A stretch of 64,000 bases of DNA from Azolla caroliniana (taxonomy: Eukaryota; Plantae; Polypodiophyta). The notes beneath the pieces were generated by a model. It did no database searches and was not told where the DNA came from. It saw only the letters and a program-made list of their open reading frames with translations. The stretch covers positions 620,001 to 684,000 of the forward strand of contig JBHGNT010000008.1 in NCBI GenBank assembly GCA_043228905.1. Direction: 5' to 3'. Of this stretch, positions 1 through 64,000 are shown piece after piece; within the stretch, counting starts at the first letter, position 1; each line of letters starts with the position of its first letter. Made by a program: the position numbers and the translations under genes.

Positions 1-222
1 AATTGGTTCATTCCACAATGCCAAACACTACTAGTAATCTTGGATTCAAGAAAACGCCAAGAAAACCAACCTCTTCATTAGTGAAATATTAGTAGAGAAT
101 TCCACTTACCTCAAGTGATTTTCACCCTAAGCTCAGGGTCGTGGTTATCCGATAAAGAAACCCACATGTCAAATAACTATTAAGTCGAAATTGAGCTCGA
201 TTAAAGAGGGGACTAAAGTTTA
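1..222 (+). pseudogene. rpl22: Plastid-derived (NUPT) ribosomal protein L22 fragment, 5' truncated by the window edge
   Basis: Translates as ...[34 protein letters not shown], matching the plastid Rpl22 [23 protein letters not shown] motif. It has in-frame stops and lies directly upstream of rps3, as in the plastid S10 operon. Confidence 0.85.
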
Positions 223-330
223 AAGGTAGACAAAGTAGTTAGTTTTGGAGACGTGTCAACAAAATTGAAATAGAAAGTTCTTTTAGAAAGAAATTTATTT
301 AACACTAAGTCGGGGAATAAGTATAAACGT

Positions 331-900
331 ACAGGACGAAAAATTCATCCACTCATTTTCGATTCTGTGTAAACTAGAAGTATTATTCTTCTTGGTTTGC
401 ACAAATTGGAAGATTATCCAAAATTCCTTGAGGAAGATAGAAGGGTACACATCTTAATTGAAAAGTACATGAAAGGTAATTTGAAAGACTCCTCAAACTA
501 TGGTAGAATCGGGCATATATAGATTCAACGCGAAACGGATCTTATTAAAATTGAAATTACACCATATATTCCCGATTTGAAATTGCACTATATTGATAGA
601 AGAACATATTAGTCTAAAGATTGATCAATTGAAAAGTTACTATGCTAGGTATTGGAGATCAAAAAGTTCGAATAACTTTAAATAACATTATCCAACCATT
701 GTATTGATAGAAGAACATATTAGTCTAAAGAGTGATCACTTGAAAAGTTATTATGGTTGGTATTGGAGATCAAAAAGTTCGAATCACTCTAAAGAACGTT
801 ACTATTAAACCGTATGGGGAACCAAAGATCCTAGTGGAACACATTGCTCCACAATTAAGAAATAGAGTTGCTTTTGGAAGGACGATCAAAATGTCCTGAA
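331..900 (+). pseudogene. rps3: Plastid-derived (NUPT) ribosomal protein S3 fragment
   Basis: Contains (ACA)GRKIHP..., N*KYYSSWFAQ, IQRETDLIKIEI and KPYGEPKILVEHIAPQLRNRVAFGRTIK, all plastid Rps3 motifs. Disrupted by frameshifts, stops and an internal duplication. Confidence 0.85.
591..801 (+). repeat. Tandem duplication (~111-bp period) inside the rps3 NUPT
   Basis: TATTGATAGAAGAACATATTAGTCTAAAGA...TATTGGAGATCAAAAAGTTCGAAT occurs at 591 and again at 702. Confidence 0.9.
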
Positions 901-1129
901 GCCTATGTATACTTTTTGCCGAGAACCAAATATGTAGTCGTAGTAGTAGGCTGTAGCATTGTCTACCAATTGTCAATGTGTATATATGTATGTACATGAA
1001 ATGCTCTTTTTAGGGAAGTAAAAAATCAGCTTTTTCTCTGTAGTTTCACATGGATACGTCTCTCCTTCTCTTTGCCCATTTGGAGCGTGAATTAGACTCT
1101 TGCTCATCTCGTAAGCGTTTGACACATTT

Positions 1130-1574
1130 ACACACACACACATATATATATGTACGTACATACATACATACATACATACATTCGATATACACGTACGTAC
1201 GTACGTAGGCATGACATTCAACGGCACATTAACGACATGGCGTAAGAGATAAGAGAGAAGAGATAAGCGGGGTGCCGTGGGGTGGTGTAGGTCAATCTAA
1301 TGGAGACAGACGATGACCTACCATGATGCTATTCCTCGAGAAGAGCAATGATTGCAAAGTGCAAAGTGCCTCTTCTCTTCTCACACAAAAAGTAGTGGCT
1401 TACGTTCGATATATCATATGATATATGTATACATACATACATGATACATACATACATACATACATACATACATACATACATAGCTCGTGTATAGGTGGTG
1501 TTGTGATGGTGATGGCGGCCCATCGCACCTACCTCTCTGCTCTGTAGGAGAGAGAGAGAGAGAGAGAGAGAGAG
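1130..1574. repeat. Microsatellite cluster: (CA)n/(TACA)n at ~1130-1205 and ~1425-1481, (GA)n at ~1549-1574
   Basis: Simple repeats directly visible. Confidence 0.9.
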
Positions 1575-1804
1575 CAGCTTTCTTAATTACTCTACTCTGT
1601 CTGTGGGGAATTAGAAAAGCTAGATATCAAGAACTGAAAGGCAGAGATAGAGAACGATGGGCTGAAAGGGGTGCTGCTGATTGAATAGACGGAATCAATA
1701 AGAAGAGAAGTTGAGAGTAAGAGAGAGGGGTGTGTGTTGCAACAGGAATCAGAGAGTGGGAAATTGGGAGGGAGAGGAAGAAAGAGAGAGAGAGAGAGAG
1801 AGAG

Positions 1805-2500
1805 ATGCACAGAGGGAGCCATGATGAGGGCAGGATGTTGGTCCATGCACAGCCAGAGACTGGGGGGGGCGGGGGCGGGGGCGGCTTTACAGAACTAGCC
1901 CAATCAGGAGCCTTTGAATCAAGTAATGCCCCTCCTGGAACATCTCTCCGAGACCTCGAGAAGAGTTTGGACGACATAACTAACATAAACAGTCGCCAAG
2001 AGAATCGAATCGAGACCTTACAATCGAAGATCAACGAGCTCATCGGCTTTTACCTCGTCTTCCAAGGAGTCATTTTGACCTCGGTGGCGCAAGGCACCTT
2101 CCTAAGATGCCATAATTGGTGGGTTCCTTTCGCCCTCTCCTGCATTGCGGCTGCCGCCATCATCATGGCGGTGCTGCACATGCTTCTTAAGTTGTCGCTA
2201 TCGAAGATCGAGCTTGATAAGAACCGATGGCAATTCGACCAACTCCATCTTCTCATCATGTCTAGGAAACAAAGACCAATCCTTCGGCTATCTACTGGAA
2301 GTATGGAGGATGTTTCAAATCATTCTTATCAGAGTCAACATGATGCGACTATGCCTTCATTATCCTTCTCGGAGCACATATATCGAGCTGCCTACCCGAC
2401 CATCGTGCTAATCACACTCCTCACTTTCACGGGGTTTATCCTCTTTGGCTGTCACCGCATCCTCTGTGTCCCTGATCTCCCCCGAACCAATAAACCCTAG
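1805..2500 (+). CDS. Intronless uncharacterised plant membrane protein (coiled-coil plus ~3 TM helices), copy A
   Basis: First ATG follows (GA)n at 1805. The ORF has a RIETLQSKINELIGFYLVFQGVILT...C..WWVPFALSC motif resembling a land-plant uncharacterised TM family (Os03g0453550-like, recalled from memory). Near-identical paralog at 3812. Confidence 0.8.
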   Translation: MHRGSHDEGRMLVHAQPETGGGGGGGGFTELAQSGAFESSNAPPGTSLRDLEKSLDDITNINSRQENRIETLQSKINELIGFYLVFQGVILTSVAQGTFLRCHNWWVPFALSCIAAAAIIMAVLHMLLKLSLSKIELDKNRWQFDQLHLLIMSRKQRPILRLSTGSMEDVSNHSYQSQHDATMPSLSFSEHIYRAAYPTIVLITLLTFTGFILFGCHRILCVPDLPRTNKP

Positions 2501-3773
2501 TGATTTGATATGCTTAAAATCATGCTCTCTCCCATTCTTCAACCAGTTCAGCTGCTTAAAAGAAGTGTTTTAAGATTTCATTCATGACAATGGCCCATCA
2601 CTATGTTTTCATGTTCTCTCCCATTCTTCAACCAGTTCAGCTGCTTAAAAGAAGTGTTTTCATGTTCGGAAATTCTACTTAACTAGAGTTGTAACGGTTA
2701 AGCACACCATCACCACCAGAACTTGAAGCGCAAGAAATGGAACGCCCCTCCTTTCCTTTGATGTGTTTGCCAAGTTTTCCAGGATACCATTCATGTGGTT
2801 CCATGACCATGTTTTCATGAAATTCAAATTGTACTTTGCTGTACTTGTCCTGATGCACATGACATAGTTACCATTCCTTACCTTGCAAGAAATCCTTGAA
2901 GATGCAGTGCATGTTGCCTTCAACTATGTTTTGATGTTACTGAAACTCTCAACTTATTCAGTGGTCTTGCAAAGATCTAACTAGTTTTCTTTGAAATAAT
3001 TCATTGATATACTCTCAGACACTTATGTCCCACTTTCCCTCCACCCCTTTATATTGGGTAGTTAATTAAACACATGTGTTACAGTAGCCTTGCACAGGTT
3101 TAACTAGCTTCCTTCGAAATAATTCATTTTTGTAACTTCTTTGGCATTATCTTAAATTATGCCTGAGCGTGACCTCAAATGCAGTCAGTAATCTTCAGTT
3201 AGATTCTAGTTATGTAGTGAACATCAATTGCGACTAGTCTTGAGCAAGTTTGATTTATCTATTCTAAATCAGCTGCTGCCACTCTGGAAAGTAGAAAAGA
3301 TGCCCAACATCATGCGCTTATCGAATCCGTGTATAGCAAGAGAAGCAACAGGAGGACCGGATGAAATAATCCTGCGCAGGAGATGTGTGTGAGAGTACTG
3401 GCAATCTCAATCACTGCCATGAGGTTAATTGAGAAGAGCAAGAATTGCGAATTGCCAGAGGAGTCAAGCAAAGAAAAGCCATGTTTCCGAAGCAAATAGC
3501 AGAAAAGGGGTCATCTTCTGAACAAAAAGCAGTGGGCTTAGGTGGATTGGTATTATATTGGTGGTGGGCTATAGGAGTTACTCTGCTAAGAGAGAGAGAG
3601 AGAGAGAGAGAGAGGGCCCCACGTCTTAGTAAGAACTTAGCTCTAGGGTAAGGTAATTACGATAAAAAAGAGAGAGACAAGAAAGAGGCCTGCTTTCTTA
3701 TGTAAAGGGAGACGGACTAAAAAAACGGGAGCGAGTTGGGGGGAGATTGAATTGACGGAGTCAAGAAGATCAG

Positions 3774-3816
<43 letters not shown>

Positions 3817-5190
3817 GAGAGGGAGCTGGGATGAGGGCGATGCAGAAGTAGCCGAAATAGGTGCCTCTGAATTAAGCATTGGCCCCCCTGGAAGATCTCT
3901 CCGAGACCTCGAGAAGAGTTTGGACGACATAACTAACATAAACAGTCGCCAAGAGAATCGAATCGAGACCTTACAGTCGAAGATCAACGAGCTCATCGGC
4001 TTTTACCTCGTCTTCCAAGGAGTCATTTTGACCTCTGTCGCTCAAGGCTCCTTCCTAAGATGCCATAATTGGTGGGTTCCTTTCGCCCTCTCCTGCATTG
4101 CGGCTGCCGCCATCATCATGGCGGTGCTTCACATGCTTCTTAAGTTGTCGCTATCGAAGATCGAGCTTGATAAGAACCGATGGCAACATGACCGACTCCA
4201 GGTTCTCATCATGTCTAGGAAGCAAAGACCAATCCTTCGGCTATCTACTGGAAGTATGGAGGATGTTTCGAATCATTCTTATCTGAGTCAACATGATGTG
4301 ACGATGCCTTCATTATCCTTCTCGGAGCACATATATCGAGCTGCCTACCCGATCATCGTGCTAATCACACTCCTCACTTTCACCGCGTTTATCCTCTTTG
4401 GCTGTCATCGCATCCTCTGTTTCCCTGATTCCCCCGAAACAAATAAACCCTAGTGATTCGATATGCTTAAAATCATGCGCTCACCCATTCTTCAACCAGT
4501 TCAGCTGCTTAAAAGAAGTGTTTGAAGATTCCACTCTTGACAATGGCCCATCACTATGTTTTCATGTTCAGGAAATTCTACTTAACTAGAGTTGTAATGG
4601 TTAAGCACACCATCACCACCAGAACTTGAAGCGCAAGAAATGGAGGCCCCCTCCTTTCCTTTGGTGTGTTTGCCAAATTTTCCAGGATACCATTCATGTG
4701 GCTCCATGACCATGTTTTCATGACATTCAAATTGTAATTTGCTGTATTTTTTGCCTGATTCATGTGACATTGTTACCATACATTACTTGCATATCCTTCT
4801 AGGATATGTGTGTGTGGCCTTTTACTATGTTGTGATGTTTATCATACTCTCCCTCCCGTTCCTTCATATTGGCAAGTTAAACCCATTTGCAGTAGCCTTG
4901 CACAGATTTAAGAAGCTTCCTTTGAAATAATTCATTTTGTAACTCTTGCCCATTAATTTGTCTTTATATCTGAGTCTGCGCACTACTGGGGGTCACCTTA
5001 ACTTACCTTAACTTATCTGATGAGAAAGAATTACTACTACTTCTAAGCAAATTTGATTTATCTATTGTAAATCAGCTGCTTGTCATGCTGGAAAGTGGCG
5101 AGGATTCCCAAGATCTGCATTCTTATCATTCTATATAGTCAGAGGAGTAACACCAAGCAAGACTGGATGAAATCATTTTGCCGATTACCT
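1905..5190 (+). repeat. Tandem segmental duplication (~1.9-kb period) covering the TM gene and ~0.8 kb of 3' flank
   Basis: CDS and downstream sequence (ACTTAACTAGAGTTGTAA..., TTTGATTTATCTATT.TAAATCAGCTGCT) recur at ~1910-3370 and ~3870-5175. Confidence 0.85.
3812..4453 (+). CDS. Intronless uncharacterised plant membrane protein, copy B (tandem paralog)
   Basis: ATG at 3812 after (GA)n. From SLRDLEKS onward the protein is almost identical to copy A, but the N-terminus differs. Confidence 0.8.
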
Positions 5191-5619
5191 CAAGAAAGTA
5201 TGGAGGAAGCCAGTGGTATGCAATATGTATGCGTAATAAACAACGCTTGAAAGAGTTTGTTATACATGCACATTGGTTTTCATTCCAATTGGCTCAATTT
5301 ATGTATGTCCCTCATCGATGGAGTCATAAATTCAGGGTTTCAAACCATCCCATTGCAAAATCATACAATTATGGAAATCTGCTTGCATACAATCACATAT
5401 AACTTTATTCTTTTTCTTTTCTAAGCTGTCTTTCTTATGAACTGTTGCTTACTGAAATCTGTACATATGGGCCTTCAAGCAATCAAGGAATGGAGCACCT
5501 ATCAATTCCTCACCTTTGAAATCAAGTATTATTTACAAAGAGTTTCTACACCATTTTCCAAGGTCCTGTGTGGATTGTAGTAAAGTTCAAAGGAGTACTA
5601 TATTCTTGTATGAATGATG

Positions 5620-6180
5620 TTGTAGGCTGAAAGTACAAGCAAAAGAGCACTTGGGCAAGCAAGATTTAAACAAAAAACACTCCACTATGGATCATTTGGT
5701 CACATTGAGAGTAATCATGGAAGAGAGTCAACTACAAGGAATGACACTTTATTATTGTTTTGTTGATTTCAAGAAAACTTTCAATATTGTACCACGAAGT
5801 GAGCTTTGGAATAGAATGGTAGAGATTGAAATGCCATTAGAGTATCAAGTTGTTGTTGTATGCCTATCTGAACAAGTTAAATGCCAACTAAAAATGGATA
5901 GTGGATTCTCGAAGCACTTTTTATTAACATGGGGTCAAGCATGGATAGCCACTATCACCCACACTTTTTAGCTTATGTATTGATAAAATAGAAGTGGTGA
6001 ATAAAGTTGCAAGAGAAGAAGGATTGAATACCCCCAAATTGATGCAACATGTTATCTTATTGCTTTTATCTACAGACGATGTGGTGCTCTTCTCATATGA
6101 TGTTGATAGTATGCAACATCTACTTGGAGTATTAGAAGAATTTTGCCATAGTAGTGGACTAGCACTGAATGTGGAGATTG
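5620..6180 (+). mobile_element. Degenerate RTE-like LINE reverse-transcriptase fragment
   Basis: Motifs HSTMDHLVTLR, CFVDFKKTFNIVPR, GVKHG*PLSPTLF and LLSTDDVVL, with frameshifts. Confidence 0.8.
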
Positions 6181-7442
6181 AAGTAGGATGGGCACTTTGC
6201 ATACCTAGAACCGAAAGATTTGGATGTGAAGGAGTGTTCGAAAGTGATGAGCATTTTTTGTGTAAGTGCCCAGTTGGCAAGCACATTAGAGAGATACAAG
6301 CACATTAGAAAGAAGTATGTGACCCTCTATGCAAACTCCACCACCATTCAACAAATGACGTGGAGGGCTGACATACAATAGTTTGGCCAAATCTTGATCT
6401 AGCTTCAAAAGCATAGGTAATCAACCCTTATATTAGCACTTAGAATGTAACAACAATCACATATTACCAATTTCTTCCATAGCTCCACACCTCCATTAAC
6501 AACATGCCAAGGTGTCAAAATAGATTGGGCAGGGGAATGCCGACGGTAATGTAGACTGCGATGAGTACTAGGATAGAGGACACATGGGAGATATCATATC
6601 CAGATGATAGAGGTCATTGCTTGCCGTAATCAATTTGGAAGAGGATGCCCAAGTGCACTTTTTGAACTTGACTATAGCCTTATCTACGGCACCAAGTAAC
6701 TTTGGATTCGAAGTCTAATCACCCTTACTCAACCCATACATATTAGTTATGCATTTCATGCCCACTTCATGACTGTCAACCAACTCTAAAACCATTTCAG
6801 CAAATACATTAATATCATGATCATGGAGCTTTAGGAAGCATGGAACTTTTATTTTTATTTCAATATGGATAACAAGAATTCACCCATATTTCTAATCATG
6901 AATTTCCTCATAGGCTGAATTTTTGGCCTCTAGTAGATGCTAATCTCTCTCTGAAATTTTGGCCTCTAGCAGAATTCCGAAATTTGAACTCTCTGACAAA
7001 GAATATGTTAGTATGTTGGAGGTTCGATCTCTTTTTACGGGCCTTTCAAATCTGCCCGGACATGAAAGCATCCATCCAATACATCATAAGAATGATAATT
7101 CAAGCATTGTAACTCGAGTAATATGATGTATCACTTCAATGAATGATCCTCTTCATCTAACCAAGGCCTTCTCTTGATGAAAGCTTGGTCCTAAGTGAAG
7201 TGATCAAATCTGTGAGAGTTCCTGGAAATTCTCTAAGAAACTTGAGGACATGACTGATGATAGCTTATCCTCATGAAGTGCTTGCCAAATTGGACATGCA
7301 GACATAAAACCATGTTGTCCTGATAGACTATTTCAGTTTATTACATTTGTTTTCTTCCTCCTCTCTACCTTTATCATATCATCAGAGATCTACCAAGAGG
7401 AAAATGTGACGATGTATCCAGATCTTACATTCAACAAAATGT

Positions 7443-9215
7443 TTATGAGGCATTGACGCGTCTTCTCAATTCTTGAACTCGGATCGCATCCTCCCACATT
7501 CCCATCTGCACATACAAGGCTGACATAAGCTCATAACTTGAGGCATATTTGTTATCGATCAAAAGTAGTTGATTAAAACAATGCCTTCCTAATTTTAGTT
7601 CACCATAAGTATTACAGTGACTCAATAAAGAAGTCCATGCTTGAATATTTGCTTCAAATGGCATCAGTCCAAGCAGGGACCTGGCCTCTTTCAAACAACC
7701 TTTCCTAGCCAATAAGTCCACAATGCAGTTATAGTGCTCTAACTTGCAAGATGTGGCAAGGCATTCTCTCATGGACGTGAAATACATACAACCCATTTCC
7801 GAAAATCCCATATGGGTACATGCAGATAGAACACAGAGGAAAGTTATATCATCTGGTTGAAACCCATCTATTTGCATATCCCTGAAGCATTCAAATACCA
7901 TCATATGATGTCTGTAACTGGCATATGATGCAATAATTGTATTCCACGACACTAGATCCCTCTTTGATAAGGCATGGAAATGTCTAGAGGCATCATCTAA
8001 ACTCCCACATTTAGCGTACATGTCAATCAACGCATTGCAAACAAATAGATTACAGCACATTTCAGTGTCTAGAAGGCAAGCATGAATCACTTTTCCCTGA
8101 TCCAGAGAACTTAGTAAGGAGCATATTTTTAAGGCATTCACAAATGTGACCTTATCAGAATTTGAATCCTGTTCCTGCATTTGTTGGAAGAGTATAAAAG
8201 CTTGCTGACCATAGCCATGTTGCACACATCCTGTTAGCAAAGAGTTCCAAGTGACAAGATCAGGACAAATGCCCACTTTACGCATGTTGTTAAAAACCTC
8301 AATGGCTTCCTGAATATGACCATGCATCGCATAGCCTCCAATTAAAACGTTCCATGTCACACAGTCCATTTTTTCTACTCTTTTGGAAACATGAATTGCA
8401 TGCTTGAAATCCTCACATTTTACATACAAATTCACAAGGGAATTCGCGATAAAGGCATCAGATTCAAACCCACACTCTAGGATAAAAACATGAATCATCT
8501 TGCCTTGATCATGAGCTGTTTCCATCCAATTACATGCATTGAGAAGGCTTGCATAGGTAACGCCATCAGGCATCCAATTGCCTTCTTGTTGCATTTGCTT
8601 AAACACTTGCAAAGCCTTGTGGCTGAGCTTATCTCGAGAATATCCAGCAATCAATGCATTCAGAGTAGCCAAATTAGGCTGAAATTGATCAGACGTGTTC
8701 ATTTTTTCAAAGCATTGAACCATCTTTTCCATATGTCCATGATAGGCGTAGCCTGAAAGCAATGCATTCCAACAAACAACATCATATCTTGATAACCCAT
8801 CAAAGACTTTTTCACCATCATCAAGGCTACCACATTTCACGTACATGCTAACAAGTGCACTTCCTATAAACACATGAGATTCAAGCCCTGCATCTATAAT
8901 ATCGACATGAATGTACCTACCTAGAATTAGATTTCCTTTACATGCACATGCTTTGATGGCAGCAACGAAAACATATTCATCTGGCTTTATACTTGAAGAA
9001 GAGATCAAGCGTTGATAATAATGGAGCACCTGTTGTGAGGCTCTATTCCTGGCGTGGGTTAATAAATGATCTTTCAGATTTAAGGAGCATTCCTGTTTGA
9101 AGCGAGTAGCTGGGAGAGCTACCATATTACCGTCATCTGCAGAGGCTGCTCTGGAATCTCTGCAAGAGATAGGGATAGGGACGTAGGTTTTAAACCTGTA
9201 AACGCAATCATACAT
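7443..9215 (-). CDS. PLS-class pentatricopeptide repeat protein with E domain, no DYW (organellar RNA-editing factor-like)
   Basis: 590-aa ORF with P-L-S triplets (SALVSMYVKCG, VVCWNALLSGY, PDGVTYASLLNAC) ending EHYNCIVDLLARKG...MPFEAN...SSYELMSALY. The true start may be the ATG at 9125, after a possible 5' UTR intron acceptor. Confidence 0.9.
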   Translation of the reverse strand: MYDCVYRFKTYVPIPISCRDSRAASADDGNMVALPATRFKQECSLNLKDHLLTHARNRASQQVLHYYQRLISSSSIKPDEYVFVAAIKACACKGNLILGRYIHVDIIDAGLESHVFIGSALVSMYVKCGSLDDGEKVFDGLSRYDVVCWNALLSGYAYHGHMEKMVQCFEKMNTSDQFQPNLATLNALIAGYSRDKLSHKALQVFKQMQQEGNWMPDGVTYASLLNACNWMETAHDQGKMIHVFILECGFESDAFIANSLVNLYVKCEDFKHAIHVSKRVEKMDCVTWNVLIGGYAMHGHIQEAIEVFNNMRKVGICPDLVTWNSLLTGCVQHGYGQQAFILFQQMQEQDSNSDKVTFVNALKICSLLSSLDQGKVIHACLLDTEMCCNLFVCNALIDMYAKCGSLDDASRHFHALSKRDLVSWNTIIASYASYRHHMMVFECFRDMQIDGFQPDDITFLCVLSACTHMGFSEMGCMYFTSMRECLATSCKLEHYNCIVDLLARKGCLKEARSLLGLMPFEANIQAWTSLLSHCNTYGELKLGRHCFNQLLLIDNKYASSYELMSALYVQMGMWEDAIRVQELRRRVNAS

Positions 9216-9813
9216 ATGCAGTTTGAAAATCTAGGCTACTACGGTGTCAAACATTTTGTGGAGGGCTGTTAAAAAGATTTAATCTAGACTCTCAAATTTC
9301 AAAACACACTCACTCACTCACTCATGAGTCATGAGTCATGACTACCTTTCATTGCCTCTAAACTTAGAAGTCCTCTTTCTTATTGATTTCTTCAGATATT
9401 TTGGTCACATGTTGGGACAGCTACCACAAGCACTTTGTCCGCCCGCCCGCCCCCATGTTCTTCTCGAGTCCGTGCGAACATACTACTTTTATTCGTTTTC
9501 CTCACGATGCCGATGAAAGTTGTTGGGTGTCCAATGCCACGTTCATGTTCCTAGTGTTGGACACGTCGAGGTCCAATAGAAAATGGTACATACATACATA
9601 CATACATAGTGAAATTCGTTCCTAATAATTGTCTGCCTGCGTCCAGTGGACTCCACTTCCAGTACAATCATATTTTCCGACCACAGAATCCTCGTCTTAC
9701 TTCAAGGAAAAAGGAAGCTCTTCTCCGACCACAGAACCGGATGAGGCTACTGACTGAATCCTCTTCTTCCGCCTCCTCCTCGTCTAATTATACGTGTTTC
9801 TGCTTCTGATCAG

Positions 9814-9986
9814 ATTACATCGTGCCATTTCTTCATCTTCGCTCATCTCGGTCTCTACATTCTCTGCGCCAATTATATGGACTTCGCCCCTTCTCTTCTT
9901 TCAATTGGGAGGCTTCGGATGATTGGATCACCAGGATTGCTATTCGATCTGATCAAGAAATCTTAGAAGAAGCGGGTAGTAACTGG

Positions 9987-10028
<42 letters not shown>

Positions 10029-11880
10029 TTTTATGTATATTGAGATATAGTTTAACTTGCATGTGGCAGAAATGTAGATAAATGAAAATGGGATTTGATG
10101 TATACCTATGTTTTGATATGTGCTTTCTGTGAGAAATGGTTTTGAATTTATTTACGAGATTTGTATGCTTTGCATTGTTATTTCTAATGAGCTACGGGAT
10201 AAATGGCATGTGGCATTATGTAGAAAATGCCTTAAATTTGGATCTCAAGATAACGTTTCACATATCTTTGCATTCCAATTATCAAGTTTCAAATTGCATT
10301 CAATCATTAGGGAAAAGATGATGCAATTTCCTGATGTTTCATAATGGTCTTGTGCATATGTATCTATAATTCTGTACAATACAACACTAAGAAAGAAAGA
10401 AAGAAAGAAAGAAAGAAAAATATGACTATTTCTGGGAAATTGAGCATGGAATGTCAACTGCACTCGGCCATTGGATGTGGATATAATGCTGTACAATACC
10501 ACACTAAGTCTTCATTTTAGGTGGTTAGGTCTTTGGGTGCTTTCAAGTGTCTATTTTTTGAGCTTGCTGGCATAGAGACATTGTGCTTTTGGGCCAGTTG
10601 ATGGAGTGGAGCCTTCGGCAACAATTATCGATGGGAAATTAATGGCACATAAAATCAAACAAGAGGTGGCACAGGAGGTGTTAAAGATAAAAAATGTACG
10701 GGGAGAGGTCCCTGGGTTGGGTATCGTACTGGTTGGAGCGCGTCGAGATTCAACAACACACGTGCGTATCAAAAAGAGAAATTGTGAGGATGTTGGTATA
10801 ACCTTTTCTCAGAGAAACCTTCTTGAGAATTCCCATGAAGAAGAGGTTTTGGAGCATGTCGAAGCATTGAACAGAGACCCATCTGTCCATGGTATTGTTG
10901 TTCAACTTCCTCTTCCCAAGGTATTGAATGATATCATGTGTTAGATGTATCACCATGTTTTAGGCACTATATCTCAGAACCTGTTCCTTGAATTTCCTCG
11001 TGGATATAGCATATAAATGAAGAGAGGGTTCTCACAGCCGTAAGGATAGAGAAGGATGTAGATGGCTTCCACCCTCTGAACGTGGGAACTCTAGCCATGC
11101 AGGGAAGAAGACCATTGTGCGTGTCCTGTTCTTCAAGGGCTTGTTTGGAGATACTAATGCGATCAGGAGTACATATATGTGGTAAAAACATAGTCGTTAT
11201 TGGTCGGAGCAATACAGAGGCCATGCTCATTGCAATGCTTCTACAAGTAAGCATCCATGATTGGGGAATGCATCTTCCATATGTACCATCCTCATGCATC
11301 TCATATTTTGTGCATCATGTTACTCATACGCAACGTTTTGATGGCATGAGTAATGCCTACTTATTGTCCATAATTTCCATTCTTTTTCAAAATCATTTTT
11401 ATATTGCTTTAACATTTTTGATGATGCTTATTGTCCTAACCTGTAGCGGCACCATGCTACTGTTACTGTTGTACACAACTACACACAAAACCCTGCTGCT
11501 ATTACCCGAACAGCTGATGTGGTGATTACTGCAGTTGGCATTCCTCACCTTGTTCGTGGAGACTGGATTAAGCATGGTGCATTCGTTATCGATATTGGTT
11601 TAAATTACATCCATGTAAACAAAGGCACTTTACACATTATCTATTTTTGTGCTATGCGTTTCTTTGAAAATATCTCACTTTCAACTGAATACGTGTTTGT
11701 TTATAGGACCCACATTCCAAGAAAGGATATAGGCTGGTGGGAGATGTTTGCTTCAAAGAGGTCTCTAATATAGCCTCTGCCATAACACCTGTCCCAGGGG
11801 GTATCGGTCCTATGTCTATAGCTATGTTGTTATCCAATACCCTCGAATCTGCTAAGAACAAATTTGGGCTTATCAAGTAA
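9814..11880 (+). CDS. folD: Methylenetetrahydrofolate dehydrogenase/cyclohydrolase (FolD-like), spliced; exons ~9814-9975, 10598-10920, 11010-11246, 11447-11614, 11707-11880; start unresolved
   Basis: Motifs [48 protein letters not shown] and [11 protein letters not shown]. All four GT-AG introns keep phase. The first exon resembles a transit peptide. Confidence 0.88.
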
Positions 11881-13455
11881 ATAGGTAGATAGTAGTACCA
11901 TTGAAGAATCTAACAGAAATAAACAAATGCCTTGTCATATATAAATCTAGCATTGAGCTTGGAAGTTAGCCTGCCACCATAAATTGTAAATTAATGATTT
12001 CATCAACTTGAAATTAACGTCAATATATGAGTGGCATTATCTTTTTTCATCATTGGTGGGATTAACAACTTTATTGAATATGACATTAACTCATCAATTT
12101 GATCAAATAGTACCAACATGCAGTTATGCATTAAAAGCTGTTGAAAAGACCGAAATCTTTATTGGCAGTGGTTAGATACAATTGTTAAGCTTAAGAACAA
12201 AAAAGAAACCACTCATTTTCTATAATTTCTTATGCGTGTGATACTTGTGATGTGGGGTTTCGATGTAAAAGAATGCACTGCTAATACAATTTACAACAAT
12301 TTAGATTTACCAAGGCATGCTCTTTGTCGAGAGTCCATCAAGGCAAAGATATGGAACCAATCCAAGAATCATCTATTTTAGTGATACACAGATATAGGTT
12401 ACCTAAGCATCTAGAGTATCATGGTGTATAGTGGGCAGGTCAACTAGAATGAGGATGAGCCATTCCATTGCATCAGCTCGTCCAGATCTCCTACAATAGC
12501 AGTGAGGTTGAATTCAATCACTTGAGATCTACCTGAGAACACAAGTTTGTATCTATCAAGCAAGGTGTGCAGTTGGGACCTTGAGTAGGTATGTGTGCTA
12601 TATATACTTTGGAGTCAGCAGCTCTAAAAGATCACCTCAAAAATAGCCAAGGCACGTGCAATATTAAGCTCACAAGCGTTAAGAAAATCAAAATGCTTAG
12701 TAAGCATTTCATCATCTTTTCAACCAAAACCACATCATGTATTTGCGTGCTTGACAAAAGCTCAAAAACACCATATGAACATATAACTTTCTTGTGTTAA
12801 GCATTTGAGGTTTGAGCTCTTCACATTTTCATGTGCTAGATATACATGTATGTGTATTGTTCCAATTTTATCAAAAATATGTGTGCATGTCTGTATATCA
12901 AAGGTCATGCACAAGTTCTCTACTACGTCTTTCAGTCCTGTTCAGACAAGCTCCTTCCAGTTCTTAATCTGTTCTAGTATCTGTGTCTCCAGGAACCATC
13001 ACAAACATTTATCAAGAACCCAAGACTGATTACATCTGTAGATGAGCTCAAACTTTGAATCCATTATACGCAGGCATTACGTCGGGATCTTTCTCTTGCA
13101 ATATGTTGAATATAAACAGCGGTGCACCTGCCCTGCTCAGGAAACCACGTAATTAAGCATTTATGTGTACAAACTGCCCAAATAATCTCATCTTGAATTT
13201 GTTTAATTGCTGTAGAAGGGAGTTTCAACCACACCATATTATGGCACTAGATATTGGACATACACTTCATTGTCTACTTATTATGTTTCTACGTTCTAAG
13301 TAGATCTAAAAAGAAACATTGAATATGCCAGAGGATTATTGTACATAGCATTTCATTCAAAGCATGTAAAGTTTCCCTCTCATATGTACTGATGAGGGCA
13401 AATGGACAATTTTTTGAGTTTTGAGCATGTCTTAATATCAGCAACGGTTGACATC

Positions 13456-15480
13456 TCAAATAGACAACAGAAGAATATTCCCATTTGCATCAAGCTGCAC
13501 AATATTCCTTTGTTTATCCTGAGAAACAGCCGCTGGTCTCATGGATTTAACATTTTCTGCAGCTGTATGCATTCCAGCAGCTGTATAAATACTCGCCATG
13601 AGGAAATAAGCTGCAGCACAGTCATTATCTAACTCTATAATCTTAACAAAAGCTAACCTCCCGAGCTTTACATTTTCCCATTTTCTACAAGCACCCAACA
13701 GTACAAGCCAAAGTGGAGACTGATCACAAGATGGCATCACTTTAATCACTGACACTGCCTTGTCAAAATCTCCTGCATATCCATAAACCATAACCATGCA
13801 AGCATGATGTTCTACATTTGGAGTAACACCATATTTCTGTACCATATCCCTGTGTAGCATTTGAATCTCATCCAACAGACCTGCATGACAACATGCACTC
13901 AAAACGCATAAGAGTGTGACTTCATCCGGAGAAAGACCTTCACTTTGCATCCCTTTAAAACACTTCAACGATTCTACGCCTTTCCCTTTTCGAGCATATC
14001 CTGCTATTAATACTGACCAACAGACCACATCTCGTATACTAAGATCCTCTAACACTTCTTGTGCTTTTTCAAGCATGCCACATTTGGCATACATATCCAC
14101 CAAAGTAGTTCCAAGAACAATGTCTTTTTCTAGAAAACCCCTACTCACAATCTCTCCATGAATTTCTTTGCCTTTGTCTATGGCTCCTGTGCTGCCACAT
14201 GCCTTCAGGAGGCACGTAAACATGACTATATCTGGAGAGATCCCCTCTCTCTCTATTTTCTGATAGCATTTGAGTGCTTCATGACCTTGCCCTTGTTCAA
14301 CATATCCTGAGATCAAGGCATTCCAAGCAATGATATTTTGGCAAGGAAGCTCTTCCAGCAGCTTCCATGCTTCCCCAAACAGATTACATTTGGCGTACAT
14401 ATCCACCAAAGCATTTCCAAGTGCAGCATCTTTATTCAGAAATCCCTTATGCATAATATCTAAATGTATTTGTTTGCCCTTATCAATGGCGCCTATGATA
14501 CCACAAGCCTTTAAGATGGAAGGAAAGGTGACCATGTCTGGAGATATCCCCTCTCTTTGCATTTGATCAAAGCAGGTCAATGCTTCCTGACCTTCCCCTA
14601 AGTGAGCATATGCCACAATTAATGTGTTCCAAGAAACTACATCTCGAATCGGAAGCTCTTGAAGCATCCTATGTGCTTTCGCAAGTAAACCACATTTCAC
14701 ATACATATCCACCAAAGCATTACCAAGCACAATATCCTTCTCCAACATGCCTCTATCCAAAACCTCTTCATGGATTTCTCCACCCTTCTCTAAAGCTCCT
14801 ATTTGCCCACATGCCTTTAAGACACAAATAAATGTTACTGCATCTGGAGTGAGTCCCTCACTTTGCATCTGCTCAAAACAGTTCAATGCTTTGTGACCTT
14901 GACCATGTTCGACATACCCTACAATTAGTGAAGACCAAGAGAATACATTTCTCTCAGGAAGTTTGTCGAGTACTAGTTGTGCTTTTCCGAGCAAACCACA
15001 TTTGGCATACATATCTACCAGGGCAGTGCCAAGCACAACATCCTTTTTTAACAAGCCTCTACCCACAATCTCGTTGTGGATTATTTTTCCTTCTTCAATA
15101 GCAACTATGCTACCACAAGCTTTCAAGATAGAGGTAAAAGTGAAAGCATCGGGTGAAATGCCCTCTAGTCGCATCTTTCCAAAACAATCCAATGCTGCTT
15201 GACCATGCCCTTGTTGTGCATATCCGGAAATAAGGGCATTCCAAGAGACAGAATTTCGAGTTGGTAAGTCTTCGAGAACTTGTTTTGCTTTTGAAAAGGC
15301 ACCACATTTTGCATACATATTGATCAACGCACTAACTAGGTATGGGTTATTTTCGAGTATGCCTTGTTTCGGAATTTCGGCATGTAATTTAATGCCTTGT
15401 TGAAGGTCTTTTTTCTTTGCACAAACCTTGAATAAGGCAACGAATGCACGATAATTGTGATGAAAGCTCTCTTTGCCCAT
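13456..15480 (-). CDS. PLS-class pentatricopeptide repeat protein with E domain, truncated in E+, no DYW
   Basis: 674-aa single-exon ORF with repeated ALVDMYAKCG / VVSWN.LI.GY / PD.VTF..LKAC units and an E-domain tail (LVLLGACRKW...AAYFLMASIY). Confidence 0.92.
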   Translation of the reverse strand: MGKESFHHNYRAFVALFKVCAKKKDLQQGIKLHAEIPKQGILENNPYLVSALINMYAKCGAFSKAKQVLEDLPTRNSVSWNALISGYAQQGHGQAALDCFGKMRLEGISPDAFTFTSILKACGSIVAIEEGKIIHNEIVGRGLLKKDVVLGTALVDMYAKCGLLGKAQLVLDKLPERNVFSWSSLIVGYVEHGQGHKALNCFEQMQSEGLTPDAVTFICVLKACGQIGALEKGGEIHEEVLDRGMLEKDIVLGNALVDMYVKCGLLAKAHRMLQELPIRDVVSWNTLIVAYAHLGEGQEALTCFDQMQREGISPDMVTFPSILKACGIIGAIDKGKQIHLDIMHKGFLNKDAALGNALVDMYAKCNLFGEAWKLLEELPCQNIIAWNALISGYVEQGQGHEALKCYQKIEREGISPDIVMFTCLLKACGSTGAIDKGKEIHGEIVSRGFLEKDIVLGTTLVDMYAKCGMLEKAQEVLEDLSIRDVVCWSVLIAGYARKGKGVESLKCFKGMQSEGLSPDEVTLLCVLSACCHAGLLDEIQMLHRDMVQKYGVTPNVEHHACMVMVYGYAGDFDKAVSVIKVMPSCDQSPLWLVLLGACRKWENVKLGRLAFVKIIELDNDCAAAYFLMASIYTAAGMHTAAENVKSMRPAAVSQDKQRNIVQLDANGNILLLSI

Positions 15481-15627
15481 CTTTTGCTCATGTTTTTTTT
15501 TTCTTATACGGAAGCCTCCTTCTCCTTATTTAACCATAAAAAAGAAAACTTGCTTCTAGGATTTTAAAACGAAAAAGGATTGTGAGATAATCGGATTCTT
15601 CCCTTACTGTCGAGATCGTTTCACCAT

Positions 15628-16310
15628 AGGCAAGAATGATAAAAAGTACCCTTACCTTTTGCACCTGGCTTTCCGTTTCTAAAAAGTACCAAAAGACCCT
15701 TCAAAATTAACTAGGCCTAATCAGACATTAATTTGGTTCTAATTACATTTTGTTTTCTAATGAAAGTTTACCAAGTGATCACCAATTAGTCTGCTGCATA
15801 ACTATTTAGATTATTGATCGTGAATTATTTAATCAACTTATCAATTGCTATTTAATCAATAAATTAATCCACTTGTTTTGGTAATGTTTGAAACCACAAG
15901 TGTATATACATACATATGTATATGGGAGTAAATTGGCAAAGGTAATGGTATAACAATGATTTTCCCTACATTTAATCACATAAGGGAAATTACAGGTAAT
16001 GACCCCATGTTTTGCGTAATATCAAGACTGCCCCTTATAATTTTGGAATTGTTGAATTATACCTTTGGTATCATCTATCATCAAACTAATCCACCTTTGT
16101 GGCTAGTAAAAGTCTAGCTCTTTCACACTAGATGAAAAATCAAAGAAATAAATGTGTAAATTTGTTAGCTAATAATAAAACGATTTGACTTTGACAATTG
16201 CCACCTTGCCCTTTAAAATTTTTATAGAAATAAAAATTGAGTGGACATTTGCGGGGTTGAACATTTGCCACCTTGCCTTTTTTTATAGAAATAAAATTTG
16301 AGTGGACGTT
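15628..16310. mobile_element. Possible decayed Mutator-like TIR remnants plus a ~70-bp direct repeat (16198-16310)
   Basis: GGCAAGAATGATAAAAAGTACCC... and GGGAAATTACAGGTAATGACCCC... resemble MULE TIR starts, but no partner TIR was found. TTGCCACCTTGCC...GAGTGGAC occurs twice. Confidence 0.3.
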
Positions 16311-16699
16311 TGATCAACAATATTGTTGTCAACCATTTACTGAATTTGTCTTTCCTTGTCTAACTAATTGCGACAACTATGCACTCCCTTTTACCATAAG
16401 ATGAACGTGGCACAAAGATTATGCTCAATTCCCTAGGAGAACATATCATATTTTTCCAAGAATTTTAAAGAGTAGAGCAAAAGCACACTTACTTGTATGT
16501 TCCATTCATTCTTTACCTTTTAGTTTATTACACAAAATTGAAGGAACATGAGCACATCAACAATCTATAAACAAGCACATGGGCAAAGAATTTCATTGCG
16601 GATATTTCACACAAGAATCAATTGCGTGAGGGAGAGGAGAAAAAGGAAAAGAACTATAATTACTACTCGATGAATTAATCAAAAGCATGAAGGATTTTC

Positions 16700-19176
16700 C
16701 ATTGCGATTCGCCAAGTTAGAAAAGCTAAAAGATTAAGTCCATAAAAGCCTAAGGCAGGAAAAAAAGAAAACTTCATTTGTCGATGCATATAGTGTAATA
16801 ACACCAAACATTAGAAGATGTATTACACGAGTCATTCATCAAGTAGAGCTTGATAGAAATCTGATTTTTTGTGAAGATAGGAAGATTCATCTATCCGAAA
16901 CTCGACAACTCTCCGATTCAACTTTGGAAAAGGGGGGAATGACAAAGTTAATGGAGGATGCGGAATCCAAGAGGATACAAGCAATTTACTACTTGGCAAT
17001 GTATGGGTTGAAGGTAGGTGGTCCTCTATTGGTAATGGCTTCTAGAATAAGATGATTAATACTTTCAAGTATACGAAAAGTTTAACTAGACAACTTAAAG
17101 AAATTTGACAATGAAATTCAAACTAGCACTAGGTGAAAGGACCAAGTAAACACATTCACAATGTTCATAGAAGTTGTCGGGGTGAACAACACCCATGATT
17201 CAGTCAAGTAGAGGTGAAGCAAAAAAAACAAACGAAGTTGTTCCTTCTCAAAGACCAAAAACTAAAGAGCAAAAGAAGTGAAACAAAGAAAATGGCAAAA
17301 CAAAAAGCAACCTCGAGATTCAAGTTAGCCTCAGACATAGAGATTTTTGTCAACATAAGAAAGATTTAAGAAATTAGAATCCTTGGTGGTAAGGTAAGGC
17401 TTACTATAAAGGAACTATTACGAATCACGAAGAAAGAATTTCATGAGGTAATAATTGATGCAATCCACAGAAAGAATCAAGTGGTAGATGAAGCTAGAGG
17501 AGTTTAATGTAGTTAAAATCCAAGAAGATGTAGATGAGAACATTGCACTATTAGTTAGAGTAATGCGTTGAAATAAATATATCAATCAAGAAGAAGACAA
17601 GGACCACTACACTTGAGCTCATTGAGTTGGGGTGATGATAGAGACCCACATCAAGAGCCGAGAAGAAATGGAATCATGTATTGCATTGATGGGCCATGGT
17701 TTTGAAATTAATATATAATGTCATCTAACTTTTACAATCATGGGAAATGGCCTATTGAGAAAAACCATGGATGGGAAGTCACTGCGCCAATTGAAGCAAC
17801 TGAAGATCTTTGTGGAGCATGCATGAACATTAAAGTAACTTTAAGGGAGTGTTTCTGTATATCATATATTCTTTGTTCAAGAGAAGTCTTTCTATTCGGT
17901 CATTTTGGCTTCGGCATATATTTGCATTGCACTAAGAATGGAAATGAAGGTGATAGACAACAGATCAACGTTCGCACGGATCAAAAGCCAAGATGAAAGA
18001 AGGTTAGTTCAATTCCTTTCCATTCTATTGAAATATGGGCGTAATAAAGGCACCTTTATGACCATCTACTGTAGGAATCTGAAGACTTTCTCAAGGATTT
18101 TTAGATCGGACCTCTACAACAAGGGCTTGATACAACACGAATAACAATAAAATCCCCTAGGTTCAAAGAAAAACTAATGGAGATGTGTGCAACGTCAAAT
18201 AGTAGCGCTACTTTAGTGATTATTACTAACAATAAGGTAGTAAATGATTTCTAAAAGTAGAAGTATGGTTGAAGATTATGAGAGTGTCTTGTGAGGAGTT
18301 TAATGTTGCTATAGAGGGGTTGTGATGACCTAAACCACAAATCAAATTCCCAAGGTTTGAATAAGAAGTAAAGGAGATTTGTATGGAGCGTCAACTAGTG
18401 GCACTACCATAATGATTAATAATAATAATAATAATAATAATAATGTACATTAAATTATTTACAAAGTAGAAGTGCGGTTGAAGATGATGAGTGTCTTAAA
18501 TGTGTTCGAGAAGTTTAATGCTAAAGATAAACCTTGAAGGTCAAGATGAAGACCAATACGACCGAACTTGCACAACTAGTATGCAAGATTAGATAGGGTG
18601 GGTATCGTGATGCAATTGCTTTATGATATCAAAACAAAGCAGTACTGAAAATGCCATGTTTGAGGTTCAAACTCATAATCTCACATATCAGCCACCATCA
18701 AATAATTTTACAAATACATAAGTATCATGGCTATCATGCATCACATGTTAACACATGTGTCAAATGGCAATCTCACATCACATACATTGCATGTATCGCA
18801 TACATCACATGCACTCTTATTGGAACACTTATTTTTGGAAGGAATCAAAACATCTAGGCATCAAGAAAAATATGTTAATTTAATAATCAATAGATTAAGC
18901 TAGCTTATTAGGAAATGTTTTTCATCTCTCAAGATCAATGTCAAGGATTTGAGCCGAACTTTGGCAAAGATTCTTTAATTATTGTAACTTTGGTAAATAA
19001 AATATTGTATTCCCAATTTAATAACATATTTTTGTGATATACAATTTCAATTCAGTTTCTTTAATCCTATACTATCTCTATCTCTTGTATATGATCTTCT
19101 TTCTCCCTTTCCTTTATGAACTCTCCTTGTTCATAACCTTGCTGGTTCGATGCATCGATCATGAACTCTACGACTA
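16700..19176 (+). mobile_element. Old, degenerate Phygy-like Gypsy: gag-protease remnants plus 3' LTR (~18603-19176)
   Basis: Homologous to the gag/AP of 20846-21860 and 35961-36608 (FKLASDIE, KEFHEVIID, GKWPIEKNHGW). A PPT-like AGGGTGGG is followed by a decayed LTR sharing a CATG-rich block with the LTR at 31346-32495. Confidence 0.7.
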
Positions 19177-19703
19177 CTGAAAATCCTCAATGAGGGGTTT
19201 TCAAATAGGCATCGAATACAAGTGATATAGAGGGTTTACATATAGGCAACTTACACATCCAAATACACTTAATGGGTGCTCTAAAATAAATGTCGCGAAA
19301 CCATACCATGCTATGGATCTATTTCATTTCCTTTCCAACACAACTAGGCTAGCATTATGAGTTAACAAAAATGACAATTTGCAACTTGCCATTAGCACAC
19401 TCCCGAAAATTTTTATTCCTTCTTCCATGTAGCCCTATTTCATTTGATAAGACGCTTGTTAGGGTTCTATTAAAATTGATGTCCTCTTTCTATACATGAC
19501 AAAAAATAATTTATGTGAATTATTATCTCATAAAAATATATAATTTGGCCTACTATAATACATATGTTGAAAAAATGATATTGCTAAAAGAGAATCCATT
19601 AGAGATATGTGAAATGACACATTTCCCAATCAACTTCTTTATGGTTTATGTATCTTATTCTTTAGAATTATTGTCTTTAAATGCTTGTTTAGACTTTATT
19701 CTT

Positions 19704-20830
19704 TGTTAAAAAAACATGCCATACTCCCTTGAGCATGGTGACCACCATATGTCATACATGGATATGCTCAAAAGTTAAAAAAAATATCGTGGTTAGCCCA
19801 AGATAGTGGCATATGTTTTGCATCATAGTGTGTAGAGTGTTCCTCATCATTGAGATGTCGATTACGGCATGCAAATAATTAAATGTGTGATTATGTGTAG
19901 TGAATTAGAAATGTGTACGCGTGCGCGCACGTGTGTGTGTGTGGACGTATGGAGAGAAAAGGTAGACACCAGATAGAAAGCAAAAAAACAAAAAGCCATA
20001 TATTCACAAGAAAGAGAAATAGTCAACCTAATACAAAGGAGGAGAGAGGGATGCTTATATAGTTACCCTCTCTCTCCCTACATTCTCTTACTATAATGGT
20101 CACTCTCTTGTAACTAGAAACGTGGGACGCTTTAACTAGCCCATAAATGACGTGTCATAAGGACACATAATTAATATTACACAATGGTGTGTTTACACTA
20201 GAGTTTGTTGGGCTTGATTCTTAACACGCCCCCTCAAGCTCAACTTTTGGTGCTTGGTTAGTCGGCTTCCGCCTTGGGCTGATTCGGCTCCATTGTTTTG
20301 GCTTTCCTGGTTCAACCCTTCCACTCTACGTCTATCTTTTTGACTGACGTTGTCTAGTCCGATCGTTTGTGTGCCTCTCCCCCTCAAGCTCGGTAATTTG
20401 ACGATTGCCAATCCAAGGTCCATTGTGAATTGTTGAAGCTTGTCGGCTCCTAAGGATGTTGTGTAGATGTTGGTTGTTTGGAGATTTGTGCTGATATGTT
20501 GAAGGTTGACATCTCCAGCTAGGACACATTCTAGGATAAAGTGATAGTGCACCTCAATGTGTTGTGTCCGAGAATGAAAAATCGGGTTGCGAGCAAGATA
20601 GATATTGTTGAGGTTGTCGTTGTAGAGCATGATTGCATCAATTATGGAGACATCGAAATCCTTCAGTATTCTCTTGAGCCATATGGCTTCACATTTAGCA
20701 ACTGTCGCACCTCTGTATTCGGCATCTGTGCTTAACAACGCGGCGATCAACTACTTCTTACTACTTGATATGGCTCTACTGTTGATTGAAAATATGAAGC
20801 CCGAAGTCGATTGTTGGTGGGCTTTGTAGC
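19704..20830 (-). mobile_element. Copia 3' fragment (RNase H, PPT, 3' LTR)
   Basis: AEYRGA...CEAIWLKRILKD, LARNPIFHSRTQHIEVHYHFI. PPT TTGAGGGGGCG is followed by TGTTAAG at 20227 on the minus strand. The left LTR boundary is uncertain. Confidence 0.75.
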
Positions 20831-20845
20831 CAACCGAACCTGCGT

Positions 20846-22417
20846 TTATATACTCTTAATTCTGACTGGAGCCTCGATTGTCGCTTGAGCCCAGTGTGTG
20901 CGGGTGTAATGGCTTCTTTCCTCTTCACGACTACATTGTATGTCGACACTCCATACCCCGGCTAACAATGCAGTCTCCATATCTTCATTTTCCTCCCATA
21001 TCATGATGGTATTCACTCCACCCGTTTCTTCAATCACTTGTCTTTTTCTCCGGATCACATCGATGATCACTTCATGGAATTCCGTCTTCGCGATCCCTAG
21101 TACTTCTCGTAGTGTTAACTTGACTTTACTGTCGAGAATCCTAGATTCGAGCACATGCTTTAGGTCGGTGGATGTTTCTATGTCGGAGGCGAGTTTGAAT
21201 GACGGGGTGAGCTTCTGCTTACCTTTGTCTTCTCTCATCACCTTCGCAACAACTCGTTCTGTTTCCCGTCTCTTTTGCTCTCGGGTCTCGGGTTTTCTCG
21301 AAGGACCCGCTTCTTCAATTCTCCTTCTTCTTTCTTTGATTGTCACCTCATGGGCATTCACCCCTGCTATCGTAGTGAGTGAATCTACTAGGTCATTCCA
21401 CCCAGTACTACTCATGATCTCATCACCAACCTTTCATAAGTCCTGTGCTTGGACTTTTTTGTCATTAGCAGATTTTATCACTTTTCCCTAGAACCCCGAT
21501 CCAATCTAGGGATTATCAACCTTCAATCTAGAGGTAGTCGAAAAGTACATTGCTTGAACATTCTTCGACTCTTCATCCTCCATCACTTTCTTCATCCCAC
21601 CTTTGCCGAAGTTTGTTTTTAGGGGTTGTCGGGTCTCCGAGGATTGGATTCTCCCATTTTGATAGAAGATAACACTTCTTTCTAATGTTTCCTTATGGCT
21701 TTGACAATCCCTTTTTTTTGTGTTCTGTGCTATCGCACCATATGCATCGCCCATGCATCGGCGGACGAATTCACCCTTTCCCCCTTCATTGGGCTTTTGT
21801 CTTACACTCGAGCTTTCACCCTTCTCAACCTTTGTAAACTTGAGTTGTAGATCCCCCATTCCCTTTATCAGCTCATCAATCGTTGACTCTGGCTCCTTTC
21901 ATTTGCTAACATCCATTCGGGTTCCTGATTCGTGTTTTGGATGTTCTCTGGCTATTGTCTTTATTCGGTTGTCACAACCATCCTCCATCCTTAACGCTCT
22001 TCTTCTTAGTACTCGACAAGCCTCGGGTACCTTTGGAAATTGGACACCAAACCGGTTGTACTTGTCCGATCCTCTCTAGAAGAATGGTGATATCTTTTCT
22101 AAAAGATTTATCTGCCTCAAACAAATAGATCCACCTTTTTTGACTGTAACAATTCTCGATCTCTTACCAAGAGCTCATTATATCTTTTCTCGAACTCCCT
22201 CAGCAACTCTGAGACTGAGAGTCCTTTACCCCCTTTCTTAGTCCATTCAAGAAAGCTTTTCTTTGATGTTCTGGTCCGATCTTCTAACATATATTTATCA
22301 AGTAATGCTTGACGGAACCCGACCCAATCTTCATGAATTTTTTCAGACAATTATGTTACCCTTGCTCGGACATCAAGTGTGCAGACCCGGTTGATATGCG
22401 ACACCATTATACTCCGG
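20846..22417 (-). mobile_element. Phygy-like Gypsy gag fragment, truncated at both ends
   Basis: ORFs 22117-22350, 21506-21859 and 20846-21415 are homologous to the gag of the 34077 and 61342 elements (RILDSKVKLTLREVLGIAK, HYTRTHWAQAT). Confidence 0.8.
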
Positions 22418-23749
22418 TGTCGTGAAAAATCCGTCACTACGTGCGGATCGTGAGGCGGAACCGCCGGGGTCCTGGACTGGAAGGATTCGAAGTTTGCACT
22501 AGCTTTAGCGAGAAAGGATTTAAGAGAGATTGAAAGAGATTGATATGGAGAGAGAGAGAGATTGAGATTAAACCCTTGACTTTAGATTTGAGAGACAAGA
22601 TACATCACCATTAGGATAACTTGTTGTTATTATTATTATTATTATTATTAATTTCTTCCCAATTTCTTCATTCGTCCCAAGATATTAAACTAATATAAAA
22701 TAGTATCTTCACTATTATTATTTCATATTGTGTGTGAAGAACCACACTTGATTTTGTACATTCCATGCAATTTTCACACCGTTGCCGAAAATCTTCACAA
22801 CATCCACCCCCACCAAACCGCACGTCCTCCGGTACGTGCCAAGAAGAGAGAGTGTGCGATTTCAGTTATGGTGATTAATCAGATTCCTCCATGTTCTCGT
22901 TCACATAACTCAAGTTTGTAGGTTCAGTCCTACTATCTTCATCGTTGAGGTGATCGAGGTCAGGATCCTCGTCTTGTCTTTTCTTGAAAATTTTTACTCT
23001 TTTTCGCGCAATGGGTATGGCCAACCTTGATCCGTCTAGCTTCGCAAGGTGGTATGTGGCATTATCATTGGCACTTGTCACCACATATGATCTGAACCAT
23101 CTTCTTGCGAACTTTCTTGTTGTTCTGTGTTGATTGTCAAGGCTGTTGTTGTAGACCAATACCCAATCTCCTTCTTCGATCTTCTTGGGATGCAGTCGAT
23201 GTGTCTTGTCGAACCGAATCTTGTTCCTCACTTGGTCTGCCTCCATTATATTGCGTGCTTTTTCTAAATCTTCAAGCCTTCTTTCAAGCTGCCTTATCTG
23301 TGCCGCTAAAAATTCTTCTCGGCTCATCTCGTTCTCCCATGGTATCGCTACCCATGAGGCAATTGTCCTTTCGATGGGCATTACCGACTTCTGTCCATAC
23401 ATAAGCTCTGTTGGCATATACCCTGTCACTGAACTGTGTGTAGTTCTGTTGGCCCACAAGGCATAGGGTAATAGTTGTGGACAGTTCCCGACTCGACCAT
23501 TGCATGCTCGTATGATGGCTTTGACGATTGGTCCATGCCCTCGCTCAATCTTCCCATTCGCTTCTGGATTGTAGGCAGTTGTGAGGGAGAGCCAAGGCCC
23601 GTCCTTCCACTTGATTTGTCAAGTCTTCTCTTGCCAGAACTAAGTACTTCATTTGTCCCACTCCCATTGGCATCGAGACCAGATCCACCATCCATTTGAA
23701 GTGTATGGTGAGTGGGTATGTCGGCTGTAAGTCATGACGATGACGTATG

Positions 23750-24429
23750 TGTAGAGAATATGCGGAATAATCTTCGGCCACTACCGAGACTTAGATCACT
23801 TAATGATAATCAAACACAGAAGAAATGAGAAATGGAAGTAAGTACACAAATAGAAGAGAATGCACAGGATGTTAACATGGAAAACCCTAAGAGGGAAAAA
23901 CCATGGGAGCCCGCAAACTCCAAACTATCACTATGTCGAGAGGAATACAACATGTAAACACGAAGGCAGTGACCTCGTCCTCACACTCTTCGCCTGACGA
24001 CAGTTACAACAGAGACTTACTCTGTTTCTCTCTCTCTCTCTCTCTCTCTCTGTTACACTCTTGTACAATAGTTACACCAATAACTATATACATCAAATAA
24101 TGACAACACACTACTACAGTTTGCCCTAGGTCATATTTATACTAATATGACTTTCGGGCTATTTACAAATATAGCCCTTGTGGGCTCTCTGGAACATATT
24201 TAGATATATGTCCCTTCATCTGGTGAGAGGTTCTCACTGGGCCTGCAACATCCGGTTCTCACCGGGCCTTCATCATCCTGTTCTCACGGGGCCTTCATCA
24301 TCCGGTTCTCATCGGGCCTTCATCATCCGGCTCTCATAGGGCCTTCATCATCCGGTTCTCACCGGGCCTTTATCATCCGGCACTCACCGGGCCTTCATCA
24401 TCCCATCCGGAGGGACCAAAATCCTAACA
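23750..24429 (-). mobile_element. Copia solo LTR related to the 42881-48346 element, with a minisatellite at ~24250-24400
   Basis: TG...CA ends; perfect 5-bp TSD GTATG (23745-23749 and 24430-24434). Shares GGAAAACCCTAA, CAAACTCCAACTATCACTATG and CATCCCATCCGGAGGGACC with the Copia LTRs. Confidence 0.92.
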
Positions 24430-25303
24430 GTATGTTCGAATGTACTTGACAAGTTACGCATGTGGACACGAAATAGAGTACATCTTTGTACATGCTTGGC
24501 CACCAGTACTTCTCCTTCAACTTTTCGAACGTCACCCATGTTCCTCTATGACCTGCCCAAGGACTCTCGTGGAATTCAGTCATCAGCTTCACTTGCTCTT
24601 CTTTCTTCACCACCACTCGACGTGGCATTTCTGTCCTTCTTTTTGGGTGTCGCCAGAGGAATCCTCCCTTCAGGAAGTATTGGTAAGCTTTCTTCCGGAT
24701 TCATAGAGCCTCCTCCTTCATCAACAAAGCATCCGCCGTGATTGTTCTTAAGAATCTGTCGATTAGTAACCACTCTCCTTCGTACTCATTCTTGTTGAAG
24801 GCGTGGACTGATAACGTGCCCTTGTCTTCCACCGATAGTTAGGCCATCTTGAAGAATTCGAGGGTGATGTCTTCATCTTCCGAAACCATGTCATTTTCAT
24901 TCTCAAATCTTGCCCTCGACAACATGTCAGCCATGGCGTTCCTCTTTCCTGCAATGTGGTGGATCTCTATGTTTAAAGAATTGATATAGGCGATCTACCT
25001 TAGCATAACTAGATCTGTCTCAATTATCACTTCCGACGCGATCAAGTAGTCTTTATCCATCTTCACTGCAGACATAATACCCCAAAGTTCCCACTTGACT
25101 TGGGCGTATCTTTGTTGTCGCTCGCTGAGAACCTTTGCTCCGAACCGAATGGCATACCACGCATTATCTTCTCTTCTTGGTTGATGACCCACCCGATTCC
25201 GGTTGGGCTCATATTTACACTCACATAAATCGGCTTCCCTTCAGTATAGTCGGCCTTTCTTAGTGTTGAAACTTCAAGAAGTAGTTTCTTCAATCTTTGC
25301 ATT

Positions 25304-25725
25304 TGTCAGAAACAGTACTAAGACATAGAAGGAATTAGTACTAAAAGAAGTATTAGTACTAAGAGAGGTGAAGAACTCTCGAGAGAAGGAAAGAGTGAGT
25401 GAGAGGGAGGGAGAGAGAGATTGAGAGTGAGAGAGAGAGAGAGAGTGATGATAAGAAAAGATATATATATTATGTGAAGAGAATGTACAGTAATAACTAG
25501 GAGGCTTAAGATTGGCGTTGAACTGATTTGGTTCGAAATAAGGCCTTGTGCATCCTTTTATAGTGTTCTCAGGAATACTCCAGAAGTCTGGAATATACAT
25601 CAATTTTCTATAATAAAACATAAATGAAAATAATATTTTATGTATTACAATGTATGGTGTAATGGTCAAGAGCTTGCCTCATGTAGCATAAGGTCATGGG
25701 TTCGAGTCTTACCATATCATGAAAA
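25304..25725 (-). mobile_element. ~420-bp solo-LTR-like insertion in the Gypsy RT-RNaseH junction, carrying a tRNA-like module
   Basis: Interrupts W*DEHTNTM|QRLKK; flanked by CATT on both sides; starts TGTC; has a TATA-like motif and a CT-rich tract on the minus strand. The other end is degenerate. Confidence 0.65.
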
Positions 25726-26423
25726 CATTGTGTTTGTATGCTCATCTCACCATTCAAACTTCATTCTTTTCTTTAACAATCCATATAATGGCTCGACGAC
25801 ATGAGCGTAGTGCGGAATCCAGATATGATAAAACGTGCATGCTCCAAGGAACCTTCGAACCTCCGTTTGGGTTATGCATTCTTCTTTCATGTGCTGGATC
25901 GCATTCACCTTGGAGGGCGAAGGCTTCCGCCCGTATGCTCCAAAAAAGTAACCTACCACCAAGATCTCTAGTTGCCTGAATGCGAATTTTTGTCCTGAAA
26001 ATGTCAAATTCGCATCTTCGAGCCTTTGGAGCACCTTCTCGAAATCTTTCATATGATCCACGACGAACTTTCTACACCCTTCTTTATCTTTCGATTCATC
26101 CTTCTCCTCATCCGAACATCCTTTTATCGGAATATCATCCAAGAATGGCATCGTGATGCCTGGGATGCAATCCTTCAAGACCTTGTTCATGGTATTCACT
26201 ATATGAGCCACCAAGTTTGTTGCACCTTGGGGTAAGGTACACATCCGCACAAGCCTGATCGGAGTCCTCATGGTTGTAATGTCACAACTGTCGATCACCA
26301 ACTAGAATTGATCGTATCCAGAGTAGAGATCACCAATGGAGTAGATGGATCGGCCCGCAAACGTTTCGGAAAATTCATCCACACTCGGACTGATTCCAGC
26401 ATTCCGAATTGTCACGTTGTTGA

Positions 26424-29400
26424 TTAGGGTTCATACGGTAATGTTGTTGTGCTACCGGTTTGACATCCTTATTGAGATGTATTTGGTGTTGGTACAACTG
26501 AGGATCCAACCCCTGCATGTCTTCATAGGACCAAGCGAATACGTCCCAAAATTCCTTTAATAAAGTGATCATCGCCGTCTTGTTGTCCGGTGACATTTCC
26601 TTAGCAATATGAACCGGTCTTGCGTCGTCCCCGATTCCTACGTTCACTTCCTCTAACTGGGATGCTTTCACGTGTTGGGATACCACCATCTCCCTCTCCA
26701 GAGCTTCCTGTGCTTGTCGTAATTCTCTGATAGCTTCCCTATTTGGTTCCTTGTCGGCAACATCCGATTGCGTTATATATGGTGACACTGCTTCTGCCAC
26801 ATCGATTTCAAATAGGGGTACAATTTTTGGGTTTTCTTCTAAGTATTGGGCGACCTCTTCGTCAGCAAACCTTCCGCATATAGCGGTGTTAGCTCCTTGC
26901 CGGTACTCGATCGAGGGTGGGTAGGTACCCTTACTTTAGCCTTTCCTCGCCGGAAGGTAATCATGTTTTTCCGCCAATTTTGTTTGATTTGCGCCGTTTT
27001 TAGCCATGGGCGACCCAACAATAGTGGGTAAGCCCCTTGCACATTGAGCTGGAGAACCACCACCGAAATGCAGAATGCGTGTCCTCCGATAGTTACGTCT
27101 AAATCCTATATCAAACCGGTAGGTCTTACCGAACTTGTATCCGCCATCCAGAGCCAAAATGGGCAAGGCTCCCATTCTTGGATTCCCAGGGTATTACAAG
27201 TCCGTAGACTAATAACGTTCACGCCGATCCTCCGTCCATAATCGTCCCTGGTTGTTCTCGTCCTTTGACGATGGCGGTGATTGCCGGACTTTTCGTGTCA
27301 ACCATTGCTGGCCCTTCTTCTGGATTTGAGAAGAACGCAAGAGCCTGCAACGGATTTGATGCGGTCATTCCTGATTTCAGCCCTTCCGTAAACTGGGGTA
27401 CTAGCTGTAATAACCGACCCAATGGTAGCGTAATTTGACATTCTTGTAACGCTTGCCATGTTGGGTTTTCCGGCTGAATCGTGTTGGTGGCCTCTTCCGG
27501 TTTCTCCTTTTGTTGTTCAAGCTCAGCCACGTTCCGCTCATTTGCCTTCATCACCCACTTGGTGGCTTGCTTTCGGATTGCCTCCTGTGTTTCCCACTTC
27601 GTTGTTTTGCCTTTTGCCCTGGTGCTGACTTGTTGTATGTCGGCGACTTCTACTACCACCATGTTTACTGCTGGTCGTTTCTCGTAACTTTTAACCATAC
27701 ATTGATTACTGTAATGTCCTTCTTGCCGGCAATAGTAGCAGTATGCTTTCCGAGTGTTGCTGGATTCGACGTTCGCTCTGGTACCCGGTTGAGGTCCTAT
27801 TGGTGGTCGGTTAGGTACTTGGCCTTGGTCTAGTTGGGTACTTGGTGTGCCCTTGTCCGACTGCCATTGGTGGTCCTCCTTTCTAGCTTTCCATTTTTTG
27901 TTGAAGAGTTTATTTGTTCCCGTAACCTTGTCGGGGCCGGTTTTCATAATTGCCTTGATCCTCCCTCTGTTGGTTGTAACCGGGGGAGTGATCTCGGTTG
28001 TATTGCTCATATCGATCACCATTGTAATCCCTATAGCTATCCTACCGGTCTCGGTTGTGAGCGTCTTTTCTGTCGCTGTGCCGGACATCTTGCGTCGACC
28101 GGTCACACTCATCTCACTGCCAATGTTCTTCTTCCTCCTCCCATTTACTCCGGGGTTCGATTTGCCTTACCGGTGCCACTTGTCGGTTCAACAAGTTATA
28201 TTTGCATCGGTCCATTGTGTGCGCCCTGGAATGGCATAACATGCACTGTGTCCGCATGGTACATTCTATTGCCGAGTGCCCAACATTGAGACAAGTCATA
28301 CATTGTATAGCTTGCCGAAAACGTAGGTCGTCTTCTGTCGGTAATGTATGCTCGAGTGCCCCCATTGTTAGCCATGAGCTCGTTTTCTCCATCTCCTTGA
28401 CCCGATCTATGACTTGGTCGATCATGTTGGTGTGGAAATCAATCACTGCGCACACCATATGCAAGGGTTCCCGGAGTGCTGCTAGGAATATTGCTTTAGC
28501 CCCTGCTTCCAGTGGTGCCTGATTTAGCTGCCTGTGCATTCGCTAGAACCGGATTACGAATTGGTGAATGGTTTCCGTAGGTTCCTGCCGTATGCTTTAG
28601 AATAGGCCGACCATCTCCCATTGATCCACCTCCTTGTTGAAGAACTGTAAAAATTTGGTTTTTAAGTCCTCAAACGTCGTGATGGTGCCGGGAGGGTGTG
28701 CCAAGCGCCATTGCGCAGTTGGTCCTTCCAAGGTCATGCCGAACTCTACAATCTTCGAGCGTTCTGCTTCGGCGGCGGTCAAGCGTTGCAACACATTGTT
28801 TGCTTCCCATGTTTGTAGAAATGCATAGACATGAGATTCCGCGTCCGGATCATCCCGGTACTTGGGATATTGGAACAACATGTCGTCGTATGGTGTCGGA
28901 ACACGGGTTGGTGGTGTTGGAGGTCTTTCCTCCCCTTCTTTCGGTGTCAGAGGTTTTTCCTCCTCTTGTCGGTCTGGGGCTTCCAATTCCGTTAACTCTG
29001 GTTCTGGTGTCGGCAAGGTATCCGAATGCTCGTCCTCTAGTCCGTTTGGGGTGTTGTGGCTGCTACGATAATTCGAATGGGCGCTACATTCACCGTCCGA
29101 ATCCGATTCGAAGGCCGAGAACGGTTCCGAAGCGCCTTCCCCTGTTGCTAATGCTTGCCAAATGGATTCTGTGTCCAGGAGACTGCTCAAGCTGCTTCCT
29201 TCGTCCGGGTGGGGAGTGTGCTGCACGCGGAGTGACTCCGCGACCACTCGCTGGATTACTTTGGAAAATGATCGATTCGCACAGATCTCTTCTACCGCCT
29301 GGTGGAAAGCCTCTCGTTTCTGCAATCATTCGGCAAGTCTTCTTGCTCGCTCCATAACCGGGTTGTTCATTGGTCTAGTCATCCATTCCCGCCGTTGTTC

Positions 29401-29900
29401 GCTGCGTTTGTGTACGAATCGTGGTGGCCAAAAACTGTGTTATCGCTAGGGGCCGGACAATGGCCTAACACAGGGTGTCCCTTTGAGACACTTCACCAAA
29501 GGGGTGTTGCGGTGGTATAAACTTAGACAGAACTATTAATGGAACCCTAATTGGTTACTAATCGGCAAGATCATTAGACACAATACACACGTAAGATGAA
29601 TTACACTTAGCACAGAACAGTAATTAACTTGATTAAGATACAGAACAACAACACTCTATTAATTATCCGCTAATGATTACAATCTAACCAGGCCCTTTTA
29701 TAGGTCTCCGGCTATAGGAACAAGCAGGTGCCAACCGGCAACCGGCTACGAACCGGTCCGGATCCAAATCGGCATACCAATTCCGGGTCCGTATGTTCGC
29801 TTCTCAAAATCATAATAATTCTATATTATAGATAATCCGCTCCTGGTTATTAATTATCCCCCTTTTCCCATTCTAGACTTCCCTTGCCGGCCAGCTAACA
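26424..29900 (-). mobile_element. 5' part of a Tat/OTA-like Gypsy (LTR 29438-29900, gag, protease, start of RT), 3' deleted
   Basis: LTR has TGTTA...TAACA ends. Gag has three CCHC knuckles; protease IMDGGS; LLGRPWL; DVFAWSYEDMQGLDP typical of Tat-type RT starts. Confidence 0.8.
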
Positions 29901-32495
29901 GAAGCAATTGCCTAAGTCTCTAGAACAAGTGTGGAGAAAATTTGGCCGTTGTCATTGGCTTTATTATCTTGGTCCTTCTCTTCCTTTTCGCCACCATCCG
30001 TCTCTTGGTTCTCACATTGGTTTCCAGACACAACTGCCCAAGTCTCTAGATGAAGTGTTAGGAAAGTCTCCACATGACCATCCGCCATTGACTCGTTAAT
30101 AACCATCTCCGACTCGATGTCGTTTTTCGTGGCTATCTCTTCAATCTCATGGGCCTTGTACCCATTGACCTTCTTGATCGAGCAAGCTTCAATTATCCTT
30201 CTCTCTTCGTCGCATGTATTCGTTTCAACCTTCGGCTCCTCGCCGACACCTTCCATCACTTGGGTTTCACGTTGGTTCTTGGACGCAACTGCACAAGTCT
30301 CTAGATCATGTGTGGAGAAAATCCGGCCATGGTTGTTGTCGATGCTTGTTATCTTGTTCATAGTCACCTCCTCGATGTCGTCTCTAACAGCTAGATCCTC
30401 AATTACACTAGCCTCGCACTCTTTATCTCTATTGATGCAAGCTTCGATTAGGCTTGCTCCTTCATCATCCGATGTTTCAAACATGATACGCGTTCTGAAA
30501 CATTCATCCTTCCTCGAAGTGGCCTTCTCCATCCTTGAGTCATCATCAATCTTCTTTTCATGTAGGTTTCTTTGTTTAGGTGGCTCGACTTCTTTAGGTG
30601 GTCTTGATGTTTCTACGCTTGGCTTTACCAAGTCAATGTCATCAAGCCATTGATGATGCATGTGGATCTTGTTGCATGTTCGCTTCACCGCAACCCAGTC
30701 CGCCACAAGCCTGTTCGCTTGGGTATCATCTTCGAGGAGAGTACCCAGTTCTCGTCTATCCTTTATATCCATAGTCTTCAGGAAGTACAAAGTTTTGTCC
30801 TCCTCAAGTAGCACTTGGTTTGTGGCGGGGAGACGACGAAACATTTGGTCGAATTCATCATACACCCTCGAGGTGCTCATCTTCTCATTTTTCTTCTCTA
30901 TCCACCTCATCAAGGTATGTCAAGTCATCCTCGACAAATCTTTCGTCATGAACTCCGCTAATATTGATCTTTCAAACTCTGACCACGTTGTCTTGCCTTC
31001 TTGAAGCTCGATGACACGTCTTTGGATGTTTTTGGCAACAACTCTCTTGAAGCTTGCGATTTGACGTGCTTCGGACACGTCCCTTTGATTCATCTCCCTT
31101 TTATATGCATCAAGGAACTTTGTAATGTTCCTTCCGTCAAATTGACCCTCAAGCTCCACGACACAGTCGACGGCCTTCTCCACGCTCGCATCGTTGTCTC
31201 GAGATCTCATTATTTGTTAGACGATCAACATCATCCTTTCGAACTCTCCTGCTTGGTTCCTTGAGGATACCATCTCCAAATTTCGGTTGATCCTCGACTT
31301 GATCCTTCCTACCGCCTCTTTCACGTCGGGTTCACCACTTAATTATGTCGTGAACATTCGTCACTATGCGCGGATCGTGAGGCGGAACCACCGGGGTTCT
31401 GGACCGGAAGGACTCGAATTTTGCACTAGCTTTGGCGAGAAAGGAATTAAGATAGATTCAAAGAGAGAGAGATTGAGATAAGATAGAACGATTGCCTTTA
31501 GATTGAGAGAGATTAAGATTAAACTCTTGACTTTAGATTTCAAGAACAAGATTGATACACCAATTGGATAACGAGTTTCTTACTTTTAATTTCTTGATTA
31601 ATACATTGCTCCCCTTTGATCTTTTTCATCCACCCTTTTATAGATGCTCCCATGCATATGATACATGTGAGGATACAAGCAATGCATACAATGCATGGAA
31701 TGCATGTGATGCATGTTTGCCATTTGGCGCTCATGCATCACATGTCACTCAATCAAGCTCTAATATGAGAATTTACATGTAAAGCTATAATGATAAAAAT
31801 ATAATCCCTAAAGAAATGATTTGGCTTAATGGTAAGCCTATTGCTTCCTATCTTGGAGGTGCAAAGTTTGAGTCTTGCTTACATCTTTTTTTTTTATACA
31901 CAAAATACTATTAGGCTTTTGGACCAAATATCTTTAAGACACCATGCACCGCGATCAACCGACCCGATCGATCCGTCCGATTTGCATCCGTTTGGTTCGG
32001 TTCGGTCCGTATCCCGAGTCCTTGCCGATCACCGGTCGATCGTTGCTTGCCGGTTGCGCCACGGTGCTGCCGTCGGTTTTGGTTGGTCAAAACCTTTACA
32101 AGTAGCTAGGCCACACCCACTCATCATCCAATTAGCTTAGTTCGAGTCACCTTGAACTCTCTATGCTCCACACATTGACACAAAGATAATAGCTTTTGCT
32201 CTGCCTTATATATGGTGAGATCCTTATTTGTCCTATATATGTGGGATATCTCACAGTTTTATCTTTCTCTTTTCCTTTGCAAAGTTTCTACCCACATAAC
32301 TTGAGACTTAGATGTCCGTTTCTTATGTAGTAAAGTGCATTCGAAAGCTCTTTAAGACCTCCATCTTTTTGTACTAAGATATTAAACCTATTTAAAATAA
32401 TATTTTCACTATTATTGTTTTATATGATTCATACTCGATACTCGATTTCGTATGTTTATGCGATTTTCACACCATTGCCGAAAATCTTCACGACA
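29901..32495 (-). mobile_element. 5' part of a Phygy-like Gypsy derivative: 5' LTR 31346-32495, tRNA-Trp PBS 31320-31337, gag with acidic repeats
   Basis: TGTCGTG...TTCACGACA ends; PBS TGGTGAACCCGACGTGAA; gag motif GQFDGRNITKFLDAY. Confidence 0.85.
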
Positions 32496-34076
32496 ACGGT
32501 TGTTTGATAGGCTTAAAATCTTCGAGATACCAAATGACAGGGTTTGGGCCATCTATCCCCTATATGAGCAAGTCTTTGGGTGTGTAAGATGCCCAAGTGG
32601 CCTATCCAATTGCTTCACAACACCATTGGTGTAAAACAGGGTTTCCCTTTGTCACTGACTCTTTTTGGGATCTACATTCATGAGATCACTGATTTTATTG
32701 TTTGTAAAGGAGGCAACATAATAGCCATTTGGGGTACGCAAGTTAGTCTCCTACTCTACGCAGACGACATAATTTTTCTCTCGGAGTCTGAACACGACCT
32801 ACAAAAGCACCTTAATGCCCTAGATGACTTTTGCACACAACGAGGATTACTATTGAATCTAGCGAAAACTAAAGTCCTTATCTTTTGGACATCGTCTTGC
32901 GTTAGGAGTAAATGTCACCAAATCGTCTCTTATAAACCAGTTGAGGTAGTTGGATCATGTGTATATCTAGGAGTCACTTTTAGTGCTCATTCAGGTAAAT
33001 CCTCGATGACCCAGGCAGCCAAACATAGGCTAACGACAGGGTATGCATCCCTCTCACTCTTAGAGAGACAATGCCACTAGGCATACTTTCAAAAGCCACG
33101 GACTAAGGGATGGTTCTTCAACTCATTACTGACCCCTTCCCTCATGTACGCATCAGTAGTATGAGCTCCAAGTCTACCATCTTTTATGTGGACACAATTA
33201 GAGAGACCTTTGTTGACTATGTTATCACGTCAACTCCGAAACAAATCGACAGTACCACATAACATTAATTAAAGAGCAGTGTTCAATTTGCCCCCGATGT
33301 TAGTAGAAGCACTTTTCCAACTGGTAGTTTTTATTCAACCACAAGATAGGATATCTCGTCAAGCTTCTGTGGCATCCCGATCCCTATATGCGTCCGGAGA
33401 TACTAGCTCTTGGTATACCACTGTGATGAGTTGGTTACTTGGAAATGGCACAGACATTAATAACCTACCTCCCCTTAAGTACAACCATGGGACTGATCAA
33501 ACTTTAATATCTCATGAAGACCGTAATAAAGTAATACGCCAAGAAATATGGCAAATTTACACCCGATATACATGGATCGCCCCACGAGAGCCACTCCCAT
33601 CTAAAATGTAGTACTATAAGGAACGCTTCATGCACTTCTCTAAGTTAGGTTTTATTACACGAACAAAATATCTAGATACATTCTTATCAAATGCACTAAG
33701 GGTGGCCATTGGACAACTTAGGATATCATTTCACCAAGTTGAGATTGAGAATGTTCATGTTAATAGAGTCCCTAGAGAGCAAAGTCTATGTAGGTTATGT
33801 CACATAGAGATAGAGGATGAGTATCACTTTACATGCAAGTGTCGAACTTATGCCGAGATAAGGGTAAAATACGAAGGCTTACTAGGACCCTCTCCCACCC
33901 TCCAAACTATTAGATACCCTGGATATAAAGAGACTAGGTAAGGATATCTTAGAGCTAAAACAACATAGGTAGAATAAACTACAAAGTGTTAACCATAACC
34001 ATTTTTATATTCACCAACATGTACATGTACCTAATGTAATTTTTTAGGAACAAGGGGAGACGATGAATGTGGACAC
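32496..34076 (+). mobile_element. RTE-like LINE fragment (RT plus C-terminal Cys/His domain), truncated by LTR elements on both sides
   Basis: GVKQGFPLSLTLFGIY, LLYADD and LC..C..EIEDEYHF..C motifs; closely similar to 58690-60275. Confidence 0.88.
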
Positions 34077-36598
34077 AAGAAAACCGGCCATAGGCGGAAT
34101 CGGACAAAAAGGCGCATGTGTCGGGAGTTCGCTGTAGGTGTCGGGAGTTTGCTACCTCTGCTTCGTGGACAACCCGTGTGCTTCTAGCAGAGTCTCTCTC
34201 CTCCCCCTTTCCCTTTTCGTTTCTTCGAGTCGTGTGGATGTCGTCGGTGTGCGTGAGTAGGACCCCGTGTCGGGTCCATTACCAGGTTGCCGGTTGTAAG
34301 CTATTGACTATAGTAATCGGATTCCTGTTCTCCTTGCTCTTAATCTCTCTTTGTGTACTTGTCTCTCTCTCTCTCTCTCTCTCCTTGGTCCAAGACCCCC
34401 TGTGGTCCCGCCTCTTTCTACACGCACACGCGTAACAACGCGACATATTTGGTGAACCCGACGTGAAACGGGCTACAAAGGAGTTGAAAGATGAGGGGAT
34501 CGGAGCTAGCAGAGGCAAGGGCGGTAGTCGTCGACCGGCTGGTAAGCACTCGTGAGGGGACGGGTACCCTCGACAGAGCCATCAAATCGATCGTCGGCAC
34601 TATAGGCCGGTTCGGAGGGAAAGACGCCACAAGTTTTTTGGAGGCTTACCAGGCCGAAATGATCATGAGGGATATCCCGGTAGACAGGCGGATGACCGGA
34701 TTCCCTCGGGTGGTGACGCCGAGCATCCACGCAGAGGTGCTCGAGATGCTGGCCGGATGCCAGACTTGGAAGGAGTTCGAGCTGCAGCTCCTCGAGAAGT
34801 ACGGGTTTGACGACTCGCTTCGGCTGTCGAGGCGGGACTTCATGGCGTGGGTGGAAAGCCCCAGAAACGGAGGAAAATGTCAGTGCTCTTCCAGGAGTTC
34901 GAAAAACGGTTCACGCGGCTCTCGACGCTGGACTGGACAGTGCTCGAAACGAATCGAGTACTACTGTTTGTCAAGTCGGTGGACGCGCTCAACAGGGAAA
35001 AGGTGGGTCCCCTATTGGAAACAGACGAAGGGCTCACGGCAGACTGGGCCGTGGTAAAACGGGTTTGCAGCCGTTTCGACAAACGGCGCGATTGGAGCGA
35101 CGGAAGCTCGTCGGGGTCAGGGCCGGTCCCGGGGAGGAGGCTCGAGGAGCCGGTATCGGTGCCAGCCAGTAGGAAGGAAGAGACCCGAATCTGGCCAGAG
35201 TCGGGGTCGGCATCGAATGACGTGGTCAGAGGCCCATCAGGAGGAGCGGCTCTAGAGGAGCTGACACAGATGGTGCGCGACCTGCAGGTTGCACAAGCTC
35301 GGAGGGACAGCGGCGAACAACCTCGCAACTGGAGGCCGCCGGCTAGGCAGTGGTGCATGTGGTGTGACGCGATTGGTCACATTTGGAAGGATTGCGCGGA
35401 TTTCGCCGACGCGCTCAGGACCAACGTGTTGTACCTTTGGAACGGGCGGGTGCACATGAGCGAGACCCGGAGAGCCCTAGAACTGAATACGGTGCGCGAC
35501 GGAAGAGGCCGCGACACGGCACGTTGAAGCCGTTAACTACTCAGTGTCAGCGGGAATTCGGGTCGAGGGTGATGAGACCTGGAAGGCGAAGGACTCCGGA
35601 TTCTGGCCGCTAGTGCTAGAAGGCCTCTCCGGAGTTCGGCTGAAGAAGGAAGCGGCGGACCGTGCAGAATAGCGGGTCTAGGAGGTCACCGGTTGGGACG
35701 ATCCGGTCGAAGAGAAAACAGGCTTTGTAGAAGCCGTTTGCCAGAACTACGAGGTTCTGGTGGAAGACAAACGGGCAGGAAAGGCCGGAGGGGTCGGTCC
35801 CCCGCAGAGGTATGAGACCCGGTTCGGACCGAAACTGACCGGTGCCGGCAACCCAGGTGCGCCGGATGGAAAGAAGCGGGCGGGGTTTCAGTTGAGTACC
35901 GAAATCGAAAGGACCACAGACCTGTGAAAGGTCCTGGAGGAACGTATCCTCGACAACAAAGTGGAGCTGTCGCTGAGGGAATTGCTCGGGATTGCCAAGA
36001 AGGAGTTCCACGACTCCATGGTAGACTTGGTGAAGAGGAAATGGTTGTCGACGGAGCCGGAACCGGAGAAGCCGGTGGAGGTGCGGACCGCGCACTTGGA
36101 AGACGTGACCCTAGAAGATGAGTTGGCGGAAAGCCACTACACGAAGCCGCATTGGACCAGGGCAACTACGGAAACCCCTGTACGGATCGGCAACGTTCCG
36201 GAACCGGTGGTGGCCTTGGTAGACCATGGATCCGAAATCAACATGATGTCCATGGATCTCTACAAGAGGGGTAAATGGCTGATCAACACCAAGCATGGCT
36301 GGAAAATACGGGCAGTGACGCGCGCCACGGAAGAACTACATGGAGCCTGTCCGAACGTACGGGTGAAAATCGGCGATGTCGAGATCGACCAACACTTCTT
36401 CGTGCAGGAGACGTCCTCGCATCCGGTTATACTAGGAGAGCCATGCATCACGGCGGCACGGATGGAGACCAAGGTGTTGGCCAACGGTTCGGCCTATGCA
36501 AGAGTCAAGAGCCAGGACGGGTGCCACTCGGTCCAGTTCCTGACGGTGCGACTGAACCATGAGCGTAACTGCGAGGCCCTCGGCGGCGAAACCCGAGG

Positions 36599-36642
36599 GG
36601 ATTTTTAGAGAGGGCTATCAAGGCGTGGGGCCGCGATAGTCC
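36599..36642 (+). promoter_or_regulatory. Candidate -1 programmed ribosomal frameshift signal (G_GAT_TTT plus stem-loop)
   Basis: The heptamer immediately precedes the gag-AP stop. The -1 frame is open from here into RT. GGGCTATC (36612) pairs with GATAGTCC (36635). Confidence 0.75.
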
Positions 36643-38487
36643 GGACACCCGGGAAAAACCCCACAAATGTACAGTACGGAAGAAGACCTACACCATAGGT
36701 AGGAAATTTTGGTTCTCCGACAACGGAGGTTGTACTATGGCCGGCGTCAACGGCCGGGAAAGGAAGCAAGCGGAGGAGCGGCTCAGGGGATGCGGAGTCC
36801 TCTTCCCCGACGAAGACATCAGCGGCGCCGTGGAGGTGGTCTCTTTTGACGACACCTTGGGCGAGTTGCAAAAGGTGATCGGTGAAGACCTTAGAGAAGA
36901 CCGGACCGTTCCGGTAGGTTCGATGGGAATGTACGAAGTCATCGCGGACTTCGGGGAAAGGGTCGGGTCGGATCGGACGGCCCGCGTGGATACAAAGTAC
37001 AAGACTGTGGACCGGAAGGTGAGGCCAGTCGCGGCACCCGTGCCGGAGGGCAGCGAGGAGCGGATAAAAGGGGTCGCGTCGGACCCGAGTTTACAGAATC
37101 CGGTTGGCATAGGGCACCAGTTCACCGACATAACACTATGGGAGCTCAAGGTTGGTGGGGGTGGCTTTCTACTGTCGGCGGAGGAGAACAGGTTTCGGAG
37201 AATGCTTGGAGGGCATAGGCAAGCCTTCGCGTTCTCGCCGGAGGATAACGGGTGCGTGGACCCGACGATCGTCGAACCGATGGTGATCTTCACGGTACCT
37301 CATGTACCATGGAATCTCAAACCGATTCCGGTGCCGAGAGCTCACATCGCGAAGTTGATGGAGCTTCTAAAGCAAAAGGTGGAGATGGGCATCCTCGAAC
37401 CGTTGAGTGCCCCGTATTCGAATTGGTGGTCTACGGTGCTGAAGAAGAATGGCACGTTGCGCTTCATTCAGGACCTGCAACCGGTCAACAAGGTGACCAT
37501 CCGTAACGTAGGAATCGGACCGACCATAGACGAGTTCGCGGAGGCCTTCGCTGGAAGGTCGATCTATTTGGTCGGTGACTTATACTCGGGGTACGACCAA
37601 TTCCAGCTAGCCGTGGAAAGCAGGGATATCACGACGATGCGAACTCCTCTCGGCCTAGTGCGGATGTGTACCCTACCACAAGGCGGGACCAATTCGGTGG
37701 CGCATATGGTGAACGCAATGAACAAGGTGCTAAGGGATTGCATCCCGGACATCACCATGCCATTCTTGGACGACATCCCGATAAAGGGGTGTCCGGTGAA
37801 TGACACGGACGAAACTGTCGGGCCAGACGGATGCCGGAGGTTCGTCATGAACCACATCAACGACTGCGAGAAGGTGTTGCAGAGGCTCGAAGACGCACGA
37901 CTCACCTTCTCCGGAGAAAAATCGGCCTTCCGTCAGTCGTAGATCTTGGTGGTCGGACACCTGTGCAGGCACTACAGTAGGAAACCGTCTCCGGCAAAGG
38001 TAGAGGCCATCTCAGCGATGAGGGACGATTGTGGGTCGATCACGGAGGTCCGCAGATTCTTGGGAGCATGCGCGTTCTACCACATCTGGGTTCCGCACTA
38101 CGCGCATGTTGCGGAGCCTCTCTACGGGCTATTGAAGAAAGGGCATGGGTTCGAGTGGAAGAAAGAGCACACGGAGTCGGTCCGGAGACTAAAGGAGGCG
38201 CTTACGGTAGCGTCGGTCCTCCGCAAAGCGGTTTACGGCAAGGGTGTCCCCATTTGCGTGACGGTGGACACAAGCCTGACTGGGATCGGGTGTGTAATCA
38301 GTCAGGAGGACAAGGACGACGTACGATTCCCGATCCGGTTTGGGGCGAAGGTATTGAGCGAGCGGCAGCGAGGATACGCCCAAGTTAAGCGCGAGCATGG
38401 GGTATCGTTTCGGCAGTCAAGGCCGACAAGGACTATCTGATCCGGACGGAGGTGATCATCGAGACGGACTGCCTGCCGATACTCGGC

Positions 38488-38759
38488 ATGGTTTCCAGAT
38501 GCACGACGTCGGACCTAGCAATGCTCCGGTGGATAGCGTACATTAAGTCCTTGAACCCGGAGATACGACACATCTCCGGAAAGGACAACACCATGGCCGA
38601 CATGCTTTCGAGAGCGAGGTTCAATGGTTTCCGGATGCCCGACGTCAGACCTAGCAATGCTCCGGTGGATAGCGTACATTAAGTCCCTGAACCCGGAGAT
38701 ACGGCACATCTCCGGAAAGGACAACGCCATGGCCGACATGCTTTCGAGAGTGAGGTTCA
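38488..38759 (+). repeat. 136-bp tandem duplication in RNase H (frameshifting)
   Basis: ATGGTTTCC.GATGC.CGACGTC...GAGGTTCA occurs at 38488 and 38624; peptide SDLAMLRWIAYIKSLNPEIRHISGKDN appears twice. Confidence 0.92.
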
Positions 38760-40839
38760 ACGACGAAGACGGCAAGGTTTCGGATGACGAAGAAGTCCGC
38801 GAGGACTTCTTCGAGTCGGCTAACGTAACGACGAGGAAAAAGGACACTCCGGTGCTTAACGAATTTGACGAAAGCAGATACGACGGGGAGTGGCTCCTAA
38901 TCGGGAGGTTCCTACGGACGATGACGCCAGACGCAGCATGGACGAGAGAAGAGGTGAGCCGGGTAGGGAAGAAGGCGTACCGATTCTTCCTGCGGGACGA
39001 GTGCATATGGAGGCACCCAAAGAAAAGAAACGGCGTGCCGCTCCGAGTAGTGGCAAAGAAAGAAGAACAGGAGGAACTACTGGCGGCATTTCACGAGAGT
39101 TCCTGGGCCGGACACCGCGGAACGTGGGCCACGTTCGAGAAGTTGAAGGAGAAGTACTGGTGGTCGGGGCTGTACCAGGACGTGCATCAGTTCGTAACGA
39201 CTTGTGAAAGTTGTCAGATGCACTCCGTAGTTCGACATCGGGACGAGCTACACCCGACTTACCCGCCTACGGTCCATTTCAAGTGGATGGTGGACTTGGT
39301 GACAATGCCGATGGGAGTAGGACAGATACGATACCTGGTGCTTGCGCGGGAAGACTTAACGAACCAGGTGGAAGGCCGTGCACTGCAAAACAAGACAACC
39401 GCGGCGGTATGCTGGTTCCTGATCGAAGAGGTAGTGTGTCGGTACGGGTGCGTTGGGAGGATCGTGGCAGACCGGGGAGAGCTGGATGCGCGAGAAGTTG
39501 AGGAGTTGTTCGACCGGCTGGGCGTCAAACTCTCCCTCACTACAGCGTACAATCTGGAGGCGAACGGGAAGGTAGAACGTGGGCACGGGCCGATCGTAAA
39601 GGCGTTGGTGCGTGCATGCAGAGGGTAGGTCAAAAATTGTCTGTGGCTCCTTCCTTACGCACTATGGGCAGACCGAACTACGCACAGTTCGGTAACATGG
39701 TTTATGCCGGTAGAGCTGATGTACGGACAGAAGCCGATCATGCCAGTGGAACAAACGGTTTCTTCATGGGCGTCGGTAGATTGGAAGGACGAGATGAGCC
39801 GGGAGGAGTTGTTGGCGGCGCGGATTCGGCAACTCGAGTGGAGGCCGGAGGACATGAAAAGGGCGAAGGAAAAGTTGTGGGCGGCAAGGGAGCGGAAAAA
39901 GACCCAGTTCAACCGGACACACCGGTTGCGACCAAAGAAGATCAAGGAAGGCGACTGGGTCTTGGTGTACAACAACAGCCTTGACAATCAGCACAAGGCG
40001 GTGCGAAAGTTTGTTAGGACGTGGTTCGGGCCCTACACGGTGACGAGCGCGAACGACAATGACACGTACCACCTCGCGGAACTCGACGGGACACGGTTAG
40101 CAGTGCCAGTTGCCGGGAAGTGGATCAAAGCGTTCAAGAAGCGGTTCGAAGACAAGCCGGAGCCTGCGAGCAGGAGCGACAACGACGATCAGTTTGGGCC
40201 CGGCAGAGAATCGGAGAGCGACAAGTGAAGCCGGTATGTCGTCTCTGGCACATGCCGGTGGATGCACAGTTTGGTGGGGGTGGATGTCGTGAAGAAAACC
40301 TGCCATTGGCGGAATCAGACAAAAAGGTGCATGAACCGGCTCTTACACGGATGGACGCGTGAATTGATATTTTGATATTGATTAATAAATGGATCGGCTG
40401 ATGTAAATACTAAGTAGTACACATTTATTAGGGGATTGTGCGTATCTCTGTCAGAGGGGACAGGGAATAAAGCGATTTGACTAGGGAAAAAGGGCACCCC
40501 CTTTTGGGAACTATTTAAGGAGAGGAGAGAAGGAAGAGGAAATATCGCGTTGGCGAGGACGAAGTGCTGCTGCAGAACCGAGTGTCGAGCTCTCTCTCCT
40601 TCGATCGTCGTTCTCTGCGGTGTCAGGAGTTCGCTGCCTCTGCTTCGTGGACAGCCCGTGTGCTTCCAGCTGAGTCTCTCTCCTCCCCCTTTCCCCTTTC
40701 GTTTCTTCGAGTCGTGTGGCTGCCATCGGTGTGCGTGAGTAGGACCCCATGTCGGGTCCATTACCGGGTTGCCGGTTGTAAGCTATTGACTATAGTAATA
40801 AGATTCCTGTTTTCCTTGCTCTTAATCTCTCTCTGTGTA

Positions 40840-40877
<38 letters not shown>

Positions 40878-41091
40878 TGGTCCGAGACCCAAGTGGTACC
40901 GCCTCTTTCTACACGCACGCACGTAACAACACGACAACGTTCATATATCTTTCTGTTTTTCTTTCTTCTTAGTCTATCTCTCTCTCTCGTGATTCTCTCA
41001 CAGTCTCTCTCCCTTCCCTCTACATTTCGTGTAATTCTGATAGTACTCTCTCTCTCTCACTCAATCACTCACTCTCTCTTTCTCTCCCCTT

Positions 41092-41866
41092 GAGACAGGA
41101 TTGTTTCCCATTGAGATCATGGTCATGGAAAGGGTTGTTGAATACATTCTTAAGGTTCAAAAAAGTCCCTCACATTGACTTCCTAGAATTACATGGAAAG
41201 CAAACAAAAAGATCCAAAAGACGCATAAAAGCAAAATTTTGTGTTCCAGTTGGATGCAAGATATAGAAAAATGGTTTGTTAGATGGGATGCAAGACACTT
41301 GCTTCATGATGCATCACTAGATTCCTCAGTAAATGAGTTCTGTTTGCAATGCCAATGTATCATGACATGGGAAAAACGTAGAGGTTCACGCTTCACACAT
41401 TATACTACACATGTTGCACTTAACTACAAAACCATATCCTTCGTGGAATGGGATTCAAATTGTACACATCGATACATGTTAGAGCCCATCCCATTATCTG
41501 TCATTCGAACCATTGCTTCCATGCGACTTAGCTCACATGCATTGCGATGTGAGACAGGGCGTTGGGGCACAAGTGATAAGAGTGGTCGTCTATCCACACT
41601 TTGCCCTAAACAAGTTCCAGAGTCTGAGTATCACACTTTGAGACAATGTTCTACCTTTGATCATATTCGACCATGATTTCCACATCTCTTCGACCAAGCC
41701 CAATCCTTGCACGAATTTCTCTCACAACCACAATGTGCACTCTCGATTGCAACATTCATTGGTAAAGTTCTTGAACATCGACAATCACTACTCATTTTCA
41801 CACGTATCACGTGAAATGTAATATTTTAGGTCTCATAGGTCATATTTGACCTCCGAAGACAATAAT

Positions 41867-41917
<51 letters not shown>
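41092..41917 (+). mobile_element. 5'-truncated RTE-like LINE 3' end with terminal stem-loop and (CT)n tail
   Basis: RLSSHALRCETGRWG...LCPKQVPESEYHTL..C, followed by a hairpin and (CT)n at 41871-41917. Confidence 0.8.
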
Positions 41918-41918
<1 letters not shown>

Positions 41919-42400
41919 GTACTAATCCTCTCTGTCCCTAGTACTACTCCTGAGAATTATAGGGGAGTATTGAATACAGATGTGTAATGGTTGTATTCAC
42001 ACAATCCCTTTGGATAGAATAGGTTTAGGAAATTTATGTAAATGTGTCTAAGGGTGATTGCCCTAACCTAGTTAGTATATAACTGGTCTTGTAACCTAGT
42101 TCATAATGTTGTAGATAGTGTTAGTCTTGTATTGTAACATTTTGGAATAAAACCGTTACATTGTGTGCCTCTTTGTCTCTCTCTCTCACACACACATTCT
42201 ATCTTGTTAATATGGATACATGCTTGAGTTGACTTGTTCATCTCTACCTATAATCTATTTATTTGATTATGCTATTATCAACTTGGTGTTCCGCAACACC
42301 TATATGTTGCATCTGTCTTTGCACTAACGGCCTAACTCACAACACGCATTGTGTGTGACACCATCTAAAGAGCTTTATTCGATCATCATGGTATCAAAGG
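41918..42400 (+). mobile_element. Old LTR remnant ending in ...CA followed by a degenerate tRNA-iMet PBS
   Basis: GATCATCA|TGGTATCAAAG at ~42380-42399, in AT/CT-rich LTR-like sequence. Confidence 0.45.
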
Positions 42401-42880
42401 AAGATAATAAGGCACCATAGAGACCATAATCAATTGGACCACCTTAAGCTATGAATGAAAAGGTTAGAATTGAGACCTCCAATACATAAACTTATTCCAA
42501 CCTGGAACGATGCACACAACAGGGAAAACGCAGGTCGCGTGTGGCGCGAACAACGCAACCACATCAACAGATGCTCCTAGCACGATCAAGAGATCGACTG
42601 CAGGCCAGCCACATACTTCTTCTGCGCGAGCAGGGGAGTCCGGTGCACCCCCCCAACTTTCGCCTCATCTGTGTGATGAGTCAGTCGGCCTTGTATTGTC
42701 AGAGGAGGATAGAGCTATTGTTTTGGGTGAGGTAAGTAGGTTGGAAGCTTTCTCTTTGGTAGTGCAGGTACAAGGTTCGCGAATGAATAGATTGGAACTC
42801 TGTCATACTCTGTACGTTGCTTTCTCGGAGGAAGCGGATAACATTCAATTCATGTCTCGAGGATGTTATCATGTGGAATT

Positions 42881-43144
42881 TGTTGAAGACAGTGCTCGGC
42901 CACAACCGAGGAATAGGATCAACTCACAGAAAACGGGAAATACCAAAATGCACGAAGACAATAGAGAGAAGAGTACATAGGATATTTTACGTGGAAAACC
43001 CTAAATGGGAAAAACCACGGGAGTCCTCAAACTCCAACTATCACTATGAACAGAGATGTACAATGGTGAAGCTACAAGGCAACAACCTTGAGCTCACTGT
43101 CTTCGCCACAGGCGGCGGTAATACACAGAGGCAACGACCTCTTC

Positions 43145-43179
<35 letters not shown>

Positions 43180-46100
43180 CTGCTCACTTAGCTCCCACTA
43201 AGTGGAAAACCAGAAAAGTAAGTAACAACAGTAACAAACTGTTTGCCCTAAGTCATATTTATACACATATGACTTTCAGGCTATTTACAAATATAGCCTC
43301 AAGAGCCCTTGGCAAACATATTCACAAATATGTCCCCGCATCCGGATCTCTCTCCGGGTACATTCGTCATCCTGCTCCGTAACCGGGGTCTTCATCATCC
43401 GGCTCCGTAGCCGGGGTCTTCATCATCCGGCTCCGTAGCCGGGGTCTTCATCATCCGGCTCCGTAGCCGGGGTCTTCATCCGGCTTCATGCCGGGTACTC
43501 TTCATCCTCCGGTTCTGTAACCGCAACCGGGCTTGCCGTCATTCATCTCCGGACATCCCATCCGGAGGGACCGTCATCCCAACAAACTCCCCCTTCACTT
43601 CGGCATGGGATGTCTCTCCAATCCGATCCTCTTCCGGCATGCTTCCAGCTTGTCGGGTGTGAGCACCTTGGTCAGCATATCCGACCCGTTCTCGTCCGTG
43701 TGGATCTTCGTCAGCACGAACTCCTTGTCTTCTATCCTTTCCCGGATCCAGTGGTATCTACGCTGAATGTGTTTCGTCCGGGAATGGTAGGCCGCGTTCT
43801 TCGCAAGGTGGATGGCACTCTGACTATCGCAGTAGAGCCGGTACTCCTCCTACCGGATACCGAGCTCTCTAATGAAGTCCTTCATCCATATTATTTCCTT
43901 GCTGGCTTCAACAGCCGCCATGTACTCCGCCTCCGTGGTTGACAACGCAACCGTCTTCTGCAACCTCGACTGCCACGAAACGGCTCCCCCTGCATATGTC
44001 ATTACATACCCAGATGTAGACCGGCTGGTATCCGCATCAGCCGACATGTCCGAATCGGTAAATCCATCGAGTTCGGGCTTACCGGAGCCGAATCGGAGGC
44101 ACATGTTCGAAGTGCCCTTTAAGTATCGGAGTATCCATTTGACCGCGTTCCAGTGCTCCTTGCCGGGATTGCTCATGTACCGGCTCACCACTCCGACTGC
44201 ATATCCTATGTCCGGTCTTGTACACACCATTGCGTACATCAAGCTTCCGACGGCAGAGGCATATGGTACTTTCATCATGTCCTCCTTCTCAGCCTTTGTC
44301 TTGGGACTTTGCTTGCCGGATAACTTGCAGTTTGTCGGGAGGGTTGATCCGACCGGTCTTGCTTCCGACATGTTGAACCGTTGAAGCACCTTTGTCACGT
44401 ACTTCTCCTGTGACAGCCACAACTGCTTCTTCCTCCGGTCCCGGATGATGTGCATCCCTAGTATTTGCCTCGCCGGACCCAGGTCCTTCATTGAGAAGGT
44501 TCGGTGAAGAGCCTTCTTCAGCATCCGTATCTTGACCTGGTCCCGTCCGACGATCAACATGTCGTCCACGTACAGGAGGAGTATTAGAAAGTCTCCTCCT
44601 TCGAACTTCTTTACAAATACGCAGTGATCAGCCTGCGTTTTGTGGTACCCTTCGTCGGTCATGAAAGAGTCGAACTTCCGGTACCATTGTCGGGGAGCCT
44701 GCTTCAGTCCGTAAAGGCTCTTCTTCAACCGGCATACCAGGTGCTCCTCCCCTTTCTTCTCGAATCCTTCCGGTTGCTGCATGTAGATCTCTTCTTCGAG
44801 GTCACCGTGAAGGAATGCCGTCTTCACGTCCATCTGTTCTACCTCGAGGTCCATGCTTGCCACTATGCTCAGCACCGTCCGGATGGAGGTCATCTTCACT
44901 ACCGGGGCAAATATCTCATCGAAGTCGACGCCCTTCTTCTGCTGGAACCCCTTCACCACGATCGTGGCTTTGTATCTCGGGGGGTTGCCGACATCTCCCG
45001 GTTTCAGCTTGAACACCCACTTGTTTCGAAGTGCCCGTTTTCCTTTCGGCAACTCCACAAGTTCATATGTGTGGTTCTCATGCAGGGAATCCATCTCGTC
45101 CTGCATGGCACTCAACCACTTGCGGCTCTGGGTGTCATGCTTTGCTTCTTCAAAGCTCTCCGGCTCCCCCTCGTCGGTCAGCAACACGTGCTCTGGATCC
45201 GGAAATCTCCGGGGGGCCCTTCTCTCTCTTAGAGGATATCTCCGTTCCAGAGCTTCGATAACCGGCTCCTCCGTTTCCTCTTCATCCGAATCCATTTCGG
45301 GATCGGGGCCGGTTCCGGTATCTGTTTCATCTTCCTCGGCCGGTTCTGTTTCTTCACCGTCTTCGGCCGGATCCTCGAGTGCTAACCGGTCCCTTGCCGG
45401 TCGGGACTGCTCCTCGTAGAGTTGATTCTCACCGGTCGACTTGGAGCTCTTCATCTTCTTCCCCGACTCCCAGTCGGCGAGTGTCTTGTCCTCCATGAAG
45501 ATGATATCTCGACTCCTGAATATCTTCTTGTCGACCGGGTCCCATACTCGGTAGCCGAACTCGTCGTCGCCGTAACCGAGGAATATGCATGGCCGGGTCT
45601 TTGGATCTAACTTTCCTCTCCGGTCCTTTGCCACATGCACGTATGCGAGACACCCGAACACCTTCAGATGCCGGTAGGACACTTCCTTACCGGTCCACAC
45701 TCTCTGTGGCGTGTCTCCATCTAGGGGTACTGAGGGTGATCTATTTATCACATATGTCGCCGTCGACATTGCCTCAACCCAAAATCCCTTGGGTAATTTC
45801 GCATGTGCTAACATACTCCGGACCCTCTCCATTATGGTCCGGTTCATCCTCTCGGCCAGCCCGTTCAGTTCCGGCGTCTTCGGCACAGTAAACTCGAGCC
45901 GAATTCCCATCGAACGGCAATACTCCTCAAATTGCCCTCGGTATTCTCCTCCATTATCTGCTCGTATCGCTTTCAGCTTCTTGCCGGATTCCCTTTCCAC
46001 TCTCGCGTGGAGTTCTTTGAAGACGGACAATACTTGGTCCTTTGTCTTCAACGGTGCCGTCCACAGCTTCTGGCTATGGTCATCTATGAATGTTACGAAG

Positions 46101-47964
46101 TACTGGGCTCCGCCATGTGACTTCGTTTCTACCTGGCACACATCAGTGTGTACCAACTCCAATGGTACACTACGTCTCATCGGTGGTCTTGAGCGGAAGG
46201 AGGTCCGGTTTTGCTTACCGGCCAGACAGTCGGTACACTTCCCCAGGTGTACGTGCTTTACCGGTATCAGGTTGTCTTCGGCAAGCCTCTTCATCCCCTT
46301 CTCGCTCATGTGGCACAGTCTCTTGTGCCACAGCTCACCGTCAGTGTCAGCTGCCACGTTCAGCTCCTCCGGACATAGCCGGGAATTCATCAGGTACAGT
46401 GTGTTAATCTTCCGGGCCCGAGCCACTATCAGGCTCCCTTTGCTAAACTTCATGACACCGTTCCGGATGCTACCCGTGTAGCCTTCATCGTCTAGCCTCC
46501 CGACCGAAATCAGGTTCAATCGAACCTCCTGAACGTGTCGTACATCCTTCAGGAGCATCTTGCATCCGGTTGATGTCATCAGCCACACGTCTCCTATGCC
46601 GGCAATCCGGCATGTACCTTCATTTCCCATCCGGACACAGCCGTGCTCACCGGCTGTGTAGGATGAGAAGTATTTCTTCTCCGGGGTCAGGTGGAACGAC
46701 GCTCCGGAATCGACCACCCAGGTCATCTCTTCACCGGCAAGGTTCAGCTCCCTTTCTTCGGTAATGAGCATTATCTCTTCTTCACTTGCCGCGAGTGCCG
46801 TCGTTCCTTTCCGGTCCTGCCCTCGCCGATCCGGACCTCTCCGGTCCGTGGCTCCCCGGTATGCACCGTTTCGCTCCGGTGACTTCTTCGAATCGGTACC
46901 GTCGGTTCCGTTGTCTTTCCGGAAATGCCGACAGTTCTTCTGGAAGTGCCCCGGCTTCCCACAGTAGAAGCATGTAGGTCTTCCCCTCGACTGCGACCGT
47001 GTTCCCGACTTCTCCCGTCTTTGCGGACTCCGGTTCCGTTGTCTTCCCCGTTCCGATTCGGTAAGCAGCGCCTTCGAGTCGGAGGCCGGTTCTTTATCTC
47101 TCCGACGCGCTTCTTCATTTAGAATACTTGTCTTTACCGTTAGTAAAGACAAGTTCTCTTCCTTACAGGAGGTGCTGAGAGTAACTACCAAGTTCTCCCA
47201 GCTCTCCGGAAGGGTACACATCAGCATGATGGCTTGCATTGCGTCATCCAACGGGAACTTGATCGCCGCAAGCTGGTTCACGAATCCCATGAACGTGCTG
47301 ACGTGTTCGACCATACTCTCGCCGTCCCGGTACTTAAGATTCACTATCTTCCTCATCAGGGAGGTCCGGGTCAGAGCATTCTTCCTCTCATACAGTCCGG
47401 ACAGCTTCTGCCACATCTCATAGGCGTTCGTATCGTTCGCCACATGTTGCAGGACACTTACATCGACATATTGCCGGATCGTCGCTACGGCTTTCCGGTT
47501 CAGGAGCTTCCACTCCGACTCTATTACCCCCTTGGGTATCTCGGCATTGTCGATCGGTTCGTACAGGTCTCGGACGATGAGAAGGTCTTCCATCTTTATC
47601 TTCCAGTCGGCGGAGGTTCTGTGAGTTCAACACCATCATGCCCGAAGGCCCACTACCGCCGCCTTCCATTTTCTGTGTTACCGTCGCTCTGATACCACTT
47701 TGTTGAAGACAGTGCTCGGCCACAACCGAGGAATAGGATCAACTCACAGAAAACGGGAAATACCAAAATGCACGAAGACAATAGAGAGAAGAGTACACAG
47801 GATATTTTACGTGGAAAACCCTAAATGGGAAAAACCACGGGAGTCCTCAAACTCCAACTATCACTATGAACAGAGATGTACAATGGTGAAGCTACAAGGC
47901 AACAACCTTGAGCTCACTGTCTTCGCCACAGGCGGCGGTAATACACAGAGGCAACGACCTCTTC

Positions 47965-47997
<33 letters not shown>

Positions 47998-48346
47998 CTG
48001 CTCACTTAGCTCCCACTAAGTGGAAAACCAGAAAAGTAAGTAACAACAGTAACAAACTGTTTGCCCTAAGTCATATTTATACACATATGACTTTCGGGCT
48101 ATTTACAAATATAGCCTCAAGAGCCCTTGGCAAACATATTCACAAATATGTCCCCGCATCCGGATCTCTCTCCGGGTACATTCGTCATCCTGCTCCGTAA
48201 CCGGGGTCTTCATCATCCGGCTCCGTAGCCGGGGTCTTCATCCGGCTTCATGCCGGGTACTCTTCATCCTCCGGTTCTGTAACCGCAACCGGGCTTGCCG
48301 TCATTCATCTCCGGACATCCCATCCGGAGGGACCGTCATCCCAACA
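42881..48346 (-). mobile_element. Young full-length Copia (Tnt1/Tork-like), LTRs 42881-43584 and 47701-48346, TSD GAATT
   Basis: TG..CA LTRs nearly identical; TSD at 42876-42880 and 48347-48351; iMet PBS TGGTATCAGAGCG; PPT GAAGTGAAGGGGGAG. Confidence 0.97.
43850..47593 (-). CDS. Copia gag-pol polyprotein (1247 aa; frameshift near the N-terminus, premature TAG in RNase H)
   Basis: CFYCGKPGH..C, WVVDSGAS, LWHKRLCH, integrase D-D-E, LYVDD and FTDSD motifs. The reading frame resumes after the stop (YCDSQSAIHLAKN..HSRTKHI). Confidence 0.92.
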   Translation of the reverse strand: MEDLLIVRDLYEPIDNAEIPKGVIESEWKLLNRKAVATIRQYVDVSVLQHVANDTNAYEMWQKLSGLYERKNALTRTSLMRKIVNLKYRDGESMVEHVSTFMGFVNQLAAIKFPLDDAMQAIMLMCTLPESWENLVVTLSTSCKEENLSLLTVKTSILNEEARRRDKEPASDSKALLTESERGRQRNRSPQRREKSGTRSQSRGRPTCFYCGKPGHFQKNCRHFRKDNGTDGTDSKKSPERNGAYRGATDRRGPDRRGQDRKGTTALAASEEEIMLITEERELNLAGEEMTWVVDSGASFHLTPEKKYFSSYTAGEHGCVRMGNEGTCRIAGIGDVWLMTSTGCKMLLKDVRHVQEVRLNLISVGRLDDEGYTGSIRNGVMKFSKGSLIVARARKINTLYLMNSRLCPEELNVAADTDGELWHKRLCHMSEKGMKRLAEDNLIPVKHVHLGKCTDCLAGKQNRTSFRSRPPMRRSVPLELVHTDVCQVETKSHGGAQYFVTFIDDHSQKLWTAPLKTKDQVLSVFKELHARVERESGKKLKAIRADNGGEYRGQFEEYCRSMGIRLEFTVPKTPELNGLAERMNRTIMERVRSMLAHAKLPKGFWVEAMSTATYVINRSPSVPLDGDTPQRVWTGKEVSYRHLKVFGCLAYVHVAKDRRGKLDPKTRPCIFLGYGDDEFGYRVWDPVDKKIFRSRDIIFMEDKTLADWESGKKMKSSKSTGENQLYEEQSRPARDRLALEDPAEDGEETEPAEEDETDTGTGPDPEMDSDEEETEEPVIEALERRYPLRERRAPRRFPDPEHVLLTDEGEPESFEEAKHDTQSRKWLSAMQDEMDSLHENHTYELVELPKGKRALRNKWVFKLKPGDVGNPPRYKATIVVKGFQQKKGVDFDEIFAPVVKMTSIRTVLSIVASMDLEVEQMDVKTAFLHGDLEEEIYMQQPEGFEKKGEEHLVCRLKKSLYGLKQAPRQWYRKFDSFMTDEGYHKTQADHCVFVKKFEGGDFLILLLYVDDMLIVGRDQVKIRMLKKALHRTFSMKDLGPARQILGMHIIRDRRKKQLWLSQEKYVTKVLQRFNMSEARPVGSTLPTNCKLSGKQSPKTKAEKEDMMKVPYASAVGSLMYAMVCTRPDIGYAVGVVSRYMSNPGKEHWNAVKWILRYLKGTSNMCLRFGSGKPELDGFTDSDMSADADTSRSTSGYVMTYAGGAVSWQSRLQKTVALSTTEAEYMAAVEASKEIIWMKDFIRELGIR

Positions 48347-51300
48347 GAATTCACGATTGAGGAGTCCGTCAACAAGCTATTAACGATTAAGGAGGCAGGA
48401 GTGGAAGGTGCGTGGGTATCCTTTCATAAATGGTGGTATAATGTTAAAATAGATAACATATTGCAGGATCAAGAGGCTAGTATGGTTTTTACGGCAATAT
48501 TTCCAAGTTTGAGGAAGGAGTGGAGGAATGTATTGCCTTGCATTGGGGCTTTGTTAGGTAAAGTTATTGCCACGCGTGATGGACAGGCTCATGGGACAAA
48601 TAGAATGGGAGGGGTACCAGCGGTTCGGTTGATCGCACCAAGATCCGTTCGTCTGCCGGTAACTATATCCTTACCTAATTTACTTTTAAATAAACCATCG
48701 GTTGTGCAAAAGGTATATTATCAAGGACTGCCTGATCAATGTTTTGTGTGCTGTCAATTTGGTCATTTAGGTCAAGATTGTCATAAGCGACGTACGTACA
48801 AGGAGGCCCAGCCACCTAATCAACCAGATGTTAATTATGATGGCTGGTCTACAGTTTCTAATAAACATGTTTTTAAACCGTCTAGTACGATGGTTAATCC
48901 AATGTTACTACTTGAAGCTAATCCTTATCAGTCTTTGCAGGAAGTGGACAAAGATGCGGGGATTAGTATAATGGAGGTGGGGTTTGCCATTCCAAACTCC
49001 ACAAAGGAAGATCGGGTGGAACAAAATTCGCAAGACATACTTTTGAAGGAGGTGGAAAAGGATGTGAGTAATGTTAAAATGGTACAACCTCGTGTGGCAC
49101 AAAAGTCCAAGGACATCCTTGCACATGTACAACCTTTGGAATTGGTTAATAAAGTTAATAATCAACTTAATAAGGGTAAACAACAAGTTGTTGATCATGT
49201 ACAACAATCTGATAAGCCATTAAGCTTGACTGGATTTCAACAAACTGAAGTGGGTAAGCTAGACATTGCTGATGCTAACATGAATTGTGAGGCTTTAGTT
49301 GTTTTCACTATAGAGGATAGGTCTTCTAATAGGGTAGATAAACACATGCCAGTGCGGTCACATAAGTTGATAGGGAAAGACATATGGTCTAATAGGAGAC
49401 AATTACAGGCCTCAGAGGATGGAAGAAAGGGTAGAGATGTTGCACTTGCCGAAAAGAGAATAGGAGGAAAAAATATGAATGATGGATAGGTTAAATATTA
49501 TATCATGGAATGTTCGAGGTTTAGGAGGTAAAAATTGTTGTAAAGTAAGGAGTGTTTTCCGTCATCAGTTGAAGAAGTCTTTGGTAGGTAGGATTGATGT
49601 TCTTTTGATTCAAGAACATCATTTAAATGAACAACGGATTCAGAAATATGGAAATCTGTTGCCAGGTCAATGGAGGCAGCTTTGGGTGCCTGCAATTGGT
49701 GATAATAGGCTAAAAGTTGAACTCTGGATAGCAATAAACGATACCTGTTTGTTCTCGTTTTTACATTATGGAGTCTTGTCATGTAGTCGAGGTCAATATG
49801 CAATTTTTCAAATAGGTTTGAAGAAGTGGGGTTTATTGAATATTTATGCTCCGAATAATGCAAGAGATAGAAAGATACTTTGGAAGAGCATAATTTCACA
49901 GTTACCCATTGTGGATCATTGGGCGATTGCAGGTGATTTTAATATGTTAGAGGATGTGGGTGATAGGGTTGGAGGAAGGTCACATACAGTAGCTGGTTCA
50001 GAATTATATGAATGGGAACGACTGACTTTTTCTTTGGGATTAACAGATTTGTGGCATGTATCTTCCTTTGTAAGGCTACAGGATTCTTTAGAGTACTCCA
50101 GATCAGATAGAAGAGAGGTACATACTAATTTGTCTAGGTTAGATAGATTTTATGCTGATAAGTTTATATGGGACAAAGGAGGCTACATTGGACTTTTACC
50201 TTCCTTTTCCTTTTCTGATCATGCACCACTTCGTATAATTATAGTTTTACAAGAACACTATAAAACTTCTAGATTTTGAATTCCGAATCATGTGTTTCTT
50301 AGACAAGATTGTGTTCCTATTGTACATAATATTTAGAATAAGTATGTCTATTCTTATGATTATGCATTATCTGGTGTTCAAAAGGCTATAATTAGGGAAA
50401 TACAACAATTTTTTCAGTATAAGGCCAAACAAGTAGTTCAGTCGTCTTTCACAAAAATAGGAAGACTTCGTAGGGGATTGAGGTCCTTACAACATTTGCA
50501 AGAGAGAAGGCCATATTCGACATATATAAGTTCTAGAGTGATACAAGTAGGAAACCAGATATTAGAACTACAAAATGTTTATGCAGAATTTACTTACCAC
50601 AATATAGCATCTGAATGGGTAGAGTCAGAAGATAAAGTAAATAAAATGTTTTTTAAAATACACAATTACCATAAGTCGACGGCTAGGATTTCCCAGTTAA
50701 AATGTCTGGATGGCTCTTATACCAATGATCCTAGTCAGATGCGGCAAATAGCCTCTCAATATTATGACAATTTGTTGAAGGCTCAATCCTTTTCTACTGA
50801 CGATTTGTCTAAACGAGATATTATATGGTCGAGGATTCAACATAGAGTGTATGTTCAACTTTCCGAATGTCTTTTGCAACCATTAAGTCCTCAAGAGGTT
50901 TTTAAAGCAGCAAAGTCCTTAGCAAAGGATGTTTGTCCTGGATTGGATGGGTTGGGGGTCCAATGGTATTTACAATACTGGGATTTGATAGGTGAGGGAC
51001 TAATTAAAGCTTATCAACAGGTTTTAGATTCCGGATATATGCCCCAAGAATAGAATGACGGTTTAATCTACATGATTCCCAAATCCAGTGGTCAATTAGA
51101 GGAGCTTCAGCATTAGAGGCCAATTACTTTGTTGAATGTATTATTTATAAGATATTAGCCAAAACGTTAGCTAGATGGTTACAACCTTATCTTTCTGAAT
51201 TGATTCATGATTCTCAGACAGGTTTTATACAAGAGTGAAGTATTTTTGATAATATTATTCTTTTTTGGGAAATGGTAGCTTTTGCTGAAGGGCAAAATCA

Positions 51301-52354
51301 AGAGTTGGCAGTGCTATTTCTGGATTTCGAAAAAGCTTATGATAGAGTGGATTGGAATTTCATGGAGGGTACTTTGCTTAAGATGGGTTTTCCAAACAGA
51401 TGGATACGAGGAGTTTCAGCATTATATCGTAATGCACATAGTTCGGTTTTATTTGCAGGGGATATTGGTAGGCGTTTCTCTATTTCAAGATCAGTAAGAC
51501 AAGGATGTCCACTTGCTCCTTTTCTGTTTTTATTAGTATCTGAAGCGTTTTCTATACACTTAAATTCTCAGCATGTTAATATCAAAGGTCTAGCATTTCC
51601 ATTTGCAGATGTTGGTGTTGATAGTGAGTTTGCTAATGATACAGCTCTTTATATTCACGCCTCACAATTTAACTTGTTGCAGGTTCAAAAAGTTGTGGAT
51701 GACTTCGCAAATGCATCGGGTGCGTTGATCAATTGGGATAAATCATCAGGTTTTTGGGTGGCTTCGGGAAATCCTCCATTTAATGCTCCTAGCGCAGGTT
51801 TCACATGAATTCCTAAAGGGCAGTCCATTAGGTATTTAGGATGTAGAGTAGGGTTAGGAGTAAAGGTAGACGATATGATTGCGCCCTTATTGTTAAGATT
51901 AAGAAATAAGCTCATATATTAGAATAAGGAAAAGTTATCCTTAGCAGGACGTGTAGTTGTTGCTAATTCCGTGCTTTTGTCCTCAATTTGGTATATAGCG
52001 TCTACATGGTTGTTCTCTAGATCAATAATGCTTAAAGTTCAACGGCTAGTGCGGAATTTTATTTGGGGAAATGATACAGTACACAATACTATAGCAAAGG
52101 TAGCTTGCTCGGTTCTTATACAACCCAAACAAAAAGGAGGTTTAGGTTTGATTGATCCTTTTATGCAAAGTAAAGCATTACTTGTTAAACATGTTGTTAG
52201 GTGTTTATTGCCAAGCCAGGAGTTATGGAAAAAGTTTTGGATGTGTCATTTATATAAATTTAAACCATCGGTTGGTGGTCAATGGTGTGATAGTCTTAGA
52301 TGGTTCTTTAACTCGGATTTTCCGTTGTCTAAATCGACAGTTGGGTCTTTACGT

Positions 52355-53082
52355 TGTCGTAGTGTATTTTGTACACTACGTGAAAAACGTATATAGTATT
52401 AGATTCAATAAAAAATGAAGAAATAGAAGAAAATAGCAAAATAAATGAAACATGCATAGGGCAAGATTCGAACCTTGCACCTCCATGTTAATAATGTAAT
52501 GTCTTACCATTACACTAGCATTTCATTAGTGTTAAAGCATAGATGTCCCACATAGAAAGGTAAATTCACGCTAGGATAAACATTAGAAAAACACATAACA
52601 AAAGAAAAAGCTACACATACACATCTAGCGTGCATGATAAAAAACGCACAAGTTAGAAAAAGCATGATCACTTTAGATAAAGCATATAGTCTATCTATAG
52701 GAAAAGCATGGGGTCTATAGTTAGAGAAAAAGCATGGATTACTAAGACTTCCTCATCACTACATAAGGATGGGAAGCACAATGTAATTGTGTGTGAAAAA
52801 TATTTGGAAACTAGATATGTTTCTAAAAAACACCAATTAATAAACTATACTCGTGGGATTCACGAGAATTCTATATCATTCTCTTTTAACCGAAGTTTAT
52901 ATTCTTATATTCATATTGATTAATCTAATACAATACACTCGTGGGATTCACGAGTTTGCTATAACTCTTTCTTACAACATATTTATATTCTTATTAGCCT
53001 TAAAACTCTCCTCTTCCTAGTCCAAAACCCCAGCGGTTCCCACCCGACTCACGCAAACGATCCGGAGCCGAAAGGCACGACA
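52355..53082 (+). mobile_element. Phygy-type solo LTR inserted in L1 ORF2, 4-bp TSD ACGT
   Basis: TGTCGT...ACGACA ends; ACGT at 52351-52354 and 53083-53086; removing it restores VGSLR|FFNGILRAWE. Confidence 0.9.
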
Positions 53083-55059
53083 ACGTTTTTTTAATGGAAT
53101 TCTAAGGGCATGGGAAAGTATTCGTCGAGCACTTGTTTTCTTGCCACCAAAAACATATCATCAATTAATGCGTCAACCGTTGTTATGGAATCCTTTGTTT
53201 ACTGATGAAGCGGCATGTGTTTTGGGTTTATGACCTAGGTTATCTTGGGCGGCAATGGATAACGGACCAGCTCATACGGTTGCGGATTGGATTAATTTCC
53301 TGCAGACTTCAGTGCAAGACCAAAAGACTAGGGTGTCTAATTTCAGAGGGGCAAACATTATGCTCTCTCAAGTGTCAACGGTGTACCAGGTAACACTAGC
53401 AACTTTGCGTTTTCGTCATTTTCTGAATTGGTATGGTATGTTTTCGAGACTGAATATACTTATAGGAGCTCGTTTTTATACCAAAATGGTAGCCTCTACT
53501 TTTATGAAGTTTTGGATAATGGTAGGTTGTTGTGAGTGGAGGGTGAGTCTTCAATTATGTCTTCTACCAAGCTGCTGCTAGTGAGAGTAATTGCTAGGTT
53601 AGATAAAAAGATATTTATAGATCCTAATCCATTAATTGCTAAGTATTCATCTCATATGTGGGTTTTACACTCTAGACCAATTGTTGATCTGCAATGGGAT
53701 CCATTAGATTATGGTTGGAAGTTACCCATGTCTAACAATACGCAAGAGAAAGTTCTTCCATTTTTCGCATATTCTGTGTCATTGGGCAGAAAGGTTTTGT
53801 TAAAAAAGATAGAGTCAATTCCTGCGGGGAAAAAATATTGGGAGGAAGGTATGGTGTCATCTTCATATATGTTGAAGTTCTGGAAACAGTTTTGGTCACT
53901 TAAATGTATGAACAAGGTATTGCACTTTCAATGGTTAATGATTAATTATGCATTGCCAGTAGGAGCTTTATTGAGGGGAACAGTACCTGATCGATCATGT
54001 GGTAGGTGTGGTTTTGCATCTGAGACATTGCATCATGCTTTTTGGGAATGTGTTACGGCCAAATGTTTTTGGTCTCATATTCTTAGGCTTGTAGGTCGTA
54101 AGTATAGGGCTACTAAATTCACATGGGGTACAATCTTTTGTGGTACGTTGGCTCAAGAAACTATTTTTTATCATCATCATAATTCATCGTTGACTTTACA
54201 TGTGAAAAGTTTTCAGGTGTACATTACAAATAGCTCCTTGCAGGGAGTCAAGTTCTTTTCCAGTTGTTATGTTTGGAACATTATTTCCTCTTTGGCCTTA
54301 TGGATTATTTGGAAAGCAAGGTGTTCTGAAACATATAATGATGAACAAACTAATGTTGTGGATCAAGTTAAATCTTTCTGGGAATTATTGGTAAATACGG
54401 TTAAAGGTGAATATGATAGTTATAAGGGTTTTGGAAATGTGCCTAACCAGAAAAGAAAGAGAATTAGAAGAGTCTGGTCAACTATTCCTATTTTCTTGGA
54501 TGCTGCAGGTGAAGATGTAAAGTGGAATTATGTTCCACCTCGGTGGTTATTTACGCCACTAGCGCCATTTATATTGAATACAATATGATTAAATAGGAAG
54601 TCCACATTAATTTGTCATTAGGTCAGTAGTGCATTAAGTTTGTTTGTAGTCATGGAAGTATTTATAGTTGGTAAGGATGAATGATGGTGTTGACGGCGGG
54701 TTGAAGTACATTTTTAGGAGGGGATGCACACAATACATTTACGCTATTGTTGTTTGTACAGGTTTTAGGTGGTGAACGAACATATGGTTGATGTAGAAAT
54801 GAAGCACATTGTTGATGTGGAAAATGAAGGGGATTAGGAGGAGTCATTACAGGTTCGAAATGGTATAAATCGAGATGGGTGATGAGGTATTGAAGCAATT
54901 TGTCTAGTTTTTAGAGACAAGAGAATCATGGTGGTGTTGCGGGCTAAAGTAAGGTTTGATGAGGGGGGGGGTTGTATTTTCATTATGATGATTCATGATG
55001 GCGGTGAGAATTGAAGCCTCATGTTTCCCGTGAAGAGAGGACAAGTGAAGATGGTGCGA

Positions 55060-55830
55060 TGACAGAAGTATATCATGGTGGAGATGGGGAAATTATTTAC
55101 ACCTAATTTTTTGTTGTTTTTTTACAGGCCCTTCATGGTAAGCGGTGAGATGTTTGATGGGACTGAATGAAGCAGTTTTTTCTGTGATAAGGATGAGTGA
55201 AGATGAGGGGGGGGGGGGGGGGGGGGTTGAAGCAGAATAGCATGAGTGGGTGAGGAAACATTTACACTAATTTCTGTTGCTAATACAGGATTTTAGTGCA
55301 CATTGGCAAATTGCTTAGCGGCAAGATGGTTGTGTAGACTGAATGAAGAAATTCAATTTTTTTTATGATAAGGATGAGTGAAGATGATGGGGGGGTCGAA
55401 GCCGACTATGATGCGTGGGTAAGGAAACTTGTAAAATGTTTTTGTATTGTTAATACAGGTTTTGCGTGGACATTGGCAAGATGCTAATCGACGAGATGGC
55501 TGATGTGGACTGAAGGAAGAATTTTTATGAGATACGGATGAGTGAAGATGGTGGGGGGGTCGAAGCCGACTATCACGAGTGGGTGAGGAAACTTTTATAC
55601 TAATTTCTGTTCATTATGTAGGATTTTAGTGGACATTAGCAAGATGCTGCAAGATGCTAATCGCCGAGATGGCTAATGTGGACTGTATGAAGAACTTTTC
55701 TATTATAAGGATGATTGAAGATGGTGGGGGGGGTCGAAGCATACTTCGTGAGTGGGTGAGGAAATCTTTAGACTAATTTCTTGTTGTTAATACAGGATTT
55801 CCATGGACATTGGCAACATGCCAAGATGGT
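55060..55830 (+). repeat. Tandem array of 4-5 diverged ~170-185-bp units with G-tracts, downstream of L1 ORF2
   Basis: GGATGAGTGAAGATG-G(n)-GAAGC...GAGTGGGTGAGGAAA...ACAGG...GGACATTGGCAA recurs at ~55190, 55370, 55535 and 55710. Confidence 0.85.
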
Positions 55831-55879
55831 ATACAAAGAGTCTAACAAACAATCTCTACATGAATTCACCAAAAGGATG

Positions 55880-56278
55880 GTTTTATTTCAACTACATATA
55901 GATGGAAGTGTTTTTGTAACACATGGTGGAGTTGAGATGGGACAGGGATTGCATACCAAAATTGTATAGATTGCGATTACTTTATTTAGTAGTCCTTTGA
56001 GTTCACTATTTATCTCTGAGACAAGCACATAAGGTTCCAAAGGCTTCTCCAACAACAGCTTCAGCAAGATCGGACTTGTATGGTCAGGCAGTTTTAAATG
56101 CATGTGAAGAAATAAAGTCTCGCAGGAAGATTGTGGCTGAGAAGGGAACGTTTTCATCAGTCGCAAAGTTGGCGAGTGCTTGATATTTCCAATGTATTGA
56201 TCTGTCAGCTCATGGATTTTATGTTACTCCTGATATTGTATTTGTTTGGAGCATTGGCAAAGGAAAACCCTTCAACCA
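55880..56278 (+). pseudogene. XDH: Intronless xanthine dehydrogenase fragment (molybdopterin-binding domain)
   Basis: [24 protein letters not shown]...FISETST / KVPKASPTTASARSDLYGQAVLNAC...IDLSAHGFYVTPDI...GKGKPF, with stops and a frameshift. Confidence 0.88.
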
Positions 56279-56499
56279 AAGGAAATGGTTCACTTGAAAA
56301 TGGGTGGTAACAAGTACCATGACTGAGGTGGAAAGAGGAAGCATTAGGTTTGTGTTTACAGACGTTGGAATTTGGTGGTAACCAAATGTGGAAAGAGGAA
56401 GTAAGATGATTGATGTGTTTACATACGTGCATAAGGAACGTGGTTGTCTTGAAGAAGCACAGAATGTATGATTCGACTTCAAAACTGACATGTAGAGGC

Positions 56500-58308
56500 A
56501 TGGAATACATTGTTCTCTACCTTGGAAGCTGTTTATAGAATAATTTTCAGATTAGTTGTCTATTTTCCTCTATTTTGGAGTTCAAAGTTTTGTTTCCTCA
56601 ACCATCATCTTATAAAGATGAGTTGGGGAAAATTTTGTATGTTGTAGTTTTTATGACTTTTCTAAAAACTAATGGAAGTATATTTTCTTTTGGAAAAACT
56701 TATTCCAACCTTTTGGATACCCAATCAATAAGTTTTGCATGACAAACTTCCACCCCAATTGGATATCCAAGGTGACAACAAATCATACCACGATCTACTA
56801 TCCTTCATGGCCACCCCAACCCTAACACATCATCGGTTTATAAATGAGAAATACAAGACCAAAACCCATATGAGACATCAATTGGTTTATAAATGACCAA
56901 TCCACATTATCATAGGCTTTCTCAATATCCAATTGTAACAACACTAATTCTTGTTTAGAATCCTTTGCATAGTCAATTGCCATTTGAACATTTAAAATAT
57001 TATGTAAAATGTCTCTTTTTGCTAAGAACCCATATTGAGCAAAAAACTTATGTAGTCTATTGGCCATAACTTCTGCAAAAAACTTATACATTCCCCCATA
57101 AATGAAATAGGCCTCCCCTACGCAAAGGAAGATGAAGATAATCGATCGTATCTATCACAAATTTTTGGCGATTAACTTCGGTAACAATCGTTTTGTAAAG
57201 AAGTAAAACATTGAGAAATCGATGAGGCAGATTTGGAATCTGCTTCTAGATAGTTCGAGTCGTGGGGGGGGTTCAAACAAAGTTTGCTTCACTAATAGGT
57301 TTGCGATTCGACTTCGACCGATACGGCGGGGAGATGGAGAAGGCAACTTCTGCAAAATCTTTATCAAACCAATCTCCAAGAAGGAGGCATTTCCCCTTAT
57401 GTCCACACCTTTTGAAATAACATCGTAAAAGGTAAGAGCGTAAAATGCCCCTTTGACTTAATTACATATTTCTTAAAGAATTCATTTGTTAATCCATCTC
57501 ATCCAGGACTCTTATCATTAGCAACATGTGACATGACGTGTTCCACCTCATCCTTTAAAATATTAACATCGAATGATTGTGCCACATCATGTGATGAATG
57601 ATTTTTCACTCCATTAAAAAATACATTAGAGTCTATTCTTTTTTACATTATCATCAATACACACTTGTACATCCAACAATTGTGTATAATATTCTATGCA
57701 GTTCTTCACAATTTCTTGAGAGTCGAACCACATTATACCATTTCCCTCTAACCTTACCACATTATGTCATGCATGTGATTCATGAAGATCAACCCTAAAC
57801 TTATGTGATTGACAATTAGCATCCCCCACTTCTTGCCTTAGACGATGTAGTCTAGCATGTTGATAATTTTTCGTCATAAGATCATGCATCGCAGAAATTA
57901 ATACCTGATATCCCATCAACTCTACATCTATTGGCCAATAAGTTAACACTGAGTTACATTTATGAAGCAAATTAACTAGGAGAATTAATTTCTTTCTCCT
58001 TTTAAAAGCATGCTCAATTCCATAATATCTAGTGAACTTCTGAACATTTGCAACAAACACTTCCTACGTGTTATACCCATAAAATTGAACACAATAAGCA
58101 AATGCAGCAATCAGTTGACACATATAGGCCTAGAATACCTCATGATGACCCCATGGTGTATTCCGATGGAATTTGTTTGTTGAATCATTGTTATCTTCTC
58201 CATAAATACATTATACCCAACATTCTTATTAAATTTCTTCGTCGTTCCAAAAACTATTAACCATTTTCCTTCATTCTCTAGAGTCTTTCCATCCTTGTCA
58301 TTCACAAT
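56500..58308 (-). mobile_element. Highly decayed L1 ORF2 fragment with an unassigned ~300-bp insert (~57125-57440)
   Basis: NDKSPG*DGLTNEFFK, AQYGFLAKRDILHNI and LQLDIEKAYDNVDW. Confidence 0.75.
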
Positions 58309-58338
58309 CTCTCTTCATCTCTCTCTCTCTCTCTCTCT

Positions 58339-60694
58339 AATCTTCAACCGCGCCCTCGCAGAGTGTTTTCCACCACAATGAACCATGAACACAGTGGCCC
58401 CTATATATAAAGGAAGGGACCCAATGGACCCAAATACATATAGAACCATTATGATAGGTCATACGCTCGCTAAACTATATGGTGCAATAATGGAAGCAAA
58501 GCTCAACGATTATATGGAAACATTAAACCTTCGAGCACCTGAGCAGACTGGCTTGAGACGAGCCTTCTCCACTATTGACCATATCTTCACACTTAGTTGC
58601 TTAATTGACCAGACGAAGGCTCGTAAGAAGAAACTATATTGTTGCTTTGTGGACTTCCACAAAGCCTTTGACACAGTTCCTAGGGAGAGGTTGTTTGATA
58701 GACTTAACAGCTTGGAGAAGCCAAATGACATGATCTAGGCCATTTATGCTCTATATGAGCAAGTCTATCGGTGCGTAAGATGACCATCTGGCCTATCCGA
58801 TTGCTTCACCAAGCACCATTGGTGTAAAACAGGGTTGCCCCTATCACCGACTCTTTTTGGGATCTACATTGATGAGATCACTGATTTTATTGTTCGTAAG
58901 GGAGGCAATGGAGTAGCTATTCGGGGTACTCAAGTTAGTCTCCTACTCTACATAGACGACATCGTCCTGCTCTCGGAGTCTGAACACGACCTACAAAAGC
59001 ATCTTAATCCCCTAGATGACTTTTGCACACAATGAGGATTGGTAGTGAATCTAGCGAAAACTAAACTCCTTATCTTTCATACATCGTCCCGAGTTAGGAA
59101 TAAATATCACCTAATCCTCTCTCATAAACCAGTTGAGGTAGTTGGATCATATGTATACTTGGGAGTCACTTTTAGTGCTCGTTCAGGTAAATTCTCAATG
59201 ACCCAAGCAGCCAAAGATAGGCTAACGAGAGGGTATGCATCCCTCTCACTCTTAGAGAGACAATGCCACCAGACATACTTTCAAGAGCCACAGACTGAGG
59301 GATGGCTCTTCAACTCATTATTGACCCCTTCCCTCATGTATGCATCACTAGTATGGGCTCCAGGTCTACCATCTTTCATGTGGAGGCAATTAGAGAGACC
59401 TTTGGTGACTATGATATCACGTCAACTCCGAAGCAAGTCGACAATACCACATGACATTATTAGAGCAAAGTTCAATTTGCCCCCAATGTTAGTAGATGCA
59501 CTTTTCCAACTAGTAGTTTTTATTCATCGGATAAATAGCCAACCACAAGATAGGATCTCTTGTCGAGCCTTTGAGGCATCCCGATCTCTATATGCGTCTA
59601 GAGACACTAGCTCTTGGTATAGCACTATAGTGAGTTGGTTACTTGCAAATGGCATAGACATTAATAACCTACCTCCCCTTAAGTACAACCATGGGACTGA
59701 TCAAACTTTAATATCTCATGAAGACCGTAATAAAGTAATACGCCAAGAAATATGGCAAATTTACACCCGATATACATGGATCACCCCACGAGAGCCACCC
59801 CCATCTAAAATTTTGTACTATAAGGAACACTTCATGCACTTCTCTAAGTTAGGTTTTATTACACGACCAAGATATCTAGATACATTCTTATCAAATGCAC
59901 TAAGGGTGTCCATTGGACAACTTAGGAGATCATCTCACCAACTTGAGATTGAGAATGGTCGTGCTAATACAGTCCTTAGAGAGGAAAGGTTATGTAGATT
60001 ATTTCACATAGAGCTAGAGGATGAGTATCACTTACATGCAAGTGTCCAACCTATGTTGATATAAGGGCGGAATACCAAGACGTATTATGACCCTCTCCCA
60101 TCCTCTCCAAACTATTAGATACCCCGTATATAAAGGGACTAGGTATGTATATCTTAGAGTTAAAACAACATAGGGAGAATAGGCTACAAAGAGTTAACCA
60201 TAACCCTTTTAATATTCATCAACATGAAGTAGTGTAACTTTTCAGGAACAAGGGGGGACGATGAATGTGGATACACTTACACCACTTGGCCTCTCTCTTG
60301 AGGAAATAGAAATGCAAAGAACAACCAAACGCCCTCGGATGTTGGGCTTCAAAACAACTTGACATGGCGTAGAAACGATTAAGAAAATAAGGGAATGTGA
60401 GCTACGCCGACTAGAATTTATGGTTGGGGTACCTTTTACATTGGGATCATGGGGGGTCATATCCACATCGAAACCCTTTGACCTCCTGCTTCTTTTCGAG
60501 AGACTTGGATGGAAATGAAACTAGGCCTAGTATAAAGTCATTTCATTGCAGAACATGTTTATTATTTTACTAAAACTATTTAGCTTAAGCTCTATTTTTA
60601 TTTTATTTTATTTTTACTTTCAATGAATGGGTAAATATCCCATTTAATTGTAAACCAATTGTCTCATGGGCCAATTTTGGCCTTACAAGACATT

Positions 60695-60737
<43 letters not shown>
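58339..60737 (+). mobile_element. 5'-truncated RTE-like LINE with terminal stem-loop and (CT)n tail, flanked by (CT)n on both sides
   Basis: PIYKG.DPMDPNTYRTI, CFVDFHKAFDTVPR, GVKQGCPLSPTLFG and YIDD motifs; (CT)n at 58309-58338 and 60701-60737. Confidence 0.9.
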
Positions 60738-60739
<2 letters not shown>

Positions 60740-60742
<3 letters not shown>

Positions 60743-61341
60743 GGTGAAAACACACAATTATATTGATAAATGTGTGTAAAAAACACTACTTACAATGGGT
60801 GTGACCATGAAGTATGGTCACCCACTAACTACACTACACTACATGGGTAATGGAACATGTTGAATTGCCAATAAGCAAGACGAACATTCCACCGAGGAAC
60901 GGATTTCCACTTGCTCCAATAAAGAAAATTTCCACATTAGTACTCCCTTCAACTTTCATAGATATGCTTTCACTCCATGTCTACCATCGAATAGAAAAGC
61001 GTTGTGCATATTCCAATTATGATGCAATCCCCAATATCTCAAAAATAGAAAAACAATCTCCATCTCTAACTTTGGGTCCACCTATGTAAATTGTGCAAAC
61101 ACCCACTGTCTAGGTGTCAAATAACACCGTGATAAAACTTGCCAAATTTGAGAAATGTAACTCCAAATTTGAGAAGCAATCGGGCATTGTATAAATCGAT
61201 GAGTATTATCTTCCATTTGAACAGTGCAAAAAAAAGCAAATCCCAAAGGCAATCCTCTAATCAAAACTCTCCAAATGAAGACCTTTGCTACAAGTGGCAA
61301 TTTAGAATCCCAACTGCGTTGTAAGATTTGCCACCACCCGT
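60740..61341 (-). mobile_element. L1 3'-end fragment (zf-RVT)
   Basis: KLPLVAKVFIWRVL..GLP...CTVQMEDNTHRFIQCPIASQIW. Confidence 0.75.
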
Positions 61342-64000
61342 TGTCGTGAAGAAAACCGCCCACAAGGGGAATCGGAGGAACAAGGCGTGGGGGAAACGGC
61401 TCTACACGCACACGCGCGCCAAGAAGTACCTAAGGACGAAGTAGGTACATACGAGGATCCTAGGTGGGTAGATTCGGTTGGTATGCAGTTAATGCCAAAC
61501 GGCCTCTTGACGGGATATAAAAGGAAGAGGAAGAATAGAAGTGGGGTATCTCGCGCGGAGAGGACGAAGTGCTGCCGAACCGATTTGGAAGCTCCTCTCT
61601 CACTCCTGCTTTCTCTGTTTTCTGCTCCATCGCGTACCTGTGCAGGTTTCGAGGAGGCTTGCGCTGTTCCGTGGAACGCCCCGAGTGCGTCCTGCAGCAC
61701 CTCCGACCTGTTTTCCCCTTCCCGTGCGTCGCGACATACAGGGGTCGGCATCTGTTCGCCGCCCTGTTCGTTTTCGTTAGTATCTATTTCGTGCCCTACC
61801 GTGGGTTGTAACGCTTTAGCCTGTTATTTTCTTGCATTCATAAGTACATATCTTTCGTGGTTGCGTCCATCTGCGTCGGCGTTTATTTGCGATCTCTGTT
61901 TGTTGGGCCGTGTCCCTGTGCAATCTTCGGTTCTGTGTAATCGGGTCTCTCTCCTCTTCTTCTCTCTCTCTCTCTTGCTCTTCGGTCCAAGACCCCCGTG
62001 GTCCCTCCTCCTTTCTGCACGCAAGGGCGTAGCAACCCTCGACATCTTGGTGAACCCGACGTGAAAGAGGCGGCAGAAGAGCAGGAAATGAGGGGGTCGG
62101 ATCTCGCAGAGGCCATGGCTTCGGCCGTGGATCGGATTGTAAACGCGCGCGAGAGCACCGGTGCCCTCGACAGAGCTATTGAGGCGGTCGTCGGCACGAT
62201 CGGCCGGTTCGATGGGAAGGATGCCACGAAGTATTTGGCGTCCTACGGTGCAGAGATGCTGATGCGGGACATTCCGGAAGAAAGGCGTCTTGCCGGATTT
62301 CCCCGAGTGGCGATGCCGAGCATCCATACGGAGGTGCTCGAGGTGCGGACGGAGAGCCGTACCTGGGAGGAGTTCGAAGGTCGGCTCCTAGAGAAATACG
62401 GGCTGGACGACGCGCTCCGGCTTTCGAAGCGAAGGTTCATGGAATGGGTGGAGTCCCCGGGGAAGGGAAGAAACGCGTCGGCGCTCCTCCGGGAGTTCGA
62501 GGAAAACTTTGCGCGCCTTTCGGCGCTTGACCGAACCATCCTGGACACGAGCCGGGTCTTGCTGTTTGTCAAGTCGGTCGACGAGCGGGATCGGGAGCAA
62601 GTGGGCTTCTTGCTGGAAACCGAAGACGGGCTCACTACCGACTGGGCGGCTGTCAGGAAGGTCTGTGGCCGTTTCGACAAACGGCGAGAATGGGCGGATA
62701 ACGGGGCGACCGGGTCGGGCTCGGTCGCAGGAAGGAAGCTCGAACCAGCGCCACAGGTGCGCAAGGAAGAGACCCGGGAGTGGTTGGAAACCGGTTCGGC
62801 TTCGACCGGCGTAGTCAGAGGCTCAACCGGAGGAGCGGCGCTGGAGGAATTGACGAAGGCGATAAAGGACCTCCAAATCGCGCAGGCCCGAAGGGAAGGA
62901 GGCGAACCGGCTCGTGACCGACGGCCGGCGGCAGGAAACAGGTGCATGTGGTGCGATGAAGTCGGCCACATTCGGAAGGACTGCGGCGACTTCGCGGAGG
63001 CGCTGAGGAACAGGGTGGTGTACCTGTGGGAAGGACGGGTGCATGCCAGCGACACCCGAAGGGCCCTGAGCCGAAACGACGGAAAAGGCTGTATGAAAAG
63101 GGTGATGGAAGAGGCGGCGGCCCGACACGCGGAAACCGTCCACTACTCGGCGTCGGCCGGCATTCGAGTCGGGGGCGGCGAGGCCCGGAGGGAAAGCAAA
63201 GCCGGATTCTGGCCAACGGTGCTGGAAGGCCTTGCCGATACGAGGATGAAGAGGGAGGAATCGGACCGTGCGGAGAAACGGGTACGGGAGATGACCGGGT
63301 GGAGCGACCCGGTCGAGGAAAGGACGGGCTTCGTGGAAGCTGCTTGCCAGAACTACGAGGCTCTGGTAGAAGAGAAGCGGGTGGGGAGACCCGGGACGAC
63401 CGGGCCCTCACAACGATACGAGACCCGGTCCGGGCCACGACGGGACGAAGCCGGCGGGGCCGGTACGCAAGATAAACCCCAGAAGGGCGGGTACCGTCTG
63501 GGGACGGAGATAGAAAGGACCACGGACTTACGAAAGGTCCTGGAGGAACGGATCCTCGACAGCAAGGTGGAGCTGTCGTTACGAGAGGTGCTGGGAATCG
63601 CCAAGAAGGAGTTCCACGACTCCATCGTGGACTTGGTGAAACGGAAGAGGCTGTCGACGGAGACAGAACCGGAAAGACCGGTGGAAGTGCGGACGACGCA
63701 CCTAGACGACATGGCGCTGGGAGACGAGTGGGCGGAAAGCCACTATTCGAGACCACACTGGGCCCGAGCGACCACGGAAACCCCGGTGAAGGTCGGCGAT
63801 GTCCAGGAACCGGTGATAGCTTTGGTGGACCACGGATCGGAGATCAATTTGATGTCCATGGACTTCTATAAGAAGGGCAAATGGCCGATCAACACCAAGC
63901 ACGGGTGGAAAATAAGGGCAGCAACGCGCGCCACCGAGGAACTGCACGGGGCCTGTCCGAATGTGTGGGTCAAGATTGGCGACGTCGAGATTGACCAACA
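61342..64000 (+). mobile_element. Young Phygy-like Gypsy: 5' LTR 61342-62044, Trp PBS 62048-62065, gag-protease ORF running off the window
   Basis: TGTCGTGAAG...CTCGACA LTR; PBS TGGTGAACCCGACGTGAA. Confidence 0.92.
62088..64000 (+). CDS. Gag-protease polyprotein, apparently uninterrupted (absent from the ORF track because it has no stop in the window)
   Basis: MRGSDLAEAM...GRFDGKDATKYL...CMWCDEVGHIRKDC...ALVDHGSEINLMS...KIGDVEIDQ, read by eye without stops. Confidence 0.85.
   Translation, partial: MRGSDLAEAMASAVDRIVNARESTGALDRAIEAVVGTIGRFDGKDATKYLASYGAEMLMRDIPEERRLAGFPRVAMPSIHTEVLEVRTESRTWEEFEGRLLEKYGLDDALRLSKRRFMEWVESPGKGRNASALLREFEENFARLSALDRTILDTSRVLLFVKSVDERDREQVGFLLETEDGLTTDWAAVRKVCGRFDKRREWADNGATGSGSVAGRKLEPAPQVRKEETREWLETGSASTGVVRGSTGGAALEELTKAIKDLQIAQARREGGEPARDRRPAAGNRCMWCDEVGHIRKDCGDFAEALRNRVVYLWEGRVHASDTRRALSRNDGKGCMKRVMEEAAARHAETVHYSASAGIRVGGGEARRESKAGFWPTVLEGLADTRMKREESDRAEKRVREMTGWSDPVEERTGFVEAACQNYEALVEEKRVGRPGTTGPSQRYETRSGPRRDEAGGAGTQDKPQKGGYRLGTEIERTTDLRKVLEERILDSKVELSLREVLGIAKKEFHDSIVDLVKRKRLSTETEPERPVEVRTTHLDDMALGDEWAESHYSRPHWARATTETPVKVGDVQEPVIALVDHGSEINLMSMDFYKKGKWPINTKHGWKIRAATRATEELHGACPNVWVKIGDVEIDQ

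What the first reader, a model, noticed from the sequence alone, without database searches (positions are those of the whole stretch)
22414..61345. All five readable Phygy-type insertion sites are CpG-centred 4-mers (M-C-G-K)
Seen: the flanks of TGTCGT..CGACA LTRs are CCGG (22414-22417), ACGG (32496-32499), ACGT (40937-40940), CCGT (61338-61341), and a complete 4-bp TSD ACGT/ACGT at 52351 and 53083. All lie inside older TE-derived sequence, where CpG looks scarce. The integrase has no chromodomain. Inference: the integrase recognises a palindromic CpG core, possibly methyl-CpG, which would steer insertions into silenced TE DNA. Established: most plant LTR elements make 5-bp TSDs with weak sequence preference, as the Copia copies here do (GAATT, GTATG).
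Basis: partly seen in the sequence, partly recalled or inferred. Interest (0 to 1): 0.75.

Follow-up and report, generated by a model that had tools for sequence, protein, structure and literature searches.

The report
Known CG-targeting Phygy-type retrotransposons
These plant jumping genes land almost only on four-letter sites with CG in the middle, a habit already published for the Phygy group of moss; their integrase likely reads the bare DNA sequence, and nothing found here shows that the CG must be methylated.

Summary
All five flank 4-mers are as stated. Genome-wide, 1132 of about 1234 host-side ends of one family are followed by N-CG. In three families 317 of 356 sampled ends are CG-centred against 3.2% background, and 70 of 70 intact TSDs are 4 bp with a CG core. 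Neumann et al. 2019 already list Phygy as '4 bp (100%) (NCGN)', with a tRNA-Trp PBS. These elements share that PBS and lack a chromodomain. M-CG-K is too narrow: it fits 670 of 1132 CG sites. V-CG-B fits 307 of 317, like the foamy-virus VYRB consensus narrowed to CG. The methyl-CpG idea gains no support. Flanks are CpG-rich, not scarce. Nesting in repeats (309 of 342) is matched by a Copia control without CG bias (21 of 23). TCG decays like other CpGs yet is avoided. Methylation at the time of insertion could not be tested.

The parts
22414..22417 (.). Host flank CCGG at the 3' end of family-A element (half site; no matching partner)
22418..22802 (-). Family A 3' LTR, internally deleted (385 bp), preceded by a PPT at 22803-22819
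22803..26423 (-). Family A RT-RH-INT region, broken by stops and insertions
23750..24429 (.). Copia-type solo LTR nested in A integrase, 5-bp TSD GTATG (control)
26424..30538 (-). Stretch that mostly does not match family A (different gag, zinc knuckle, protease-like motif); makes A a composite
31320..31337 (-). PBS of A, 18 of 18 nt complementary to host tRNA-Trp(CCA) 3' end
31346..32495 (-). Family A 5' LTR (1150 bp)
32496..32499 (.). Host flank ACGG (CCGT on the element strand), inside an RT-bearing repeat
34078..34445 (+). Family B 5' LTR, terminus and left flank lost
34450..34467 (+). PBS of B (tRNA-Trp)
34468..40284 (+). Family B gag-PR-RT-RH-INT (broken frames), ending in a PPT; no chromodomain
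40285..40936 (+). Family B 3' LTR
40937..40940 (.). Host flank ACGT, in a repeat
42881..48346 (-). Ty1/copia element with 5-bp TSD GAATT (control family)
52351..52354 (.). Left TSD ACGT of family S solo LTR, inside a LINE ORF2
52355..53082 (+). Family S solo LTR (728 bp)
53083..53086 (.). Right TSD ACGT
61338..61341 (.). Host flank CCGT at the 5' end of a second family-B element, in a repeat
61342..62044 (+). 5' LTR of second family-B element (continues past the window end)
62048..62065 (+). PBS (tRNA-Trp)

Best explanation
Three families of Phygy-type Ty3/gypsy retrotransposons duplicate a 4-bp V-C-G-B site on insertion, and the integrase likely selects that palindromic site by reading the DNA sequence itself, without needing methylation. 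Shown: 4-bp TSD, CG core, V and B flanks, a weak G/T bias one base further out, tRNA-Trp PBS, no chromodomain. Inferred: a symmetric intasome bends the target at the central pyrimidine-purine step as foamy-virus integrase does (consensus VYRB), but here base contacts restrict that step to CG. The near-invariant D-R-G-E motif, whose Glu falls where PFV has Ala188 (position recalled), and the SH3-like C-terminal domain are candidate readers. TG/CA cores are later deamination of methylated copies. Enrichment in repeats is likely due to where CG sites lie plus purifying selection near genes, as for Copia.
For: Family S genome-wide: 2080 right ends, 846 followed by YAR, the PBS side, 1132 followed by NCG, i.e. 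91.7% of about 1234 host-side ends. Sample of three families: 317 CG, 32 TG/CA, 7 other of 356 ends; background NCGN 3.2%. 70 of 99 paired elements have identical TSDs, all 4 bp and CG-centred; in 16 of 17 pairs with a TG/CA side the other side is CG, so other flexible YR steps are rarely if ever used. V-CG-B fits 307 of 317; TCGA 0 of 317 although 11.5% of background NCGN. CpG decay between LTR pairs does not depend on the 5' base (ACG 43/684, TCG 44/747, p 0.84), so avoiding TCG is sequence readout, not a methylation difference. PFV consensus KWK-VYRB-MWM with Ala188 and Arg329 contacts (PMC4176367 passage); PFV and Ty3 integrases are the closest solved structures. The Copia control nests in repeats as often: 21 of 23 versus 309 of 342. 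No chromo, MBD or SRA hit at E up to 1 in 12 ORFs.
Against: Targets lie in repeats more often than 4-mer-matched random CG sites: 309 of 342 versus 698 of 999 (locus bootstrap 57-79%), and 233 of 342 versus 547 of 999 with an unbiased database. None of 74 ORFs beside the 33 non-repeat flanks hit a recognisable host-gene family. Both fit a methyl-dependent model as well. In moss, ACG and CCG keep most residual methylation in met mutants (PMC6453930 section 9), the same order as the target preference A>C>G>>T. The Copia control is small (23 ends, 2 probably spurious). No biochemical or methylome data were available. The base-contact roles of the motifs are by analogy only.
Confidence: 0.72

Rival explanations
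1. The integrase needs or strongly prefers 5-methyl-CpG at the centre of V-CG-B, which would confine insertions to silenced DNA without a chromodomain.
For: 309 of 342 flanks are repeats, above matched CG sites; no host gene found beside non-repeat flanks. In P. patens methylation is targeted to TEs (PMC6453930 passage), and ACG>CCG residual methylation parallels the preference. A 1992 paper on CpG methylation and in vitro retroviral integration exists (title only, in a reference list).
Against: Copia without CG bias nests equally. TCG decays as fast as ACG but is avoided. Flanks are CpG-richer than matched sites (o/e 0.95 versus 0.87), not old decayed DNA. No methyl-reader domain was detected. 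Drosophila ZAM-group elements target CGCG (PMC5408687 passage) in a genome with almost no CpG methylation (recalled).
Confidence: 0.15
2. A host protein that binds CG or ACGT sites (methyl-binding or bZIP/bHLH type) tethers the intasome, as TFIIIB does for Ty3, and sets the site.
For: ACGT is the commonest site, 6-fold over background. The integrase ends in a long low-confidence acidic tail that could bind a partner. Ty3 integrase is a close structural relative.
Against: The CG sits exactly on the symmetry axis of the cut in 317 of 356 ends, and about two thirds of CG sites are not ACGT. A bound factor would cover the site rather than expose it (inference). Composition is flat at +6 to +11.
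Confidence: 0.1
3. The pattern is an artefact: the flank bases belong to the LTR, or only CG-site copies were retained or noticed.
Against: Inner LTR ends abut the PBS or PPT, not CG. TSD pairs match each other but vary between copies. Whole-genome counts give 91.7%. The Copia control has 0 of 23.
Confidence: 0.01

Closest known systems
Phygy lineage, non-chromovirus Ty3/gypsy of Physcomitrella patens (Neumann et al. 2019, PMC6317226; passages and Additional file 5 read)
   Same: 4-bp TSD with NCGN preference (186 elements, 100% 4 bp), tRNA-Trp PBS (81%), no extra domain, polyprotein filling the interior.
   Different: Here the motif is resolved to V-CG-B with a G/T bias at +5; full copies are 6.6-8.4 kb (published 7.7-10.0 kb); the host is probably not P. 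patens; 3.1-4.4 kb non-autonomous partners share the target rule. Phylogenetic placement was not tested.
Prototype foamy virus integrase (PMC4176367, passage; PDB 3oym and others)
   Same: 4-bp TSD, palindromic VYRB consensus, best structural match of the modelled integrase.
   Different: PFV accepts any flexible YR step with a weak bias; these elements use CG almost exclusively, and the +5 bias is G/T rather than A/C.
Drosophila errantiviruses of the ZAM subgroup (PMC5408687, passages)
   Same: Sequence-specific palindromic target containing CG (CGCG).
   Different: CGCG has GC at its centre, not CG; different termini (AGT) and three ORFs.
Selgy and TatI (PMC6317226, Additional file 5)
   Same: 4-bp TSD in non-seed plants; TatI also uses tRNA-Trp.
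   Different: Selgy uses tRNA-Ala and is 4.4-6.7 kb; TatI carries an extra aRH; no CG preference is reported for either.

Membership tests
Phygy | RT/RH/INT group with REXdb Phygy sequences in a phylogeny | not testable with these tools
   The reference FASTA (Additional file 3) is too large to read. Named homologues are from Riccia (61-66% over full-coverage RT-RH hits) and Adiantum, none from P. patens among the 120 listed per search.
Phygy | Ty3/gypsy order PR-RT-RH-INT with no chromodomain, aRH or other extra domain | tested here: met
   Pfam at E up to 1 on 12 ORFs from families A, B and S; model ends in an SH3-like sheet and a low-confidence tail.
Phygy | 4-bp TSD with NCGN sequence | tested here: met
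   70 of 70 identical TSDs among 99 pairs; 317 of 356 ends.
Phygy | PBS complementary to tRNA-Trp | tested here: met
   18 of 18 nt match to host tRNA-Trp(CCA) genes at all three window PBS.
Phygy | Short element (7.7-10.0 kb) whose polyprotein spans the interior | tested here: inconclusive
   Full-size copies are 6.6-8.4 kb, with gag-PR and pol in overlapping frames filling the interior; many fall just below the published range.
Phygy | Described as specific to P. patens (a sampling statement) | tested here: inconclusive
   A window PPR protein has no named near-identical match among the 120 listed, and the assembly is 523 Mb against 462 Mb, so the host is probably another seed-free plant. 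Phygy has since been annotated in a liverwort (PMC12885004 passage).
Selgy | tRNA-Ala PBS | tested here: not met
   PBS is tRNA-Trp.
TatI | Extra archaeal-type RNase H | tested here: not met
   One RNase H region only in each pol ORF.
Chromoviruses (Tcn1, Galadriel and others) | C-terminal chromodomain | tested here: not met
   No Chromo hit at E up to 1; none in the fold search rows shown.
Methyl-CpG-reading proteins (MBD, SRA) | A recognisable methyl-cytosine binding domain | tested here: not met
   No such Pfam hit; the fold matches shown are integrases only. Readout by the catalytic core itself is not excluded.

The most novel reading that the evidence does not exclude
Phygy-type integrase is a chromodomain-free reader of methylated CpG: it inserts only at V-mCG-B, so the element uses the host's own silencing mark as its landing signal, keeps out of unmethylated genes, and erodes methylatable sites in older repeats. 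This would be a new route of heterochromatin targeting, conserved from mosses and liverworts to ferns.
Probability: 0.15. Interest if true: 0.75.

Novelty: new member of a known kind. Interest (0 to 1): 0.24.

Why it matters
The CG-centred TSD is a published hallmark of Phygy, so the finding as stated is a rediscovery. Phygy is the one plant LTR lineage with a strict target sequence in the 2019 survey, and my searches found no work on how it is read. It is therefore a clean system to test how an integrase gains base specificity and whether methylation matters. If methyl-CpG were required, it would be a new targeting mechanism.

Tried and rejected
1) A G-to-A mismatch at TSD position 1 seemed confined to full-length elements (6 of 8 against 0 of 7 solos). 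A pre-set test on new elements gave 1 of 7 full-length copies. The site is CHG on the lower strand, and CHG decays as fast as CG here (95/1524 against 179/2930; CHH 125/7121). Rejected as a mechanism. 2) A first tRNA pattern found nothing; the corrected one found 55 matches. 3) A Copia control by exact pattern found only the window copy; a DNA search supplied the control. The last Fisher line mixes two databases and was ignored. 4) Metagenome relatives (80 loci) are mostly collapsed contigs. Only 3 host junctions were visible in the part of the output shown (ACGT, CCGT, GCGG, all CG), and these look like the same families; the output was cut by a script bug. No test in other hosts resulted. 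5) The ESM Atlas gave generic RT-integrase clusters with no useful taxa. 6) The PPR search did not fix the host group (named hits mostly 27-36%). 7) Papers on GingerRoot, Cryptococcus TEs and two LTR surveys held nothing on CG-centred targets (passages). 8) No sequencing-run or complex-prediction job was sent, as neither could show methylation at the time of insertion.

Full report
Observation. All cited 4-mers are at the cited places. The window holds three related Ty3/gypsy families: A (22418-32495, minus strand), B (34078-40936 and 61342 onward) and S (solo LTR 52355-53082). Only S shows a complete TSD. The two ends of A read CCGT and CCGG on the element strand, its LTRs differ in length, and about 4 kb of its interior is foreign, so A is probably a composite of two insertions. 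The 5' terminus of B at 34078 is lost. With local CG frequencies of 0.015-0.029, five of five has a chance near 4e-9 (my arithmetic).

Genome-wide test. An exact 19-base family S terminus occurs 2080 times. It is followed by YAR 846 times. In my hand count of the first 100 rows, all 37 such rows were PBS-type, and the other 63 were 59 CG and 4 TG/CA. It is followed by N-CG 1132 times, 91.7% of the remaining 1234, and by M-CG-K 670 times. I then scanned fetched loci for termini defined only by PBS- or PPT-side junctions. I left out the 30 loci chosen by the NCG pattern, the window and its duplicate locus, and 5 truncated inner junctions. Of the 356 host-side ends, 317 are CG, 32 TG/CA and 7 other (A 84 of 96, B 106 of 124, S 127 of 136). 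Background from 40 evenly spaced 10-kb stretches of contig C1 is 3.2%. The two ends of one insertion count separately, and the sample leans to young copies on C1. Of 99 paired elements (including the window's solo and some loci from the NCG search), 70 have identical TSDs, all 4 bp and CG-centred, 24 differ only by transitions and 5 differ otherwise. In 16 of 17 pairs with a TG/CA side the other side is CG, so TG/CA is decay after insertion. The Copia control has 5-bp TSDs and CG at positions 2-3 in 0 of 23 ends.

Motif. First base A 185, C 77, G 51, T 4; last base T 176, G 84, C 51, A 6. V-CG-B fits 307 of 317 and M-CG-K 218. ACGT is 6-fold enriched; TCGA is absent though it is 11.5% of background NCGN. 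One base further out G/T is favoured and C depleted (p 1e-9); +6 to +11 are flat.

Identity. All three window PBS match the 3' end of host tRNA-Trp(CCA) at 18 of 18 bases. Natural full-size copies are 6.6-8.4 kb with gag-protease and RT-RH-INT in overlapping frames, and show no chromodomain, second RNase H or methyl-binding domain at E up to 1. The integrase model (mean pLDDT 70.6) ends in an SH3-like sheet and a low-confidence tail, and its best matches are PFV and Ty3 integrases (sequence search). Named homologues come from Riccia and Adiantum. The host is probably not P. patens. An earlier AI note calls it likely a fern; my PPR search could not confirm that.

Literature. Neumann et al. [quoted passage not shown] Jedlicka et al. 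2019 (PMC6911290; passages) find 4-bp TSDs dominant in Phygy and GC-rich centres in 4-bp TSDs. So the core claim is known. Searches listed no paper on the mechanism, on V-CG-B or on methyl dependence; I saw only the listed rows, and Neumann's Additional files 1 and 3 were unreadable.

Does methylation or TE steering explain it? For: 309 of 342 flanks are repeats, against 698 of 999 matched random V-CG-B sites and 407 of 800 random places; with background loci alone as database, 233 of 342 against 547 of 999. Of 74 ORFs beside the 33 non-repeat flanks, 7 hit retroelement domains, 1 hit DUF4939 and none a recognisable host gene. In moss met mutants ACG and then CCG keep most methylation (PMC6453930 section 9). 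Against: Copia ends are in repeats just as often, 21 of 23 and 15 of 23 with the two databases (small, 2 ends probably spurious). CpG decay between LTR pairs is the same after A, C, G or T (p 0.84), so TCG is methylated like the rest yet avoided. Drosophila ZAM-group elements target CGCG (PMC5408687 passages) in a genome with little CpG methylation (recalled). None of this observes methylation at the time of insertion.

Mechanism. PFV integrase makes a 4-bp TSD with consensus VYRB: the target bends at the central YR step, and Ala188 and Arg329 contact the bases beside it (PMC4176367 passage). Palindromic target motifs are the rule for LTR elements (PMC3276498 passages). I infer the same geometry here, with extra base contacts that limit the centre to CG. 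The conserved D-R-G-E motif and the C-terminal domain are candidates by analogy only. Confidence: 0.72 for methylation-independent readout, 0.15 for methyl-CpG readout, 0.10 for a host tether, 0.01 for artefact.

Verdict. A real, strong and already published property of a probable Phygy member, with a sharper motif and a probable new host. Interest 0.24.

Noticed in passing
L246:2234-3958 (-), L227; family S elements of 3.1-3.5 kb: Abundant non-autonomous partners with family S LTRs carry a 575-aa ORF with no Pfam match at E up to 1, and follow the same CG target rule.
   Followed up: partly
window 26424-30538: About 4 kb inside element A mostly does not match full family A copies and holds a different gag, zinc knuckle and protease-like motif; probably a second Gypsy element or a rearrangement.
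   Followed up: partly
G000 C8:17.80-17.82 Mb, C16:4.99-5.09 Mb, C5:10.105-10.112 Mb: Clusters of the tRNA-Trp 3' arm pattern, on C8 with a period near 1.2 kb; possibly tandem tRNA gene arrays. Only 5 dispersed matches were confirmed as tRNA-Trp.
   Followed up: no
L013-L016 (G000 C3:11.23-11.24 Mb); C1:20.87 Mb: Tandem family S elements that share LTRs, period about 2.75-2.9 kb.
   Followed up: no
LTR pairs of 33 full elements: C-to-T differences are as frequent at CHG (6.2%) as at CG (6.1%), against 1.8% at CHH, which points to strong CHG methylation in this host.
   Followed up: yes
Integrase core of all three families and homologues: D-R-G-E-L in 74 of 76 matched stored proteins; the Glu falls at the position recalled as PFV Ala188 / HIV Ser119, a target-contact residue.
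   Followed up: partly
Flanks of 307 V-CG-B ends: Besides the G/T bias at +5 (p 1e-9), T is depleted at +12 (47 observed, 82 expected, p 5e-5). Unexplained.
   Followed up: no
window 38488-38760: 137-bp tandem duplication at the RH-INT junction of element B.
   Followed up: no
window 7443-15525: Two PLS-type PPR ORFs with an E motif and a FolD-like exon: the gene-bearing part of the window, where no Phygy-type terminus was detected.
   Followed up: partly
window 17361-18045 and 20849-21886: Older Phygy-like gag-protease remnants without recognisable termini; the 22414 site lies in such DNA.
   Followed up: partly

Follow-up and report, generated by a model that had tools for sequence, protein, structure and literature searches.

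A putative pseudoknot-stimulated frameshift signal behind the protease of Phygy-like Ty3/gypsy retrotransposons

Our analysis of a 64,000-nucleotide stretch of the Azolla caroliniana genome (GCA_043228905.1, JBHGNT010000008.1:620001-684000; hereafter, the window) and of related sequences revealed a family of Ty3/gypsy LTR retrotransposons with a two-frame layout, in which Gag and protease are encoded in one frame and reverse transcriptase (RT), RNase H (RH) and integrase (IN) in another, with a slippery heptamer, a fixed spacer, a covarying stem and an open linker at the junction. These Phygy-type elements very probably join Gag and protease to RT-RNase H-integrase by pseudoknot-stimulated frameshifting after the protease. 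The preliminary description of the window had proposed that Gag-AP (AP, aspartic protease) ends at the stop codon and that RT-RH-IN is reached by programmed -1 frameshifting (-1 PRF), and this proposal was strengthened by the conserved register, the heptamer that appears to be conserved at the RNA level, the covariation of the stem and the open linker.

The element at about 34.1-40.9 kb of the window has the LTRs, primer binding site (PBS), polypurine tract (PPT) and domain order GAG-PR-RT-RH-IN of Ty3/gypsy elements (Table 1). This copy is decayed, its gag, RT, RNase H and integrase regions being interrupted by stops and frameshifts, and the case therefore rests on the family and not on the window copy itself. 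As described previously, the gag-AP ORF ends with G GAT TTT TAG (36599-36608), and the ORF at 36569-37942, which is in the -1 frame relative to the protease and holds RT (Pfam RVT_1), is open over the heptamer. PPR genes with E motifs are also present in the window; taken with the homologues in Physcomitrium, Riccia and Adiantum, they suggest a seed-free land plant as the host.

The young relative, the inspection of which beyond position 64000 had been recommended, has two identical 703-bp LTRs, a total size of 7136 bp and the target duplication CCGT on both sides. Its ORF1 (708 codons, unbroken) encodes Gag-DUF4100-protease with the C-terminus REDF-stop, and its pol is a -1 ORF of 1072 codons containing RT, RNase H and integrase, with a single in-frame stop late in integrase. 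The preliminary description had also pointed to GGATTTTTAG at 18095-18104 in a decayed distant relative. The position is indeed homologous (post-protease), but the exact 10-mer match is weak alone, because the 3' stem arm is lost, no pol was found within 1.5 kb and the nearest relatives mostly read GATTTC TAG; we dropped this copy as strong support.

Table 1. Positions of the retrotransposon features in the window
Feature	Position	Strand	Remark
Decayed distant relative, DUF4100/protease remnant	17319..18104	+	ends GGATTTT TAG, 18095-18104
5' LTR remnant	34127..34445	+	88% alike to 3' LTR; 5' part missing or diverged
Primer binding site	34450..34466	+	pairs with 3' end of tRNA-Trp(CCA) of this genome
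ORF1: Gag - zinc-knuckle-like motif - DUF4100 - aspartic protease	34491..36608	+	broken in window copy; single frame in young relative
Protease ORF (last part of ORF1)	35928-36608	+	ends G GAT TTT TAG
Protease active-site motif D-H-G, replacing D-T/S-G	36222..36230	+	
Pol, -1 frame: linker of about 125 codons, RT, RNase H, integrase	36569..40228	+	broken after 37942 in window copy
Slippery heptamer G_GAT_TTT	36599..36605	+	
ORF1 stop TAG (36606-36608) plus 3 nt = 6-nt spacer	36606..36611	+	
Stem 1: 36612-36619 with 36635-36642, 15-nt loop	36612..36642	+	
Predicted pseudoknot stem 2: 36625-36630 with 36659-36664	36625..36664	+	
3' LTR	40285..40936	+	polypurine tract before, ACGT (NCGN type) after
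Young relative	61342..64000	+	5' LTR 61342-62044; unbroken ORF1 from 62088; junction ~64205, just past window end

The domain before the slip site has a retropepsin fold, as its structural model (pLDDT 77) resembles Ddi1 and the proteases of retroviruses, with E 3e-7 for the best match. Pfam support for the protease was weak (E 0.016; Asp_protease_2 at E<=0.1 in nine of the 27 aligned members), and a PDB sequence search gave no match where the fold search did identify the protease. Our literature search found no papers on DUF4100.

According to the passages on this lineage in Neumann et al. (2019, PMC6317226), Phygy is a non-chromovirus Ty3/gypsy lineage described from P. patens only, and is characterized by a 4-bp NCGN target duplication, a tRNA-Trp PBS and a size of 7.7-10 kb; its ORF organisation is entered as ND in Additional file 5 of that study, where no lineage is given overlapping frames at PROT|RT. 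The NCGN-type duplications of the two elements checked (CCGT in the young element, ACGT after the 3' LTR of the window copy) and the PBS, which corresponds to the 3' terminus of the tRNA-Trp(CCA) genes in the genome, fit Phygy. The coding region likewise fills the element, and close protein homologues exist in Physcomitrium. General Pfam scans of the pol pieces gave no match to a chromodomain or an archaeal RNase H, and P. patens proteins, which carry no lineage label, group inside our protease tree. In contrast, the size of about 7.1 kb falls outside the Phygy range, which comes from one species, and homologues with the same protein ends extend to Riccia and Adiantum models. The element is shorter than Phygy, and we filed it as Phygy-like.

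The frame offset was scored in the best 30 copies of each of four subfamilies in the 523-Mb genome, and pol was in the -1 register in 23 of 30, 30 of 30, 23 of 29 and 16 of 27 scorable copies. Overall, 92 of 116 scorable copies were -1, 14 were +1 and 10 were in-frame, and four more had no pol hit. Off-register copies were confined to older subfamilies; the stop is mostly kept in them and their linker lengths are irregular, and we therefore read the in-frame and +1 copies as products of indel decay. Among the best 80 of 184 metagenome loci, most of them supplied by one assembly series, 61 were -1, four +1 and one in-frame, 13 had no pol and one ran off; the -1 register was thus found in 61 of the 66 with a pol hit. 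The odd-register loci L190, L197 and L228 were set aside as decayed copies with initially the usual -1 reading. Protein ends gave a similar picture: among the 120 homologues listed, 92 were ORF calls from contigs, of which 69 end with DF, GF or NF-stop (the residue pairs that would be specified by G_GAU_UUU, G_GGU_UUU and A_AAU_UUU, respectively), 19 end likewise with five more residues, two with VFx-stop and two otherwise, so that 90 of the 92 Gag-protease homologues terminate at or just behind such a site. Among the named gene models in the same 120, nine of 28 end likewise.

The two frames could in principle result from decay, from the mobilisation of non-autonomous copies by a master element in one frame, or from slippage of the polymerase at the run of T, which would give in-frame RNA. 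In favour of this, the copy in the window is decayed, and in P0233, a distant relative (45% in the protease), protease and RT share one frame. However, all 30 near-identical copies of the youngest subfamily, one of them with identical LTRs, are -1, none of the 25 scored families is in one frame, some families carry only three T (GGATTTC), and poly(A) reads show no indels at the junction; we regard these readings as scarcely credible. The two frames are the design of the family and not decay, and P0233 may mark a single-ORF sister lineage.

Of 262 loci, 148 had both an uninterrupted protease core and a heptamer-like end in frame; for the analysis of the junction, these were grouped into 31 families of less than 90% DNA identity, each represented by a real copy (AP DNA identity 58-90%, minimum 58%, median 66%). 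The heptamer, of the X_XXY_YYZ type of canonical -1 PRF signals and in frame ahead of the 0-frame stop, is G_GAU_UUU/C in 27 families, G_GGU_UUU in one and G_GUU_UUY in three, and because the families were filtered for a heptamer-like end, positions 2-7 are conserved partly by construction. The first G was unfiltered and is the wobble base of a variable codon, and it is invariant in all 29 families aligned as -1 types, in which the nine bases 5' of the heptamer vary freely. Furthermore, all 65 unfiltered metagenome rows with DF-stop read G_GAT_TTY; by comparison, GAC makes up 112 of the 285 Asp codons (39%) of the protease cores. From these comparisons, the heptamer appears to be conserved at the RNA level. 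G_GA heptamers and 5-9-nt spacers are documented for frameshift sites in passages of two reports (PMC5009743, PMC4937337), and the poor P-site re-pairing GAU -> GGA counts against the -1 model. The codon after the heptamer is TAA in 11 families, TAG in nine, TGA in four and a sense codon in seven, and the genomic subfamilies differ similarly (TAG, TGA or TAA). TTA replaces the stop in 8 of 30 copies of one subfamily, which suggests that the adjacent stop may be dispensable, and in certain families the stop is 15 nt further on with an unchanged knot.

The preliminary description had placed an 8-bp stem six nucleotides behind the heptamer, and GGGCTATC and GATAGTCC pair there as claimed. Single-sequence folding was uninformative as evidence (z -0.7 to -1.6; for the window hairpin, z -1.6 with 19 of 200 shuffles equally good); since the lone hairpin is no better than shuffles, its significance was drawn from covariation across families. 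The junctions of the 31 families align almost gap-free with a fixed start of the stem, 96.4% of the 248 cells of stem 1 are paired and both-sided changes occur at six of the eight pairs. The covariation score was matched by none of 500 shuffles, and slid partners pair in 24-44% (controls that ignore relatedness). Whereas the outer stem thus stood, the inner GCG/CGC hairpin of the same claim is missing in many families and was rejected in favour of a pseudoknot. The alignment of family copies that had been suggested as a check accordingly recovered the heptamer, the -1 register and the covarying stem, with a stop codon that varies.

In the window, GTGGGG in the loop pairs with CCCCAC downstream, and across families the partner of the 15-nt loop sits 9-16 nt behind the stem, with pairs such as GCGAGA/TCTCGC, GCAGGGA/TCCTTGC and TGAGGGT/ACCCTCA. 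Against dinucleotide shuffles, the best pseudoknot scored higher (p<=0.05) in 29 of the 31 families (26 at 0.01; the test failed in L189 and L216), with stem 2 partners optimised sequence by sequence and many of them G4/C4. Of 1912 other segments of these loci, 62 reached as high a score, and 45 of the 62 come from the one knotless family. The loop scored 16.6 with its own downstream segment versus 13.9 with swapped ones (0 of 20000 permutations, relatedness ignored). The predicted structure lies within the range of 5-9 nt behind the heptamer that -1 PRF signals require, and the modelling suggests that the stimulator is likely an H-type pseudoknot. The preliminary description overlooked both this pseudoknot and the other-frame subfamily treated below.

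The linker from the heptamer to the KYK motif is 356-392 nt long. In the 25 scored families (6 of the 31 were unscored), it contains no stop in the pol frame, compared with 190 and 279 in the remaining two. When related families were compared in 18 pairs, third-position changes were highest after the knot (180 vs 127/123; 238 vs 155/127), and this excess was absent within the knot (82 vs 78/89). The -1 frame is open and under selection, as in canonical -1 PRF signals. An Ogre-like intron spanning the stop might alternatively join protease to RT in some transcripts, as Ogre splices at the same boundary according to the relevant passages of PMC6317226, and gene models from Physcomitrium and Riccia bypass the junction. 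Our search for fused protease-RT proteins gave eight of 67 candidates, namely one fungal protein without RT, the follow-up of which found only three proteins, all of the same organism, and seven plant gene models; these seven, however, bypass the junction at different places, and a false-intron artefact of the same kind is on record for Tcn1 (bioRxiv 2022.12.06.519325). Moreover, from the heptamer onward the stretch that would be spliced out lacks stops and shows codon constraint in the pol frame, unlike an Ogre-type stop-rich spacer, and the families have no donor-like GT in common around the stop (the most widespread one occurs in 11 of 31 families and lies within the protease, 125 nt upstream). 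No splice joints were found in 377 and 657 placed poly(A) reads, which are shallow (junction depth 8-20 per run), from both strands and mostly less than 95% alike, from diverged copies; these reads show an unspliced junction, and are too shallow and diverged to prove expression or exclude rare splicing. We consider splicing very unlikely. Both an in-frame family and a spliced junction had been named in advance as grounds for abandoning the frameshift, and neither was found among the 25 scored families and in the shallow RNA data, respectively. The junction signal explains why gene models of such elements come cut or with odd introns.

Termination-reinitiation or internal initiation at a pol-frame ATG, which would give a separate Pol, is about as improbable as splicing overall, marginally more so in the -1 families considered by themselves and much less remote, if still unlikely, in the other-frame subfamily. 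A Met near the KYK motif is common, and both families with a presumed -2 shift have a pol-frame ATG 17-26 nt upstream of the stop. Against this, the first pol-frame ATG has no fixed place (codon 5 to 110), no conserved ATG was found in the linkers of the 25 scored families, and several families have V, L or F in place of the common Met, which sits behind a conserved stretch of the linker. Reinitiation also leaves unexplained the fixed heptamer and the families with the stop 15 nt further on and the same knot.

The exception is subfamily F, which is amplified and in which pol is in the +1/-2 register in 29 of the best 30 genomic copies, 26 of them with a stop-free linker; L205 and L215, the latter a sister family of subfamily F built in the same way, end with QVFD/QVFY-stop and have pol in the +1/-2 frame. 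The site in subfamily F is CAG GTT TTT (AG_GTT_TTT), the stem begins 5 nt behind it, the spacer being shorter by one base, and a ribosome that slipped by -1 in the genomic family would run straight into TGA. In a rough protease tree, the two +1/-2 families are joined in one clade (100/99) that is nested within -1 families; L229, with G_GTT_TTC and a 6-nt spacer, has the -1 register. We think that subfamily F probably reaches pol by a -2 slip as the likeliest route, because PRRSV has a -2 site with a -1 stop and because shorter spacers favour -2. A +1 slip on GUU_UUU would reach the same frame, the register by itself cannot separate the two, and a +1 slip from GUU to UUU has been proposed for closteroviruses. 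This route for subfamily F is improbable in our judgment, since a -2 slip gives perfect tRNA-Phe re-pairing, the -1 frame is stopped, seven of eight bases are the same as in the arterivirus -2/-1 site, and a spacer shortened by one base is what has been reported to favour -2. In passages of PMC4937337 and PMC5009743, PRRSV shifts by -2 at GG_GUU_UUU with a -1 stop, and a shorter spacer favours -2 there and on an HIV cassette. The preferred -2 reading is thus modelled on the arterivirus nsp2TF site in its AG_GUU_UUU heptamer, its target frame and its immediate -1 stop, with the likeness limited to the RG_GUU_UUU-type slip site: PRRSV lacks an RNA structure and depends on nsp1beta/PCBP acting at a C-rich motif some 10 nt downstream, whereas subfamily F has a predicted cis pseudoknot at 5 nt. 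The -2 cases named in the part of a review concerned are phage Mu, arteriviruses and Trichomonas virus 1.

The protease of RSV is at the end of Gag, and alpharetroviral gag-pol (RSV/ALV) likewise has a -1 shift with a pseudoknot after the protease. MMTV/HTLV pro-pol also has a post-protease -1 shift with a pseudoknot, but needs two shifts (passages of PMC12789967). Unlike these retroviruses, the present element is a plant LTR retrotransposon with no env seen, a G_GAU_UUU site and a D-H-G protease. Dianthoviruses and umbraviruses share the heptamer G_GAU_UUU, a nearby stop and a structure about 6 nt behind, as given in sections of PMC5009743, but theirs is a stem-loop with a bulge that pairs with an element at a distance of kilobases, whereas a local H-type pseudoknot is predicted here. 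Among retrotransposons, Tcn1/Selgy and Tf1/sushi have overlapping ORFs, with a -1 shift in Tf1/sushi relatives, but in the descriptions consulted the shift is placed between Gag and protease, and Skipper has its protease in ORF2 (a section of PMC5006619). Ogre and Retand (Tat clade) also break at protease/RT, by a spliced spacer and by a single in-frame stop, respectively. Only +1 cases were found for plant elements in a 2003 survey (Gao et al.), as summarized in a passage of a 2016 review; frameshifting is named only in general in the sections concerned of a 2025 plant-element review (PMC12786077) and is unmentioned in those of a P. patens expression paper (PMC7466625). We found no published description of the present signal in the openly accessible literature, and the signal is likely undescribed so far.

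In the mechanism that we propose, tRNA-Asp and tRNA-Phe would occupy G_GAU_UUU as the ribosome meets an H-type pseudoknot 6 nt ahead (stem 1 of 8 bp or more, a loop of 15 nt and stem 2 of 5-9 bp). A minority of ribosomes would slip by -1 and continue as ...D-F-L-E-R... into pol, and the remaining ones would terminate immediately at the ORF1 stop; because most ribosomes would stop at once, the protease would be made 1:1 with Gag and rationing would be confined to RT-RH-IN. In subfamily F, the same knot 5 nt behind AG_GUU_UUU would lead to pol in the +1/-2 frame via a -2 slip. If the atypical D-H-G protease is made 1:1 with Gag, how particles escape early processing becomes a testable question.

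On balance, we lean towards the view that a lineage in mosses, liverworts and ferns rations RT by a knot after the protease, and that one branch rewired this knot from -1 to -2 via GUU_UUU and a spacer one base shorter. The post-protease layout supplies what had been listed as 'not determined' for the organisation of Phygy, and frameshifting would be a third solution at the protease/RT boundary, beside splicing in Ogre and the stop in Retand. The families offer about 30 natural variants of one compact plant pseudoknot cassette, including a matched -1/-2 pair that differs by the slip site and one spacer base. The rewired knot, if real, would be an example from nature of a retroelement whose -2 shift is driven by RNA structure, and would put the mRNA-tension model to an evolutionary test.

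The ORF1 stop behind the slippery heptamer varies. In eight of the 30 scored copies of subfamily C (among L112-L122), TTA takes the place of the stop and the 0 frame closes 17 codons further on; this sub-lineage appears to have multiplied after the loss of the stop. In the families L204, L221, L230 and L232, ORF1 closes 15 nt past the heptamer, at a stop within stem 1, with the spacer and the knot unchanged; proteins from P. patens and Adiantum are of this type as well.

One distant relative, a protein of 1374 aa (P0233), has the protease and RT in a single frame and shares the linker motif of the Phygy-like family. The fungal protein P0326 (Phenoliferia) has DUF4100 and the protease and lacks RT, a hint that relatives in fungi may have a comparable break. 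The triad of the protease is D-H-G, not D-T/S-G, in 111 of the 120 listed homologues (36222-36230 in the window copy).

Other features of the window are summarized in the table; both of its PPR genes likely encode organellar RNA-editing factors.

Features of the window and tRNA-Trp(CCA) arrays in the same genome (G000; C, contig)
Feature	Position	Strand	Remark
PPR gene	window 7443-9230	(-)	E motifs
PPR gene	window 13456-15525	(-)	E motifs
Another broken Phygy-like element	window 20849-31240	(-)	fragmented
137-bp tandem duplication	window 38488-38760		inside RNase H of the window copy
Ty1/copia element	window 43850-47626	(-)	open frame of 1258 codons
Array L287	G000:C8:17801001-17811000		8 genes per 10 kb
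Array L288	G000:C16:5005001-5015000		7 genes per 10 kb
Array L289	G000:C5:10104001-10114000		7 genes per 10 kb

Tandem arrays of tRNA-Trp(CCA) genes, the source of the family's primer tRNA, stand at three genomic places, together with two copies that have a CTA anticodon. A whole-genome pattern search for these genes gave 63 matches. Speculatively, the arrays may be tied to the success of the Phygy-like element.
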